Source: Raillietiella orientalis (taxonomy: Eukaryota). Taken from it: DNA of 64,000 nt. Shown here one piece after another: positions 1 to 64,000 of this stretch. The stretch covers positions 3,162,001 to 3,226,000 of the forward strand of contig JAYWIR010000001.1 of assembly GCA_036172245.1 (NCBI GenBank), given 5' to 3'. A program made the translations under genes and the position numbers. The number at the start of each line of letters is the position of its first letter. Position 1 is the stretch's first letter. Under the pieces are notes generated by a model, which was given only the letters and a program-made list of their open reading frames with translations, searched no databases and was not told the DNA's origin.

Positions 1-3000
1 CTCCTCCTCGAGTTCTCGAGAGGGCTGGCCCCTCGGATTTCCGCGTTCCCTTCCGAGACGGGTGGGAATCCTATCGGTTCGGCTTCCGAAGAGCCTGCAG
101 CTCCAGTGTCGCGAGCCGTCATCGGGAGAGGGGAGGAGGAGAAACGGGGCCGGATTCCTCGTTCCTCAAGAAGATGAAAAAAGAAAAAGAAAAAAGCGCG
201 GGACCAACCGGCTTCGTCATCCTTGATCTGCGGCTGCCGAGGAGGGTTCCTGACCAGAGCTGTTCATTTAGTGCTTCTCTCCTTGTGCGATTTTTTCATC
301 GGGAACTCACGAGCACGTTCAAACCGATTGCTGCTGGCGTTTTGGATTTCCTCTCTTTCGATTCAACGAACCTCTCGCCTTCCCGGGTACGGACATCGAA
401 GGCATCACAGGATTTGCAGCTGTTTTTCTTTTCTTTTCGTTTCAAGGGCTTGTACGCTTTTCTGTATACAACTTTCCTCGCTGCCCATGGAATGCCTGCA
501 CTGTCACTTGCTGCCGGACGCTTCGAACGTTACAGACCATTCCTTGCTCGGCAAGACAAAATACCCGGAGGACATCAGGGGGGATCTCTTTGCGAAACGA
601 TGGTCGTGCTGTTTCTCACCCGGGTGCGCCGGGGCGTTTATTCCTAAACTATCCAGGAACAGAGTTCCCGGACAAAGGACACAGGAGAAACGAAGGGGGA
701 GGATCCCGGACACGCAGTCGGTAAACCGAAAGTCCGGAACGGGGGGAGGGGACCACAAATACAGATATAAAATATAGAAATGAAGATATGGGGGGGTAGG
801 GGACAGGGGTCGTGCTGTGGCGACGTACGAGAGACCATCTCTGCATCGTTCATTTTCGACGGCGGCGCGGGGGCGCGAGTTTCGGGAGCACCGCGAGAAA
901 AGCGTCCCGGCGAGCCTTCGTGCGCGCCCTCCGACGTCGTTTCACCTAGCGGATGCGGTTTCCCTGGCGAGGGAGAAACGGACTGTGTCATCACCGTTCT
1001 TGCTCGACTCGTTCCGAAAACGCGCGCGCGGCCTCGCACCTCCTGCGAGGGAGGCGGTTGCAGGAACCGGGCTGTCGCACACCCTAGTTCCCGTTCCGCG
1101 AACTTTGCTCCCCGGTCCAGGATTGCGGGCCAATGCGCACCAAAGTGCACGCAGTGATCTGGGCGCGATAATCGAAGTCAAAGATCTTCAGCACGCGGAG
1201 TGGGAAACGAGCTGCTGGAATCTTCTGCGAACTGTGGACAGACGGAGGAACGGTTTCGTTCCTCCTGCCCGAAATCTCTCACACTGACGACGACCCGACC
1301 GCACTCGTCCTCCACGAAGTTCTTCAGGTAGACGACCTCCCTTGGCTTTTTTTGTCTTTCCGTCTTGCAACTCAGTCAGATGGAATCAGCGACAAGAAAC
1401 TGGCCAGCCTGGTACTCGGTGCAGAGGTCAAGGATTAGTTGATCACAAGGGGAATGACGCTCCTCCTCTCTGTCGGTCCGGAGGTCGCCGTAGCCAAGGT
1501 TCGAGCCTTGGTTACGGCAACCTTGAAATGCGCAAGCAAAATTCCGAGTTCCCAGTTCCGACCAACAAAGTCAAGTCTTTGCAGAGAGCCCCGTTATTCT
1601 TGCGGACTGCAGAAAGAAGGACCACGTCGGAGTGCTTCTGAATGCAGAAGCTGCTTTAAAGAAAGACACGTGGAACTTCCGCGACCGGAAACAAGTACCA
1701 CTGACGCGTTCTTGCTGCTGCGATGCTCCGAACTCGTTTCGCCCCGTCGACTGAAAAAGTCCCATCCTACAAACACCATTCGTGTTACGACATAGATGTG
1801 CTAAAATGGCCCTCCCCACCCCCCCAAACAAAAAAACAAAACGAAACAAACGGACCAGCGCCGTGCGCGAGAGTTTCGGGATTGCCACAGAGTTTTCAGT
1901 GATTCCGATTCCATGCAGAGTGGAAGGATTTGCGGGGAAAGCAACTGAAGTGAAATTCACGGCAATCGCTGGCACGCACTCCAGGAAAAAGCAATCCACG
2001 TTTCCATCAATTTCCGCTATTCCCTCCGAGGAGCAAAGCGTATTGGGAATGGTGGATTTGATTCGTAGCTCTAAAAACGGAGGACTTGAGAAGCCGATGG
2101 TCTGACGTGGAACATGCTAACGGTGAATCCAAATGTACCGGAACATCCTTTTCGCAGCTCTGGTGGTGCTGGGAGTCGCCAGTGGCTCGTAGCACCTTAC
2201 AGCACATGAGCAGGGTCCCTCTCCAGCGCAGCTTCGTTTTTGGGGTGGGGGGAGGGGTGGGGCCACAGGAACACGTGAATCCGAGCACGAGGTGCAGCAC
2301 GCGACCAGTTCATCTTCGGAGGTCAGCCAGCCGCTACTGTGGCACAGTGGCGTCGTCTTGCCCGGCTGAAATTTCTAAAGGGGACGGTGAGTTGAACCAA
2401 ATGCAAGCATCCAACGCATCGCTCCTCCTTCGTGCAAGATGCACAGGGATGCAGATGTCAGACAGAATCCTTGAAGAGAGTCTCTTAGAAACGAGGGACA
2501 GGGCTCATTAGTTCCGAATGTGGCACTCCACTAGAATCAGCAAAAATGCACGACCCTTTTTTTTGTGTGTGTGTATGTGTGTGTGGAGGAGGGCGGCTAC
2601 TGACCGAGATGGGTTTTCTGCTGCAGCCAACTCGCAAATTCTCTGTTTCCCCAGAACACTGCCTGCTAGCGCGTAGACCGGAGTCTCAAGGTGCCTGTGA
2701 CATCTTCCTTGTTCACCTGGCGCGCCCGCGGGCAGAGTTCACCTCCTGGGTGTTCCTGCAAACAGTGGCTAGCCTGCGACGGCGACGTGGTGAAGGTGAC
2801 GTCCTCTCGGAAGAAATCTTCTTGGCATCCTAGCCGGCAAGCGCAAGGGAAGCGCGCGCGTCGCATTTCCTCAACTCGCGACGAAAGTGGCTGTTTGGTC
2901 CGGCCGCCCGTTTGCGTGGACTTGCATCAGTCGGAAGAGAAGCGGAGTGACGGTCTGCTTCAGGTCTCGCCCTCGTCTTCGGCGGCAGAGTGGTCGCGAC

Positions 3001-6000
3001 CTCTCGGCGGAGATCCGTTGTGGAAAAGAAAACGCCTGGTGTGGGTGTTGCGCAGATCATTCACGGTGTGGACCAGTATTTTCCAGCATCACCCCAAACA
3101 CAATGTGCTCGCAGCTGCTCGTTGCGCACAAAGCAAAGCACATGGAGACGCACGCGCTCTCGGAAGATGATGGATCCGGAGCGGATGGCGCGAGTCTCCT
3201 ATTCGGATTTCTTAGGCATGGGCAAGCTTTCGTTTCGATGCTTGCGAACTCGGGATTTCTGGATGATTTTCCAGGAGATTTTTTCTCCAGAGCAGCCCTT
3301 ACTTCCGTACATTTCTGGAACAGGGCTGAACGCAGCCGACATGTCGAAGGTGGTCATTAGAGCCAGACAAGAGGGAGGTTTCAGCTAACGTTCAAGTGCA
3401 CGCTGCTTTCGCTTGACGCATTTCAACCACTGGTACGTTTCAACCCCGGTCAGTCTTGCGTATGCCGTCGGGAACGAGTGCCGGAAGCAGAGAGTGTCAG
3501 AGATTCACCGCGTGAAGAGCAATTATTATTATGAATTTGGAAAAAAAGAATAAAAACACCGCGATGGGTTTCGAGTGATGGAAACCACTAATCTTCAGGC
3601 CGCGTCCACTTCCTAAAGCTAATGTGGTGTCAACTCGCCCGCTTCCAGTTGCCCATCGTAGAGGATTACCAAAAGCCGTCACCACCAGGTGGGGCATTTT
3701 CATGCCCACTCCGAAGACACTTGTCATGGTGCGTACCTGCAGGGACAGCGGAAATGAGTCCCATCCATTCACTACCTACCTGAATTAGCTGAGGCTCACG
3801 CTCATCACGTTGTCACTGGTGTTGACTTTGTGGTGAAGATTGGGGAGCCTTTCGGAAATAAGCCCGTCGGCTGATTTCCCCACCCCTCAAATCCGAGTAT
3901 TCTTAAGCATCCTTGAGGAAAGAAATGAATCTGGAAGCTGCAGAGACAACCAGCTTAGTCGGTTTGCCACCATAGCACTTCGGACAAGGAGGAGACTACA
4001 AGGAAAACAAAGTGTAAAGCAAAAGTCAATGGAAAAAGATCCGATACTTCCATTGAAGGATTTTCAAGAGGGCTCTGGGGACACACTGTGTTCTTGTGAA
4101 AACACCCTTTCAAATCCTAGATGTGACCTTTCTCTTCGTCTTCTTCTTCGCAAATTGACTCCCTAAACAGAAGCATGAAATCAGAAAGATCTAATGAAAT
4201 CTTTTAAAGAACCATAAAGACTGAGTACCTAACAAGAGAATTTTTTTTTTTTTTTTAATTCGAGATTTGCGCACACCAGTGGGATTCCTTTAAACGGAGG
4301 TGGTTTTTCCCCCGTTTGCTTCTTAAATTAAAGGAAACTACACTCGGAAGGATTTTTTTTAAAAAAAAATGAAAAAGACTTGGGAAGCTGGAAAAAAGTC
4401 AGAGTGTATCTAAAATTCCGAAAATTCTTTCACGTGACAGCACTGATTCGCTGAGGTAATCAATTCACACATCAAAAAGATACTTCTTTGGCACTGATGG
4501 CGCAGCACGAAGCACAAAACCTTAGAAGTGCTGCAGCTGGGATCGTAGATGACTTGATAAAGCGAGCTGCTGCTCTTCAGTTGGATGGAGGTGTACAGAT
4601 GTTACGAGGGAAACCCCTCTAGCACTTTTCCTGAGAGTTTCGGAACTGCGCACCACGGGGAACATGTGTTACTTTCAAAAAAAAAAATAAAATAAAATAA
4701 ACGGGGATGCATCTGGAAAAGATCTTTCCCAGGTAATGCAGGGATTATTGAGTGCAAGGAAGGAAAGATGGGAAGAGCGTAGCGTGATCTGTATCCACAT
4801 ACGGTAATGGAGCAGCAGACCACAAGTGTCGTCTTGAGGATGAAGGAAAAGTCCTTCCTTCCCCTTCAGCCCCTGTGTGATGAGTGCAGCGACTTGCTCT
4901 CCAGGAAACAAAAGCAGAAAGCTGATCCCGTTTCATCGAACAAAAAAAAAAAGGATGACCGAAACACACGCTTGCTGCTGCTGCTGCTGCTGGAAGAAGC
5001 CTCTGGCTTGGTAAACCATTCCATAAATCTTGCATGCTTTGGAATCCCAGCTCGCAGCTCCACACTTTCATAACAACTTGGAGTTCACACACGGCTCTCT
5101 GGAAAGGGGAATTCTCGCTCCAGGATGCAGGGTATCATTATTATGTTTTGACGCGTTTGACTCCACTTGCAACACATTTTGGAGATTACGCCTGTTTTTA
5201 TGGACTGCTCCAGCTTAAGGGAAGCGTTTGAAAACGTTGAATGGACTCGATTCATCCGGAATGGGTAGCAGCGGAGGCACGTTTTCAATGGGGGATCAGC
5301 TCTGCCTCCCCAAAGGAAGGTTTGCTGTGCACCAGTGGTATAAATCAGAAAATTTGGCATCGTCTCCTGTGGTGAAGGACTTTCCGGGTGAGGATGATAA
5401 AAGTGACCCCTCCTATTGAAACTTGTGATGTTCGCACGTAGAGATACCGGAAAAGGAATGCGACTCGCATTTCCCTTTCTTGATAAATGAATCGAACTGC
5501 AGGAAGTGATCGGATTTTATCACCATTTCGTGCGGAAACTGTAACCGAAGCAACATTTTGCGGCGGCTTTCAAGAAAATCTCGTTGACACTGCTGTCGAG
5601 TCCATGTTTTTCGAGGCTTTTTGTTTTTGTTTTGTTTTGTTTTTTGTTTTTTTTGTTTTTTCAAGGCAAAGTGTGCAGAACACTTTTCACCGAGGTCAGC
5701 AAAGAGTATCTTCCAGTAGGCCATAAAGCCATTACTCGGCTTTCGCCACTTGGGGTCGACACGACTCTGAAAGATAAAAATTCACTGAAGTTACAGTTAT
5801 CGGGACAAGATAGAGTTACTATCGGAAGCAGGACTCGGGACTCGATAACCTCGGTCACTCCAGTTGCCTCAGGAATCGCAAATCTCGTCCACAGTTCGAG
5901 GACGTCGACTTACTTAGCGAGCGATTCCCTTAATGCACCCTTTTCTCGTACATGCACGGTATATTTTTTTTTTTCCTCTGGATGATGTTGACAGCGTGCT

Positions 6001-7231
6001 GGAACGAGATGAGCTGTGAGAATATATATACACACGTACGCAACGCAAAGTGTACGTTGTTGAAATCCCAAAAAAAGTTCGTGAGACATGGGTAAAGAGA
6101 GCATCTAATCTCGCCGCTAAGTGTGGTTCTTCAAATTTCCCGCAGACGTTTGGTGCGCTTCTGAAGGTGTCATCCGAGATCGTGAGATTCGAAAGCACTT
6201 CTTCGGAAAACTCAGATTTACGACGCAAAAAAACACACACACAAAAAAAATCGATTTCATCATCAGAATGCTGCTGATGAAAATAACAGTCCACTCCTGG
6301 ATGAGGTTCGCTGGTGTTCAACGTGCCTGCTGTTTGCGACAAATGAGCAGCCAAAGACGTGGACAACTGAGCGCTGCAAATTCCACATGCCAAGCGATAG
6401 AAGGTCCTCACAAAGCTCACTTACCCGACTTTTAATATATACATATATATACACACGTGTGTGTGTGTGTGTATTCAGCAGGTGGGTGATTTTATCCCAC
6501 GTGGTTCGGTTCTGTAATTTGCAAAGCCACTTCGGGAATGTTTATCCCTGGATCAGTTGGGTTTGGAGCGACTGTGCAGTCCTAAGGCACACTCGTTCCA
6601 GGAATGCAGCTTGTGTATATTTACGAAGAGGATGGATGCGGATGTCATCTGGTTTTGTAAGATGGTGATGCTTGCCAGCGGGATCCATCCTCCGAGGACT
6701 GATCCCTTGGTTGCAGCGAAGGACGAAGTCGCTTGAATGTTCTCGGAGGTTCGGATGCCTCCTGGGAGCAGGTGCGGTCCATTTGGACGGTTCGTGGAGA
6801 GCAGCGGATGCATCTGGTCCCTCAAGGAGGTGCTCTCGGTTCTTCCGTTGGTGTTTCGTGAGGTGATGCAAGCCACGTCGGCAAAATTATGGATCTCTTG
6901 CAAGAATGGTAGATAAGTGTTACATGATGTGAACGCTGCAAAAGAGATGAGAGTTTCAGTTTTGCTTGCCTTCACACGCATTTCGTAGTCCTTGGAATTG
7001 GAAAAAAAAAAAAAAGTGCAAACACGTGTTTTCATTTTATAGTTTTCTAGATTTTCTAAGCAGCTTGCATCTTGAATGCCTTGAACTTTGGATGTATCGG
7101 AAAAGAGCAAACTACCAAATATAAAATGGTTTCGTGACTGCATAGGAGGGTGATTGTTTTATGGAGCCCGAGGTGGTGGTGTTTGTCCAAGAAGCAACAT
7201 GGCGTCTGCACTCGGGAGCGAGCAAGAAAGC

Positions 7232-7234
<3 letters not shown>

Positions 7235-7276
<42 letters not shown>
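7235..7276. repeat. (AC)21 microsatellite
   Basis: Read directly from the sequence. Confidence 0.97.
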
Positions 7277-7278
<2 letters not shown>

Positions 7279-7870
7279 GTAGACACGCCTTCTGTGCATA
7301 ATCATAATGATGCTGAGAGCGCAGTATGCGATAAAGGTGAGCAGTCGAGCAAACTACCAGCGGGACACGAACACTGTGTTTCTGCTGACGTCATTCACTC
7401 AACTGCCAACAAACAACCTGTGAACGTCTCAAACTGTGTGCGTGCAAAAGCGTGGAAGTGCCCGGGAAAGTGCAGGAATCGCAAGCGGATTTTCTCCCCC
7501 ATGGCACCTTCGATTCATGCTGGGATCAGTAACAATGGGAAGCATGGCGAACGCTTTGAAAACTCCAGTCAGTAACGTGAACTCCGGTTTCACTTGTGTT
7601 TCATCCTAAAGCTTTGCACGGAGAATGCGGAGAGGAACTCTTCCTTTTTTCCCTAGCTTTACAGGCAAGGACTTCGCTGTCCTTCGAAAGGGAAACGTTC
7701 TCCGGCTACTCTGTACACAAAGTATACCTGCTCCGTGTGTACTGCCCTCGAGTCATGCATTTTAAGTTCTCGGATTCGCCTCCAGTTCCCTGCCAATCAT
7801 CCAAAGACTCACAGTGACTTGGAGCAGTTTCGTTCCCATTCGTTACCAAAGCAACCATGAAAGAAAAATG

Positions 7871-7892
7871 TATATATATATATATATATATA
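7871..7892. repeat. (TA)11 microsatellite
   Basis: Read directly from the sequence. Confidence 0.95.
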
Positions 7893-10800
7893 GGAGGGGC
7901 TTCGAATTCGCCAAACCGAAGAACGGACGAACCCAATGCTTCTAATGACAGATGTTCCTCCCTTTCAGAGGTTAAACTCCCCCACCCCAGACGACTAAAC
8001 GTCTCAAGATGAAACGAAAGCAGGTGATGTCATCCGCTGGAACAACTTCAATTGGAATATTCCTGGGGCTGGGATCTCCGCAGGACGCGAACGGAACGCT
8101 TCTCTCTCTTCTGAACGAGATCACCTGGTCCCCCAGCACGGTTCCTTGGTCCACAGTGCCATCCATCCATGGTTTCGAGCCAAAATGCTGCTGGTTGCCG
8201 CCGGCTTGGCCACCGGTCTCGCATGACACGCCGCTGATCCTCACCGGTGCGGAATCGCATGCGCTTGGTAAATGTCCACAAAAGCCCGCGCTCCCACCAC
8301 ATCCGCTTCACTCGCAAGATCTCTCTCAGCCGAGTGACCAGCCTACTGTCTTTGAACGGTCAAAAGCGGAGCTCCGCTCTCGGAAAATCAGAATTCCTGC
8401 TCCCCTAATTAGTCAGGGGGTCATTACCGGAGACGAATCTCCCATTACGAAGGTTTCTGCTTGTGGGGTTATGAAGAATGGGCCTTTCAGAGAAAATCAT
8501 GGCGTTCCAAAAGAAATTCTTCATAGCTACGAGTCGACTTTGATTTCGGTAACCACATGCCGCAAGCCGCAACCCAAAAATTACGGAAGCGTAGAGGCAA
8601 AAGAAAATGAGGATGAAACCATGCTGAAGCTTAGTCAAAACAGATCAACAGTCCTCCTGGAGGAGACGGAAGCGATTTTCAAAAGTCTAGAGCGTGGTCG
8701 CGGAATGTAAAAGCACTCGGTCAGCTACGTTGAAGGGAAAGCCGGCAGAAAAACCTGGACCAGGGTTGTATTAGCAACGAAGAGAGATTCATCAGTCACT
8801 CGTGCACGCAGGACGCCCTTTTATTTTTTTGATGCCGCGTTGATCTGTATGAAGGAATGCGCGCACGCATGCAAGGAAAGTGTCGTTACATTGTGTCTTC
8901 GTGCTTGTCTGCCCCGTTCATTGGTTTGCTTCCAGCTGCGGTGTGCTGGTGTAGGTTTCTGAGCAGGTGATGTCCGCTCCTGTCCGGTTCTTGAGGTTCC
9001 TCTATGGCAGAAGGATCGTTTTTTGTTTCTAGAGTACTTTCGGCAGAACCCGCGGTTACCGTGGTTTTGATGTGCAAGAAAGGTAGCGGTCGTGTACAGT
9101 CCCGTCGGAAGAACACAGTACCACCCGAGCAGCATTCTCTCACTTGGATATCTTTGCATTCCAGTTGGAATCCGCCGTATTGTTTACCTTTCCGGCACAA
9201 AATTAAAGAGGCACAAATGTACCTCTAGGATCAGCGGCAGTGGGGGGAGTAACCCAGAAGAGACATCAGAGTTATGCGCATCGGGGTGCATGCAAACGCC
9301 GGAAGTACGTGTTCAAATGAGAAGAACTGCAGTGACCTTCAGAGTTGGAAATGTGAAACCTCAAAGTTTACTCAGCGTTGACTCATACCTGCAAACCAGG
9401 AAGACATCGGAAAACTTTAGGCTATCTTAGAATCCGAGCCGGCATCCTGGAAAATTCCCTAAGATTCACCACGGGATCTCTCGTCAACAACGAGGAGATG
9501 AGCCGCATTCACATCACCGGCCACGCCCTGACCATGTAAACTTCTGAGTTATGCTAGCCACAGTAAGTGGTTTCGGTACTGACCAGCCTCATTCAAACCA
9601 GGAACACGGCTTCTCATAGTTACGTAACTTCATATTCTGACTTATTCCTCCCGTCCTTTCCATGATGCCCAAAAGGACCAGGATAGACTCTTCATCTAAC
9701 TCTCACAAACATTCCCTTCAATTCCATCCTTGGGAATCGGCATCCATCCATCTTTGTTTCACCTCACTAGAATCTCGCCGATTCCGAGAGTCATAAACGT
9801 CAGTGCCACCCCTTGTTGTGAGCATACGACCCCGGATACCCTAGATGCCTCTTTTACATCCATCCTCATTGCCGCTGTCCTTTTGTTCCTATCTCTGTCC
9901 ATCCCGGAAGGAAAGGAAAGGAAATAGCACTTCTCCAAGAATTCGCCTCAGTAATACCGTAGCCGATTTCTGTGAGTCTTCAAAGGGTGAGGAACGTTTG
10001 AGGAAGGATTGGCAAAATGGAAATCTTGGGCAAAAATGCCCACACCGTCTCCAGGCAGCGAAACTCGAAATGACGGGGAATATCGACAAACAACGATCTC
10101 ATGCTGTTAGTCTTTTTTGTTGTTGTTGTTCTTTGCTTTTTATCTTCTTCGGCTCTTTGTCTGCGGACCGTTCTGGATCGAAGTCTCGACGAATCCCCCC
10201 GTTCCCGAAGCCGCCTGTTTTCGTTTCCATGGTTTCCAGTTCTCCCTGCTCGCAAGATTTCCTTCTCTTTATTTACATCTGCCGGCAGCAGCATCTCCGC
10301 TCGTTTCGTCCCATTCGTTTCCCGCTCACGGGAGAGGTGTGCGCTCCAGCCAGCATCTCGCATCCTCCTCTTTCACATGCGCGCGCGGATTCCCGTTTGG
10401 CATCCCCCTTAGCGACTACCATGTGACCTTTCCGATCTCATTCGTGCTTTTGCGGAGAAAATGAGTTCCTAAATGGTAGCGAGGAGAAAATTTCAAGAAC
10501 CTCCGGAGAAAAAAAAAAAAAAGGAAGACAACCACGTTTTGATTACGCTTCTTAACGAATCCCGCTCTCACCACAGTGACTCACCAAACATTTTGAGTCA
10601 ATCGTCAAGGAGGAGCGATGACGTGAGCATGACTTTTCGGAATTCTTTCGCTTTCCACTTCCCCCTCCTCCTTCCGATCCACAAAGCTGCATGCGGAATG
10701 TACACATGGTAGCTGCTGCTGCACAGCTTCTTCCTCGTATCTTCCTCAATTATCTTTCCGATGATCGCTTCTTCCGTGAGTGCTCAGGTGTTTCACGTTC

Positions 10801-13800
10801 TTCTCCTTTCGTACTCAACTCAGCTCCCTTGACCGGTCCTGATGTGGTCCGCCGTGCACCGCAGGGTCCCCACGGGAAGTCTGAGGGTGTCTCTCCTTCC
10901 CGGACTCGCACTTCTCACGAAAGAGCGAGAAGGAACAAACGGGATGAAGGATCGGAAGGAACGAAACAGGAAAATCTTATCCGAGAAGGATCATAGCTCC
11001 TCCCGGCGAAGAATAGCTCCTTTGACACAGCTGAAGGACACTTCGTCCGGCAGAGAGGGAGAAGGTTGCTTTGTGATCACGGAGGTCGCAGCTTCCAGCT
11101 CGTGATTGCTTCCCGGTACGGAAATCGCACGCAGTTTTCCCTGCACACGACGAGAGCCCGGGATGTCAAACAGGAAGGGACTGAGAAAAACTTCTTGAGT
11201 CATTTATGTGTTTTTCTAATCATCGATATCTCGGTAGGACCGTTCTGAAAGCATCCTGCGAGAACATCAGGGCAAAGCGTGTTTTCTGGGTGACACTGAA
11301 GAAGATGGCGTCACTGGTCTTCTTTCGGAGCTTGCAAAGGTTAAAAGCCTAGGTTTCTGGTGTCACCGTCGCCGCGCGAGTTCTGGCTCCCTTCGCGTCG
11401 TGGACGGCGCGTTTCGCTCCTGTGCGCTGCATTATGAGGATGCAAAAGCCTTAGCCCTAGTCCCAACTGTGTCCTCATTACGTTCCACGGAAGCGGAGTG
11501 GACTGACCAAACTCTCGCTCATTATCGTCAGCTGAACGGACATTTGCGGAAGAGCATCGCCACAACAGACGCCTGCGTTCGTTCTCCGGAGTCCAGCACG
11601 CGCTCAGAGATTCCGCGGAGCTGCTTTTCCGCACCTATCCGCTAGGAGGAGCCTCTTCGCAAGACCGAATTTCCTGTTGCCATTTGAGCTCGGTTCCTGC
11701 GAACAAAAATTTCAGCCGCAATCTCGTAAAAAGACGAACCGAACCTCTTCCAAGGCTCTGAATATCAGACGCACACTCCAAATCTTGATTTCATACAAAA
11801 CCCAGGGTCGAAAGATTTCCATGTCGGTCAACGACACCAAATGCTTTCCCATAGCACCGGTTTCCAAGACGCTTCAGAACGAATGTGGCAGGGAGCACAT
11901 CCGTACGCGTTCTCAGCGTAGTTAGACAAGAAGAAATCCCACGTCTGCGCAGCCTGGTGACATCAGAAGCACTGGAAGGAGAGCTGGAAAAAGTACGATG
12001 ATACTGTGATACGGGGGTTCAGTTTCCGATTTCCTCCGAACCTCCACGTCTAGCGAAATCTTCTGAATCTTCTGGCTCAGCTGGCAAATTCCGATGTATC
12101 ATTTTTTCACTGGCATGCATAGAGATGAGCACTGAAATATCCCGTGCGTTCAAGCCCGGTCCTTGAAAAGAACATCAGCACCCAGAACGCAGCATGAAAG
12201 GGACAAACGGCAACAGCTCGCGAAACGACGGCAGCTTCATTCCTGTTGTCTGCTTCACGTTCCGAAAGGATGGCTAACTGGATGGGAGACGAAACTCCCT
12301 CGGAGGATGCGTGAACATGATGGAGATCCTATTCCGGTCCATGAGCAGTCTTCGGACCGGGCATCGGAAGTATGCGCCCTTTCCCCAGAAGGGTGCGAAA
12401 CTGCCCAACGCATTGCCTGCCGCCAAAAACTTCCTTCTTTCCATCTTGACGATGCAGTTCGTCCGCGGATGCTCTTCTGAAGCTCCCTTGCACTTTCCAG
12501 GTCTTCCTTCCTTGGTTTCGTTTCACGAAGCACGCCATTTCCTCACACCTGCCATTCCTCAAGCAGGAGAACGCTAGCTTGACAAAGAACGCTGCTCACC
12601 CGTTTTCTCTTCTTCTGCTTTAAGAAATGTGGCCAAACAGCTGTGACAACCCTTGATGCACTTTCTCCATTCTGTGACAATTCCTACCCAGCATGCCTTT
12701 TTCCCCCTCCTTCACTACGATGATCCGGGTATTGAAAAACTGGAAGGCTCCTGGCAAGGGTATGCCCGTGGGGCCACATAGAAGTGCATCAGCCGCTCAA
12801 GACCGCTCCATTCGCTCCGTTCCCATCCGGGCTCCGACCTCGCGAATTTCAGCAAGCAGGCAGAGCTACAGGTCACGTCAGAATCCGAAGCCATCGCAAG
12901 CGAGGAGGCGATTGCCTCCGCCAGGTTTCTCCACTCTCCCTCCTTATGTCTTTTTTCCATTTGGTTCTTCCATACACGGTTGCATTTCAAAGATTCTGCA
13001 CACCCTCTCACGACTTGCTTCCTGCCAGAGATGTTTGCCTGCGTTCCGAGGAAAAAAAAAAACTCTGGACCGACGCGAGGCAGCTTCTCTCGGCTTTGCT
13101 CGTGAACGCGAGTCACGAACAAAACCGATTATTGTTTTTAATTTCCTGGTGCCCACGAAGGAGTTGTTGATCGTCGAGAGCTTGCAGTGGGAAAAGAAGT
13201 TCCAAGTTTGGCTTTTCCTCCAGTTTCGTTTTCTTCTTTCCGTCCCTGCAACGTCTTTGGCTTCCCAGGCATGGCCATCGTTGCATGGGAGTTGCTGTCC
13301 AAAGGGCATCTGCGAAAGGCTCATTCTCGCCACACGCATTCCCTCGCGAGCTCACTCGTGTCGCCAATGCCTCAACGTGCTGTCAGGAATGCAAAGGAAC
13401 AACTCGAAGCCACCGGCTGCACCTTGGCGCGCCCCCGGTCGAAAACGCAGGAGGCGGTCCGCCGAACGACGCGCATTCGATTTCGGGACTCGAGGAATCT
13501 TCCAACGGAGACTGGGGGGTGCGGGAACATTCGCCGCCCACTTGAAGGAGGGAGAGGAGGAGAAACCCGCCTTCACTCCCGAATGGAAAGTTCCCTGAAA
13601 GCCGGCGATGACGGCCAGAACACAAGGAAGAGAGTGGCAACGCGCAGCAAAGCAGAGGCGCTTCTTTCCGGAGCGGCGGTTAGCCAATTTGAGGACGAAG
13701 TTCGTCCTCCCACCAGGAGCCACTAGAGCCGTCCTTCTCGGAGAACCTGGTGAGGAGCCTGAAGTCAACGAGAGGCTGAGAAACAGGGTGAGAGCTTTCC

Positions 13801-16800
13801 TTCCCTAGGGGAAAAAGGATCCACTTTTCCCGGAAGGATTGCGCCCAGGTACACCGCAGTGGCGAGATACCTGGATGAAAGCCTGCCGCACGGAACCGCA
13901 GGGAACTCTCAGGAGCCGGAATACTCCCAGGAGCATTTCATAAATCTCTAGTCCCGTGATCCATCTGGAAGATCTGAGCCATCCGAGTGTGCTCGCCAGT
14001 TCGCCACGACCTAAAGAGACTCCTCTCATAAGGTGACGCCAAGGAAGCCGTCAGGGCGTTGTGCATGTCGATCTTGAGCAGCGGAGACGATACGTGCCGC
14101 TTCTTCCTAAGAAATGTAATGGCCGCTCCGAGTGGCTACGAAGAAGGCAGGTCATGCCTCGTGTCGGGTGTGGTTGCTGCTCATAGCAACACGCGCACTC
14201 GGGGAAGGCACTAGCCTCCGATAGACAGGTGCTTCGGACCGATCCGTTCCGGGGGAAAGAACTTCTGCCCCCTTCCGTATCCACCTCGGCCATCTAGTCC
14301 TCCAGGAACGCAGCGGCTCAGAGGCAAGCAGATAACCGGGAAGCGCCTCCCGATGCGGCGGGAGTGGCCTCGTGAAGCAAGAGCGGAATCACTTGTCCAT
14401 CCTCGAGGCAAGTATCAGGGGACGACGTAGTAGAGTTCAGGAGGAGCGAATCTTCCCGGAGACGCCGCTCGTCGCGGTAGCTTTTCGGAGGGATACGGCG
14501 AGAAACATGGAAAATCGCACGTTCAGACGGTTCCACAGAGGGCACGGGGATTTCTTCGCCTCCTTCACGCGCTCGTCTCCCTTTCCCGGAGGAGGGGGCG
14601 GCGGCGCAGTAACGCCGCGATCCGGAGGACGGGGAGCAGGAAGAGGTCGTCGTCCTTCAGGGGGTCTGCCCGTGGGCAAGGTTTCACAGCCGGGTCCGTC
14701 CGCTGACTTGACGACCGCGAGCGGCAGTCAACTCTGAGGGGAACCTTCCCTCTCCCTCGTCCCTCTGGCACAAGAGAAGGGAATTCCAGAGCAACACGTG
14801 GGAGTCCGGATCCCCTGAGAAGGCGCAGCAGACGCGGAGACATAGGGAGCGTCTCCCGGCAACCGGGGAGGCGAACCGCGAAGAGTCGCGGCACTGTTGC
14901 GGCAGCGGTCGCCGCCTCGCGAGAAGTCGGCGCGACACACGCCGGCTGCTGCCGCCCTTCCTCCCGCGATCTCAGGAAGAAGTGCATCATCATCACCCAG
15001 GCGACGGTAGCTTTGGGCTCGTTGAGCGTTCTCCCCTCCCCCTTTCCAGCTCCCTTTCCGCTCTTGCGCTTCCCTTCTTCCTGCGTTCGCGCTTCCTGGA
15101 CTAGGGGACTCGGCACTGCGCCCTGTTCACCGGGACTTGGGTGGCGCCGACGGCGACGAGGAAGAGTTTATACGTGCGTGCCTGGAGGGGGGGGGAGATG
15201 AGGCGGGGGCAAAGGCGGCAGCAGCTCCTCCTCCCCTTGCCAACCTACAGCCTCACCTTTCGAAAAATCCGCTCCTCCGCCACGGACAGCGCCGAAGTGC
15301 TCGCCCGCGGCTTCGGGTCAGGGAAGGTCGAGGGACCGATGGGAGGGGTGAAGATGGATGTGAGAGGGCGTTCTTCGTCCCTCCCACCGTCGCAGTTTAC
15401 CCGGATCCACCATCGTCCTTCCTGAACTCCCCCTAGGAAGCTCCCCCTGGGAGCTCTGGGAAGGTGCCGAGGGTACTGTCTTGGGGCGAATGGTCCGGGT
15501 AGCACCTGCCCACACCTTGTACGCCTCGGGCAAGCGTCCTCTTCAGTTTGCCTCCCGCGAGGGCCTTCCTCTCTTCCTTGGGTTTCCTCCTTCTCCCTCG
15601 TCGCTCGCGAAGCCACGATTTCCCTGTGTTGCCCTATGCGCCTCTCCTCCCTTAGCCCTGGAGCATGCGCCGACCTCAGTCGGAAGGAAGGGATGGAAGG
15701 GACGACGACAGTAGACCTCTCCGGGGGCATCTGGGAAGGAATGAAATCTCCCGTCGAGCAGAAGGTCGCCCCTCTTTCCCACATTCCTCTGCATGTCGGC
15801 ACTGGGGAAAGGGGAGAAGGAAGGGGAGGGGAGGGAGTTGTTCCCGCCCGGGACACCGGAGGGACTCTCGGGGATCGCTCGGAAGGGGCGGAGGGGCGAG
15901 AAAGCTCGCAGGATGCTAGCAAGGAAGGAGTCGACCTGGAGGAGACCGTCACCGGGAAGCGGGAAGGAGGTTGCGCTCGCGCGGGTCGCCTAGTAGACGG
16001 GAGCGCTCACGCGCGCCATCGGAACCCTGTTACTTCCCTCAAAGATGCGGTCCGTGGAGAAACGAATGCTGCGCCTGAGTTCCCTGCACGAGGCTCTGGG
16101 TGAGGTGACCCTTCGCGGGCCGTGACCTGTCCTCCCCTCCCCGTCTCGCACCCACACTGCCAGCGGGGCATGGAGGAGCCCCCTTCCCCTGCGCGGGGGA
16201 AGGGTCGCAGCCGGCGTGCCGAGGCCTCCTGACGTCGCCCCCCTTCCTTGGGGTCGTTGAGCCTCCGCGGACATGTTGGAGCAGGTCGGCCCCGCTGCGT
16301 GGTGGCAAGACCTGCCCGCCCGCTCGCGTTCACATGGTTTCCAGCTCTGCAGCTGCTCCCCGAGCGCCAGTGGTGGGGGCAAAGGGCTGCAGGCGGGGGA
16401 TGGAGAGGGAGGGAGGGAGGGTGTCGGCGGCCTTGCCCGCATCCTCAGGGTCTCAGAAGTCCTCCCTTTCCTTCTCCTCCTCTTCCCCCAAATGGCGTGA
16501 GGGAGGGGAAGGGGTGCAGCCGCCGCCCCCCCCGCGGCGCCCCCAAGCTGCCGACCTCGTCGGGGAGGGGCGGTATCGTCGAGAGTGCGGCAGGTAGCAG
16601 CAGCGGAAGAGGGGAAGGGGGAAAGGGAAGGAGGGTCCCACCTGAGGTCTCCGGGAGGTTCCGGACGGGGGCGGGGCGTGTCACTCGCCCAGGAGGGGCC
16701 GCCGCCGTCCCTCTAGAAGCTCCCTCGGGGCCCCCTCCTCCCTCGATCCCCACCCTGGGCGCTCCTGGCAAAGGGGACGGGGGAGTCCTGGGAGCATCCT

Positions 16801-17299
16801 CGAGGAAAGGTCGGAACGGAGCGTCGGAAAGAGGGCACCGATCTCCAGGGAAACGCGGGGCGACTTCGGGGGCTGGCAGAGAAAAGGAAGGGACTCTGTA
16901 GCTGGGAAGTGAAGGGGAGGGGCAACGGGAAGAGGAAGAGGAATCAGCAGTCTCGCGGAAGCGTCTGCCACACCCCGATTGCTCCTTCCTCTCTCCGTAG
17001 GGGGGTGATGGAGGATGCCCCTCCCCTCCCCAAAAACTAAAAAATAAAAAAATAAAAAGGGAAACGGAAGGGGGAGGAAGAAAAAGTGGGGTGTGAGGGT
17101 GAGCGAGAAGAGGTTGGACCACCCCGCCCAACCCTCACGGGAGTTTGGGCGAAGCGTCGCGCGGAAGGAGGGAGGGAGGGAGGGGAGGGTGGGGTGGTGC
17201 GGGCGCTTCCCCCTCGCCCGTCGCTCCCGGCGAGGCGGTCGCCGCCGGAAGTCGTCCCTCCCCCTCCTCTTCCGGTCGCCGGCTGGAAAGGGAAGGTCT

Positions 17300-18238
17300 C
17301 GAGGCGGGGCGGGGCGGGGCGCGCGAGGCCCGGCCGTCCCCTCCGCCAACTTGCCTGCCCGCGGTCGCCGTGGAAGTCCCTCCCGGGGCCGAGGCAGAGG
17401 GGTGCGGGGAGGAGTCGAGGAGCTGCGGGCGGAGGACAGTGCGTCATTTGTCCACGCGCGCGCTTCCTCCCCCCTCCCTTCTTCTCTCCCTCCCTCTCCT
17501 CTCTCTCCCTCTCCTTCCCGGGGCGCGTCCGTCCGCGGGGCAGGAAGCGGCGGCGGCGGCGGCGGCGGCGGCGGATCTCTCCCTCCTTCTCTCTCCGCCC
17601 CTCCCTCCCTCCCCCCCTCTCCTCCTCCTCCTCCTCCGCTTCCTTTGTTCGAGAGCGTCCCCGCGCAGCCTTCGGGCGGCGCGCGGCCGCGCGAGACCGG
17701 CGCGTGGGGGAGGAGTCGCCGGGGAAACCGTCTCCGGAGCGAGAGCGCCTTACTCCTCCGCGCGTCTCCTCGGGAGTTGCCGTCGGGATTCGGGCCGCGT
17801 CACACGCGTGTGGCCGCCGCCAGCTTCTCGCACGCCGTCGTCCTCGCACGCGCGCGTGCGCGCACCCGCTGCCACCAGCACCGCCACCACCACCAACAGC
17901 AGCGGTGAGCCTGTCGGGGTCTGCCCCTCCCCCTCCTCAGAAAGGAAGGAACGGCGCCCGGGGGGCGCCCGCGCACTCCGCCCGGAGGGAGACGAAAACA
18001 GCAGGGAAAGAGGGGCGGAGGGAAAGGTCGGGGCAGCGCCCGCCCTGTTGCTGTCCCCCCCTTTCGTAAGGCCCTTTCTTGCGCTGCCCTTGCCTCAGCC
18101 GCCGCCTCACCCCACCCCCACCCCACCTTCCCCTCCCCTGTTGCCGCCTCCTTGCTGCTGCTCCCCCACCGCCCTCCTGCTTGCTCTTCCCCTCCTCCCC
18201 CTCGCCCCAGTGGGGAACAAGCCGAGGACCTCGGAGAG
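17300..18238 (+). promoter_or_regulatory. Probable TATA-less GC-rich promoter and 5' UTR of the distal Egfr transcript
   Basis: Tandem GC boxes (GGCGGGGCGGGGCGGGGC, about 17303-17320), Inr-like TCATTT at 17444-17449, (CGG)9, (TCC)6 and dense CpG directly upstream of exon 1a. The start site cannot be determined from sequence alone. Confidence 0.45.
17548..17574. repeat. (CGG)9 trinucleotide repeat upstream of exon 1a
   Basis: Read directly from the sequence. Confidence 0.95.
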
Positions 18239-18338
18239 ATGCAGGGGCTGATGAGGCTGCTACCGCTGGCGCTCGTCTGGCTGGGGTGGAGGAGCTGTCT
18301 GAGGGACTCGGCCGGACACGCCGCCGTGGAGGAAAAAG
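18239..18338 (+). CDS. Egfr: Egfr first coding exon 1a (distal), signal peptide MQGLMRLLPLALVWLGWRSCLRDSAGHAAVEEK
   Basis: ATG at 18239 with a second in-frame ATG at 18251, hydrophobic core LLPLALVWLGW, and strong donor AAG|GTAAG (GT at 18339). It is phase 1, so G+TC gives EEK-V-CIGT with exon 2, resembling the mature N-terminus of vertebrate EGFR (LEEKKVCQGT). The intron to exon 2 is 28,547 bp. The long-range join is inferred. Confidence 0.8.
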
Positions 18339-20861
18339 GTAAGCCACCGGGGAGACTGCGGGGCGAGGGAAGGGCAAAGGGCCCCGCCCGAAGGAGGGGA
18401 GGGGGTGGAAAAGCAGCAGACCCGAATGCAGCTCAGGAGCCATCTTTGCTTTGGAGTGTTCGCTCCCCGCGAGCGGGGGGCATCCTCTTCCCCTGCCCTG
18501 GGGTGCTCTCTCCCTGCTCCTCCCTTCGACCCTCATGGCGGATCCTCCATCGAGGGGAAGGGGGAGGGGAAGCGACGCCCCGAATTCGCCTCCGCCGCGC
18601 CGCCTGGGGGTAGATTCCGTCCGGGCGAGTGAGCGCCCCATTGTCGGCCGGACCCGCCCTCCGACGAGGACCCTGGATGGCGGCCCTCGTCCGGGCCATT
18701 AATCTTCCTCTTCCTTCTCAGCTGTTGTTGCCACCCTTCTTGTTCCCCTCCCTCCTCTTGGACGTCTCCCGAGTGTGGAAGTCCTTCGGGAAGGGCGGGA
18801 GGATGGGTGCACGGGCACCTCGGCGCTCGGGGTGGAAGGTGGGGAGAGCAGGGGGTAGAGGGAAATCTAACGCACGCCGGCCGGGGTAAGGGGCTGCGCG
18901 CGCGCTCCCATTCACGGCAACCCAAGCGAGAGGAGGAGGACGGACCGAGGGACCGCTGCCTCCCCCCCCCCCTCCTTCCCGCTTTGTTCTTCGGCGCGTC
19001 TCCTCCCCTTCCCGAGGTGACCGGGAAAGGAATCTCCTCCCGGGACGCTCCCGGCGCGAGCCCTTTCTCAGGCGGAGGAGGGAGAGCAGGGAGGATCCTC
19101 ATTCACAGGAGCGCGCGGCACGATAAATCACGTGGCTTCGCCGGCGTCGCCTTTTCTTCCCCTAACCGCTGGCGACCGGAGGTCCTCTGTAGGACGTCTC
19201 TCACTTGTTGAGGAAGAGCGACCCCGTTTTTGTGAGGCTCGCGAGGATCGGTCGCCACGGAAGGAGGAGAGAGCCGGTTGCTAGGAGGGGAGGGGGAAGC
19301 ATCTTTTTCCGGGGAAGCTTTCTCTGGTGAGGCGTGCCGTTGGTTGCTGCACGACCGCGTGCTCCGAGGCGGACCCGACGGCAACAGTTTTCCCTCCTGC
19401 GAGTGCCTGCTCTAGATCCGGGAGAGTAGGCTCCGGGCAAGCGAGAGGAGCTGTGGGGAACCCGGTGCTCTGACTCCCTCTTTTCCGCTTCCCCTAGGCA
19501 TCGCGGCGAGCGGACCCCAGTCCTCCCGTTGTCTGCACCCTGAGAGGAGGTGGAGGCAGGAGCTTGCACCGTCCGCAGGCTTCGGGCTGCAGCTCGACTG
19601 AAGGGAGCTCGAAGGAAGGATTGAGGAGCGACTCGCGCGTGGGTCTGCTACAGCTGGGCGCAAATACCCACCAGGGTTCAGCGTTGCGAACAGTTCCTTC
19701 GTCGAGCCCTTGGGTGGTTCCCATTGCGCGGGAGGCGACTCTGCCCTGCGCATCACCCGGACGTACCGCAGAGCGATTTCGATGCGAAACCACGAATCCG
19801 TCCACCTCCCTTCACTCTTGCGAGCTCGGATGGGGACGTGACAGCTTCTCCTGCTTGTAGGCTTCCTGAACACATCTGGGCTTTCGTCCTCTTTTTCCTC
19901 TACGCGTGAACCATCCAACTGCACTCTGCGCGCGAGTGCTCACCTCTCACCTCCCATCATCCGCGGAAAAAGGAATGGAAAAGGAAAGCCTTGCCATCAT
20001 AGGAACGCAGTTGACCCGCTCCATCTCTCATGATCCCTGGAACTGCTTTTAATCTTCCCATTGATCAGGAAAAAACAACACGCACGACAAACATTGTTGT
20101 CTCCGCTTCCTGATTTGTCTTGGAGGAGCTTCGAAGCGTTCCCTTCGAAGCTCTTTCGAGTTCGTAAATTTCCAGCCTCCTTCCCTCAGTGGACTCCCAC
20201 TTGTGGCCGCGATGGTTTCCTGCGGGAAATGCACACCAAGGCATGCGCCTCCATCTGGAGCAGAAGGCGCTACTTGGGGGCTTGAGTGTTGATGGCTGTT
20301 TCCCCGGTCCATCCGGATTCCTCGCTCTCTCACCGTCACTTCCCCACGTCTGTGAACTCGATACAAACGAAAACTCCTCCCTTCCCTCGAAGGTACGGTT
20401 TCTTTCTGCATCTACGTTAGCACCTGGGACGTGCGTGTTCCGAATCGGGGAAAACGTGACCATCTCCGTGTCAGAAAGATACACCCCTCCCTTCCTTCAC
20501 CGTAGCTCCTTTCTACTTCCAAATTTTTTTTTTTCTTTTTTTTTTGGGGGGGGGGGGGGGGGGAGTTCCTCGTTCAACGGCTTCCCACGAAGGCGAAGCC
20601 AAGCCTCGAGCGCGTCCCGAGGATGGAGGCTGCCAGGAGCCAGCGCACTTCGAGAGCAAGACGACGGAGCGGAACTCGCAGATTTGCCTTCCCCCTTCAT
20701 CTCGCTGAGCCTCGCGCAGTGCGGTGCAGCGTTGTGCAGCGCGCCCACTTCGCAGGCGCGCATCGTCCCGGCAAACAATGAGACAGCGCACCCAAGCTGC
20801 CTAGCGACGTCATTGTTTAGCAAACCGCTCATTTCCAACAATCGACCCGACTTATTTTCCC

Positions 20862-20932
20862 GGCATTGTTGCACCTGCGACGAGACGGCACTGAGAGGGC
20901 ATTGTTGCACCTGCGACGAGACGGCATTGAGA
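20862..20932. repeat. 36-bp tandem duplication, 2 copies (GGCATTGTTGCACCTGCGACGAGACGGCAyTGAGA)
   Basis: Copies start at 20862 and 20898 and differ by one base. Confidence 0.95.
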
Positions 20933-23900
20933 ACCAGCTTTGTGTTTGCTGCCTTTAGTTTAAGGGCAGGAAGCCTTAACACAGACTTCCTTGCACTTGG
21001 CTGAACAGAGAGAGCCCAAGTGCGCGCTCAGTCTGCCTCCCACAAAAGCTGCTGTGGACGACACTTGGCAACTATCGCTTCGCGTTTTTCCCATCTTTGC
21101 AGCCCATTTCACCTCGAGCAACAGACCGCCCTAACAAAGCTCCGGCACCATGAGCCGTCTCGGGCAACCTCTTGCAGAACGGAGCCCAAGCGAGCTCGCG
21201 GCCAATGCCGGGACATGCCAGCATGGCACGTCATGTGTTATCTGCGATTTCCCCTGGCCTTCGCTTCCCGCCCGCAAAACTTTTTGATCTCCACCCCTTG
21301 CCGAAGCAGATCTCGACATCGGGGGTCCCACCAGTTTGCTGCCGCGCCGTAATCGGACGATCGGAGATCTTCGGCATCTTTGGAATTCGGGGAAATTTTT
21401 CGACGCAGGAATCGGAGGACGTCGCGCGTACGTCGGACTTTGCGGGGCACTAGAAGTGTTGGTTGCTCGTTCTCTCGAGCAACCAAGTGGATGAGGGGAT
21501 GGCAACGGCGAGCGGATGAGGTCGCAGGAGTTCGCAAAGGCTGCCATCAGTTCCAGTCGCCTAGTGACCAACGCTCTGGGGCTGCTTCGACGGCGATTTC
21601 CCAGTTCCTTTTTCTCTGTCTCTCTCACAAGGGGGAATTTTCACCCTTGCACCGTCCGAATCCGGTTTGCCTCCACGGTCATGACCTGGCTCTCTCATGT
21701 GCCACCCTTCAGGCAACGAAACCAAGGCAGCGGTCAGTTGAGACAGCGCTCTTGCGCCTTCCGTTCCGAATACCGCGCTTGCCTCCGCGTCCGTGTGTTT
21801 TATTGCCTACTTGTTCTGTGTCCTTCCTTTCCCTTTTTCGAGCCATCATCTCCCCGAAGGCATTTAGTGTATGGTGTGGCCTGGGGATGCCGCTCCACTC
21901 CCGCGTTACAAGCCGCTGGAGCACATCCACGTGCACATCGAGTGACTTTTCTAGTCTGCATCCACCAGTCTATCTGGGACCGGAACGGGTGCCAGGCTTG
22001 TTGTTGCTCTCTTATCGACTCACCGAAACAGTCGCCGTGGCCGATGGCGATGGATGCGCCGACGGATCGGCGTGAGTCCTCTGAGGAGGGATGTTCCCAG
22101 GATCACCTTAGCATCCCGTTCTCTCCCTTACCCACACCCATCGCGGCCTCAGAGGACTGTTGCTTGCTTTGTGCTTTCTTTCTTGTGGGCTGGAACCATG
22201 TGACCTCGCGTTGCCAACGTCGAAAAATTGCCCGCCGCGGAACACTCACAGGGGTCAGCAGGCAAGGAAGGCGCCGGTGGGAGCGTCAGCGTGGGTCATG
22301 GTGAGGGCGCGAGAAATCGTTAGTGTGAAACGGGAAGCCTTTCCGGGGAAACGCATTTGGGCTCTTTCGGGAACCTGGAAGGAGTCAAACACAGGATGCT
22401 CGGTGCTCTCCTCTTCCGGAAGTGCTTGCTTTCCCTCCCCCCTCTCTTTGCCCGCATTGGGGGAGATGAAATACCGAATGACCCGAGCAATCCCGGAGGA
22501 AGTGGAAACACCAGGAAACACGTGCGTGCGTGAGTGCGTGCCTTCCTTCGCAAGGAAGAGCGGAAACGGGAACATGTGCGTTTCCCGTGGGAGGGGATGT
22601 GAGGGGAGTTGTTCATCCGGTCACTGCTCGTCCCCTTTTCCCCGAGGGTCGCGCGGGTTCGGAAGGCTTCCTCCCTTCCTCCTCCTCCTCGTTCCTCCCT
22701 TCCCACTCTCTTCCGCTCACGGCAGGAAGGAAGCGTAGCCGGAGAGGGGCGGCAGCGAGGCAGAGGTCGACCTTTGGCTACAGTCCGGGTCGGAAAGGGA
22801 GGCTGCAATTCCTCCCCCAGCCCCCTCCCCCTCCGTCTCGTTGCCTTCCGCCTCTCTAGATGACGGCTGCCTTCCGTTTCTTCCCCTTCGCCGAAGGCCT
22901 TGTTGGCCACCCTTAGGGAAGACGGGAGCGGTTGCGTGCTCTGCAACGCTGCCGCCACAGGTGCCGGCAGTCTCAGCCCGTTCCGCAGTCTGCTCTGCCG
23001 ATGCCATCTCGCGGCTGCTGCTGCTGTCGCATTCTCCCCGATCGCCGTTGCCACGAGAGTCGCCATTCCCCCTTCCTACCTGCCTCTCATATGCCTCCCG
23101 ATGCCCTTGCGGAGGTAGAGAGGGGAGCAGGGAGCGAACAGTCAGGACGCCGCCACGCCCCACGCCGAAATCGACTTGTTGCAAAAGGATGCAAATAGGG
23201 GGAGGGAGCGCTTCCTTGGGCAGGTTTCGGGGGAAAGGGCGTGCCATGACACGCCCACCGGAAGACGCTGGGCTCGGCCGAGAGGAAGAGGAACGTCCCC
23301 ATTGACCCTTGGACGCTCGCGCGCTGTCCCGCAGCGACTGCGGCAACTGCAGGCCCGCCTGCGGTGGGGCTCCGTCCCTCTGCCACACGCAAGGCGACTG
23401 CGGCGGCGGTGGAGAGCGCCAAGGGAGCTCAAGAAGGAGCTCCATCTGGTCCTGAGCCCGATTTCCCAGTGGTTACTGTCGGTCCCTACTTTTTTTTTTC
23501 GGAAGGGCGTTCGGCCCTGCTCGTGACCTTCGCGAGGTCTTCTTCAGCAGGCGTCTCGGCGTGTTTTCAGGAGGTCCTTTCCGTCGCGTGCCTAGTTGAA
23601 AGAAGGTCGCGGCGACCCTCCCCCTCCTCTCCTGCAGCTGCAGCAACAGTGGCAACAGCAGCAGTCCGAGGAGGGTAGAATGCGCCCTCTGGTCCTTTCG
23701 GGTACCCATCTGCCCTCTCACCAAGCTAAGAGAAGATGAAGCGGATGTTCCGTGGATCCTTCCGCGCCAGCGAGGAATACCAGAAGCTGCAAAACTGCCT
23801 CGAGGGATTTTTTTCTCTCCTGCAGGAACCGTCTTGACTCCAGGGGGTCAGGGGAGGGAGAACGAGCATCCGTTGCGGGTTGAGACGGCCTCACCGCCCC

Positions 23901-26900
23901 ACTCGGGTTCTTCTCCCAGTCTGTGCTCCTTTCCAACCCACCCCTTTTTTCTCCTAAAAGGGAAGGACGACTCTCGCAACCCACCATCACTTCCGTCTTT
24001 TTTCCTACCCTATCCCTTTATCACCTCAACGCCGTCGCCGTTCGATCGCGTTTCCGGTGGGTTTTTTGGGGGTGCCCGAGGCTGCCCGAGCGTGCAAGGG
24101 GTGGATCTGACGTGTGTGCTCAGGCTCTCAAGGAAGAAGTGTCCCCAAGCGGCGAGTCCCGTGGTTGGCTCTCCTCTCTTCCCGATCGCTCTCCGGAAGG
24201 TCTTGCCTATGAGAGCATGGCCATCCCGTAACCCCTGCTCTGCTGCCAGTGTGGCTGAGTGCGGTCAGGCGAAGGGAGCGTGCGGATCGTCGATCGTGTC
24301 CCTCCTCCGACCATCCAGCCTGGTCTTAGCTTCAGACTGCCGGTGAGGCCACACTCGCGGAGGTGGCGCGCGCGCATTCCGCGATAAGGGAATGCTGGGA
24401 TCGGAACCCTTCCTCTCTACTTCTACCGGGCCCTCCCAGTTTCCGAGCCGTGCTCCCGGGCATAACGGCGGCGAGGAGCGGTGCGTCCCTGCCGCCATTG
24501 GGACGCTTCATCAGGAGACTCCGCGCGATCGGCGGGGGAGTGCCGGGAAACGCTCAGCTGCCAAGCCATCCCATGGGATCAGTGCCGTCGAAGAGTTCCG
24601 GGGGGTCAGCAGGTAGTCGAGTGCCGGGTCAGTCTTCGTCGGGAAAGCTGCGTAGAACTTCACTTCTTTGATGGCCATCGAAGAAGAGTGCTGCCTCAAG
24701 AGGTACCCAGGTCTTCTCGTACAAAGAGCCGAGCAGCAGAGCCTTTGCCGTTGCTCCTGGGGATCTTCCTGCTGGTATTTTCGCACTAGGGGTCCTCTGG
24801 TTTCTCTCTGCGACACTATCGCCGCACATTCAGGAAGAATCCCGCCGTGACCTCCCAGCTTCGCTAGATTGCTGCTTCTGCTCAGCGCGCGTCCTCTTCG
24901 GCAGTTCGAAGCGCTTCTTCCGCCTCTGCCCCGGCCGGAAGCCTTGGAGCCCCCCCTCCCTCCGTCTTTGCTCTCCAGCACTCCGGGCGGGATTTTTCCC
25001 CAGCGCCTTCTGCATTGAATGCTCTCCGTTCGACCTCTTACTGCGTTTCTGTGACGACCCACTCGTTCACTCTCTCGCAAGCGCCGGAGGAAACTGCAGG
25101 ACGGCGAACGGTTGTCACCCTGGAGACGGCTGCATCCCCTTCGCAGCCGCCCGCACGGAGAGGATCGCGTAGAACAAACCTGTTGGATCCGCGGGCAAGG
25201 GAAGATCACGGTGTCTCGGAGGGGCTTCTCGCACTTTTCGTACACCACACGTCGCTTAGAAAACCGGAAGGCGGAAGAGCAAAGGGAGGAGGAAAGGCCC
25301 ACGACTTTTCTTCCTCCCATCTTTCCCCCCTGGTTTTCTTTTCACTGTCCTCTTCAACTCCTGCGGGATGCAGGGAGGTCGGCAAGCCCCCCCCCCCCGC
25401 AAGCACCAAAACAGCAGTCTTCAGTTCACCGGGTTGCGCGTGACGACGATCCCCTGTAGAACGGGCCATCGCGGTGCCGTTCGAGCTGGAGGTATCGGCG
25501 GCGATTTGGAACTGCAGGACGGCCCTCCGCCGACCTTCCTTCCTCGCTTCCTGTGAGGTCGCCGTCCCTTCCTCCTCTCCCTCGGGGGCGCCGTCGTCGA
25601 ACGGAAGCTGACCTCGGACTCCCTTCGGGGATTCCGAAACCGCGCTGTCGCCGGCTTGCTCCGGAGGGGAGCATCTCGGTTCTTTCGGGGGGACACGCCG
25701 AAGCATGTGGGCGGGCGACCCAGCGGCCGCTGGCGACGCGCGACGGCTACCAGGGACGGTCGCTGCCTCCGCCTCGCTATGCTTGGCGACAGTGCGCGGC
25801 TAATTGACGGCCTTTACATGAAAACGCGCTGCAAGGTCACCTGGCAAACTCCAGCAAGATACGCAGAAAGCACTCCTTGTATTGTTTTTCCTTCTTTCTT
25901 TTCTTTTCTTAAAAAAAAAAAAAAAAGTTCCCTGAGGGAAGGAAGGAAGTTCATCTTTCAATCGATCACTTCGTTGCTCGTTGCGAGGGAGCGTTGGGCG
26001 GGCATCTCCGGTTGTGTGGCAGCCAGAGAGCATCCCACGCGAAGGTGGGGAGTCACGCGCAGCATCCTGATGTCGGATGCCGAAAAAAATTCTTTGTTTC
26101 TCCTTACCGCTTCTTAGCCTCTCCCTCTCCCCATTCCTCCTCCTCCTCCTCTCTTCAGCTGCTCCCTCTCGAGACTTTTCCTTCTTCTTGCCTGTTCCGT
26201 CGAGTGCACACGTCACGTGACCGCTGCCTGAAGGGGGGGCGAGGGGCAGTAGCGAGGTTTCGCTGCATGAACTCTCATCCCGCCCGCTCGTCGTGCGTGC
26301 GTGCACGCGGTTCGGGGATGGACCGCCGGATGCTTCGCGCAGGCCCCACCGCTTCCCAGGGAAGGCGGGGAAAAGGGAGAAAGTGAGCGTGGTCTGCGCG
26401 GTCCCATAGGGAAGAGAGCGCCGCGGGTGGTGGCTGCTGCTCTTGTCGAAGCGTGGCGAGACGACGAGGAGGAGGTTCGGCCTCACCTCGCTCCGAGCGG
26501 CGTCCTGCGCAGAAGAGAGGAGGCCCCATCCTCGCTCGAGCGTCCGGATGCTGCTGAATAGACAGAGGGGAACGTGCGGACTTGCGCGCGCACATGCGCG
26601 GCGAGGTCCCCCCATCTTCTCGGGGAACTTGCGCAGATCCCCCTGGGAAAAACAAAACCCCCTCCCCCCAAACAAAGGAACGAGGAACGCGTGTGCACGC
26701 ACTCTCGAGGCGGACAAGAAAAGGAGAAAATCAAGGGAACGTCGCCAAAAGGTGCCGCGGGTGCCGTCCTCGTCTTTCCTTCTTCTCCCTGGCCTCCCGA
26801 TCTTCCCAGGAGGAAGGAGGTGCGAGAGAGCGGTGGCGGGCGCGGCTCGCCCTTTTCTGCTGCAGCTTCGTTTAGCCGGAGGCGTCGGAGCGCTGCTTCC

Positions 26901-29900
26901 AGCGTTGTCCCATTCCGCTCTCGGCGCCCGTCTTTTCCTTGCTGTTGGCTCCGGTGCGCGCGTCCACCCGCCGGGTTCCCAGGAACACGTAGTGGCGCGC
27001 GCGCAACCCTCCTGCGGTGCCACTCCCCTGATCTCGCACGCGCCGCAGCATCGGACTCCCTCACCACCACCACCAACCCGCCCGAGTCCCCCCCCTCCCA
27101 TCCTCAATGCTCGAAGCACTTCCCTCCGAGGCTTTCGCGTGCGCATGTCGCTGCGTTGTGAGGAGGCGGCACTGAGTCGACGCCTTTGAAGCGCAGCAAA
27201 CGCGCTTTGAGCGGCGCGTTTATTCTGCGCGGAGGTCACTTTTGCCCCATCTCTTCCCCCTCATGCCCGGGTGACGGCACTGGAGGAGGAAGATCCCGTC
27301 ACTGCCCCTGCTCTGTATCAGGGTAGCGAAAACCGAAGCGATCCACCGGGACGCGTTGCTGCTAGGCGCGCAGCTGCTGCGTTCTGGACCTCGGCACGGT
27401 CGCCGTGGATTCCCGTTGGCCGTGACCCGGTAGTCCCGTCAGGAGGAATTCGGAGGCGGACTGCCAGCCAGCTGGCAGTCCGCCCCCGCGTACTTGCGTT
27501 CCAGGAGGGAGCACAGAGGTGGGAAAGAGCTCCCGGCGGCGTTTCCCACGGATCTGCGTGCGTCCCGCCCGACTGTCAGCGGGCGCCGCAGCGGAGCCCC
27601 GAAGCCACCCCGATCCGCTCCCCCTTTCCCAACCCGGGAGCGTTTTCTAGATGACCTGTCGCGTGGGTGCCGGGGGGTGGAAGGGAAGGGGGGAGAGATC
27701 CTGGCTCGCTCCCAGTGGCCTCGCCCGCCTTCCCGGCTGGATGCGGAGGGGGAGGGGGAGGGGATACCCTGCCTCCCTTTCCTCTATCCAGCCCACCTTT
27801 CGGTTCCCGGGATCCGCGAGCGGGCAGGAGGTGCTTGGCTCTCGCCAGCATCCATGACGCCTCTTCCCCTTTTCTCACGCGGGGACCGGAGGCGATCCCG
27901 CGGGATCCGACAGGGCGGTGTCGAGTTGCGCGCTCGGCGCGAGGGGGACGCCGCCTCCTCCTCTTTGGGAAAGGAGGAGCCTTCCTGCTGCTGCAGTTGT
28001 CGCGCCGTCGGGGTCTTTTCGGCCCACGGAAGAAAGGCGGGAGGAGCAGTCCGGCCGTTCTTGGGGGAGGAGGTGGGCGGGTGCAGGGGGGAGGAAGAAG
28101 GGAGGAAAAGAGGCGCGAGCTGTGTCGTCCAGGGACGTCGCGGAGGACGCGAAGCTAGGGAGGATGGGAAGGACTCTTTTTGGAAGGGGTCCTCCCCCTC
28201 CTTCCTCGTCCCTTTGTGCTCGCAATTAGCCGCAATTAAGCGCGGCGAAGAGATCGGTCCGTGCGATGAGAGGCGCCCTTCAAGGTCAGCGCTGCTCGGA
28301 GCGCAGGAGAGGCCGACCAACCGATCAGCCGGAAGCGTTTTCCTTCGGCGTTCTTTGTGCCTTCCTTCCGGGAGGTGCGAGGCCGCTCCGTTCCGGGAGA
28401 CTGGCTCATCACGAGCAGGAGGGAAGACGCCAGAAGAAAATTCGGTCCTCCTCCAGCCTTCCCTCCCTTCTCCTCCCCCTCGCTTCCCCCTTCCTCCTCC
28501 TGTTGTCTCGCCCCGGCGGGCCCCCTTCTCCATCGGCGCGCGGATATCCAAGGTGATATCGCATCCGAACAGAGCCACCCCCAGCACCAGCAGCGCTGCC
28601 AGTCTCGGGGCCTCCCCGAGGACGTCGTTTTTCCCGCGCGCCAGGGCCCCCCGTGCGCACGTCCGAGTTCCTTCCCTTCTTCCGTGCCACGCTTGGGTGG
28701 GTGCGTCGCACAGGACCCGCGGGTACTCTCCACACTCTTCGTTGGCGCGGGGTTCGCCGCCATCCGGTTCCCCGAAGCCCGAGATCGTTGGGCTCCACGC
28801 AGCCCGCTGGCGACCTCTCGTCTCACTGGACGGATGATGGGTGACACTCTCTTCCGGAGAAGGAAGGAAGAAGGTGGATGGTCTCTGGCCTCAAGCACCG
28901 CCTTCGCAGAGGACACTGTGGCGATGCTGGAATCTGCAACCCCCCCCCCTCTCTCTCTCTTTCTCTTCAGAACGGTTGCGTTTCAACGGTTGCGTGGATC
29001 GGGGGCAGTTGCCGAGGAAACGGAAGCGAGGCGCAATAATGAAACGTCGACTTTGCGGCGTTTCATTGTTGCGTGTCAACACGGGTTAGCACGCCGCACA
29101 ATCTCGTTCTCTCGACCTCACGACTTACGAGATGTTCAGGTGCAGTGCTTTGAATTGAGCCATGTACCAATTGATTAGGGACTCGAAGACTTGTCCTCCA
29201 ATGATCTCCCCCGTCTCCCCTCCATGGGAATCGGAGGAAACTTCGTCCTCCGGCTGGAAGCTAAGGGAAATTTAATGGAGGTATTACGGGGCAGGTATTA
29301 AAATAAACGTCTCCTTCCGAAATCCTCCCCCTTCAAGTTACGAGGAGAAGCTGAAGACGTGTCAGAGGTTTTAAGGCATAAGCCAGAGACTTCTATTTAA
29401 CAGTTCCTTGTTCTTACTTCTCGACGCTGCGGTTCCAACGAACACTGTGCTGCGGCGTCGCAGATCACGTTGAAATCACCGAAAACCGTCACAATCTACT
29501 GGAATTATTCCAGGGTTTTTTGCACAGTCGCAGGACCGTCCGAAACTCTTTAAATTGCCCACGATAGCTGCCTCTCTCATCATCACATGTGAGCGTATCA
29601 TTCCGTTGCCGTCCGCGGAGCCAGCTTTCGTTATCCTCGATCGTGTGAGTGTAGAGCATTTCTATTGGTGTTTTTGTTCCTCGCGAATGTTTGGAATTCC
29701 TTCCCATGCTTCCATCTAGGCTCCGTTTCACAAACTAATCTTTTATGTGGGAAGCCAACCGCTCGTGGAGCGAAGTTTAAAAGGTTTTGATTCCTCGGCT
29801 GCTGAATTTTTCAATAAACAGCGCGTTCTCTCTCTTCTTGAACTGAAAACGGTCAATTAAGAAGATTTATCCTTTTCTGTAGGAAACGATTGTGCACTTT

Positions 29901-32667
29901 CAGGGATTAGAAATATTTTTTTTTTTCCTGTGTAACAGCAGCACATGACCATAGATGATGTTTAGCACAGAGAAAATTTTTAACATCTGGGAAAGGAAGC
30001 TGCCAGCTTTGTGTTTTATTTTTTTTTTCTACGAAAAGCGCAGTGACCAGCCCCCAGGGGACATCTTCCCAAGAGAACGGCAGAGTACTAATCGAAGTTC
30101 CGCGCCGTGCATTTGCAAAGCACGGAATCTCCCACCCGGAAGGCAGTCGAGGTGTAGAAACACTTCCTACACCTCGATTGCCTGTTTTCGCGCGGTTCGG
30201 AGATAGCCGGCTGACGACTTCCCGGAGAAGCCTTTCCAGTCTCGAAAAGCCATTGCCGTAGTAGTTCGGGTGCCTCACAACAGATGGCATCTGTGTTTCG
30301 TTGCTGTTTCAAGTTCCGAGCTGTGCTTTGCAGATTGGTGTCAGTAGAACAAATTGAAAACGGGAGGTAACTGAGCTTGGTGTTAATCTTAGAGATTCGG
30401 CACCAACTACCGGCGTACTTAGCGACAGTTCAAATTTTATTTTTTTATTTTGGGGGGGGGGGGGGGGGGGAGGTTCTTGGCGACATCGGAAAGACTTTCT
30501 CCTCGACGTGATTATGTCCACTTGGAAAATGGAAAAAACAATAGGCGAGGGAAGGAAAAGAAAACATGCTCGGAACACCTGAGAGAGAAAGCTTGCTTGC
30601 TTACGTGGGAGGAAAATCCGACGCTGTCAAGCCCGTGGTATTTTCTGGAAGCAGCCTGGCGACGACGACTGCAGCCGCTATTGAAATGGCGGAGTGGACC
30701 CGTGCGCGCAACTCGAAAGACGGAAGACTTTCGGAATTTGCCGGCGACGTACTCTGGAGCCAGGTCTCTTTGACCATCGCAACCCGTACGCTCTTTCCGC
30801 CATGCTGTGCTTATTTCGTTGGTGGGTGCCGCCGTCAAGCAGATCCTCAACACTTCTCTTGGACAGTGGTGCACAGGGTGCTCTCTCTCGGTTCACTCAT
30901 TTCTCTCAGATCTCCGATTTAAGGATGGCGTCCCATCTGCTGCGATAGGTTATGCGCGCTGCTACGGACCCATCGCAGCCGGATCATGAGCTCTGGACCT
31001 CCCTTTGCCCCGTAGGGCTTTTCGGAGGTCCTCGGTCCTTTTTCGAATGGCTGCAGGAGTGGAGCAAACAAAAAGCAGGGGGCGAATCAGGGGGGGCCGC
31101 GAACGCGTTCCACGCAGCCGCCTGTTCCGGCAGAAGGCAGGTGGGAACCTCTAGCAGGAGCCTCGATCACGATGGCCTGTGCCTCTTCCTCCGAAACCCA
31201 CTCTGCGTATCCGCACGTGCATGATTTCCCCGTGAAAGCGGGCGCCCGAAAGAGCGCGCAAGGCCTGGTGACCGATCTCCTTTGTGCTCCACACACGCAC
31301 TCGAGCTCGTTGCGAAACTTCTCGGCGTACGCGTCTCCGAGCTGCTTTTCCCGCGAACCAAAGCCTGTGAGTCCGCCCTCCGCCTTGCCGTGCGCATGGG
31401 AACGGTCACCAGTTTCGCGTGCTCGTTGTTGTGCAAGACCAAGAGAGGGCTTGGCTTCCCGTTGGTGTGTGTTTTCCTTGTTCGGAAATCGACGCTGCGC
31501 CGAGTGCACCTTTTCTTCTTTTCCTCGGTCTGCCTCCGTATCGACGTCGGTCGGCTGTCGTCGTTTCGGAAGACATATTGGCCGGTGGACAGCTGCAAAA
31601 GGAAACGGCCTTTGAGGTCCCTCCTACCCGGCGATCCTGGGTGCTGAAGATGCAACCTTTCTCGCCGCGCCTGGCGAAGAAAGAGGGGACGCTTCAACGT
31701 GACGCGGCACGGTGGTTGGGCACATTCAATTAGCAAGAGCCGTGGAATCTTCGTTTCGAGGAGCTGCCAGAAGAGCTGATCAAAGAGAATCGAGAGAATC
31801 CGCTTTCAGATCCTCCTGATAGCAGGGAGCGTAGCACCATTAAGAATCTCAAGGAAAACCTTCCAGGTTGTTATTGGCCAAAGTCTCCCTTTAATGATAT
31901 CACGTTAAGTCGTCACCGCTCCGTGCAGTGCCCATGCGAATTCTGGAAAGTTCATCAAGGAAAAGAGCGCTGCGCCGAGCTTGCCTTCCCCCTCACGAAA
32001 TGCAGTGACCCGAAATCATTTCCCTCCGTTTCGGTCAAGTTTTTCTCTTGTTTGTTCCAGAACCGTAATTTCGCAGGCTTCCAGGCATTGGAGCCCCAAA
32101 CTCTTCTTCTCTGCTTTCCAGTCTGCTTTCGATAATTGCTTTTTTCTTACCACATCCGCCCGAAGCAGAATCCAATGCGAGAAGATAAAAAAATAAAAAT
32201 AAGAGTAAATAAAAAAGGGGAGGGGAGCAACTGGGACCTGCGCACGAAAAATCGAAAGTCCGTAAAGTACATGGATGAGCAGGGTGTCTGTGATCGAATA
32301 AGGGAGGACGGTGACATCGAAAAGACTGCACACCGCAATTTCTTCACGCTTTTTACCCTTAACCCAACCCGAACTTGCCCCTTCCCCTTCTCCTCTTCCC
32401 CTTTTTCTAAATTTTCCCTTTTTTGTGGGTTTCGCGATTTCTGCCAGAGACGAAGAAAGGAAAGGAGTCAAGCGGATCGCTCGCGCACCCAGAGTTGCAT
32501 GAAAAGACGTTGGGTTTTTCGAAGAGCGCGAGGCTCCGAGGGTCACGTGACGCGCGCTCCTTGTGCACGCCGGCTCGGTGTTGGTCTGCACTGCACCCTG
32601 CAGACTACAGAGCAACTTCATTCGAGTTTAATGCGCAGAAGCAGGATAGACATGAACAAAGGCTGAT

Positions 32668-32833
32668 GAGCTGCGTGACAATCGCCGGATCTGTCGGCAT
32701 TGTTGCGGATACAAAGGGGAAACAACGGGCCGCGAGCTGCGTGACAATCGCCGGATCTGTCGGCATTGTTGCGGATACAATGGGGAAACAACGAGCCGCG
32801 AGCGGCGTGGCAATCGCCGGAGCTGTCGGCATT
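32668..32833. repeat. 66-bp minisatellite, about 2.5 copies, each with an internal inverted repeat
   Basis: Units start at 32668, 32734 and 32800 (GAGCTGCGTGACAATCGCCGGATCTGTCGGCATTGTTGCGGATACAA...). The third copy is partial and diverged. Confidence 0.95.
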
Positions 32834-35800
32834 TTCTTGATCTCTGTGCGCGCCGCTCTGCTCAGACAGACCGCAGGGGGAGGGGGGAGGGGGGGACACC
32901 GACCGGGTGACGTCGTTTCTCAACGTCCAGGACACAAATTCCGGATGCATGAATAAACAAGCGACCCGTGAAAATGCTGGACCCGCACGATTCACAGAGG
33001 AGGCCTTGTAAGTACGCCAGATGAGGGGGACGAGTAAAAGAGACGCGGTCGAGCGGAAGAGTCTTGGAAGCTGGATGAGTGCACGAAGGAGCAGGGATCC
33101 TGCTTCGCAATCGAACCGGAGGCTTAAGGAACTCACGACAACACCGCGAGTGAGGAATCCTCCCACGTGGAGTGCCGCGGACGGCAGCCGGCTCCAAGAA
33201 TTCGGAAAAGGAAAGCGGCTTTCGCGATCCCGACCAGCCCGCGATCTGGAGTGCCCGGATATGCAACCTTCTCCCCCCAGCGCGCATAGGGAGAAGAGGG
33301 GGAGCTCTCGAGATGGGCGACACGGTGGCTAGGCACGTTTAATTGGGAAACGCGGCAGGACGTGCGTTTCGAAGAGCTGCAAGATGAGTTGCGAAGGACT
33401 GTCGAGGAGGGAGGGCTGTCTGCCGCGGCTCCCTCTGAAGACGGAGAGGAAGGAAAAGAGGGGAAGTGGGGGTGGAGGAGGAACTGGGAAACCCTCTCCT
33501 GGGTCCCGGGTCCTTCTGGGTCCGTGCCGCTCCCCGCTTGCAGCAGAAGCAAGCCTTCCGGCGTTTCGATCTCTCCTGCATCCTTTCCATCCGAGATCGT
33601 CTCGTAGGGGGCGCAGAGTTCGAGGCTTCAGCGGCTGACGGGGGTCTCCTCGCAAATGGCGCCGCTCGGCGCTCCTGACCGCGGACTCTCCCTTTACATC
33701 CCTGCTTCTGCTGCCGCTGCCCACGCATACCTTCTGCAAAGGCCTCAGGGGGAGTCTTTAGCGCTCCTTTTCACGGCTGGAGAGGATGCGGGACATGGTT
33801 TCTCAGCGGGCGGATGCTCCCCACTGTTCCTCCTCTTCTCCCTCCGTTCCCTCTCCTTTTCCAACAAGCAGGGCAGCGAAGGGTGGCAAGGTGAAACTGA
33901 CCTTGCCCGCGTGGGAGAGTGAGGACCCGTTGGTGTCCCGAGAACTTCGAAAAGCCCCGGGCGGCGCTCACCAAGGCGTTCCCCCCTTGGAAACGGTTGC
34001 TGTGAGCTTTTTTTTTCTTGCCCTCAGGCCAGTCCAACAAACGAGAGGAGCCGCCACCTCCGCCGCCCGCTGGAGGGGGCGCGCGCGCGTCGGTCGTTTC
34101 TGCGAGCAGCCTGCGGATGCTGTGCTTCGAGGACCAAGGTTCGCTCTTCGCGGCAAGGGGTGCCTCACTGCGTGCGCGCGCATTTCGCCATCCCCTGGAG
34201 CAGCCGCAGTGCCGCTTCCGCCTGCCGAGAGAGGCCGTGCCTCCAGGGTAGAGGAGACCTCCGGCAGAGGGCGCGCGCTCTCCGTCCGACCGTCCGTCCC
34301 GCTGCCACCCTTTCGAGCGGCACCACCGCAGGGACGGGCGCGTCCCGGAGAAACTCAGGATGTCCCCGAATGATTCTTCGCCGAAGGGCGCGCCTGGTCT
34401 TCCTCTTCCCCTCCTCCCTCCGACTTGGCGCTTCCTGCCCGTTCCTGCATTCCCCAGGCGCGAAGGCCACGAGAGGCCGTCAGCGACCTCCGGCGCTGCG
34501 TGCCCGAGAAGCGCAGCGGGCGCGACCGTCCTCCTCCTCCGAAGAGAGGGAGGGGAGGAGAGAGACCCTCTCCCCTGAGGCTGGGCATCAGCTGGAGATT
34601 TCTGAGGGTGTGCATCGCCGCCACGGGTCATCCCACCGTAGCCACCACCTCGCGTGCAACTCTTCCCGTTCCAATCGTTAGGAGGATCCCCGGGCCGCAA
34701 CATCTCCTCGCGCGCCCTCCCGGAAGTCTGCTCTCGGAAGGGGAAGTGCCAGCGCCTTTCTCGAGGAACCATCCAGCTCCAGGACGCTGCGGGACGATCC
34801 GCAGCTGGCAAGTAGCGACGCGGGGAGGACCAGGAGCAGTGACCCTCGGGCGCTCGGCACCCCCTTCCCTTCCTCCATTTTGGAGAGCTGAGCGTACGGG
34901 GTGGGAACCGATCGACAAGATGGCACATCGAACTCGACTCCTCCTCCTCCTCCTTCTTCCTCCTCCTGCCGTCCAGCGGCATCCCCTCTGGTGATCGCCT
35001 CCTGCGCTAATCTCCGCGACCTTCAGCGCTCCCGACTCGTTTCCCGGCTGTGGCTGCGGCGTCCTCGGCAAGGGGTCGCCCGCAGCATCCCACGGAGCCC
35101 CGGCTGCCTCACCCCTCCTCCTCCCCTTGCATCCTTCCGGAGCTTGCGGGGTACGGCCGTAGGGTGGGAGGGTATCCTCCGAGGAGGAGCAGGGCGCAGA
35201 CGCAGTTTCCCGGTATCCTGTACCCTCCCCCTTGGTCTCCCCAGTCTCGTGCCTGCCTGCACACGGCCGGAGGGTCCACTTGCTGCGCGCTTATGCTGGA
35301 CGGGGACCAACGGAAGGATGGGTCAGCGACGACTCCCCGTGGGGGGGAAGGGTGGCCATAGTGGTCTGCCAGCGCGGGTCGTGCTCCCCCTTCGCCCTTA
35401 AGGGTTGGCGCGTGAGCGTCCTTGGGAAGCTGCACAGTTCCGGAGAGGGATAGCCGGGAGCCAAGGGGACATCTCTCCTCTCCTCTCTTCTGCGAGGAGA
35501 ACGGGCTGGCCCGGGCTGCCTTTCGCCGATGCGACCCTGGGTCAGATCTTCCGGCTGCTCGGGAGGAGGTCCCGGAGAAAGCCGGAAGCTTCCCTGCAGG
35601 TTGTCCGCTCCTTCCCCCCCGCCCGCCCTCGCGGTCAGGCAGTCTAGCTTCCCCGCTTCTGTGTGGCGGAGGGGTGGACCCTCGCGTGCGCTGAGCCCTC
35701 TCCGCCGCCTTTCTTTTTCTTTCTCCTTTCTGAATTTTCACGAAATGCACTGGCGCAGCCGTCGCCGCACGCCTCCGGGATCGGAATTTACAGTGGTGCA

Positions 35801-37030
35801 CCGCTGCGTACCTCGCGGGATGCTTCCATGACTTGGATTTTTTGCTCCAAGTTCCTTCGCGCACACGCAAAAAAAAAAAAATTTCGTCTCTTCTTCGAGC
35901 GTTCCTCTCTCCGTGCTGCTGCCATCCAGCATCCTCATCCCCTGGAGCAGGAAAATGGTCTAAGCATGTTCCCTGCCGAAAAGCTTCCTCTCAAAAAGCC
36001 AAAAAAATAAAAATGGTCGTCTCGTCGGCGGAGAGCGCTCGCTCGCGCGCGAGCAGAGAGCGACGGCAGCACCGCCTGTTGACAACCCACCGCGCCACAG
36101 CGCTCGCTCGCGCGCATCCCGTCTTCCTCCGTCAGTTGCTCGGCCGAAGAGGGGCGCAGTCGCAGTCCTTCCTGCTTTCGACAACTTCACGTCCCCCCCT
36201 CCCCCCCATTCCCTACTCTCAGGTTCCTTCGGACGCAACCGCTCGCCACCGCCACCGCCTTCGTGAGCTGTCCCCTCGCTCGCTCGCGCGCCTTCGAGAA
36301 GGGGGTGGCGGTGATACCGCCGGAGATGCGGAGGGCCGTGCTCCGGGATGGTCCATCCTCTACCGTCCCTCCTCGTCCGGCTGTGCTTCGCTGGGGCTGC
36401 TGCCTATCTCTCCCCTACGGCACGAATCGGATTGGCTCCGGAAACCCCTCGCTCGAGATCCGCTGTTCACCCGCCGGCGCACCTAACGACGTCTGTAGCT
36501 TTCCCTCCGGCCTCCATTGCCGCCCTAACCGCCTAGGAGCACCCCCTCCCTGCGGGACTTTGGTAGCGCGGACTTTCCTCCCGACGGGCGCTCAGCTCAT
36601 CTCTCCTAATCCCTCCAGCTTCTTGGCGATTACCCCTCCTCCCCCTCCTCCCCTTTGGCGTATCCGTCTTCTTATCGGGAGCGAGGCGCATCCCCTCGAA
36701 GACGCGAACGCGTCGAGGACGAAGTTCCTCCGACCTCTCCGATCCTCCCATCTTGCACTCCGTCCGTCTCCGTCACCCGTTGCCATCCCAACCGTCGCCC
36801 CGCGCGACGACTTCCGTCGGCGCCCTTTCTGCACCGCCTGCATGGGTTTCCACGGTCCTCCCTGCCTGCCCCAGCCCGGCCCGGCAGCGACACGACGACG
36901 ACACGACCTCCGGGGGATTCGGGCACACGTGAATAAACGGAGCCATCCGATTCCGGGTGGGGGAAGGGAAAAAGATGGGCCGCCTGGCAGACCGAAAGGA
37001 CCGAAAAGAGAGGAGCGGGAGGAGGGAGGG

Positions 37031-37052
37031 AGAGAGAGAGAGAGAGAGAGAG
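37031..37052. repeat. (AG)11 microsatellite
   Basis: Read directly from the sequence. Confidence 0.95.
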
Positions 37053-40000
37053 GAATTAGCAACCGGGAAAACCAGTTGATTACAGGACGATTCCACTTTG
37101 ATACCGCGCGCAGCAACCTGCTGTTTTTCTTCGCCTCTCCGTCCGCAGAAGGCAAAGACCCAGTTCCCATGCTTTCGATTCTTCGGCGAGTGGTATCCGT
37201 CGATTTTTGATAAAGGAATGCAGGTAGCGTTGCTTGTAGCATTTTTGGAAGGCTGGTCATGCGATTTTGATGGATTGCCTCCCCCTCTCACCTCCTCCTC
37301 CTTTGTTGCTGTTTTTTTTTTTTTTTTTTCTTCCTTAAAACGTAACGCTAGGAGTTTATTTCATCCCCCCCCCCCTCTCCCCCCCTTGTGCCGCCGCCTT
37401 TAGATATTCAGAAGCATCTCGAAAACAAAACGAAGCAACAGCAAAAACAAAGACGGGAATGTGTTCTCCCACAGAGGGTTTAGTTGGTGTTCAAACTTGT
37501 GCCGCGCGTTTGAACGAGACGAGCACTTTTGATTAACACTGCGCAGTTTTTTTTTTTTTCCTTCTCTCTCTCTCTCCCCCCCCCCCCCGCTCTTTTCCTA
37601 TTGGCTTCTGATGACTGCGTCTCTGCCATAGAAGAGCTTGCGCTGCGCTCAGGGAAAATCATGTGTTCCCTTGCTACAAGAATGGAAAGAATCCATGACG
37701 TCTTGGTGTTTATGCTTTCTTGACGTTGGGGCAGTGGGATTTCCTCCCACTGTTCGCCCTACGCGGCTTCTTCACCCCGAAAAGAACGTTCGCCGCTTCA
37801 CCGCTGGTCTTTTTTTTTCTTGACCCGAGTTCGAGAGACCACCAGGTTTCCGCTCAGAAAAGTGAGTTCATAGAACTCCTTCCGCGGCATTGTTGATGAC
37901 TGTGTGCCTCGGCATTGTTGACGGGGCGTTGCTCACTCTTTGTTTGCTGCGTGTCTCCGTATTGTTTACGTAACCCTGGTGACGGCGCGATCGCTAGGGG
38001 CTGCAGGGCGGAACGTGGGGCCAGCCTGAACTCGAAAACTTGTCCTCGGACCGTTTCTGGAGCTCCTTTTTCGCAGCACCTCGCTTGCTGCGGCACGTGA
38101 AAACTGCGCGCGACTCGGCCTGCGTTCGATCCACGGGTGAACCCCTTAATCCCTGGGAAATTTTCGTGTGCTACGAGGCAGCTTCTTAGCCTCACAGGCG
38201 TTCGGAACTTTCCCAATAAACTGACCTCAGCCAGATTAAGCGAGGTGCTTGTTCCTGTTCCATACGCTTTGATTCAGCATGCAGATACCTGGATAATCAG
38301 TAAACCCATAAAATAAGGTGCATGCTCGATGAACCGGCGAATTAAAAGCGAGAGACGCCTTTTCCGAAGGTACCATTATGATGCGTTTCCTTTTTTTCAA
38401 CTGTGCATGACATCGTCCTTAATCTTTTTTCACTTTTGCCTCAGGAACGAAATGGCGTTGGCGTAGTAGAGCTTTGGGGGCTACCTCTACTGACAGTGCA
38501 AATCATAACTCATTCTTTCACGCCGAACCGTACGCACGGTGGTCGAAGCTCGTGGTTTTTCATGCGTCCCCATGGCGATGATCTGCTTGGTGCAGTTCTC
38601 TGTGAACGCATCCCGGACCGGTTCGTTATCGTCGCATGTCGGCTTCTGTGGTAGTTGGGCGCTGGAGCTACCAAGCAACATCAGTCCGCGCAAGCGCAGC
38701 GTGAAGGGTGACGTCTGCTTTTCCGAAAGATGAATGCACGGCTTGCTCACAGTAGCCGAAACACCAAGGAGACGGTGGCGTCGGTTGCCGCGCGCCCCTT
38801 CTCGAACGGAGTGGCGCCTGCAAAGGCGATCAAACAGGAGACCGAATATTTCATCAGTTCCTCTTGAAAAGAGCAAAGCATTTTCTCCTTCGGTTCCCTG
38901 AGGCCCGCGTCGCTCTTGAAAACTTGGTCGCAGTCGGATTTTCAATGCGTGTGCGGCGTTGATTTCACAAGTCTGTAATTAGTGGTCAGCTGCTGCTATT
39001 TTTAACTTGATGATCTCGCCATTTTCCAGGCATGGCCCGGCATCGTTGCGAATCTTCACCCGAATGACCCTTTTATCAATGCGTTTATTATTCTTCACTT
39101 GTCTGATTACCTTTTTCCCTCTTCTCCGAATGCTTTGCGAACGGAACGTACACGCAGAAAGGTGAAGCTGCGGATTTCTTTGCTGCTTTGTGCGTCAGCT
39201 GCGACGAAGCGCGGAACGCAAGAATTCGACCATCTGACGAATCGTTGGAAAGCGTCCTCACTGGTTCGGAGTTTTCATTTCTCCGGCAAAATCCACGAAA
39301 ATTCAGAACGGACAAAAATAGACGCACGCTTGCTCCGTACGCCCCTTGGGTTTTGCGCAATGATCTTTCTCCCACTGCTGCATGCTCGTCGTTTTGTGAA
39401 ATCCCAGCCTCCTCATCTCTGCGCTACGGTGACGGCTCTTCTGCGCCGTCGCCACACACGCACCGGACCCGGGCCCTTCGCGAGGCATGCCACGCGACGG
39501 AAAAGAGGAAAAGGAGACCCGCGGGAGGGGGTCTCCTTTTCCAAAGCAAAGCTTGCAGAGCTTCTTCTTGCTTCGCCCGGTACTCAAGCTGCCCCGTACC
39601 ACCCCCGGGTACCACCTCCCGGAGAAGTCGGACGGAAACGGTGGCGTCGGATACGTTGGCGGTACCGAACTGTGGACCAAGGGAGAACTGCGTCGGCGTT
39701 TCGTAGCATCCGAGCCACTCGAATCGCACGAGTGCGAATCACGTGGCGTATCCATTCGATCTTCGTTTGTGGAACTTGGCGCGCGTTGTATCTTATCTGC
39801 GGCTCAAGTGCGCTCTTGATGCGAGGGAACGCGCGCGAAACGCGTCTTGGACGCGCGCGCATCGCCTGCCCGCACGTAAGACTCGCGCGGCTCGCGGCGG
39901 CGGCGGCGGCGCACACTTGGACAGTCCCCCTGCACACGAGGGGGGGGGGGGGGGGGGGAGGGAAGCACACGGAGCGTGTGCACGCATGCACGACCGTTGC

Positions 40001-42455
40001 GAGTGCAGGCACGCGTGTGCTCGTGTCGAGACCGCAAGAGACCTGACCTCTCAGAGCGTGGACTTTGTTGTTGTTTTTTGCTTTGTGTTTTCCTCTTGGG
40101 CTGCCTTTCCGAGGCTTTTCCTGCGTTCCTGCCCCTTCCAAGATCATCTTGAGCTCATCTCGGCAGCTCGCGTCCCGTGCCGAAGCGGGCGCAGCTTCGC
40201 ACGCCTTCTCCGCTGGGTTTCTGGCGATCTTCAAGTGCGTTTCTTCTTCTTTCTTGCAACCACTTCGGCATCCTGGAGTGGCGTAACACGTCAGGATGCG
40301 GCTGCGTACCGACGGGTGAAAGTCGGCGGTGCGGGTGAAAAAGCAGCGGCAAGCACGGAAATGGCAGGAGCAAGGTCAGGGTGTGCGCGCACCTCGGTCA
40401 ACACCGGACACCCAGGGAAGAAGGGGTTTCTTCCTTCCCGACGTGAAGCCGGCACCTCGCTTCGCGTGTTGCTCGCCCCCGCGTACCCTCGGGCGCCGCA
40501 GCGGCGCCGCTTCCGCACGTCGAGCATTGGTCAGCGCGAAGGCGCGGAACCGCCGCGGGTTCCCTTTTGCTGCCTTTGCGGGCGAGCGTTCTGTCACCCT
40601 CCGCGAAGGAGGAAGGGCCCAGACGAGCGTTCTTGGAAGCGCCAAACACCTTGCAGCAGGGTCCGTCGTCCCGTCCTCCTCGCGGCGGCAGCGGGCGGAC
40701 GCGCCGGACCCTCCCTTCCCCCCCCCCCGCCGAGCGCTACTCCTCCGCCAACTGCTGCTGCGGCGTCGGCGTCGAACGAAATTCAAGGTGCGGGCGCGCG
40801 AGCGACCCGAAATCGCAACCGTTGCGAAAACGGCGACGCCCTGGCTCTCCGCTGGAGCTGCGGTGCGACTCCTTGGTTCCGATGAACGTGTAATTAAAAT
40901 GGGAAAACGCTGGCGGCGCAAGAGCCGTGACCTTGTTCAGCCGTGTCTTCGCGGGAAAACAAAAATGATGATTCCGAAAGAAGGAGGGAGGGGGGAGGGA
41001 GAGGAGAAAAAAAATCACCTTGGAATGTTTCGCGTATGCCTGCGCGCCTGCGTGTGGTTGGTCTTTGCTGGAAACTAAGATCATCATCATTATCAGGAGG
41101 AGGAGGAGGGGGGGGGAAGGAGATGAAAGGAATCTCCAGGTCGGTTTCGGATGGCGGACGTGCGCGTTGGCTGTTGTCTCGCGGCGCCAGCCAGCTCTCT
41201 CTGCCGGGATCGAACGCCGGCGGAGTCCGCTTTGGGCGTGGAAGTGGTCGCCGATAGGTGCGCGCACGCTTGCGCCCTCTCCTGTTTGCTGCCCGTGCAC
41301 CTTCGAGTTTCTCTTCGGCTCGTTCCTTCCCGTGAGAACGCGGCCGTCCCACAGACGTCTCTCCCCCCCTCCCCTTCGTCATGCATCTCGCCTTCTTGAA
41401 GCCCTGGTTCGAGCGTCTCCCGGAGCTCTTCCCTTTCTCTCTTCCCCTTCAGTGGGCGATTGGCTGCTTCGCCAGCGCGGGACCAACATCGGACGCTGCC
41501 TGGGCTTTTTCGGAACTTCCCTGCTCTTGCAGGCGGAGCGGCTTCGTTTCTTCTCCCTCCTCGATCTCCGCGGTGCCAGCGCGCCCTCGCACGGTTTCTT
41601 CCCTTTTCTGGGGGGGGGGAGGGGATCGGTCTTTTTCCTTCGCGTCTTCCGGGGTCCCCAGGTCGCTCTTTGGTGCCTTCCGCCCTTGCGGAGCGCGCGC
41701 GGAACTTCCCGGCTGCGCGACTGTCGTAACTGGTTCGCCGCCGGTTGAGAGGAGGCAGAGAGCCGGCAAGGATCATTCCTCTCAACATCGTTGCCCCCAT
41801 CTACAACTGCATCGGTCGGTGGAGACACACGGGGGAGGGGAGGACGCGGCGGCACTCCTCCTCCACCCCCAAGCGCGCTCCCCTCCTCAAGAGGTCACGC
41901 ATCAACCCCGCAGCTATCTTATCTTTCAGTGCTCTCACGTTTTCCTCGCTCCCTGCGGTTATCTGCGCAGCTCGCGTCTTCTCGAGACGAGGGGTCGGAG
42001 AAGGCACGGCGCGCAGCCTCGCTCGTCATACCTTTCGCTCTCCTCCTCCTATCTGTGTTTTCTTCTGCTGCACCCCTCGCGCGCGCTGGTCCAGATTCCG
42101 GGTCTGCGGGCATCTCGCCGCCGCCGCCAGTCGGGCCGGGTCGGGTCGAGATGCCACCCGGCGGTAAAGGCTCTTCTACCTTCTGGTCGCAGCCGGTTCC
42201 GTCTCCAAGAGTCAACGGCTCTCCCTGCCTTGGCACGCGCCGCTGCCCAGCGTCTTCCTCCTCAAAGTCCCCCCTCCCTCCCCGACAGCTGCCTTTTTTT
42301 TTTTTTTGGACCGCGTCTCCCCCCGAGCTTCCCTCGGGGATCCTGGGTCGAGAGGCATGAAGGTCCTCGAGCAACCGTAATGGCCGGATTGAGATCAGAT
42401 GCCAGGGAAACGGACGAAACGTCAATTAGAAGACCATCCGAGGGTGCCTGTTGAA

Positions 42456-42494
42456 AGCAGCAGCAGCGACCTCAGAGCCGTCGCTGCTGCTGCT
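42456..42494. repeat. Perfect 15-bp inverted repeat with a 9-nt loop
   Basis: AGCAGCAGCAGCGAC (42456-42470) and GTCGCTGCTGCTGCT (42480-42494). Confidence 0.9.
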
Positions 42495-45400
42495 GATGCT
42501 TCGCAGGTGCATTGCTGATTGGCTCGGAGAGAGTCCTCGCTAACCTCCCTTGCCGGGAGCTTGCTTTCCGGAGGTTCCCGTTTTTCAAGGTTCATCCTAG
42601 GACCCCTCTTTTCCTCCCTTCCGCCTGGAGAGCAGTCACCGTCTCACTCCTGAGCGCAGTCGAACCCTTCCTGTTGTTGGCGGGTGGGATGAGGGGGAAA
42701 AGGTGACTCTGTGGGGTGTTGCTGTTCTGGGAGCATCTGGATGGGAACCACGTGCTCTTGACGCTTCTTATTCCCGCTTTCGTTGCCCCGGAAACCGTCC
42801 GGTCGGGGACGATCACGGCTCGGAGAGCAGCATCCACTAGACGTGAGTGCCTCATCCGTTGCAGCGTTTGCAACTCTCCTCCCGGAGGTCTCTCTCGCGC
42901 TTCAGGGTGGTTTCCTGGAGAATAGACCGCCCCCACATTCCGTTCGCGGTCGCCCGTGTGGCTAGCCATGGAGACAGAGGGGGAAAGTCTCCGCGACCCA
43001 GGTCACACGGGGCGAAGGACCTCTGCGCGCGACGATGACTTCCTCCTTCGTGTGGGAACCGCTTTGCCCTTCCCTCTCGCAGGGTACGCGCCCTTCGTGT
43101 CCTCTCCCTTAATCCGGGTCGTCCCATCCTTTGCCCCCTCCCTCATCTCCGGACGTGTCCGCGCGCAGCCTCCGGAAAGAGGAGGAAGAGCTCGTGTACC
43201 ACGCGTCCTCTCGTCCCGGCCGAAGCCGCCTCTCTCCCTCATCCGCGCGTCGCGACTGCCTTGTTGCCTCGCGCGCGTTGTCCGGGAAACGGGGAAGGAG
43301 AGGGGGAGGGGGAAGAGAGAGAGATCGAGAGAGCGTCCCGCTCGCGCGGGACGCTCGGAACTTGCAGGCGATCTAGGGAAGCGTTCTCCGGGACCGGTGC
43401 CTGCTCGCCCCTGACGAGCAGGCACCGGTCCTGGAGGGAGGGAGGTCTCCCGGGAAGCGTGCGCGCTCAAACGGCGTTCGCCGGGTGGGAAGGGGAAGGA
43501 GGGCGCGTCTTCCCAGGATGACGACGCGGAGCGGAGGTCCTCTCGCAGCGAATCCCTGCGGTGGCAACAGCAAAGGCGTTGGCTTGCCGCGCCCGAGGTC
43601 ACTCGCCGTCGGTGTATCCCGCCTCTCTTTTTTCGCTTTCTCTTCCCGAGGCGTCTCCTTGCGACCAGGTCTCTTTCCCGTCAGCAGCGGTAGCGAGGCG
43701 GAGGGGAGAGGGGAGGAGTGGAGGTGGAAGAGTCCCAGGATGCCGTCTCTGTTCCCCTCCACCCCCCCTACCCCCACCCCACTCTGCTCAGGAAAGCGTG
43801 CTTCCTGCTCCCCCGTTCCTCCTCCTCTTGCCTTCTTCGGATTGCTCCTCCCAACTCCTTCCACCCGTTCCTTTCCATCCCTCCGCGATCACTACTGCCG
43901 CCGCTGCCACTGCGCGCACGCTCGCGCGCGAGCCGGCAGCGAACGGACTGCGAGGAATGTGGCCGCGACGGCTCCCCCTCTCCCCGCCTCTCTCCCTCTC
44001 TCGGCCGAGGTGTTTTCCCCCCTCTCCGTACCTGCGGCTGCCGCTGCCGCCGACGCCGACGCCGCCTCCTCTCCGCCGTCCTGGCCCGCGGGCATGTGTG
44101 TTACCCACAATGCGTCACCGGTGTTATCGCGGCCGCCAGAGATAACCGTCAGTCGGATTCCGTCAGGACGGGAGGTCGACTGGCGCGTCCGTCCGTCCGT
44201 CCTTCCTCGCCGGAGAATTCACCTCCGCTTCCTCCCCCTCCTCCTTGCGTGACGGTGGTGGCGTGGTGTGGCAGTTCTGTGATCGTGGTGGCACACCCCC
44301 CTTCTTCCTCCCCTCCCCCCTTTCCGCCCCGCCCCGCTTCCACGGTGAGCTGCACCTCTCCCTCCCTCGCCCGTGTCCCATTTTTCAGGCAGCCTTCGCC
44401 GCCTCCAAGCGAGGGCGGCGGGCCGACCGGCGAGGGACGAGCGAGGACCCCCCCCTGTCCCGTGCCCCTCCGCCCTCTGCCCTTCCTCCCACGTGCCCGA
44501 CCTCTCCGCTGCCCGATTCGTGCCGTGACACGCGGAGGTCAGCGCGGCACGCGTAGAGAGGAACGAAATGGAGCTGCTCCGGGGACGCGCGCTTCGCCGG
44601 GCAGGTTTTCTTGTGCCGCCGCTGCGCGCGCCTCGCAGGGTGTTTTTTAGCGACACGCACTCGCTGGAGGATTTCTGGCGCGCACGCGCCCACCTCCCCT
44701 CTCCCCTGTGTGCATTCTCCCCTTCAACCCCCCACCCCACCCTTTGTTTTTTGTTTTTTTTTTTTTTTTTACCAATACGTGGGAAGCGGAGCCACGGCGT
44801 TGCTTCGCTTGGGGCTCCCTCCGGTTGTTGGGGCTGCTGCAGTCGCTCTGGGGAGAATGGAAAGAGGGAGAGGTCAACCAGGAGATGGAGGAGTTTATCC
44901 TCCTTCCTCGCTGGACCTTCCCTCTTGCGTCGCCGCGACTATTAGCCGTGCCCTGCCCGCGAGCACCGGCTGAGGGGTGGGGAAGAGCCTTCCGCGCCTT
45001 GTGGTTCCCCGCCCGCACGCGCGCTCCTGAGGGCAAAGAAGGAGGACGGACGGACGCACCCCGGGCGTTTCCCCTCTCCCAGCCACCCACGCTGCGCGCG
45101 CATCTCTCGCCGTTGCTCTCCTCCCACCCGTCGCCCCCTCCTCACCCTCCTTCCCGTTCTGCTCGGCCACGTGCTACCGTCCTCCTCCTCGTCCTCCTGT
45201 ACAGCCACCGCCGCCGCCTCCGGAGCCTCCGCAAGACGATAGCGCGGTCGCGCCAGCTGACTCACGCGCTGCGTGACCTCCCCTCTTTTCCCTTCTTGAG
45301 CTCCCGGGCAGATGTGCGTAGGGGTACGGACCAGAGAAAGAGGGAGGTAGAGGGGACGATGGTGGTGGGGAGGTGGAAGAGGAAAGCTCCACTGCCTCCA

Positions 45401-45774
45401 TCGAGAGAGAGGCGTAGCGTGGCGGCGGCATGTAGGGCAGGGGGCGGGGAAGTGGGGTGTGAGAGAGGATAAGGGGGTTGGCAGTAGGAAGAGGGTTGCG
45501 TTCCTCGACACGGCTCTCGGATCCCGCCCATTTCTATCGTCCGGAAGAGTATGGGGTTTGGCCATCACCCCACTTTCCTGCCACCTGCTCCTCCTCCTCT
45601 TCTCCTCTTCTGTTGCTCACGCGCCGCCGCCTGGCTTTCGGCTGCAGCCAGAACACGGGTCTGCTTCTTGCGCTCCAGTGGGGCAACCGTTGCTGTTTTC
45701 CGCCGCTGTGGCTGGCAAGCTGCTCTGCGGCGGGAGAAAGAGGAGAAGGTGAGAGAGGAGGAGACAATGGACCG

Positions 45775-45797
45775 CTCTCTCTCTCTCTCTCTCTCTC
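45775..45797. repeat. (CT)11 microsatellite, about 0.7 kb upstream of exon 1b
   Basis: Read directly from the sequence. It is a GAGA-type tract. Confidence 0.93.
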
Positions 45798-46149
45798 GCC
45801 GCCGCCGCCGTCGCTTGCCTCCTCCTCGGCGACCCTTTCCCTCCTCCTCCTCTTCATGATCATCTTTTTCTTCTCGAGGCAAACCACCGCCGCCGCTTTT
45901 GTTTTCCTCCTGACGACGACCTGAGGGGTCACCGATGGCCCTTCCAGGGAGAGGAAGGAAGGGAAGGGAAAAAGGCGCTCACACGTGGACGGGAATGCAC
46001 GTCATCCCCGTCTCTCCGCATCTCTCCTTCGGGTGAGATGGGTATGGGGAGAGGGGAGGGTCTGCCGCCTCGAGAGAAGACCGAGCGAAGGCTCTGCCTC
46101 GAACCGACCTCCCTGCTGCCGCGCGCGCCGCCACGCGTCCCTCGCCTGA

Positions 46150-46508
46150 AGCAGAGCCCGAGCATCGCCTTCTCTTCCAGAGTCACGATGGTGACGGCCT
46201 CCCCGACAGTCGGCTATCGCGGCGGTGGTCCGGTCTGCCGCGCAAGCAGTGCCGTCGGGCGCCCGCCCTGCTGCCACCACCGCCGTCAGCCGCCGCTGGC
46301 GTTACAGCCATCGCAGATTTTCCCGTCGTCGCCGCCGCTTCTGCCGCCGCAGTCGACGTCGTCGCTGCCGCGCAGCGAGGCGGACTGAGAGACTTGCCGC
46401 CGCCCATCCTTCCCCTCCTCTTCCCCGCCCCGCCCCACCCCTCACCTCGGTCCCGGCTCCTCCCCTCCCCCCGTTCCCGAAAAAAAAAAAGAGACATGAC
46501 TTGAGAGC
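46150..46508 (+). promoter_or_regulatory. Probable internal GC-rich promoter/5' UTR for proximal exon 1b
   Basis: GCC-rich, CpG-dense stretch with a CCCCGCCCCGCCCC GC box near 46422-46436, immediately upstream of exon 1b. Inferred from position. Confidence 0.35.
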
Positions 46509-46596
46509 ATGAGTTTGCCCGTTCTCGGGACGCTGCTCCTCTTGCTGCTCACACGGCGAGTCGGGTGCATGACGGCGGAAGAACCGGAGAAGAAAA
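46509..46596 (+). CDS. Egfr: Egfr alternative first coding exon 1b (proximal), signal peptide MSLPVLGTLLLLLLTRRVGCMTAEEPEKK
   Basis: ATG in agcATG context, Leu-rich hydrophobic core, and donor AAA|GTAGGT (GT at 46597). It is phase 1, so A+TC gives EKK-I-CIGT with exon 2 across a 289-bp intron. Confidence 0.8.
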
Positions 46597-46885
46597 GTAG
46601 GTCCTTGTTTTTGTCGCGGGGACGCACGCCGGGGTTGGGCAACGAAGGCATCCGTACTCCGCCGCCCAGCCCAGCCCGCCCCTCTCCTGCCCTGTCCCCC
46701 GCTGCCTTCCCGCGCGCCGGCGGCGAAAGGGGTGCTCTGAAAGAGGGAGAGCGAAAGGAGGGGCGCCGTGGCGGTTTCGGGACGCGCCGCCTTCCTTGCC
46801 CCCTTCTCTCCCCTCCCCCACTGACCGGAGGGAAAACCAGCCCCCCCATCATGACGTGACGTCTACTTCCGTCGTTCTCTTCTAG

Positions 46886-47010
46886 TCTGCATCGGGACCA
46901 GCGGGCGCATGTCCGTGCCTTCCAACCGGGAGCACCACTACAGGAATCTGAGGGATCGCTACACCAACTGCACCTACGTGGATGGGAACCTGGAGATCAC
47001 GTGGCTGGAG
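46886..47010 (+). CDS. Egfr: Egfr exon 2, start of receptor L-domain I (CIGTSGRMSVPSNREHHYRNLRDRYTNCTYVDGNLEITWLE)
   Basis: Acceptor ttctcttctag at 46885 and donor GAG|GTGAGC at 47011 (phase 0). The peptide is nearly identical to the arthropod Egfr N-terminal motif SVPSNxEHHYRNLRDRYTNCTYVDGNL. Confidence 0.97.
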
Positions 47011-50000
47011 GTGAGCGCGCGCGCGGGGGGGCGGAAAGACAGCAAGCGCAGCGGCACTTCTACGCGAAAAGGGAGGAGAGACGGGAAGAAGGACCTCCTC
47101 GCCTGGACAGGCCGGACAGAAGAGTAGCGCAGAGACTTCCCTCGGCCCTCCTCCGCACTCTCCCCCTCCGCCCTTGTTGGCACCTCCTCCTCTCTCCGAG
47201 AGAGAGGTCTCGTCTTACCGCATCGGAATGCGCGCGCGTTGTTTCGAGGGGTCAGGTGGAGCAGCGCAAGGGACGAAGGCCGCGTGCCGAAACGCGCGCT
47301 GCGTTCTCTCCTCGCCGGGCGCCACCTGTCTTTCTTGTTTTCTTCCCCCCCCCCCCCCCTCCCTCTCCCTTGCCAGCTCTCTTCCCGCTCCTGCGGGCGG
47401 CTCGCGTACGCGCCCGCCCTTCTCCGCTTGCGCGCTCTCTCGGAAAAGGCGAGGCGGGGGAGGGGAGTGCACGCGATTCGGCTCCGCACCCCCCCCCCCC
47501 CTTCCCTTCTCTCATGCGCGCGCGCGCCTCGCGGAGGCGATGCAGTGCCTTCGCCCCCTTCTTCGGCCGCGGCATCCCGGCAGAGGAGAGAGGGGGAGCC
47601 CCCGCGTTCTTTCGGGCCAGCGGCTGCTGCTGCTGCACGCAGCGGTTCGGCCTTCCCCGCAGTCGCCCGCTTTTGTTCACGGCCTTCTCGAGCGCGCGCG
47701 CACGCGTTTTATGGCGGGTCTCTCCCGGGTCGGCAGGGGCAACGGAGGCGCGCGATCCGCCTCCTCCGCGTGCACGCGCGAGCGCTGCCGTCGCCGCCTC
47801 ACGCGGGCTTCCTTGATCTTATCGTCGGGGAAGGAGGCCCCCGATCCTTCCGGGTTTATTTTTCTTCCTTTTCCCTGCTCCCCCCTTCTTACCCCGTCGC
47901 CCTGTCCCGCGTTCGCGGACCGCGCTGCATCACGCGGAGACTTCGTCCGGTGGGGAGGAGACCGCGTCACGCGGGAGGGAGGGAAGGAGGGAGGAAGGGG
48001 AACACTTTTGCTTTCCGCGGGCGAGTTTCCGACAATCAGACAGGGGCCGAAAGACACGTTCGCTCCTCTCCCCCCCCCCTCCCTCGTGGGCTGCGTTTTC
48101 ATCGGTCCCCTCTCTCCGCCTCCCTGTCTCGAAACTCCGGAGCCGTTGCCAGGGAAAGAAACTTCGGGGTTCCCGGAAGACCCCGAGCGTTTCGGAAATC
48201 TCCAGCCGATTCGCCTCCCCCCCATCTGAGCTGGGAACACTGCGGACCCGAACCGCCGCGATGGATCCGGGAAGAGACAGATGTCCCGTTACCGGAGGGA
48301 AAGGCGTGCCTGCTGTCCTCGCCGGACCCGCGCGTGCAGGTCCCCTTCTACCGTACGGCGAGTGCAAACCGCCGTAACAACCATGCTACGGAAAACGGCC
48401 GGCATCTTGAATTCTTCTCCTTGACCGGGTTTCAGGAGAAACGTGCAGTCTGATTCCTGGTGAAGACCACGAGAACCCACAGGTTAGGGGGACCAGGCAG
48501 CGGCGGGGATGGGCAGCTGCTGTTTCCATAGGTCCTCCCTGCGCAGATCGATGTCGCGATTGTTTTCTTTGTGGCAAAAAGGAAAAAAAAGAAAAAGAAA
48601 GGAAAGGAAGGGAGGGGGGGGGGAGCGGAATGCCTGCGTAGGAGAGGTGTCTCAGTTCGCGTTGCGCTGGCCTTGATGACTTCGAATTCTTGGAGCTCCA
48701 TGATCGACGTGCGAAGCCCACTTTGACGTCCGCGCATGACTCGTGGCGCCAGGCCAGTCCGTCTTCGCGCGCGAGCGAGTGTTTTCCTCTTGGACAGTCC
48801 TCTCTCTCTCTCTCTCTCTCCTCCCTCACTGGCGTGGACCGCTGGCGTTTCCCTGACGGCTCGCGCGGTTTTTTCGGCAGGCAAGCGCCGGGAGTCGCTC
48901 GCGCCTTCCCGGAAACAGGTAGGAACGGCCCGCGGCGGCTTTCGTCCATCGCGTCTTCCTCAGAGCAGCCTCTCAGAGCGCAGATTTTCCACGGCTCCGT
49001 CCTCCTCAGCTCCCCCCTCTTTTGGACGTCTCCACGGACGGGGTCGATGGGCTTCTCCGGCGCGCAACCGTCCTCAAAGGTCCCCTTCACCCCGTCATTC
49101 CTGGGGCGCAGGGTGTCGTGAGGATGCCGTGATCCCGAAACCTCCCTGCGGTTCGGGGAAGAGGAGTCGCTTCCGAGTGGACGGCAGAGACGCCGCTGCA
49201 ATCCCCGTGCAGGGAAGTCCCGAAAGCCCTCGCATTCGCACGAGAAGCGCGGCGACGGGCAATGTTCACGACAGGTCCATGGGAAACTGCAGCGGGATGA
49301 TGACTTCCTCTTTCCTCCGAGCAACTCTGGGGAAGAATTCTGCTCAAGACGCGCCGCCTTAGTTGCTCCACGCGCGCGCGTCTGTGCGTTGCGTCTTCTG
49401 ACACGCGCATCTTTCGCATCGCATCACCGGGACGCCGCTCCGGCTGCGTAGAGCGCGCGCTTATGTGGATGGAAACCCGGCAGCTACAGCTCAATAGAGT
49501 GAGCGCTGGACCATCCTTGAAATCTTCGCCTCGGCTTCTCGAAAGATCGGGGATCGAGTAAGGACTGCACGGAAAAGGTTTTTTTCCCCTCACAGCTTCC
49601 ACCCTCTCCACGGTCTGCCCAGCCTTGGTTCAGAAGTGGGGGGGGAGGGGGGAAGGCCGCATCCCTCGAAGGGATGGTAGGGGGGGACCACCGCTGCGAC
49701 TGGAACCCGCAACCTTTCTTTCGACACCTTCGGTCGCTCCCCCCCTCCCGGCTTGCTCGATTCTCGGCGTTTGCTCTCCCAAAGAGTTCGAAGGTTGGTG
49801 GTCATCTCCCAGAGGTTCCACTGCGTGGCTCCGTGCTGCCGAGTCGCTTGGAGTAAGACAGGTGGTGCATCCACCTGTCGGGTTGGACATCGGGCGACCT
49901 CATCGTCAACTTGCCGTGCGGGACGAAGGCACACCGGTTCTGGATCGTTCCCTGTTCAACGCCGCCTCCCTTTCTAGCCTGCTCTTCCAGGACGCACGTT

Positions 50001-52487
50001 TCTTTCGCACATGGGTACGCGCCTTATGCAAACGGGTGGCACACGGAGAGGATCCCAAAAGATGCGAAGTCTGGCGCAACATTGCGAATCTTCTCGTTGA
50101 CAGCAACAACGACGAAATTCGGACGTTCCGAAGAAGAGGAAGCGGTCCCCCTAGTGCTTTCTTTTCAGTTGGTCACGTCAGCAGAACAGGGATAGGCGCG
50201 GAAGAGTAGTCGCTCCCCGGAATTCGGCGGATGCTGCCGCGAAAGATCGTTGAACCCCCCCCCCCTTTTTTTTTTCCTCTCTCCTCTCTTCCGAACCCAG
50301 ATCTTGATTTGCGCCATGGGTCCGGATCGCATCCGACTGCTGGGAAGCTTCCTCAGAACGGATTGCTGCCTCCCACCCACCCACCTCCTCCGGTCAACAC
50401 GGAAAGCGGCTAAAGAAGCCTTTCGTCGTGATGCTTTGGCTCTTCCATCCTTTCCCTCGTTTGAATCCCTCTTGCTGGTGGCATCTCAAAGGAGGTGCGC
50501 CGTCCATCTTGTGGGGCAGCTCCCATGGAAGCGTGGTGCCCGGTCCCTGGGTAAGGACGCCCGCTTTCGCCCAGAGGAAAGCGTGCGCGTTCTCGGCGGA
50601 AGGGGGAAAGAGCAGGGAAACGTCCTCGGATGGCGGCGCCTGCCGTTCCTGGTGGCTCGGTCGCCTTGGCGACGGAACACGTGCGCCATCGAGGAACGTC
50701 GCTCTCGTGCCGCGTCTTTCCCTGTTTACGTCTCTGTGCCCGACCCACGTAGGTCAGCCGAAAAAATCCGCACGGCCTTCGCGGCCTGGGGCATCCTCGC
50801 GAAGCCTTGCGGCTGCTCGCCTGACCCTTGGGGCCGCGGAAGATGCTGCTCCCGGGGCCTGGCAGTGGGACGCCTTCGAAGCGTGCCTCGTCTCCACAGG
50901 CTTTTCCTTCCGGGACCCCACGGGAGCGCCTTCGTACGGCTCACGCGAGGGGACCGTGCGAGCGGAGACGGCAGTGTCGCGCCAAGGGCGACACTGCCGC
51001 CTTCCGTGCGGTCTCTTCCGCGAGGCGTTCGCTGTTCCGCCGCTGCCGGCAGACGGCCGGCACGGTGGACGCCTGTCTGCCTCTGCCTGTTACCACCTCC
51101 GGGAGTCTCGCTCGCTCGCAGCCTCGTGACCGCGAGGAGAGCTCCTCGCCCTCCTCGGAACGCAGGCACCTGTTCTCTTCCGCGCGCGCCACAGACGACC
51201 ACTTGAGCAAACAAAGGTTGGGCTGCGCAGCGGCGCGAAGAGGAGGATGGAAGGGAAGGAGCAGACGTGGAATTTCATTTGGGAGGTAGACGCCGACGGG
51301 TGTGCTCGCGCCCCGCTTGTTTCCCGGCCGTGGGAGGGGGAGAGAAAAGAAAAGAAGGGACGGCCATTAGCAGGTGACGCACGCGGTTCCCTCCATCGCA
51401 ACGGCGGCGAACGCGCCGCTGGGGCCATCCGAAGCCTCTGGAATGCCCCCGCAACGAGCGCGCGCGCGCATCAGCAAGGCGAGGCGTGCGGGCGCAGACC
51501 TTGCGACTAGGCGGGCATTCGTTCGTTCCTTCATCGACTCTCGGTGCGAGAGGAGGAGGAGGAGGTAGCCACTCGCAAGTCATGGTCCAATGGATCCCGG
51601 ACAAGAGGAATGCGAAGATCAGCAAAGCGCCCGCAGAGTCGAGCTTTGGTGGGTTCGCCGGATGAGGCGAAGATAGGGGAGGGATGGTGGTAGGATGAAT
51701 AGGGGAACTGGTGGATGGTGGAGCTGTCGAACCGGCGCTGTTCTCCGCGCCCGCGAGCGAGCGAACAAAGGGACCGTTCGTCGCGCGCACGGGTAGGGGT
51801 GGGGGCTGTGATGCTGAGGGGGAAAAAAAAGCCCCCGTCCCGGGAGATGCCTGCCCTCTGTCGGTGCAGCGGCGAAACAAAACTCGTGTGGCTGCGTGAC
51901 GGTAGGGAAGCTCCGAAAAACAACAGCCATACACCCCCCCGCCCCCTTCCCGTGGGGTCGTCGCAGAGGGTTCCTTCTCCTCCCCCAAACGCATGCAGTC
52001 ACCCTCGAAGTTGCTTTTTTTTTTTTTTTTTTTTGGTTATCCGTCAAGGAAGGAACGTGACCTGAGGTTTAGTCGTGCGGAGGGGGTGGGTGATACGTCG
52101 TGGCGATCCTCACAAACGATTCCGTGCTGATTGCAGGGGCCTCTCCCCTCATTATTATCTCCCTGAAAAGCGTGCCTTCCCCCCCCCCCCTTCCCATTCC
52201 CTTTTCTGGCGCTTTGTTTTGCTTTTTTGTTTTCATTTTGTTTCTGACGTTGCGTCGGGATAAACATCGTCGGCATTGATCCGCCCCACCTCTTCGTAGG
52301 TGCGTCTCCCCCTTCTGCTCCTCTCTGTGTACGCTCTTGTTTTCTTTTTCGCATCCTTTTTAGGATTCGGAGCGGGTTCTTTCTATCAGCCAGCACCCCT
52401 AATAGTTTCTTCTCTCGTCGGTTTCTCTCCATGGCTTCCACCATCTTCCCAGAACCGCACACGCGCTTTTTGTTTTGTTTTGTTTTA

Positions 52488-52836
52488 CAGTTGCACCTCG
52501 GTACTCGTCGGTAATTCGTTCCGGAACTCGTCGCGAGTGCCGAAACCGTCGAGTACCGAACACGTCTCTTCCTAGGCAGTTTCATGGTATCATTTTTAAC
52601 CATTGCAGAACCCACGATTAACGCTGAGAGTGCACAGAAAGCACACAAAAAAGGAACGATTCTGCACTGTTCGCGAGCTACCACGAGACTCGAGCGTTCC
52701 GTTGTTTCATCGTGAGAGTGGGGTGGTGTCGGGTTTCGAGCGTGCTCCGAGTGTCGAAACATTTGGTTTCTCGTCAAAGTGCGACGAGCACCGAGTTTGA
52801 CGAGTTCCGACACCGTCGAGTACCGAGGTACCACTG
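52488..52836. mobile_element. Non-autonomous DNA transposon (MITE), Tc1/mariner superfamily, pogo/Tigger-like, 349 bp, in Egfr intron 2
   Basis: Left end TA|CAGTTGCACCTCGGTACTCGTCGGT and right end ACCGTCGAGTACCGAGGTACCACTG|TA are inverted repeats with 3 mismatches in 25 bp, flanked by a TA duplication. There is a subterminal inverted pair (CGGAACTCGTC / GACGAGTTCCG) and an internal copy of ACCGTCGAGTACCGA. No transposase is present. Confidence 0.85.
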
Positions 52837-54064
52837 TATTTTGTTTCTTTTACCTTTTTTCGGCCCCCATCCCTCCTCCTCCTCCTCCTCGCGAAGGAAT
52901 CAAAGGGTGATTTCTCTCCCTCCCTCCCTCCCTCCCTGTTCAGCATCTTTTTTCTGGAGATAAATCTTCCGCCGCGGCCGACTGACGACTTCATTGATCT
53001 GCGGGCCCGACAAGCACTTGTTTCGGTCGGGACGCGACGTCCTATCGCAACGGTCGGCCCGCGCCCGCGAGCGCCTTCTGCCTCGTTGTCCGGTGAGAAC
53101 TCGACGGCAGTTTGCTCTTCGCGTGCGTTCTTCCCGCGCGCGCTCCCCCGTGAGCAGGTCACGTAACCCCAGGCGGAAAGCGTCGGAAGCGTCTGCCCTC
53201 TTCGCCCTCCTGCTTTTATTTTTATTGATTTTTTTTTTTTTTTTTTTATCCTCTCTCCTCTTTCTCGCTTCTCTCTCCCCCCTCCTTCCTTTTTTTTTTT
53301 TTTTTCTTCTTCTGCGCGTGCGCGCGTTTTGACCAAAGCATCATCCACCTGTCCTTCGTGCGCTTCGCCGAGCTCCTTTCCCCACTTTGCCTGCTCGGAT
53401 TTCGCGCCAAGGAGCCTCTCCGCCGCCTTTCCTTGAGGACGCCTTAGTCCTGTCCTCGCTCGAGTTCTTTTCCTCCGCGAGAGTGGGTCCGCGGCTGCTG
53501 CCGCCCCTTTTCTGACGTGTTTTTTTTTTTTTTGGTTCTCCCCTCCCTCTCCCCTTCCTCCTCTCTCCTTCCTGAGGTCAGCACGGGCGCGCTCGCTCGC
53601 TTCTCCGGTGTTGCCCGCTCGCGCGCGCGCACCCCTTCGGGAGGGGGAGGGGATTTGCGCTCACGACGACGCCGGGTTGCGGCGCCCGGGAAGAGGAAGA
53701 AGAAAAAAAGTGGGGATGCGAGGAAAGGAAAGTGAACCGTCTTCCGACAGTTCCCCGCTCTCGAACGGCGACCTTGGCTTGCGCGGGACCCAGGAGGGAG
53801 GAGAGATCACATCTCTGGTTGGCCACGGATGCCGGGGGAGGGTGCGTCCCCCTTTCCCGAGGGCTCGGGAGCACTGCGGACGCGCGCGAACCCTCCCCAT
53901 ACCTTTTATTGCGAGGATGCCCACCTCTACGCGTGCGCCCTTCCCGCTTGCTCCTGTCGCTCGCCGAGGTCGCAGTCGCTCTCCTCAGGGAAACAGGAGT
54001 CCCTGCCGCTGGGCGGACTCTCCCCGGAGCTACCACCCGCCAACTGTTCCGTCTTCTGTTGCAG

Positions 54065-54272
54065 CACGAGCTCGACCTCAGCTTCCTGAAGTACATCCGC
54101 GAGGTGACGGGTTACGTCCTCATCAGCCAGGTCCACATCAGGAAGATCGTCCTACCTAGTCTGCAGATCATACGAGGACGCTCCCTGTTCAAGCTGAACT
54201 CTTCCAAGGAGGAATTCTCCCTATTGGTTACACTGTGCCATATGTACAACCTGGAGATGCCTGTCCTGCGAG
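54065..54272 (+). CDS. Egfr: Egfr exon 3, L-domain I (HELDLSFLKYIREVTGYVLI...LQIIRGRSLF...LEMPVLR)
   Basis: Acceptor tcttctgttgcag at 54064 and donor GAG|GTACG at 54273 (phase 1). Contains the canonical DLSFL..IREVTGYVLI and LQIIRG motifs. Confidence 0.97.
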
Positions 54273-55215
54273 GTACGCTGGCGCCGTCCTCCCCCGTCGG
54301 GCCCATCCGCCACCGGTCTTCCAATTCCCCTGCACCGCTGCAGCTGAAGGTGCCGACGGGAATTCCCCCTTCTCCCCCCCCCCCCTCTTCCCCCAGGATG
54401 CAACCATCGGGTGATTCTGCCTGCTGCTGCGGAGCAGCTCTCGGATGGCGCCCGAATTAGTTTCGGTTCAGCGCAGCTTCCCGGTCGAAGTGCCCTTGTG
54501 CGCGCTTAGTCCACCCCCCTTCCCCTCCCGCCCCTACTTCAAGGAAGGCCTACGGGTTGCCTACAACTCCCGGTTCATCCCGCGGTCGCTCGCCGGCGTC
54601 TACTGGCTCGCCCGTCCGCTCCAAGGAGGAGGCGAGGGAACCTCCACGCAGAGAGAGAGTTACCGCTGCGTTGATTCTCGCCCTGATTGGAGGTCCCTTC
54701 CGGAGATCCCGTCCTCCCCTTCCTCAGAGAGCCTCGAGGACGTTCGTTTTTTTTTTTTTTTTTTCTTTTTTTTTTGCTCGGGCGCATCTGCGCTCGTCTC
54801 CGGAAGGTCGGTTTCCCGGAAAGGCCGAGAGGAAAAAGAGGGCGTCGTCCCCTCCCTCCCCTTTGGATGGGCTCCGCACTCGAAAGGTGTGCACGGAGCA
54901 GGAAGTCTTCCTCCTCCACGGGTGGTGCGTGCGAGCCGCGCTCGCGCGTCGTCGCCGGAAGGGAAGGAGACTTCTTTTCCCGTCTCTTTCCCCCTCCCCC
55001 GTGCTTTCGCGAGGGTTCTTTGCCGCGGAAGGGAGACGTCGTCTCCTGCGCGAAGGTGTTTTCTCAGGAGCTCTGACGGAACCGTGCGCGAGAGGCCTCG
55101 CCTGCTCCCGGTGTGTGAAACGGGCTATAGCAAGGCTGCCGCCGGCCGGAGCGCCTTCGGACCCCCCGTCCAGCATCATCTCCGCTCGCGAGCCTCCTCT
55201 CTCCCTTTCTTCCAG

Positions 55216-55541
55216 ATATCCTGGCGGGCAGCGTGGGTGTCATCGACAACTACAACCTCTGTCACATCCGCTCCGTCGACTGGAACGAGATCATAACCGG
55301 TTTCCCAGCCTCCTTCGTGTACTACTACAACTTCTCCGTTCCCGAAAGGGAGTGCCCTCCGTGCGACAAATCGTGCGAGAAGGGCTGCTGGGGAGAAGGC
55401 GCGCACAACTGTCAGAAGTTTTCGAAAGTGAACTGCAGCCCGCAGTGCCACCAAGGCCGCTGCTTCGGGCCGCGACCAAGAGACTGCTGCCACCTGTTCT
55501 GCGCCGGTGGCTGCGTGGGTCCAAGGCAAAACGACTGCCTG
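55216..55541 (+). CDS. Egfr: Egfr exon 4, end of domain I and furin-like Cys-rich domain II
   Basis: Acceptor ctttcttccag at 55215 and donor CTG|GTGAGT at 55542 (phase 0). Peptide includes NYNLCHI...CWGEG..NCQKFSKVNCSPQCHQGRCFGP..DCCHLFCAGGC. Confidence 0.97.
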
Positions 55542-58500
55542 GTGAGTAGGAGCGATTCGAGTCCGGCGCAGCGTGGCGCCCGCCGCGTGGCACGACCGTC
55601 CACCCTCCTACCCCTCTTCCTCCGCCCTTTTCCTTTCTCGGCGGCTCCACGCAGGCGGAATCCGTGGTATCCATCCTTCGGGGAGCATCCTAGCTGGCGG
55701 CAACGCGTCATTAGTCTCAAGACCAGAGGAAACAGTGCTCTTTCTCTTCCTTCGTCGCCATGCGGAAGCGCTCTGCAGGTGGCTTTCAGAGGCACCGCCG
55801 GTGAGACCCTTTGAGGTCCACGTTTTGCATTGGTCATCCTTTAGACTCTTCGATTGCCTCCAGGAAAAGAACCACTCCTTGGCAGCCCTCTGGCAACCAG
55901 CGTTGCGGGTTCGAATCCTACCGGGAAAATGGATGGATGACGCTGATGATCCCCGTTGACCCTCCGGGGCCCTTCCAAGAATCAAGGGACCCTTTGGGGT
56001 TCCCATGCGGGTGTATGATAGAGTCCTCCCATCGCGGCTCAGCGAGATGGTTGATAACCTCTCGGGGGTTTCCCCTTTAGAGTGCCAAGAAGCACGCTGC
56101 TCCCTTCGGGGTTCCTCTGCAGAGGAGGAAAAACAAGGAGCGGTCCCCTTGCGGGTTCCCTTCGGAGAATAAATTCCAGGAGCGGATCCTTCCCGAGTTC
56201 CCATTGGGAGAAGAAACGAGGATTCACTCCCTCCGGGCACCCCTTCACTTGACCCTCTGGTGGGCATGGACAGCGTTAAAGAGCTTCATGAGCCATCCCT
56301 AAGGATGCGAGCGATTCTTCAGCACTCCTTGAGAACCAAAAAAAAAAAAATAGAACAGCAAGGGCAGCTCGCAGATCCGTAAAGAAGCTCACTCACTGCC
56401 TCCTCGAGGCTCAACTGGAGCATCTGAAATATTCCTTCCCCCCCTCCCGGTCGTCAGTAGCTGTTGCTGCAAACAGCCCGGGCCCTTTCCGCACAACATG
56501 AATCGCTGGAGATGCTTTGTGCGTGTCGCTCTCCTTCCTCTCGTCAGATGGGGATGGTCGACGAGTTTCGAAGGTCAACACACCCTGCGGTAAAACAAAC
56601 CGAGCGCAAAAGATTTGGTTGTTTTGTACACACGGAGAATTTTGTACGCTTGCTGTTACTAGCGTCGCGCACGCTCAGCCCCTAAAGACCTCTGCCGTCA
56701 TCGACCTTGATGACGCACATCAAGAGTGCATTCCTTGAGTGAGCTGCGGGTGCATTCCTTCGGCACCCGTACACAGTCCCTCCGTAAGTGGCTCGAGTTT
56801 TCCGTGGACTTCGTGGACGGTTGTACCCTCGCTCCGGGACTCACACGCTGTTTGGCAACTACATCTCTCTGGAAAAAAAAAAAAAAAAATCCGCCGTCTT
56901 TTCGATTAAGTGGCTTTCGATCACCGCTTTTGATGGCGGGCCAGGCCCGGAGCATCACACGCAGGCAGCATCTGCGAATTGTCTTTCCCTTCCAGGACCG
57001 CATCGCTTCTTTTGCGTGGAAGGTGGCGCCTCGTTCGTTCCGGCAGTTCCCGTGTCGCGAACGGGGAAGAGCCGCGGAATTTCCTACGAAACGAAAATCG
57101 GGAGCGAAGACGGCGGCGGAATCGGAGGTCAGCGGGGAGACGTGGCCTTCCGAGCCTGCGGAGGAGCACACAGCAGCAGCAGAAAGGGGTCAGCGTCGAG
57201 GACGCGCAGATCAAAAGGAAAGAAGTTGCGGTTTCGCGGCCCTCATTGTCTGATCGCTTCGACCGCTCGGGTTTCGCCTTTCCGATGCAACTTTCTTGGA
57301 AACAAAGGAGGAAAGCGCGCTCATGCAGAGAGAGAAGATAGGATGAAGATGGCGATTTTAATTCGTGATTACGCCACTTGGAGCTTGGTGCGCGCCTCGC
57401 CACGTGGCCCGCTGAATTTCGCACAGCGAGCCCGGGAGCATTCCACTGTGTTCCTCCTCCTCCTTTCTGAGAAGTCGTGCGCCGTCTCTTCGGGGTCGCG
57501 TGTGGTCCGCAGACCTTCCGCGGAGGACGTTCTCAGCACGCGTGAATGCGGAAGGCGCAGGGAACCGGCTCCTCCGACCGACCGGGAACGGGCTGCGTCC
57601 CGGCTGTAAAGATGAGAGCTTGTTTCTTCGGAAGCTTCCATCCAGTCATTTGGGGAATCGCTTGGAGCCGCACTTTGATCCTTCTGGACCTCCACGGAGC
57701 ACGTGCTCGCTGCACAAGAGAATTGGGAAACATCCAGCAGCTGTCTCTTCTTTCGAAAGGTTCCGAGGGGCGAAGGCAAAGGAGATGCGCGAGGAAGCGA
57801 TCCAAAGATGCGATTGGCAGGAAGCAGGCGATCGGGTGGGTGTAGCGAAATCCGGCGGAAAATTTTCAATTTGTTCCTGCACCTCGGAGCTACGTCTCTG
57901 AGCAGCTGGGTGGTTTGCTCACGTGGAATCCACAGCTTCCCCAAGGAACTCGGAAACCGAAGTGATCCCCACCCACTATTTTTTTTTTTTTTTGAGCGAA
58001 GACCGGCTGTTGAAGATCCTTAAGTGAACGGTGAAGTTTCTGAAGGAAGAAACATCTCAAAAGGGTTGCGATGGGAAGACCTCCGGTTATGGTAGGAACA
58101 GCGGGAGAGATGCTGCGACCAAAATAATTGGGGTCCCGAGTTCAAGGAAATAGCTCTCGAAATCAGGACCCCCTTGAGGGAGGGAAAAGAGTGAATGAGG
58201 GGAGAGCAGCAGCTTCAAGGTTGATCCTCATCAAATCTTCAAAAGTGGATCATGCGGATCGAGTCGCTCGTGTCCGCGTTGCCACGTGCTGCTTCCGAAG
58301 ATACAAGAGATACAAGCATTGCCTCCTTCCTTTTGTGTGTGTGTTTTTTCTCCCTTACTTCACCCGATCACGCCGGATCGTTTATTATAAAAAATATCTA
58401 CAGAAAAAAAACAGTCATATAAAATATAAAAAATATCTTTCCTCGTAGTGGCTTCACACAACCACTGCGAAGGGAAACGCCTCGGAGGCGCTGCTTCTCG

Positions 58501-59133
58501 TGAGCAACGTCCCCGATTAGGTACGCACAGGAGGAGTGGGGAAAGGGGTAAACAAAAACAAAAAAACACACACACAAAAGTTGAGTTCAAAAATGTTGGG
58601 GGGGAAGGGAAGGGGTTGCAGATTTCTTCCTGGCGCCCTCGGCATTTTCTGGAGGATATTGGCAGCTTCCTCCTTTTGTTGGCAGAGATGTGGCCATCTT
58701 GTCGCCTTCCTCGTGAAGGAGCAGACGATTGCGATGACCTCACCGTTCGACTGGCCTCTTTCGGCGCGGCTTGTGGCATCCACAACTGCACGAAGGCAGC
58801 AGAGAGCCTCAAGGGAAACTTCAGGTGACACCGTGTCGTGCGCGAAGAGGCGCCTCTCTGCCGTTGCCCATGGGGAGCGGGAGGGCAGCAACGAAGGGTT
58901 CCCAGACGCTCAGGATGGCAACACAATCCTACAAAACTCTCGGGAAAGTCTCCCTTTCCCCGCACCTGGTACAGTCTAGGGCCACACTCCCCCTTGACCA
59001 GTGGTGGACTCGTGCGTTGCATGCCTCCTTCCTTTTTAAGCATCCGAAATCTGCATGCGTTTACAGGAAGAGTTCTTCGTGATCCCAATCTCAGGGGGGA
59101 AGAAGCTAAGTTGTTCCTTTTCGTTTCGTGCAG

Positions 59134-59331
59134 GCATGCCGCAACTTTTCCGACGATGGAGTCTGCAAACTGGAATGTCCACCAATGCAACGGTACAATT
59201 CCATCACCTATTCCTGGGAAGCGAATCCAGACGGAAAATATGCTTACGGGGCGACGTGCGTGAAGCAGTGTCCAGAACATCTGCTCAAGGACAGCGGAGC
59301 TTGCGTCAAGATCTGCCCGGAAAAGAAGAAG
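59134..59331 (+). CDS. Egfr: Egfr exon 5, domain II including the dimerization arm (ACRNFSDDGVCKLECPPMQRYNSITYSWEANPDGKYAYGATCV...)
   Basis: Acceptor tttcgtttcgtgcag at 59133 and donor AAG|GTAAG at 59332 (phase 0). Contains the CPP..RYN..TY....NPDGKYAYGATCV signature. Confidence 0.97.
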
Positions 59332-59651
59332 GTAAGGAAGGGTATGCCGCATCTGGAAGTGCTGGCTGCACCGCTCTCGGTTCGCGGTCTCCCCGGGCAA
59401 CTGTTGGCGACGCTTCCCGATCCTGCTACGAAAGGTAGTGACGGGCACGTGGCGTGGCACACAGTGGCTTGCTCCACGTGGCATCGTCCGCACGTGGTGC
59501 CTTGCTCCGCTCGCGGCCTGGAGTACCTGGGAAACGGCGCGCGCAGTGGCAGGGAAACGTGGCCGCGCGGACAGCTGGACAATGGCATCCATTTAAAAAC
59601 CGTAGAGACGTGAGAACAACAACAACAACAAAAAAAAAAAAACGCTCTGTC

Positions 59652-59655
<4 letters not shown>

Positions 59656-59729
<74 letters not shown>
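59656..59729. repeat. (TG)37 microsatellite in intron 5
   Basis: Read directly from the sequence. Confidence 0.97.
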
Positions 59730-59731
<2 letters not shown>

Positions 59732-62235
59732 CGAGTGAGTGTGGGTGGGGTGGGTGTCAGTGCGCGCGCGTGCATGCCTGCGTGCATGAAAGCGTCGTTT
59801 CAATTTGGAAAATCAATTTCTTCCCTTGTTACTCTCCTAAAAATGCAAGGAATGATTCTGGAATGCAATCACAAGCTGTCAGAGAATGTGCATCAATTTT
59901 GCCTCCGTTTGTTTTGTTTTGTTTTTTTTTTTTGCCCTCTCAGAAGAAGTTGCGTGCCCAAGCTTTCCAGGCAGTGCACCGCCGTTGGTGACCACCAACG
60001 TGCAGCTTTGACGTTTTTGCAATTCCCGAGCTTCTTTTGTGTTCGTTCGAATGCCCGAACCGCCGGCTCGTTCGCCGGGAGGAAAGGCGACCTGATGGCT
60101 TTAACGAACTCTGCCGTTCGGATTCTCTCCCTTTTCTTTCCAAGTAGCTGCAAGTCGCTACGCTCTCATCGGGGTGAGCACATCGTAGGTGTCCCGCGTG
60201 ATCTTCCCTCAGTTGGCCGAGCGAGCGTTGCTTCTGGCCGAGTTCTGATGAATATTCACGGCGCATAGGGAAGAGGGCAGCAGTCCGTCTGTTGGGGCGA
60301 CAGCGGCATGCTGGGTGCACGCGTGCGCCTCCCTCTCTCCCTTCTTCCGACTCTTCCCAAGATCTCTCTCCTTCTGGCTTGTTCTGTGCTGCTCGCAGCC
60401 ACCTCGCGAGCATGGATGGTGGTGAACGTGGCTGAGTTATCGACTCTCTGGTCAGTTCTTCCGTTTGACCACCAAACCAAACTGGGGAAAGTCGCTTCGC
60501 GAAGTTGCGGTCATCGAGGGGTGGTGTGTGCCGTCTTGCGCGGATTAAGACTTTTCGGTGGCAGAGCGACGTGATGACCCCCGCATTGTGGATAATTGCA
60601 AAATTTCGATGCCGCTCTTGTCGAGGTAAAACCGTTCCTATGCTGCTTCCCTTTGAAGCCTCCCCTTACTACCCTGCTGCTCCTGCTCTCGTCCCGTGCC
60701 ACTGCTACTACGCCCGTCATACAGATTCTTCCTTCATAGGGAGTCCTTTAGCTGCGCACCGTACCGCATAAAAGAAAAAAGCAAGAAAGAGAGCGACTTC
60801 GATGCTCAGACCGCACAACGAAGTCGGTCACTCGAGGAACTGGATGGCCCCGAGCATGTACACGAAACCGTTCGCAAAAGAATCCATCCTGACATCCGAG
60901 AGGGCTACTTCTATGTGCTCGGATAACAGCCTGGCGGCTTACAGGATTCTCTCTGCTAGACCGCAGACTCCTGGTCCATGGAACGTCTTTGGCAGAGCGA
61001 TGCTATGGAAGGGGGAGTACCTTTTCCTTTTCCTCCGCCAAGAACTGCTTGCGACCCACGAGGTAGTCAGTCCTCTGGGTCCGTTCTCTCGCGACCCCTT
61101 CTGGAGAGAGAGACATTCTTCGTGGACACCTGGCGTCTTTGCCGCCGTTGCCGTGCTCGGTCGTCCATTTCAACCCCGCGAGCGTTTTTCCCACGTCCTC
61201 ATAGCTTAAGTTCCCTTGCAAGTATTCCAGCGCTCACTTTGTAGATACAACTGGCTGTCACGCTCCGAACGAATTCCTCAGTGTTTTTTGGCTGTACACG
61301 AGCTGTCTCCAAAAAGTGACGCCTTTCCTTTTTTTTCTTTCTCATTATACCTTCAGCACCACCTAACGTTGCCGTCACAAACCACTAGGCAAAGTCTCTC
61401 GCTTGCTAGTTGGCGTTTCTTTCGTGTGACACCGCCAACGCTGAAAGCGTATGCGTATGAAAGTGTTGGAACAGGAACGGTCCGTATCAAGGATGCAGTT
61501 GAAAACAAGAGAAACTTCAGAGGTCACGTTTTGGCAGTCACGTGGTTGGGACCGTGATTTCGCGCGATCATGACAAAAGATCGATGATACAAGTTGGTAC
61601 GGAAGAACTCCCGAGAGAGGACAAGATCAAAGCTTGCTGACCCGTGGTTCGTCGGACTTCGAAACTCAGGCATCGTCCACGTGCTAGAGAGGATTTTTCT
61701 CTGGGTTGTTGGCAGACACAAATAAAAATCACTGGGGGGAGGGGGAAAATACGTCGTTTGCCCCAGTGGCATCTAGCGTGACCCTTGCGAACTACCTTTT
61801 CCAAGGTCCGCAACTCGCTGCGTGAGTTCTTGTCTTCTCGCAACAGACATCCCAGGTGTTTAAACCGGTCTTGCAATCGTTCCTTGCTTCCGGATGTTGC
61901 ATTGATTTGCGCTACCTCCGGCCCGCTGCCTCCGTGGAATTTTTCTACCGACCGGTCCGAACGCGATCGAATTGCGCAGGATCGGGGAGGGGGGGGGGAT
62001 ACTCTTCTGTAACAAGTGCACGACGTGTGTTCGTGTGCGGCCTGTGAGCTGCATATCGGTAGGTTCACAAGTGGTTCACTCTTTCTTTTCCTTCCCTTCC
62101 TTCCTCGCGCTTCTTTTTCGCGCCGTCTTTGTCTTCCTCGTGAAAACAGGGTGATCCCTTAATCTCCCGGGTAGGCCGAAACCACCGATGCCTGACGTTC
62201 TTTTCTTTTCTTTGTTTCTCCCCTCCTCCAAATAG

Positions 62236-62534
62236 GCAGTCAACGGAGAGTGTGTGCCGTGCAACGGACCGTGCCCGAAGACTTGCCAGGGAGTGGACAT
62301 CGTCCACGCAGGCAACATCGACACCTTCAAAGACTGCACCATCATCGAAGGGTCCCTGACATTCCTCGATCACTCCTTCTCCGGTTTCCAAGATTTCGAT
62401 GACTTCCGCCCTGGAGCCAGGTACCCTTCCATGCATCCGGACCAGCTGGAGGTGTTCAGTACGCTGACTGAGATAACCGGCTTCCTCAACATCCAGGCGT
62501 CGCACCCGGATTTCCGGAATCTCTCCTACTTTCG
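62236..62534 (+). CDS. Egfr: Egfr exon 6, end of domain II and first half of L-domain III
   Basis: Acceptor ctcctccaaatag at 62235. Peptide AVNGECVPCNGPCPKTC...IIEGSL...LEVFSTLTEITGFLNIQ...FRNLSYFR. Donor CG|GTGGGT at 62535 (phase 2). Confidence 0.95.
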
Positions 62535-62588
62535 GTGGGTGTCCCCGAAAGTACTGCTGAACGAGCATCGTTCGTCTTCCTCGTCCAG

Positions 62589-62960
62589 GAACCTCGAGGT
62601 CATCAACGGCAGGACGAAGACCGACTACTTCGCTGCGCTCTATATCGTGAAGTCCTCCCTGGAGTCTCTCAAGCTCAACTCCCTGCGCGCCATCCGCTCC
62701 GGGATCGTCGCTATTCTGGAAAACACCAACCTTTGCTTCGCCGAGAGCATCCGCTGGGAGGACATTGTGCAGGCGCAGCAGGTCGAGAAGATGCTCCTGC
62801 ACAACAACCGCCCCAGGGAAAAGTGTGTCGAGGAAGGGCGCGTCTGCCACCCGGAGTGCTCCGAGAAAGGCTGCTGGGGATCTCTGAGTGACGAATGTCT
62901 CTCGTGCGCACACTACCGGCTGGGGAAGACGTGTCTGCAGAGCTGCGACTCCGACTCGGG
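62589..62960 (+). CDS. Egfr: Egfr exon 7, second half of L-domain III and start of Cys-rich domain IV
   Basis: Acceptor tcttcctcgtccag at 62588. Peptide NLEVINGR...AALYIVKSSL.SL.L.SL..I.SG...N.NLCF...CHPECSEKGCWG. Donor GG|GTAAG at 62961 (phase 2). Confidence 0.95.
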
Positions 62961-63031
62961 GTAAGAGCGGTGGGGGAGGCATCTTTTTTATGCGGCGAAC
63001 GACTGCTCACTCTCCTCCTACCTTTCCTCAG

Positions 63032-63314
63032 AATCTACGAGTACGGATCCACGGAGTGCCAGTACTGCGACCCCGAGTGCGAGTCGACCTGCCACGGCCC
63101 TGGCCCAGGAAACTGCACCACGTGCGCCCACGTCAGGGACGGTCCGTATTGCGTCAAGCGTTGCCCGGAGTCCAAGTACTCCAGTGGAGGGGGCACCTGC
63201 CTCCCCTGCCACGAGAACTGCATCAACGGATGCTCGGGTCCCGCCAACAACATCGGACCGCACGGGTGTGCTTCTTGCGAGAGGGCCATCTTAAGCAGCG
63301 ACGAACTCACGGTG
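63032..63314 (+). CDS. Egfr: Egfr exon 8, Cys-rich domain IV (IYEYGSTECQYCDPEC...DGPYCVKRCP...CHENCINGCSGP)
   Basis: Acceptor cctttcctcag at 63031 and donor GTG|GTAACG at 63315 (phase 0). An in-frame alternative GT lies at 63312. Confidence 0.92.
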
Positions 63315-63416
63315 GTAACGACCTTTCTTCTTTCTCCTCTCGCTCCTCCTCCTCTTTGCGCTTCGAAGAGCCTGCTCGGCTGGCCGGCAATCCTTCTTCC
63401 CCTTTCTTCTCCATAG

Positions 63417-63617
63417 GAACAGTGCTTGGGCAAGGAGGAATCGTGTCCGGAAGGTTACTACAACGAGTGGATGGGCCCACAAGAGGAAGGCCCGCTGAAG
63501 ACGCTGGCGAGCAAGTCGATCTGCCGGCCCTGCCACCCTCGGTGCCAGAACTGCACAGGGTACGGGTTCCACATCTCCGTTTGCCTTAAGTGTCATCGAT
63601 ACCGTCGAGGGGAACAG
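63417..63617 (+). CDS. Egfr: Egfr exon 9, invertebrate-type extended Cys-rich region (EQCLGKEESCPEGYYNEW...ICRPCHPRCQNCTGYGFH..VC)
   Basis: Acceptor ctttcttctccatag at 63416 and donor CAG|GTGAGG at 63618 (phase 0). The CP.GYY.EW and CHPRC..CTGYGFH motifs are typical of arthropod Egfr. Confidence 0.93.
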
Positions 63618-63774
63618 GTGAGGAGTGAGGGGGAGCGATCCCGCCGGTGGTGAGAGGAAGGGAAGGGGGAACAAGGTTTGGGGTCGATGGCTCAAGAAGA
63701 AACAGGCACAGAGCAACCCCCCTTCCCCCCCCCCCCCTAAAAAAAATCTCACGCAACCTTTTTTCCGCTTCCAG

Positions 63775-64000
63775 TGCGAGGAGGAATGCCCCGCGGACTC
63801 CTACCCCCACGACGACCTCCACGAGTGCCTCCAGTGCGCTGAAGAGTGCCGGGGTTGCTGGGGTCCGCGCAGCGACCAGTGCCTGGCCTGCCGCAACTAC
63901 AAGATCTGGACGACCTCCCACGACGGGAATCGGTCGTTCCAGTGCGTGGCTTCCTGCCCGGACGAGTATCCCTACAAGATTTTCCCCACCGACGGCATCG
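63775..64000 (+). CDS. Egfr: Egfr exon 10 (partial, runs off the window): CEEECPADSY...ECLQCAEECRGCWGPRSDQCLACRNYKIW...CVASCPDEYPYKIF
   Basis: Acceptor ttttccgcttccag at 63774. The frame stays open to the window end with furin-like Cys spacing. It is missing from the ORF track, probably because no stop falls inside the window. Confidence 0.93.

Follow-up and report, generated by a model that had tools for sequence, protein, structure and literature searches.

Two signal-peptide-like exons in phase with one shared exon in the Egfr gene of Raillietiella orientalis

Does the Egfr gene of Raillietiella orientalis begin with two alternative signal-peptide exons, as that of the fly does, and if so, is this design ancestral to arthropods or convergent? 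The question arose from an initial annotation of a 64,000-nt stretch of the genome (the window; all exons and introns below are on its + strand), which placed two such exons, here called 1a and 1b, upstream of Egfr exon 2. With a probability of roughly 0.7, we conclude that the window holds a single-copy arthropod Egfr in which two signal-peptide-like exons, both in phase 1, join the shared exon 2 and are likely driven by two promoters.

The first shared exon, exon 2 (46886..47010, CIGT…LEITWLE), is preceded by ...CTTCTAG and provides a phase-1 acceptor serving both 1a and 1b. It matched the genome once, and its identity to named arthropod EGFRs reached up to 93%. Further shared exons were placed at 54065..54272 (L1 domain), 55216..55541, 59134..59331, 62236..62534 and 62589..62960 (5' and 3' parts of the L2 domain, with a predicted intron of 54 nt between them), 63032..63314 and 63417..63617 (both cysteine-rich), and 63775..64000, which runs 34 nt beyond the window end; the transmembrane/kinase exon and the last exon lie in the downstream stretch L002, with the stop at L002:2057. 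Spliced to the 11 common downstream exons, the frames of the 1a isoform (1383 aa) and the 1b isoform (1379 aa) contained no internal stop. The claim of two alternative signal-peptide exons of Egfr is supported. Pfam families PF01030, PF14843 and PF00757 matched 62236-62961, and PF07714 matched L002:35-1123; the Pfam domains, the intact spliced frame and the exon 2 identity mark the product as an ErbB-family receptor tyrosine kinase (arthropod EGFR). The annotated coordinates, phase-1 donors and junctions (EEK-V-CIGT for 1a and EKK-I-CIGT for 1b) were all confirmed on the sequence, and the first introns given as 28.5 and 0.29 kb measured 28,547 nt (18339..46885, with exon 1b inside) and 289 nt (46597..46885). 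No second coding gene was detected by codon usage or Pfam within 18339..46885. A nested or neighbouring gene as the owner of 1a was also rejected, as positions 1-46800 and the 40 kb upstream of the window held no strong codon-usage segment. The Pfam scan covered 35 ORFs: none of the 31 from the codon-usage scan of that region matched (0/31), and among the four others matches were confined to the L2 and kinase exons, with none for the short exon-2 ORF or the downstream neighbour.

A comparison of arthropod N-termini separated two classes, EE[RK]-V-CIGT (V type) and KGK-I-CIGT (I type). Usable N-termini were present in 189 of 251 homologues, comprising 48 V-type, 91 I-type and 50 others (mostly intron read-through). 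The I-type proteins carry G at -3 in 84 of 91 cases, having lost it in 7, and the net charge of their last eight residues is at least 0 in all 91. The acidic-then-Lys ending ascribed to both exons is no common hallmark: only V-class tails typically show it, the second class being basic (KGK), and 1b departs from that class. In the accessible part of the PMC11024359 supplement, V and I forms occurred as isoforms of the same locus in 17 of the 23 arthropod species with a V form, and transcript pairs came from a branchiopod, copepods, an amphipod, isopods, decapods, a cockroach and a fly. Isoforms X3 and X2 of Nasonia are 98% identical. Contrary to what had been expected, annotation does not always miss one exon: for Nasonia and Fopius, NCBI lists isoforms of both types. 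Both classes were also present in ticks, mites and spiders, on orthologous bodies: the V form of Dermacentor andersoni matched the I forms of Amblyomma and D. silvarum at 95.7% and 92.5%, respectively, and that of Parasteatoda matched the I form of Argiope at 79.7%. No V/I pair within one chelicerate or myriapod species was seen among the homologues examined, and in Strigamia the I type but no V type was found. The tardigrade Hypsibius reads EVEER-V. In Daphnia, a transcript reading KGK-SKWIAFVFILVMIHFRQ-VCIGT would fit a short retained intron after an I-type exon, and the I-type exon would therefore be proximal there too. Because V/I isoforms occur in 17/23 species and both classes in chelicerates, the two-first-exon design of the fly is most likely ancestral to arthropods rather than convergent, and the alternative posed at the outset leans strongly that way. 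Our literature search, which covered openly readable papers and whose results were in part crowded by cancer papers, returned no statement that both exon classes are conserved across arthropods. In a FastTree of 51 rows (the query and 50 proteins hand-picked from the then 216), the query EGFR was unplaced, falling outside the starred chelicerate-plus-myriapod, malacostracan-plus-barnacle, branchiopod, copepod and insect groups, and its branch was long (0.58 vs a median of 0.22).

The coding part of the distal exon 1a (18239..18338) consists of 100 nt, 33 codons plus G before a phase-1 GTAAGC donor; it is translated as MQGLMRLLPLALVWLGWRSCLRDSAGHAAVEEK, ends in …AAVEEK + G, and has a further in-frame ATG at 18251. 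Its short N-terminus, its acidic x-x-E/D-E-[RK] tail and the V that arises through its final G clearly mark a V-type exon. Furthermore, 1a scored 10.6 on the V-type tail profile, which places it first among 997 G|GT sites (class median 13.1; other profile, -0 to 0.5). The hydrophobic core is weak, its best 11-mer (1.93) coming second from the bottom when set beside 37 V-type homologues, which range from 1.17 to 3.53, and a long polar stretch separates it from the (-3,-1) sites SAG|H or GHA|A, as judged by in-house hydrophobicity and rule scans only. Whether 1a is the true first exon is in doubt because a strong acceptor lies at 18210, 29 nt upstream of its ATG. This acceptor scores 12.3 (rank 21 of 3901 AG sites), within the range of the gene's true acceptors (9.9-13.0); pyrimidine-rich look-alikes are common, and the 300 nt upstream of 1a hold four with scores of at least 10. 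A candidate 5'-UTR intron is predicted at 17905..18210, from a GCG|GTGAGC donor at 17905 (score 2.9, against 0.7-7.4 for the donors of the gene itself) to the pyrimidine-CAG acceptor at 18210. A non-coding leader exon may precede 1a, which would then be first among the coding exons only. A candidate distal promoter, predicted by consensus match only, spans 17305..17449 in the window's most GC-rich kilobase; its motifs, 795-930 nt before 1a, are GC boxes (~17305-17320) and, at 17444, an initiator-like TCATTT. No ATG occurs in the 1 kb upstream of 1a.

The coding part of the proximal exon 1b (46509..46596) consists of 88 nt, 29 codons plus A before a middling phase-1 GTAGGT donor (score 3.2); it is translated as MSLPVLGTLLLLLLTRRVGCMTAEEPEKK and ends in …EEPEKK + A. 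In shape it is the most signal-peptide-like candidate of the region, with an ATG 4 residues ahead of the core, and its hydrophobicity (2.64) and cleavage site (VGC|M) are typical on the same in-house scans only. The final K + A of the I class is present (AAG AAA A | GT), giving the K-I junction. However, 1b does not show the basic [KH]-G-K tail, whose -3 residue is Gly; it has K there and a net charge of -1 over the last eight residues. On the I-type tail profile it scored -1.6 (class minimum 3.9) and ranked 141 of 742 A|GT sites, slightly below its score on the V profile (2.6), and its 29 codons are shorter than all 73 I-type N-termini compared (32-106 residues). Since 1b ends K-I without the KGK hallmark and ranks low on the profile, it is a diverged or a replacement exon; lacking Gly at -3, it is therefore best described as the occupant of the second-exon slot and not as a proven I-type orthologue. 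A two-codon uORF (ATG ACT TGA, 46497..46505) ends 3 nt before the 1b start, an acceptor scoring 9.9 lies upstream at 46352, and neither TATA nor a strict initiator was found within 1.5 kb of 1b.

A search for an ATG, a hydrophobic 9-mer of at least 2.4 and a phase-1 donor of at least 3 (in-house rough donor matrix) returned only two candidates in window positions 1-46885, namely 1a and 1b, both ending in K + G/A and both with (-3,-1) cleavage sites. Sixty dinucleotide shuffles of these 46.9 kb gave a mean of 0.17 candidates, and a candidate ending in K/R + A/G appeared in none of them (0/60). Across 144 kb, 6 candidate donors were found on the + strand and 1 on the - strand; none of the 4 + strand candidates besides 1a and 1b ended in K + G/A. 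The locus thus has two ATG-bearing signal-peptide exons in phase with one shared exon, and their K-V-CIGT and K-I-CIGT junctions agree with those of fly transcripts. Several other sites were rejected. The I-like frame at 36567-36723 has a hydrophobic core and ends RRGR + A|GTTCCT, but it lacks an ATG and its donor departs from the consensus; 39 kb ahead of the window, an NRKSGK + A|GT site is without a hydrophobic core, and the EEKV motif at 45740 has a phase-0 donor and no signal peptide. A KGK-type exon with an ATG and a good donor was absent from the intron and the 40 kb further upstream. We also rejected 1a and 1b as recent duplicates: they show no similarity, and their DNA score was reached by 141 of 1000 codon shuffles.

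If only 1a were real and 1b were a chance signal-peptide-like intronic ORF, the second exon would have been lost in the query lineage. The failure of 1b on the I-type tail profile would fit, as would the four general-shape candidates that arose by chance elsewhere on the + strand of the 144 kb. However, the shape of 1b, with its early ATG and VGC site, is unmatched in the region, it ends in K + A like the I class only 289 nt from exon 2, no shuffle produced its like, and relatives have second exons as a rule; we regard a chance ORF as very unlikely. Unlikely as well, but less so, is that both exons are used and that the KGK-I exon was lost, 1b being a new proximal exon that arose de novo or from an old V-type copy; the two-promoter layout would then have been kept or regained by exon turnover. 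The acidic tail of 1b with its preference for the V profile, its length below that of every I-type N-terminus compared and the absent KGK-type exon all speak for such a replacement, and the two gene-model N-termini of the tardigrade Ramazzottius both end in V, so that second exons may arise repeatedly. Yet 1b retains the class-specific final A with its unusual A|GT donor and has no similarity to 1a, the G is also missing in the 7 I-type tails noted above, and the long branch of the query EGFR means that tail drift is to be expected.

The least probable explanation in our view invokes one promoter and mutually exclusive splicing, with a leader (donor 17905) joined either to 1a at 18210 or to 1b near 46352. 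The acceptor at 18210 indeed resembles the gene's true acceptors, that at 46352 is placed suitably, and 1b is without a clear core-promoter motif. Acceptor look-alikes are nevertheless frequent before 1a, crab V and I transcripts have no common leader in the accessible data, and fly Egfr has two promoters according to the available part of PMC1208880.

Under the two-exon, two-promoter reading that we prefer, 1a would be a V-type exon and probably the older of the two, an exon 1 that tardigrades also have and that is similar to its human EGFR counterpart, and 1b would be the I-type exon of the arthropod ancestor, its tail having drifted from KGK-I to EKK-I in a fast-evolving lineage. By analogy with fly and crab, each exon would have a separate promoter and 5' UTR, and cleavage by signal peptidase would fall close to GHA|AVEEK in 1a and VGC|MTAEE in 1b. 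Beyond the signal peptide, the two predicted receptors would differ in no more than a few residues at the mature N-terminus. Given such exon identities, promoters, UTRs and cleavage, the purpose would therefore likely be regulatory, the two promoters, UTRs and signal peptides setting Egfr dose separately in different tissues or at different stages, and not the production of biochemically distinct receptors. A transcription-delay effect of the extra ~28 kb transcribed in the 1a isoform would be small. More broadly, we incline slightly towards a joint reading in which the two-start Egfr is an unrecognised feature of the arthropod ground plan, possibly shared with tardigrades, that predates the chelicerate/mandibulate split and has been kept for >500 million years. 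The distal exon would be homologous to vertebrate EGFR exon 1, the class-specific tails (acidic EE[RK]V vs basic KGKI) would have been retained, the deep-branching query would have kept the second exon and lost its basic tail, and selection would keep the second promoter, not the peptide. If both exons date to the arthropod ancestor, the V/I split has been under lasting selection. The tails EE[RK]-G|GT and KGK-A|GT may guide annotators to missing first exons, and, as far as the window itself is concerned, the result is a correct Egfr gene model with two isoforms.

The two Egfr first exons of the fly have long been known; type I and type II are names in use for Drosophila Egfr, whose literature includes Schejter et al. 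1986. The available part of PMC1208880 gives Drosophila melanogaster Egfr two alternate first exons with two promoters ~24 kb apart, at positions 6085 and about 30200-30500. The K-V versus K-I pattern given for the fly in the initial annotation was borne out by the accessible transcripts of TR4663_c3_g1, in which i2 reads GNMK-V and i3 reads EFVKGK-I. As far as these partial sources go, the likeness is close: two N-terminal exons lead to one shared exon through K-V-CIGT and K-I-CIGT, and the exons lie tens of kb apart in both animals (~24 kb in the fly, 28 kb here). They also mark differences. The I-type N-terminus of the fly has about 100 residues and EFVKGK, whereas 1b has 29 codons and EEPEKK; the proximal intron is 289 nt here, whereas polymorphisms of fly intron 2 span at least 31442-37282 (PMC1208880); and the V tail is canonical here (EEK-V) but derived in the fly (NMK-V).

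In the accessible Scylla data, one body carries either a V-type N-terminus (Sp-EGFR1, ALQEQK-V) or an I-type one (Sp-EGFR2a/2b, DFHKGK-I); the mud-crab 'EGFR1' and 'EGFR2', formerly read as two genes, correspond to the two exon classes. The 5' UTRs of the Gecarcinus V and I transcripts available are unrelated up to the junction, with no common leader. PMC11024359, in the part accessible, assigns the decapod forms, those of Scylla and EGFR1-A1 to A4 of Gecarcinus and Carcinus, to a single gene as its isoforms and so corrects a former view of two genes; that part does not describe the decapod isoforms as two conserved first-exon classes, and 'signal peptide' has 0 occurrences in the main text. 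Compared with decapod EGFR1, the window gives the genomic layout and a lineage outside Malacostraca. The Ramazzottius gene models RvY_00994_1 and _2 likewise join two signal-peptide N-termini to one body (EQFPEK-V and EIEER-V), but both end in V, unlike the arthropod V/I pairs, and it is uncertain whether the FPEK form is homologous to the I class. In human EGFR a single signal-peptide exon is the textbook state, and exon 1 probably stops at this phase-1 point too. The human N-terminus in PDB 3qwq_A reads ALEEKK-VCQGT, so that after the signal peptide A-LEEKK-V-C resembles both the V class, A-(V/I)EE[RK]-V-C, and exon 1a, A-AVEEK-V-C.

Rereading the DNA bore out how the initial annotation had described the two signal-peptide-like start exons of Egfr and their joins. 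The coding part of exon 1a (18239-18338, + strand) reads MQGLMRLLPLALVWLGWRSCLRDSAGHAAVEEK plus G, followed by GTAAGC, and that of exon 1b (46509-46596, + strand), which lies in the long intron (18339-46885) removed when 1a is used, reads MSLPVLGTLLLLLLTRRVGCMTAEEPEKK plus A, followed by GTAGGT. Common exon 2 (46886-47010, + strand) starts TC TGC ATC GGG ACC, and the spliced junctions read EEK-V-CIGT from 1a and EKK-I-CIGT from 1b. Ten more Egfr exons were located using tblastn and splice sites, some of them past the window in the adjoining DNA (L002); from either start the spliced frame runs through without an internal stop (1383 aa from 1a, 1379 aa from 1b) and contains the Pfam domains receptor L, furin-like, GF receptor IV and tyrosine kinase. 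Exon 2 had a single match in the genome search; thus, within the reach of that search, 1a and 1b do not come from two gene copies. The observation of two such exons is real. In the gene body, a predicted 54-nt intron in the L2 region (62535-62588, GTGGGT…TCCAG) is in frame and stop-free; its retention would lengthen the protein by 18 residues, placed between YFR and NLE. Gene finders may overlook this intron. The exon 2-3 junction (47008-47010 / 54065) reads LEITWLE-HELDLSF, about 2 residues shorter than the LELTWLQDENLDLSF usual in relatives. About 650 nt beyond the Egfr stop lies a convergent neighbour (L002 2709-3677, - strand) with no Pfam match, for which myofilin/flightin (Atlas score 0.81) is a lead only.

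Window positions 1-46885 were scanned for an ATG combined with a hydrophobic 9-mer scoring 2.4 or more and a phase-1 donor scoring 3 or more by our own rough matrix. This returned two candidates, 1a and 1b, while 60 dinucleotide shuffles of the region gave a mean of 0.17 candidates, none ending in K/R plus A/G. Over 144 kb, the scan gave six candidate donors on the + strand and one on the - strand; exons of such shape therefore do arise by chance, and none of the remaining five candidates ends in K plus G/A. In a looser listing, an ATG near a hydrophobic core with a consensus donor was present only in 1a and 1b. No other genes were detected within the long intron or in the 40 kb upstream of the window. 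The long intron also holds a 66-nt unit in three tandem copies (32655-32852; 100, 89 and 64% identity).

To compare EGFR N-termini, we collected 251 proteins from three protein searches (the best 120 of 478, 249 and 873 matches) and left out 62 in which the C[IVL]G[TI] motif was absent from residues 1-200 or was preceded by fewer than 16 residues. The 189 usable N-termini among the stored matches comprised 48 ending in [KR]-V (V class), 91 in [KR]-I/M (I class) and 50 others, mostly intron read-through in genomic ORF calls. V-class N-termini are acidic and short, with a median of 30.5 residues and a typical ending of (V/I)EER-V, whereas I-class N-termini are longer (median 46 residues) and basic, typically ending FVKGK-I; since the classes are defined by their junction residues, the contrast is circular at the junction but not ahead of it. 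The V type was seen in insects, branchiopods, copepods, decapods, a tick, mite, scorpion, spider and horseshoe crab, and the I type in insects, a springtail, crustaceans, a centipede, ticks, mites, spiders and a horseshoe crab. From the tails of human EGFR (ALEEKK-VCQGT) and the tardigrade Hypsibius (EVEER-V), the V tail looks to predate arthropods.

Six-residue tail profiles were derived from 37 V-class and 73 I-class proteins. On the V profile, 1a scored 10.6, the highest among the 997 G|GT sites present in 87 kb (runner-up 7.0); by its sequence, 1a is a V-class member. Exon 1b scored -1.6 on the I profile (rank 141 of 742 A|GT sites; class minimum 3.9). Its tail is acidic, whereas I-type tails are neutral or basic in 91 of 91, and does not have the Gly that 84 of the 91 carry, so that just the final K and A of the I-class features are kept; 1b thus fails the test for the I-class hallmark tail, KGK, and we file it only as a second exon. 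No better I-type exon was found, and 1a and 1b show no detectable relatedness. The frame at 36567-36723 was tried as such an exon, having a hydrophobic stretch and RRGR + A|GTTCCT, but it has no ATG and its donor is GTTCCT; the resemblance is probably chance, although it may be a decayed exon. The Raillietiella EGFR has a long branch of 0.58 (median 0.22), falls within none of the sampled arthropod groups and reaches at most 68-70% identity to any stored homologue, which suggests that this genome belongs to a deep lineage with sparse sampling. Drift of the 1b tail is therefore plausible, with 1b as an ancestral I-type exon, but it may instead be a replacement for an I-type exon that was lost.

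The accessible supplement of PMC11024359 (matches 1-58 of 114 to 'VCIGT' and 1-58 of 141 to 'ICIGT', to which the rest may add or change pairs) lists a signal-peptide V form in 23 arthropod species. Seventeen of these also have an I form, with the same locus id in 16 and the same assembly cluster in one: Daphnia, Lepeophtheirus, Paracyclopina, Gammarus, Asellus, Proasellus coiffaiti, Ligia, Eriocheir, Calcinus, Carcinus, Paratya, Procambarus, Uca, Scylla, Gecarcinus, Blattella and Drosophila melanogaster. Among the matches listed, no I partner was seen for Lernaea, Janicella, Panulirus, Cancer, Bombyx or Branchinella. The D. melanogaster pair there (GNMK-V and EFVKGK-I) confirms the K-V and K-I pattern that the initial annotation gave for the fly. 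In Scylla, the V type is represented by Sp-EGFR1 and the I type by Sp-EGFR2a/2b; according to PMC11024359, they were at first read as two genes but are isoforms of one. Among chelicerates, the V-type protein of Dermacentor andersoni is 95.7% identical to I-type Amblyomma and 92.5% to I-type D. silvarum and groups with both; the V-type protein of Parasteatoda shares 79.7% identity with the I-type protein of Argiope. The initial annotation had left the design as either ancestral or convergent; given the 17 of 23 pairs and these chelicerate proteins, one origin of both exon classes before the chelicerate/mandibulate split is the simplest reading, although no V/I pair within one chelicerate species was seen among the proteins compared. 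Two EGFR gene models of the tardigrade Ramazzottius (RvY_00994_1 and _2) have different signal-peptide N-termini, EIEER-V and EQFPEK-V, hinting that the two-start design may be older than arthropods.

Two promoters would yield two mRNAs with distinct UTRs and signal peptides. In the crab Gecarcinus, the 5' UTRs of the V and I transcripts (~440 and ~735 nt) are unrelated and merge only at the junction. This speaks for separate starts, with the caveat that the 5' ends of assembled transcripts may be truncated. The 1 kb ahead of 1a has no ATG; motif matches upstream, to GC boxes (~17305-17320, + strand) and an initiator-like TCATTT (17444, + strand), mark a candidate distal promoter. Splice-site scoring gave a candidate 5'-UTR intron (donor 17905, acceptor 18210, + strand) whose acceptor equals the gene's true acceptors in strength (rank 21 of 3901). 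A leader exon may therefore precede 1a, which would then be the first exon with coding sequence. Ahead of 1b, no clear core promoter motif was found; a donor/acceptor pair marks a candidate 5'-UTR intron (45749-46352), and there are nine ATGs in the upstream 1 kb. A two-codon uORF (46497-46505) stops 3 nt short of the 1b ATG and might reduce or modulate translation of the 1b isoform. By the (-3,-1) rule, cleavage is predicted at SAG|H or GHA|A for 1a and at VGC|M or CMT|A for 1b, which would leave 5-9 differing residues ahead of the first cysteine of domain I; in solved fly ectodomains, agreement with the query starts at K-I-C. The two receptors should thus be nearly alike, and the two starts likely serve to set Egfr dose independently by tissue or stage. 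As for the different transcription delays proposed in the initial annotation, the length to transcribe is 47.8 kb from 1a and 19.5 kb from 1b, a gap that would correspond to a delay of ~10-20 minutes at usual elongation rates.

Our search of the openly accessible literature found no statement that both classes are conserved across arthropods; the accessible text of 10.1101/2021.01.11.426205 treats chelicerate Egfr paralogues without mention of isoforms, and that of PMC5332939 contained nothing relevant. The two-first-exon design itself is already familiar from the fly, and published work already describes decapod isoforms. The distal fly Egfr isoform is the V form. The accessible text of PMC1208880 gives fly Egfr two alternative N-terminal first exons along with a second promoter, ~24 kb apart, and reports an association between a variant within this promoter and wing shape. 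The Raillietiella locus resembles this Drosophila gene in all of the testable sequence features; by itself it is ordinary, and the apparent arthropod-wide conservation is a modest, testable insight.
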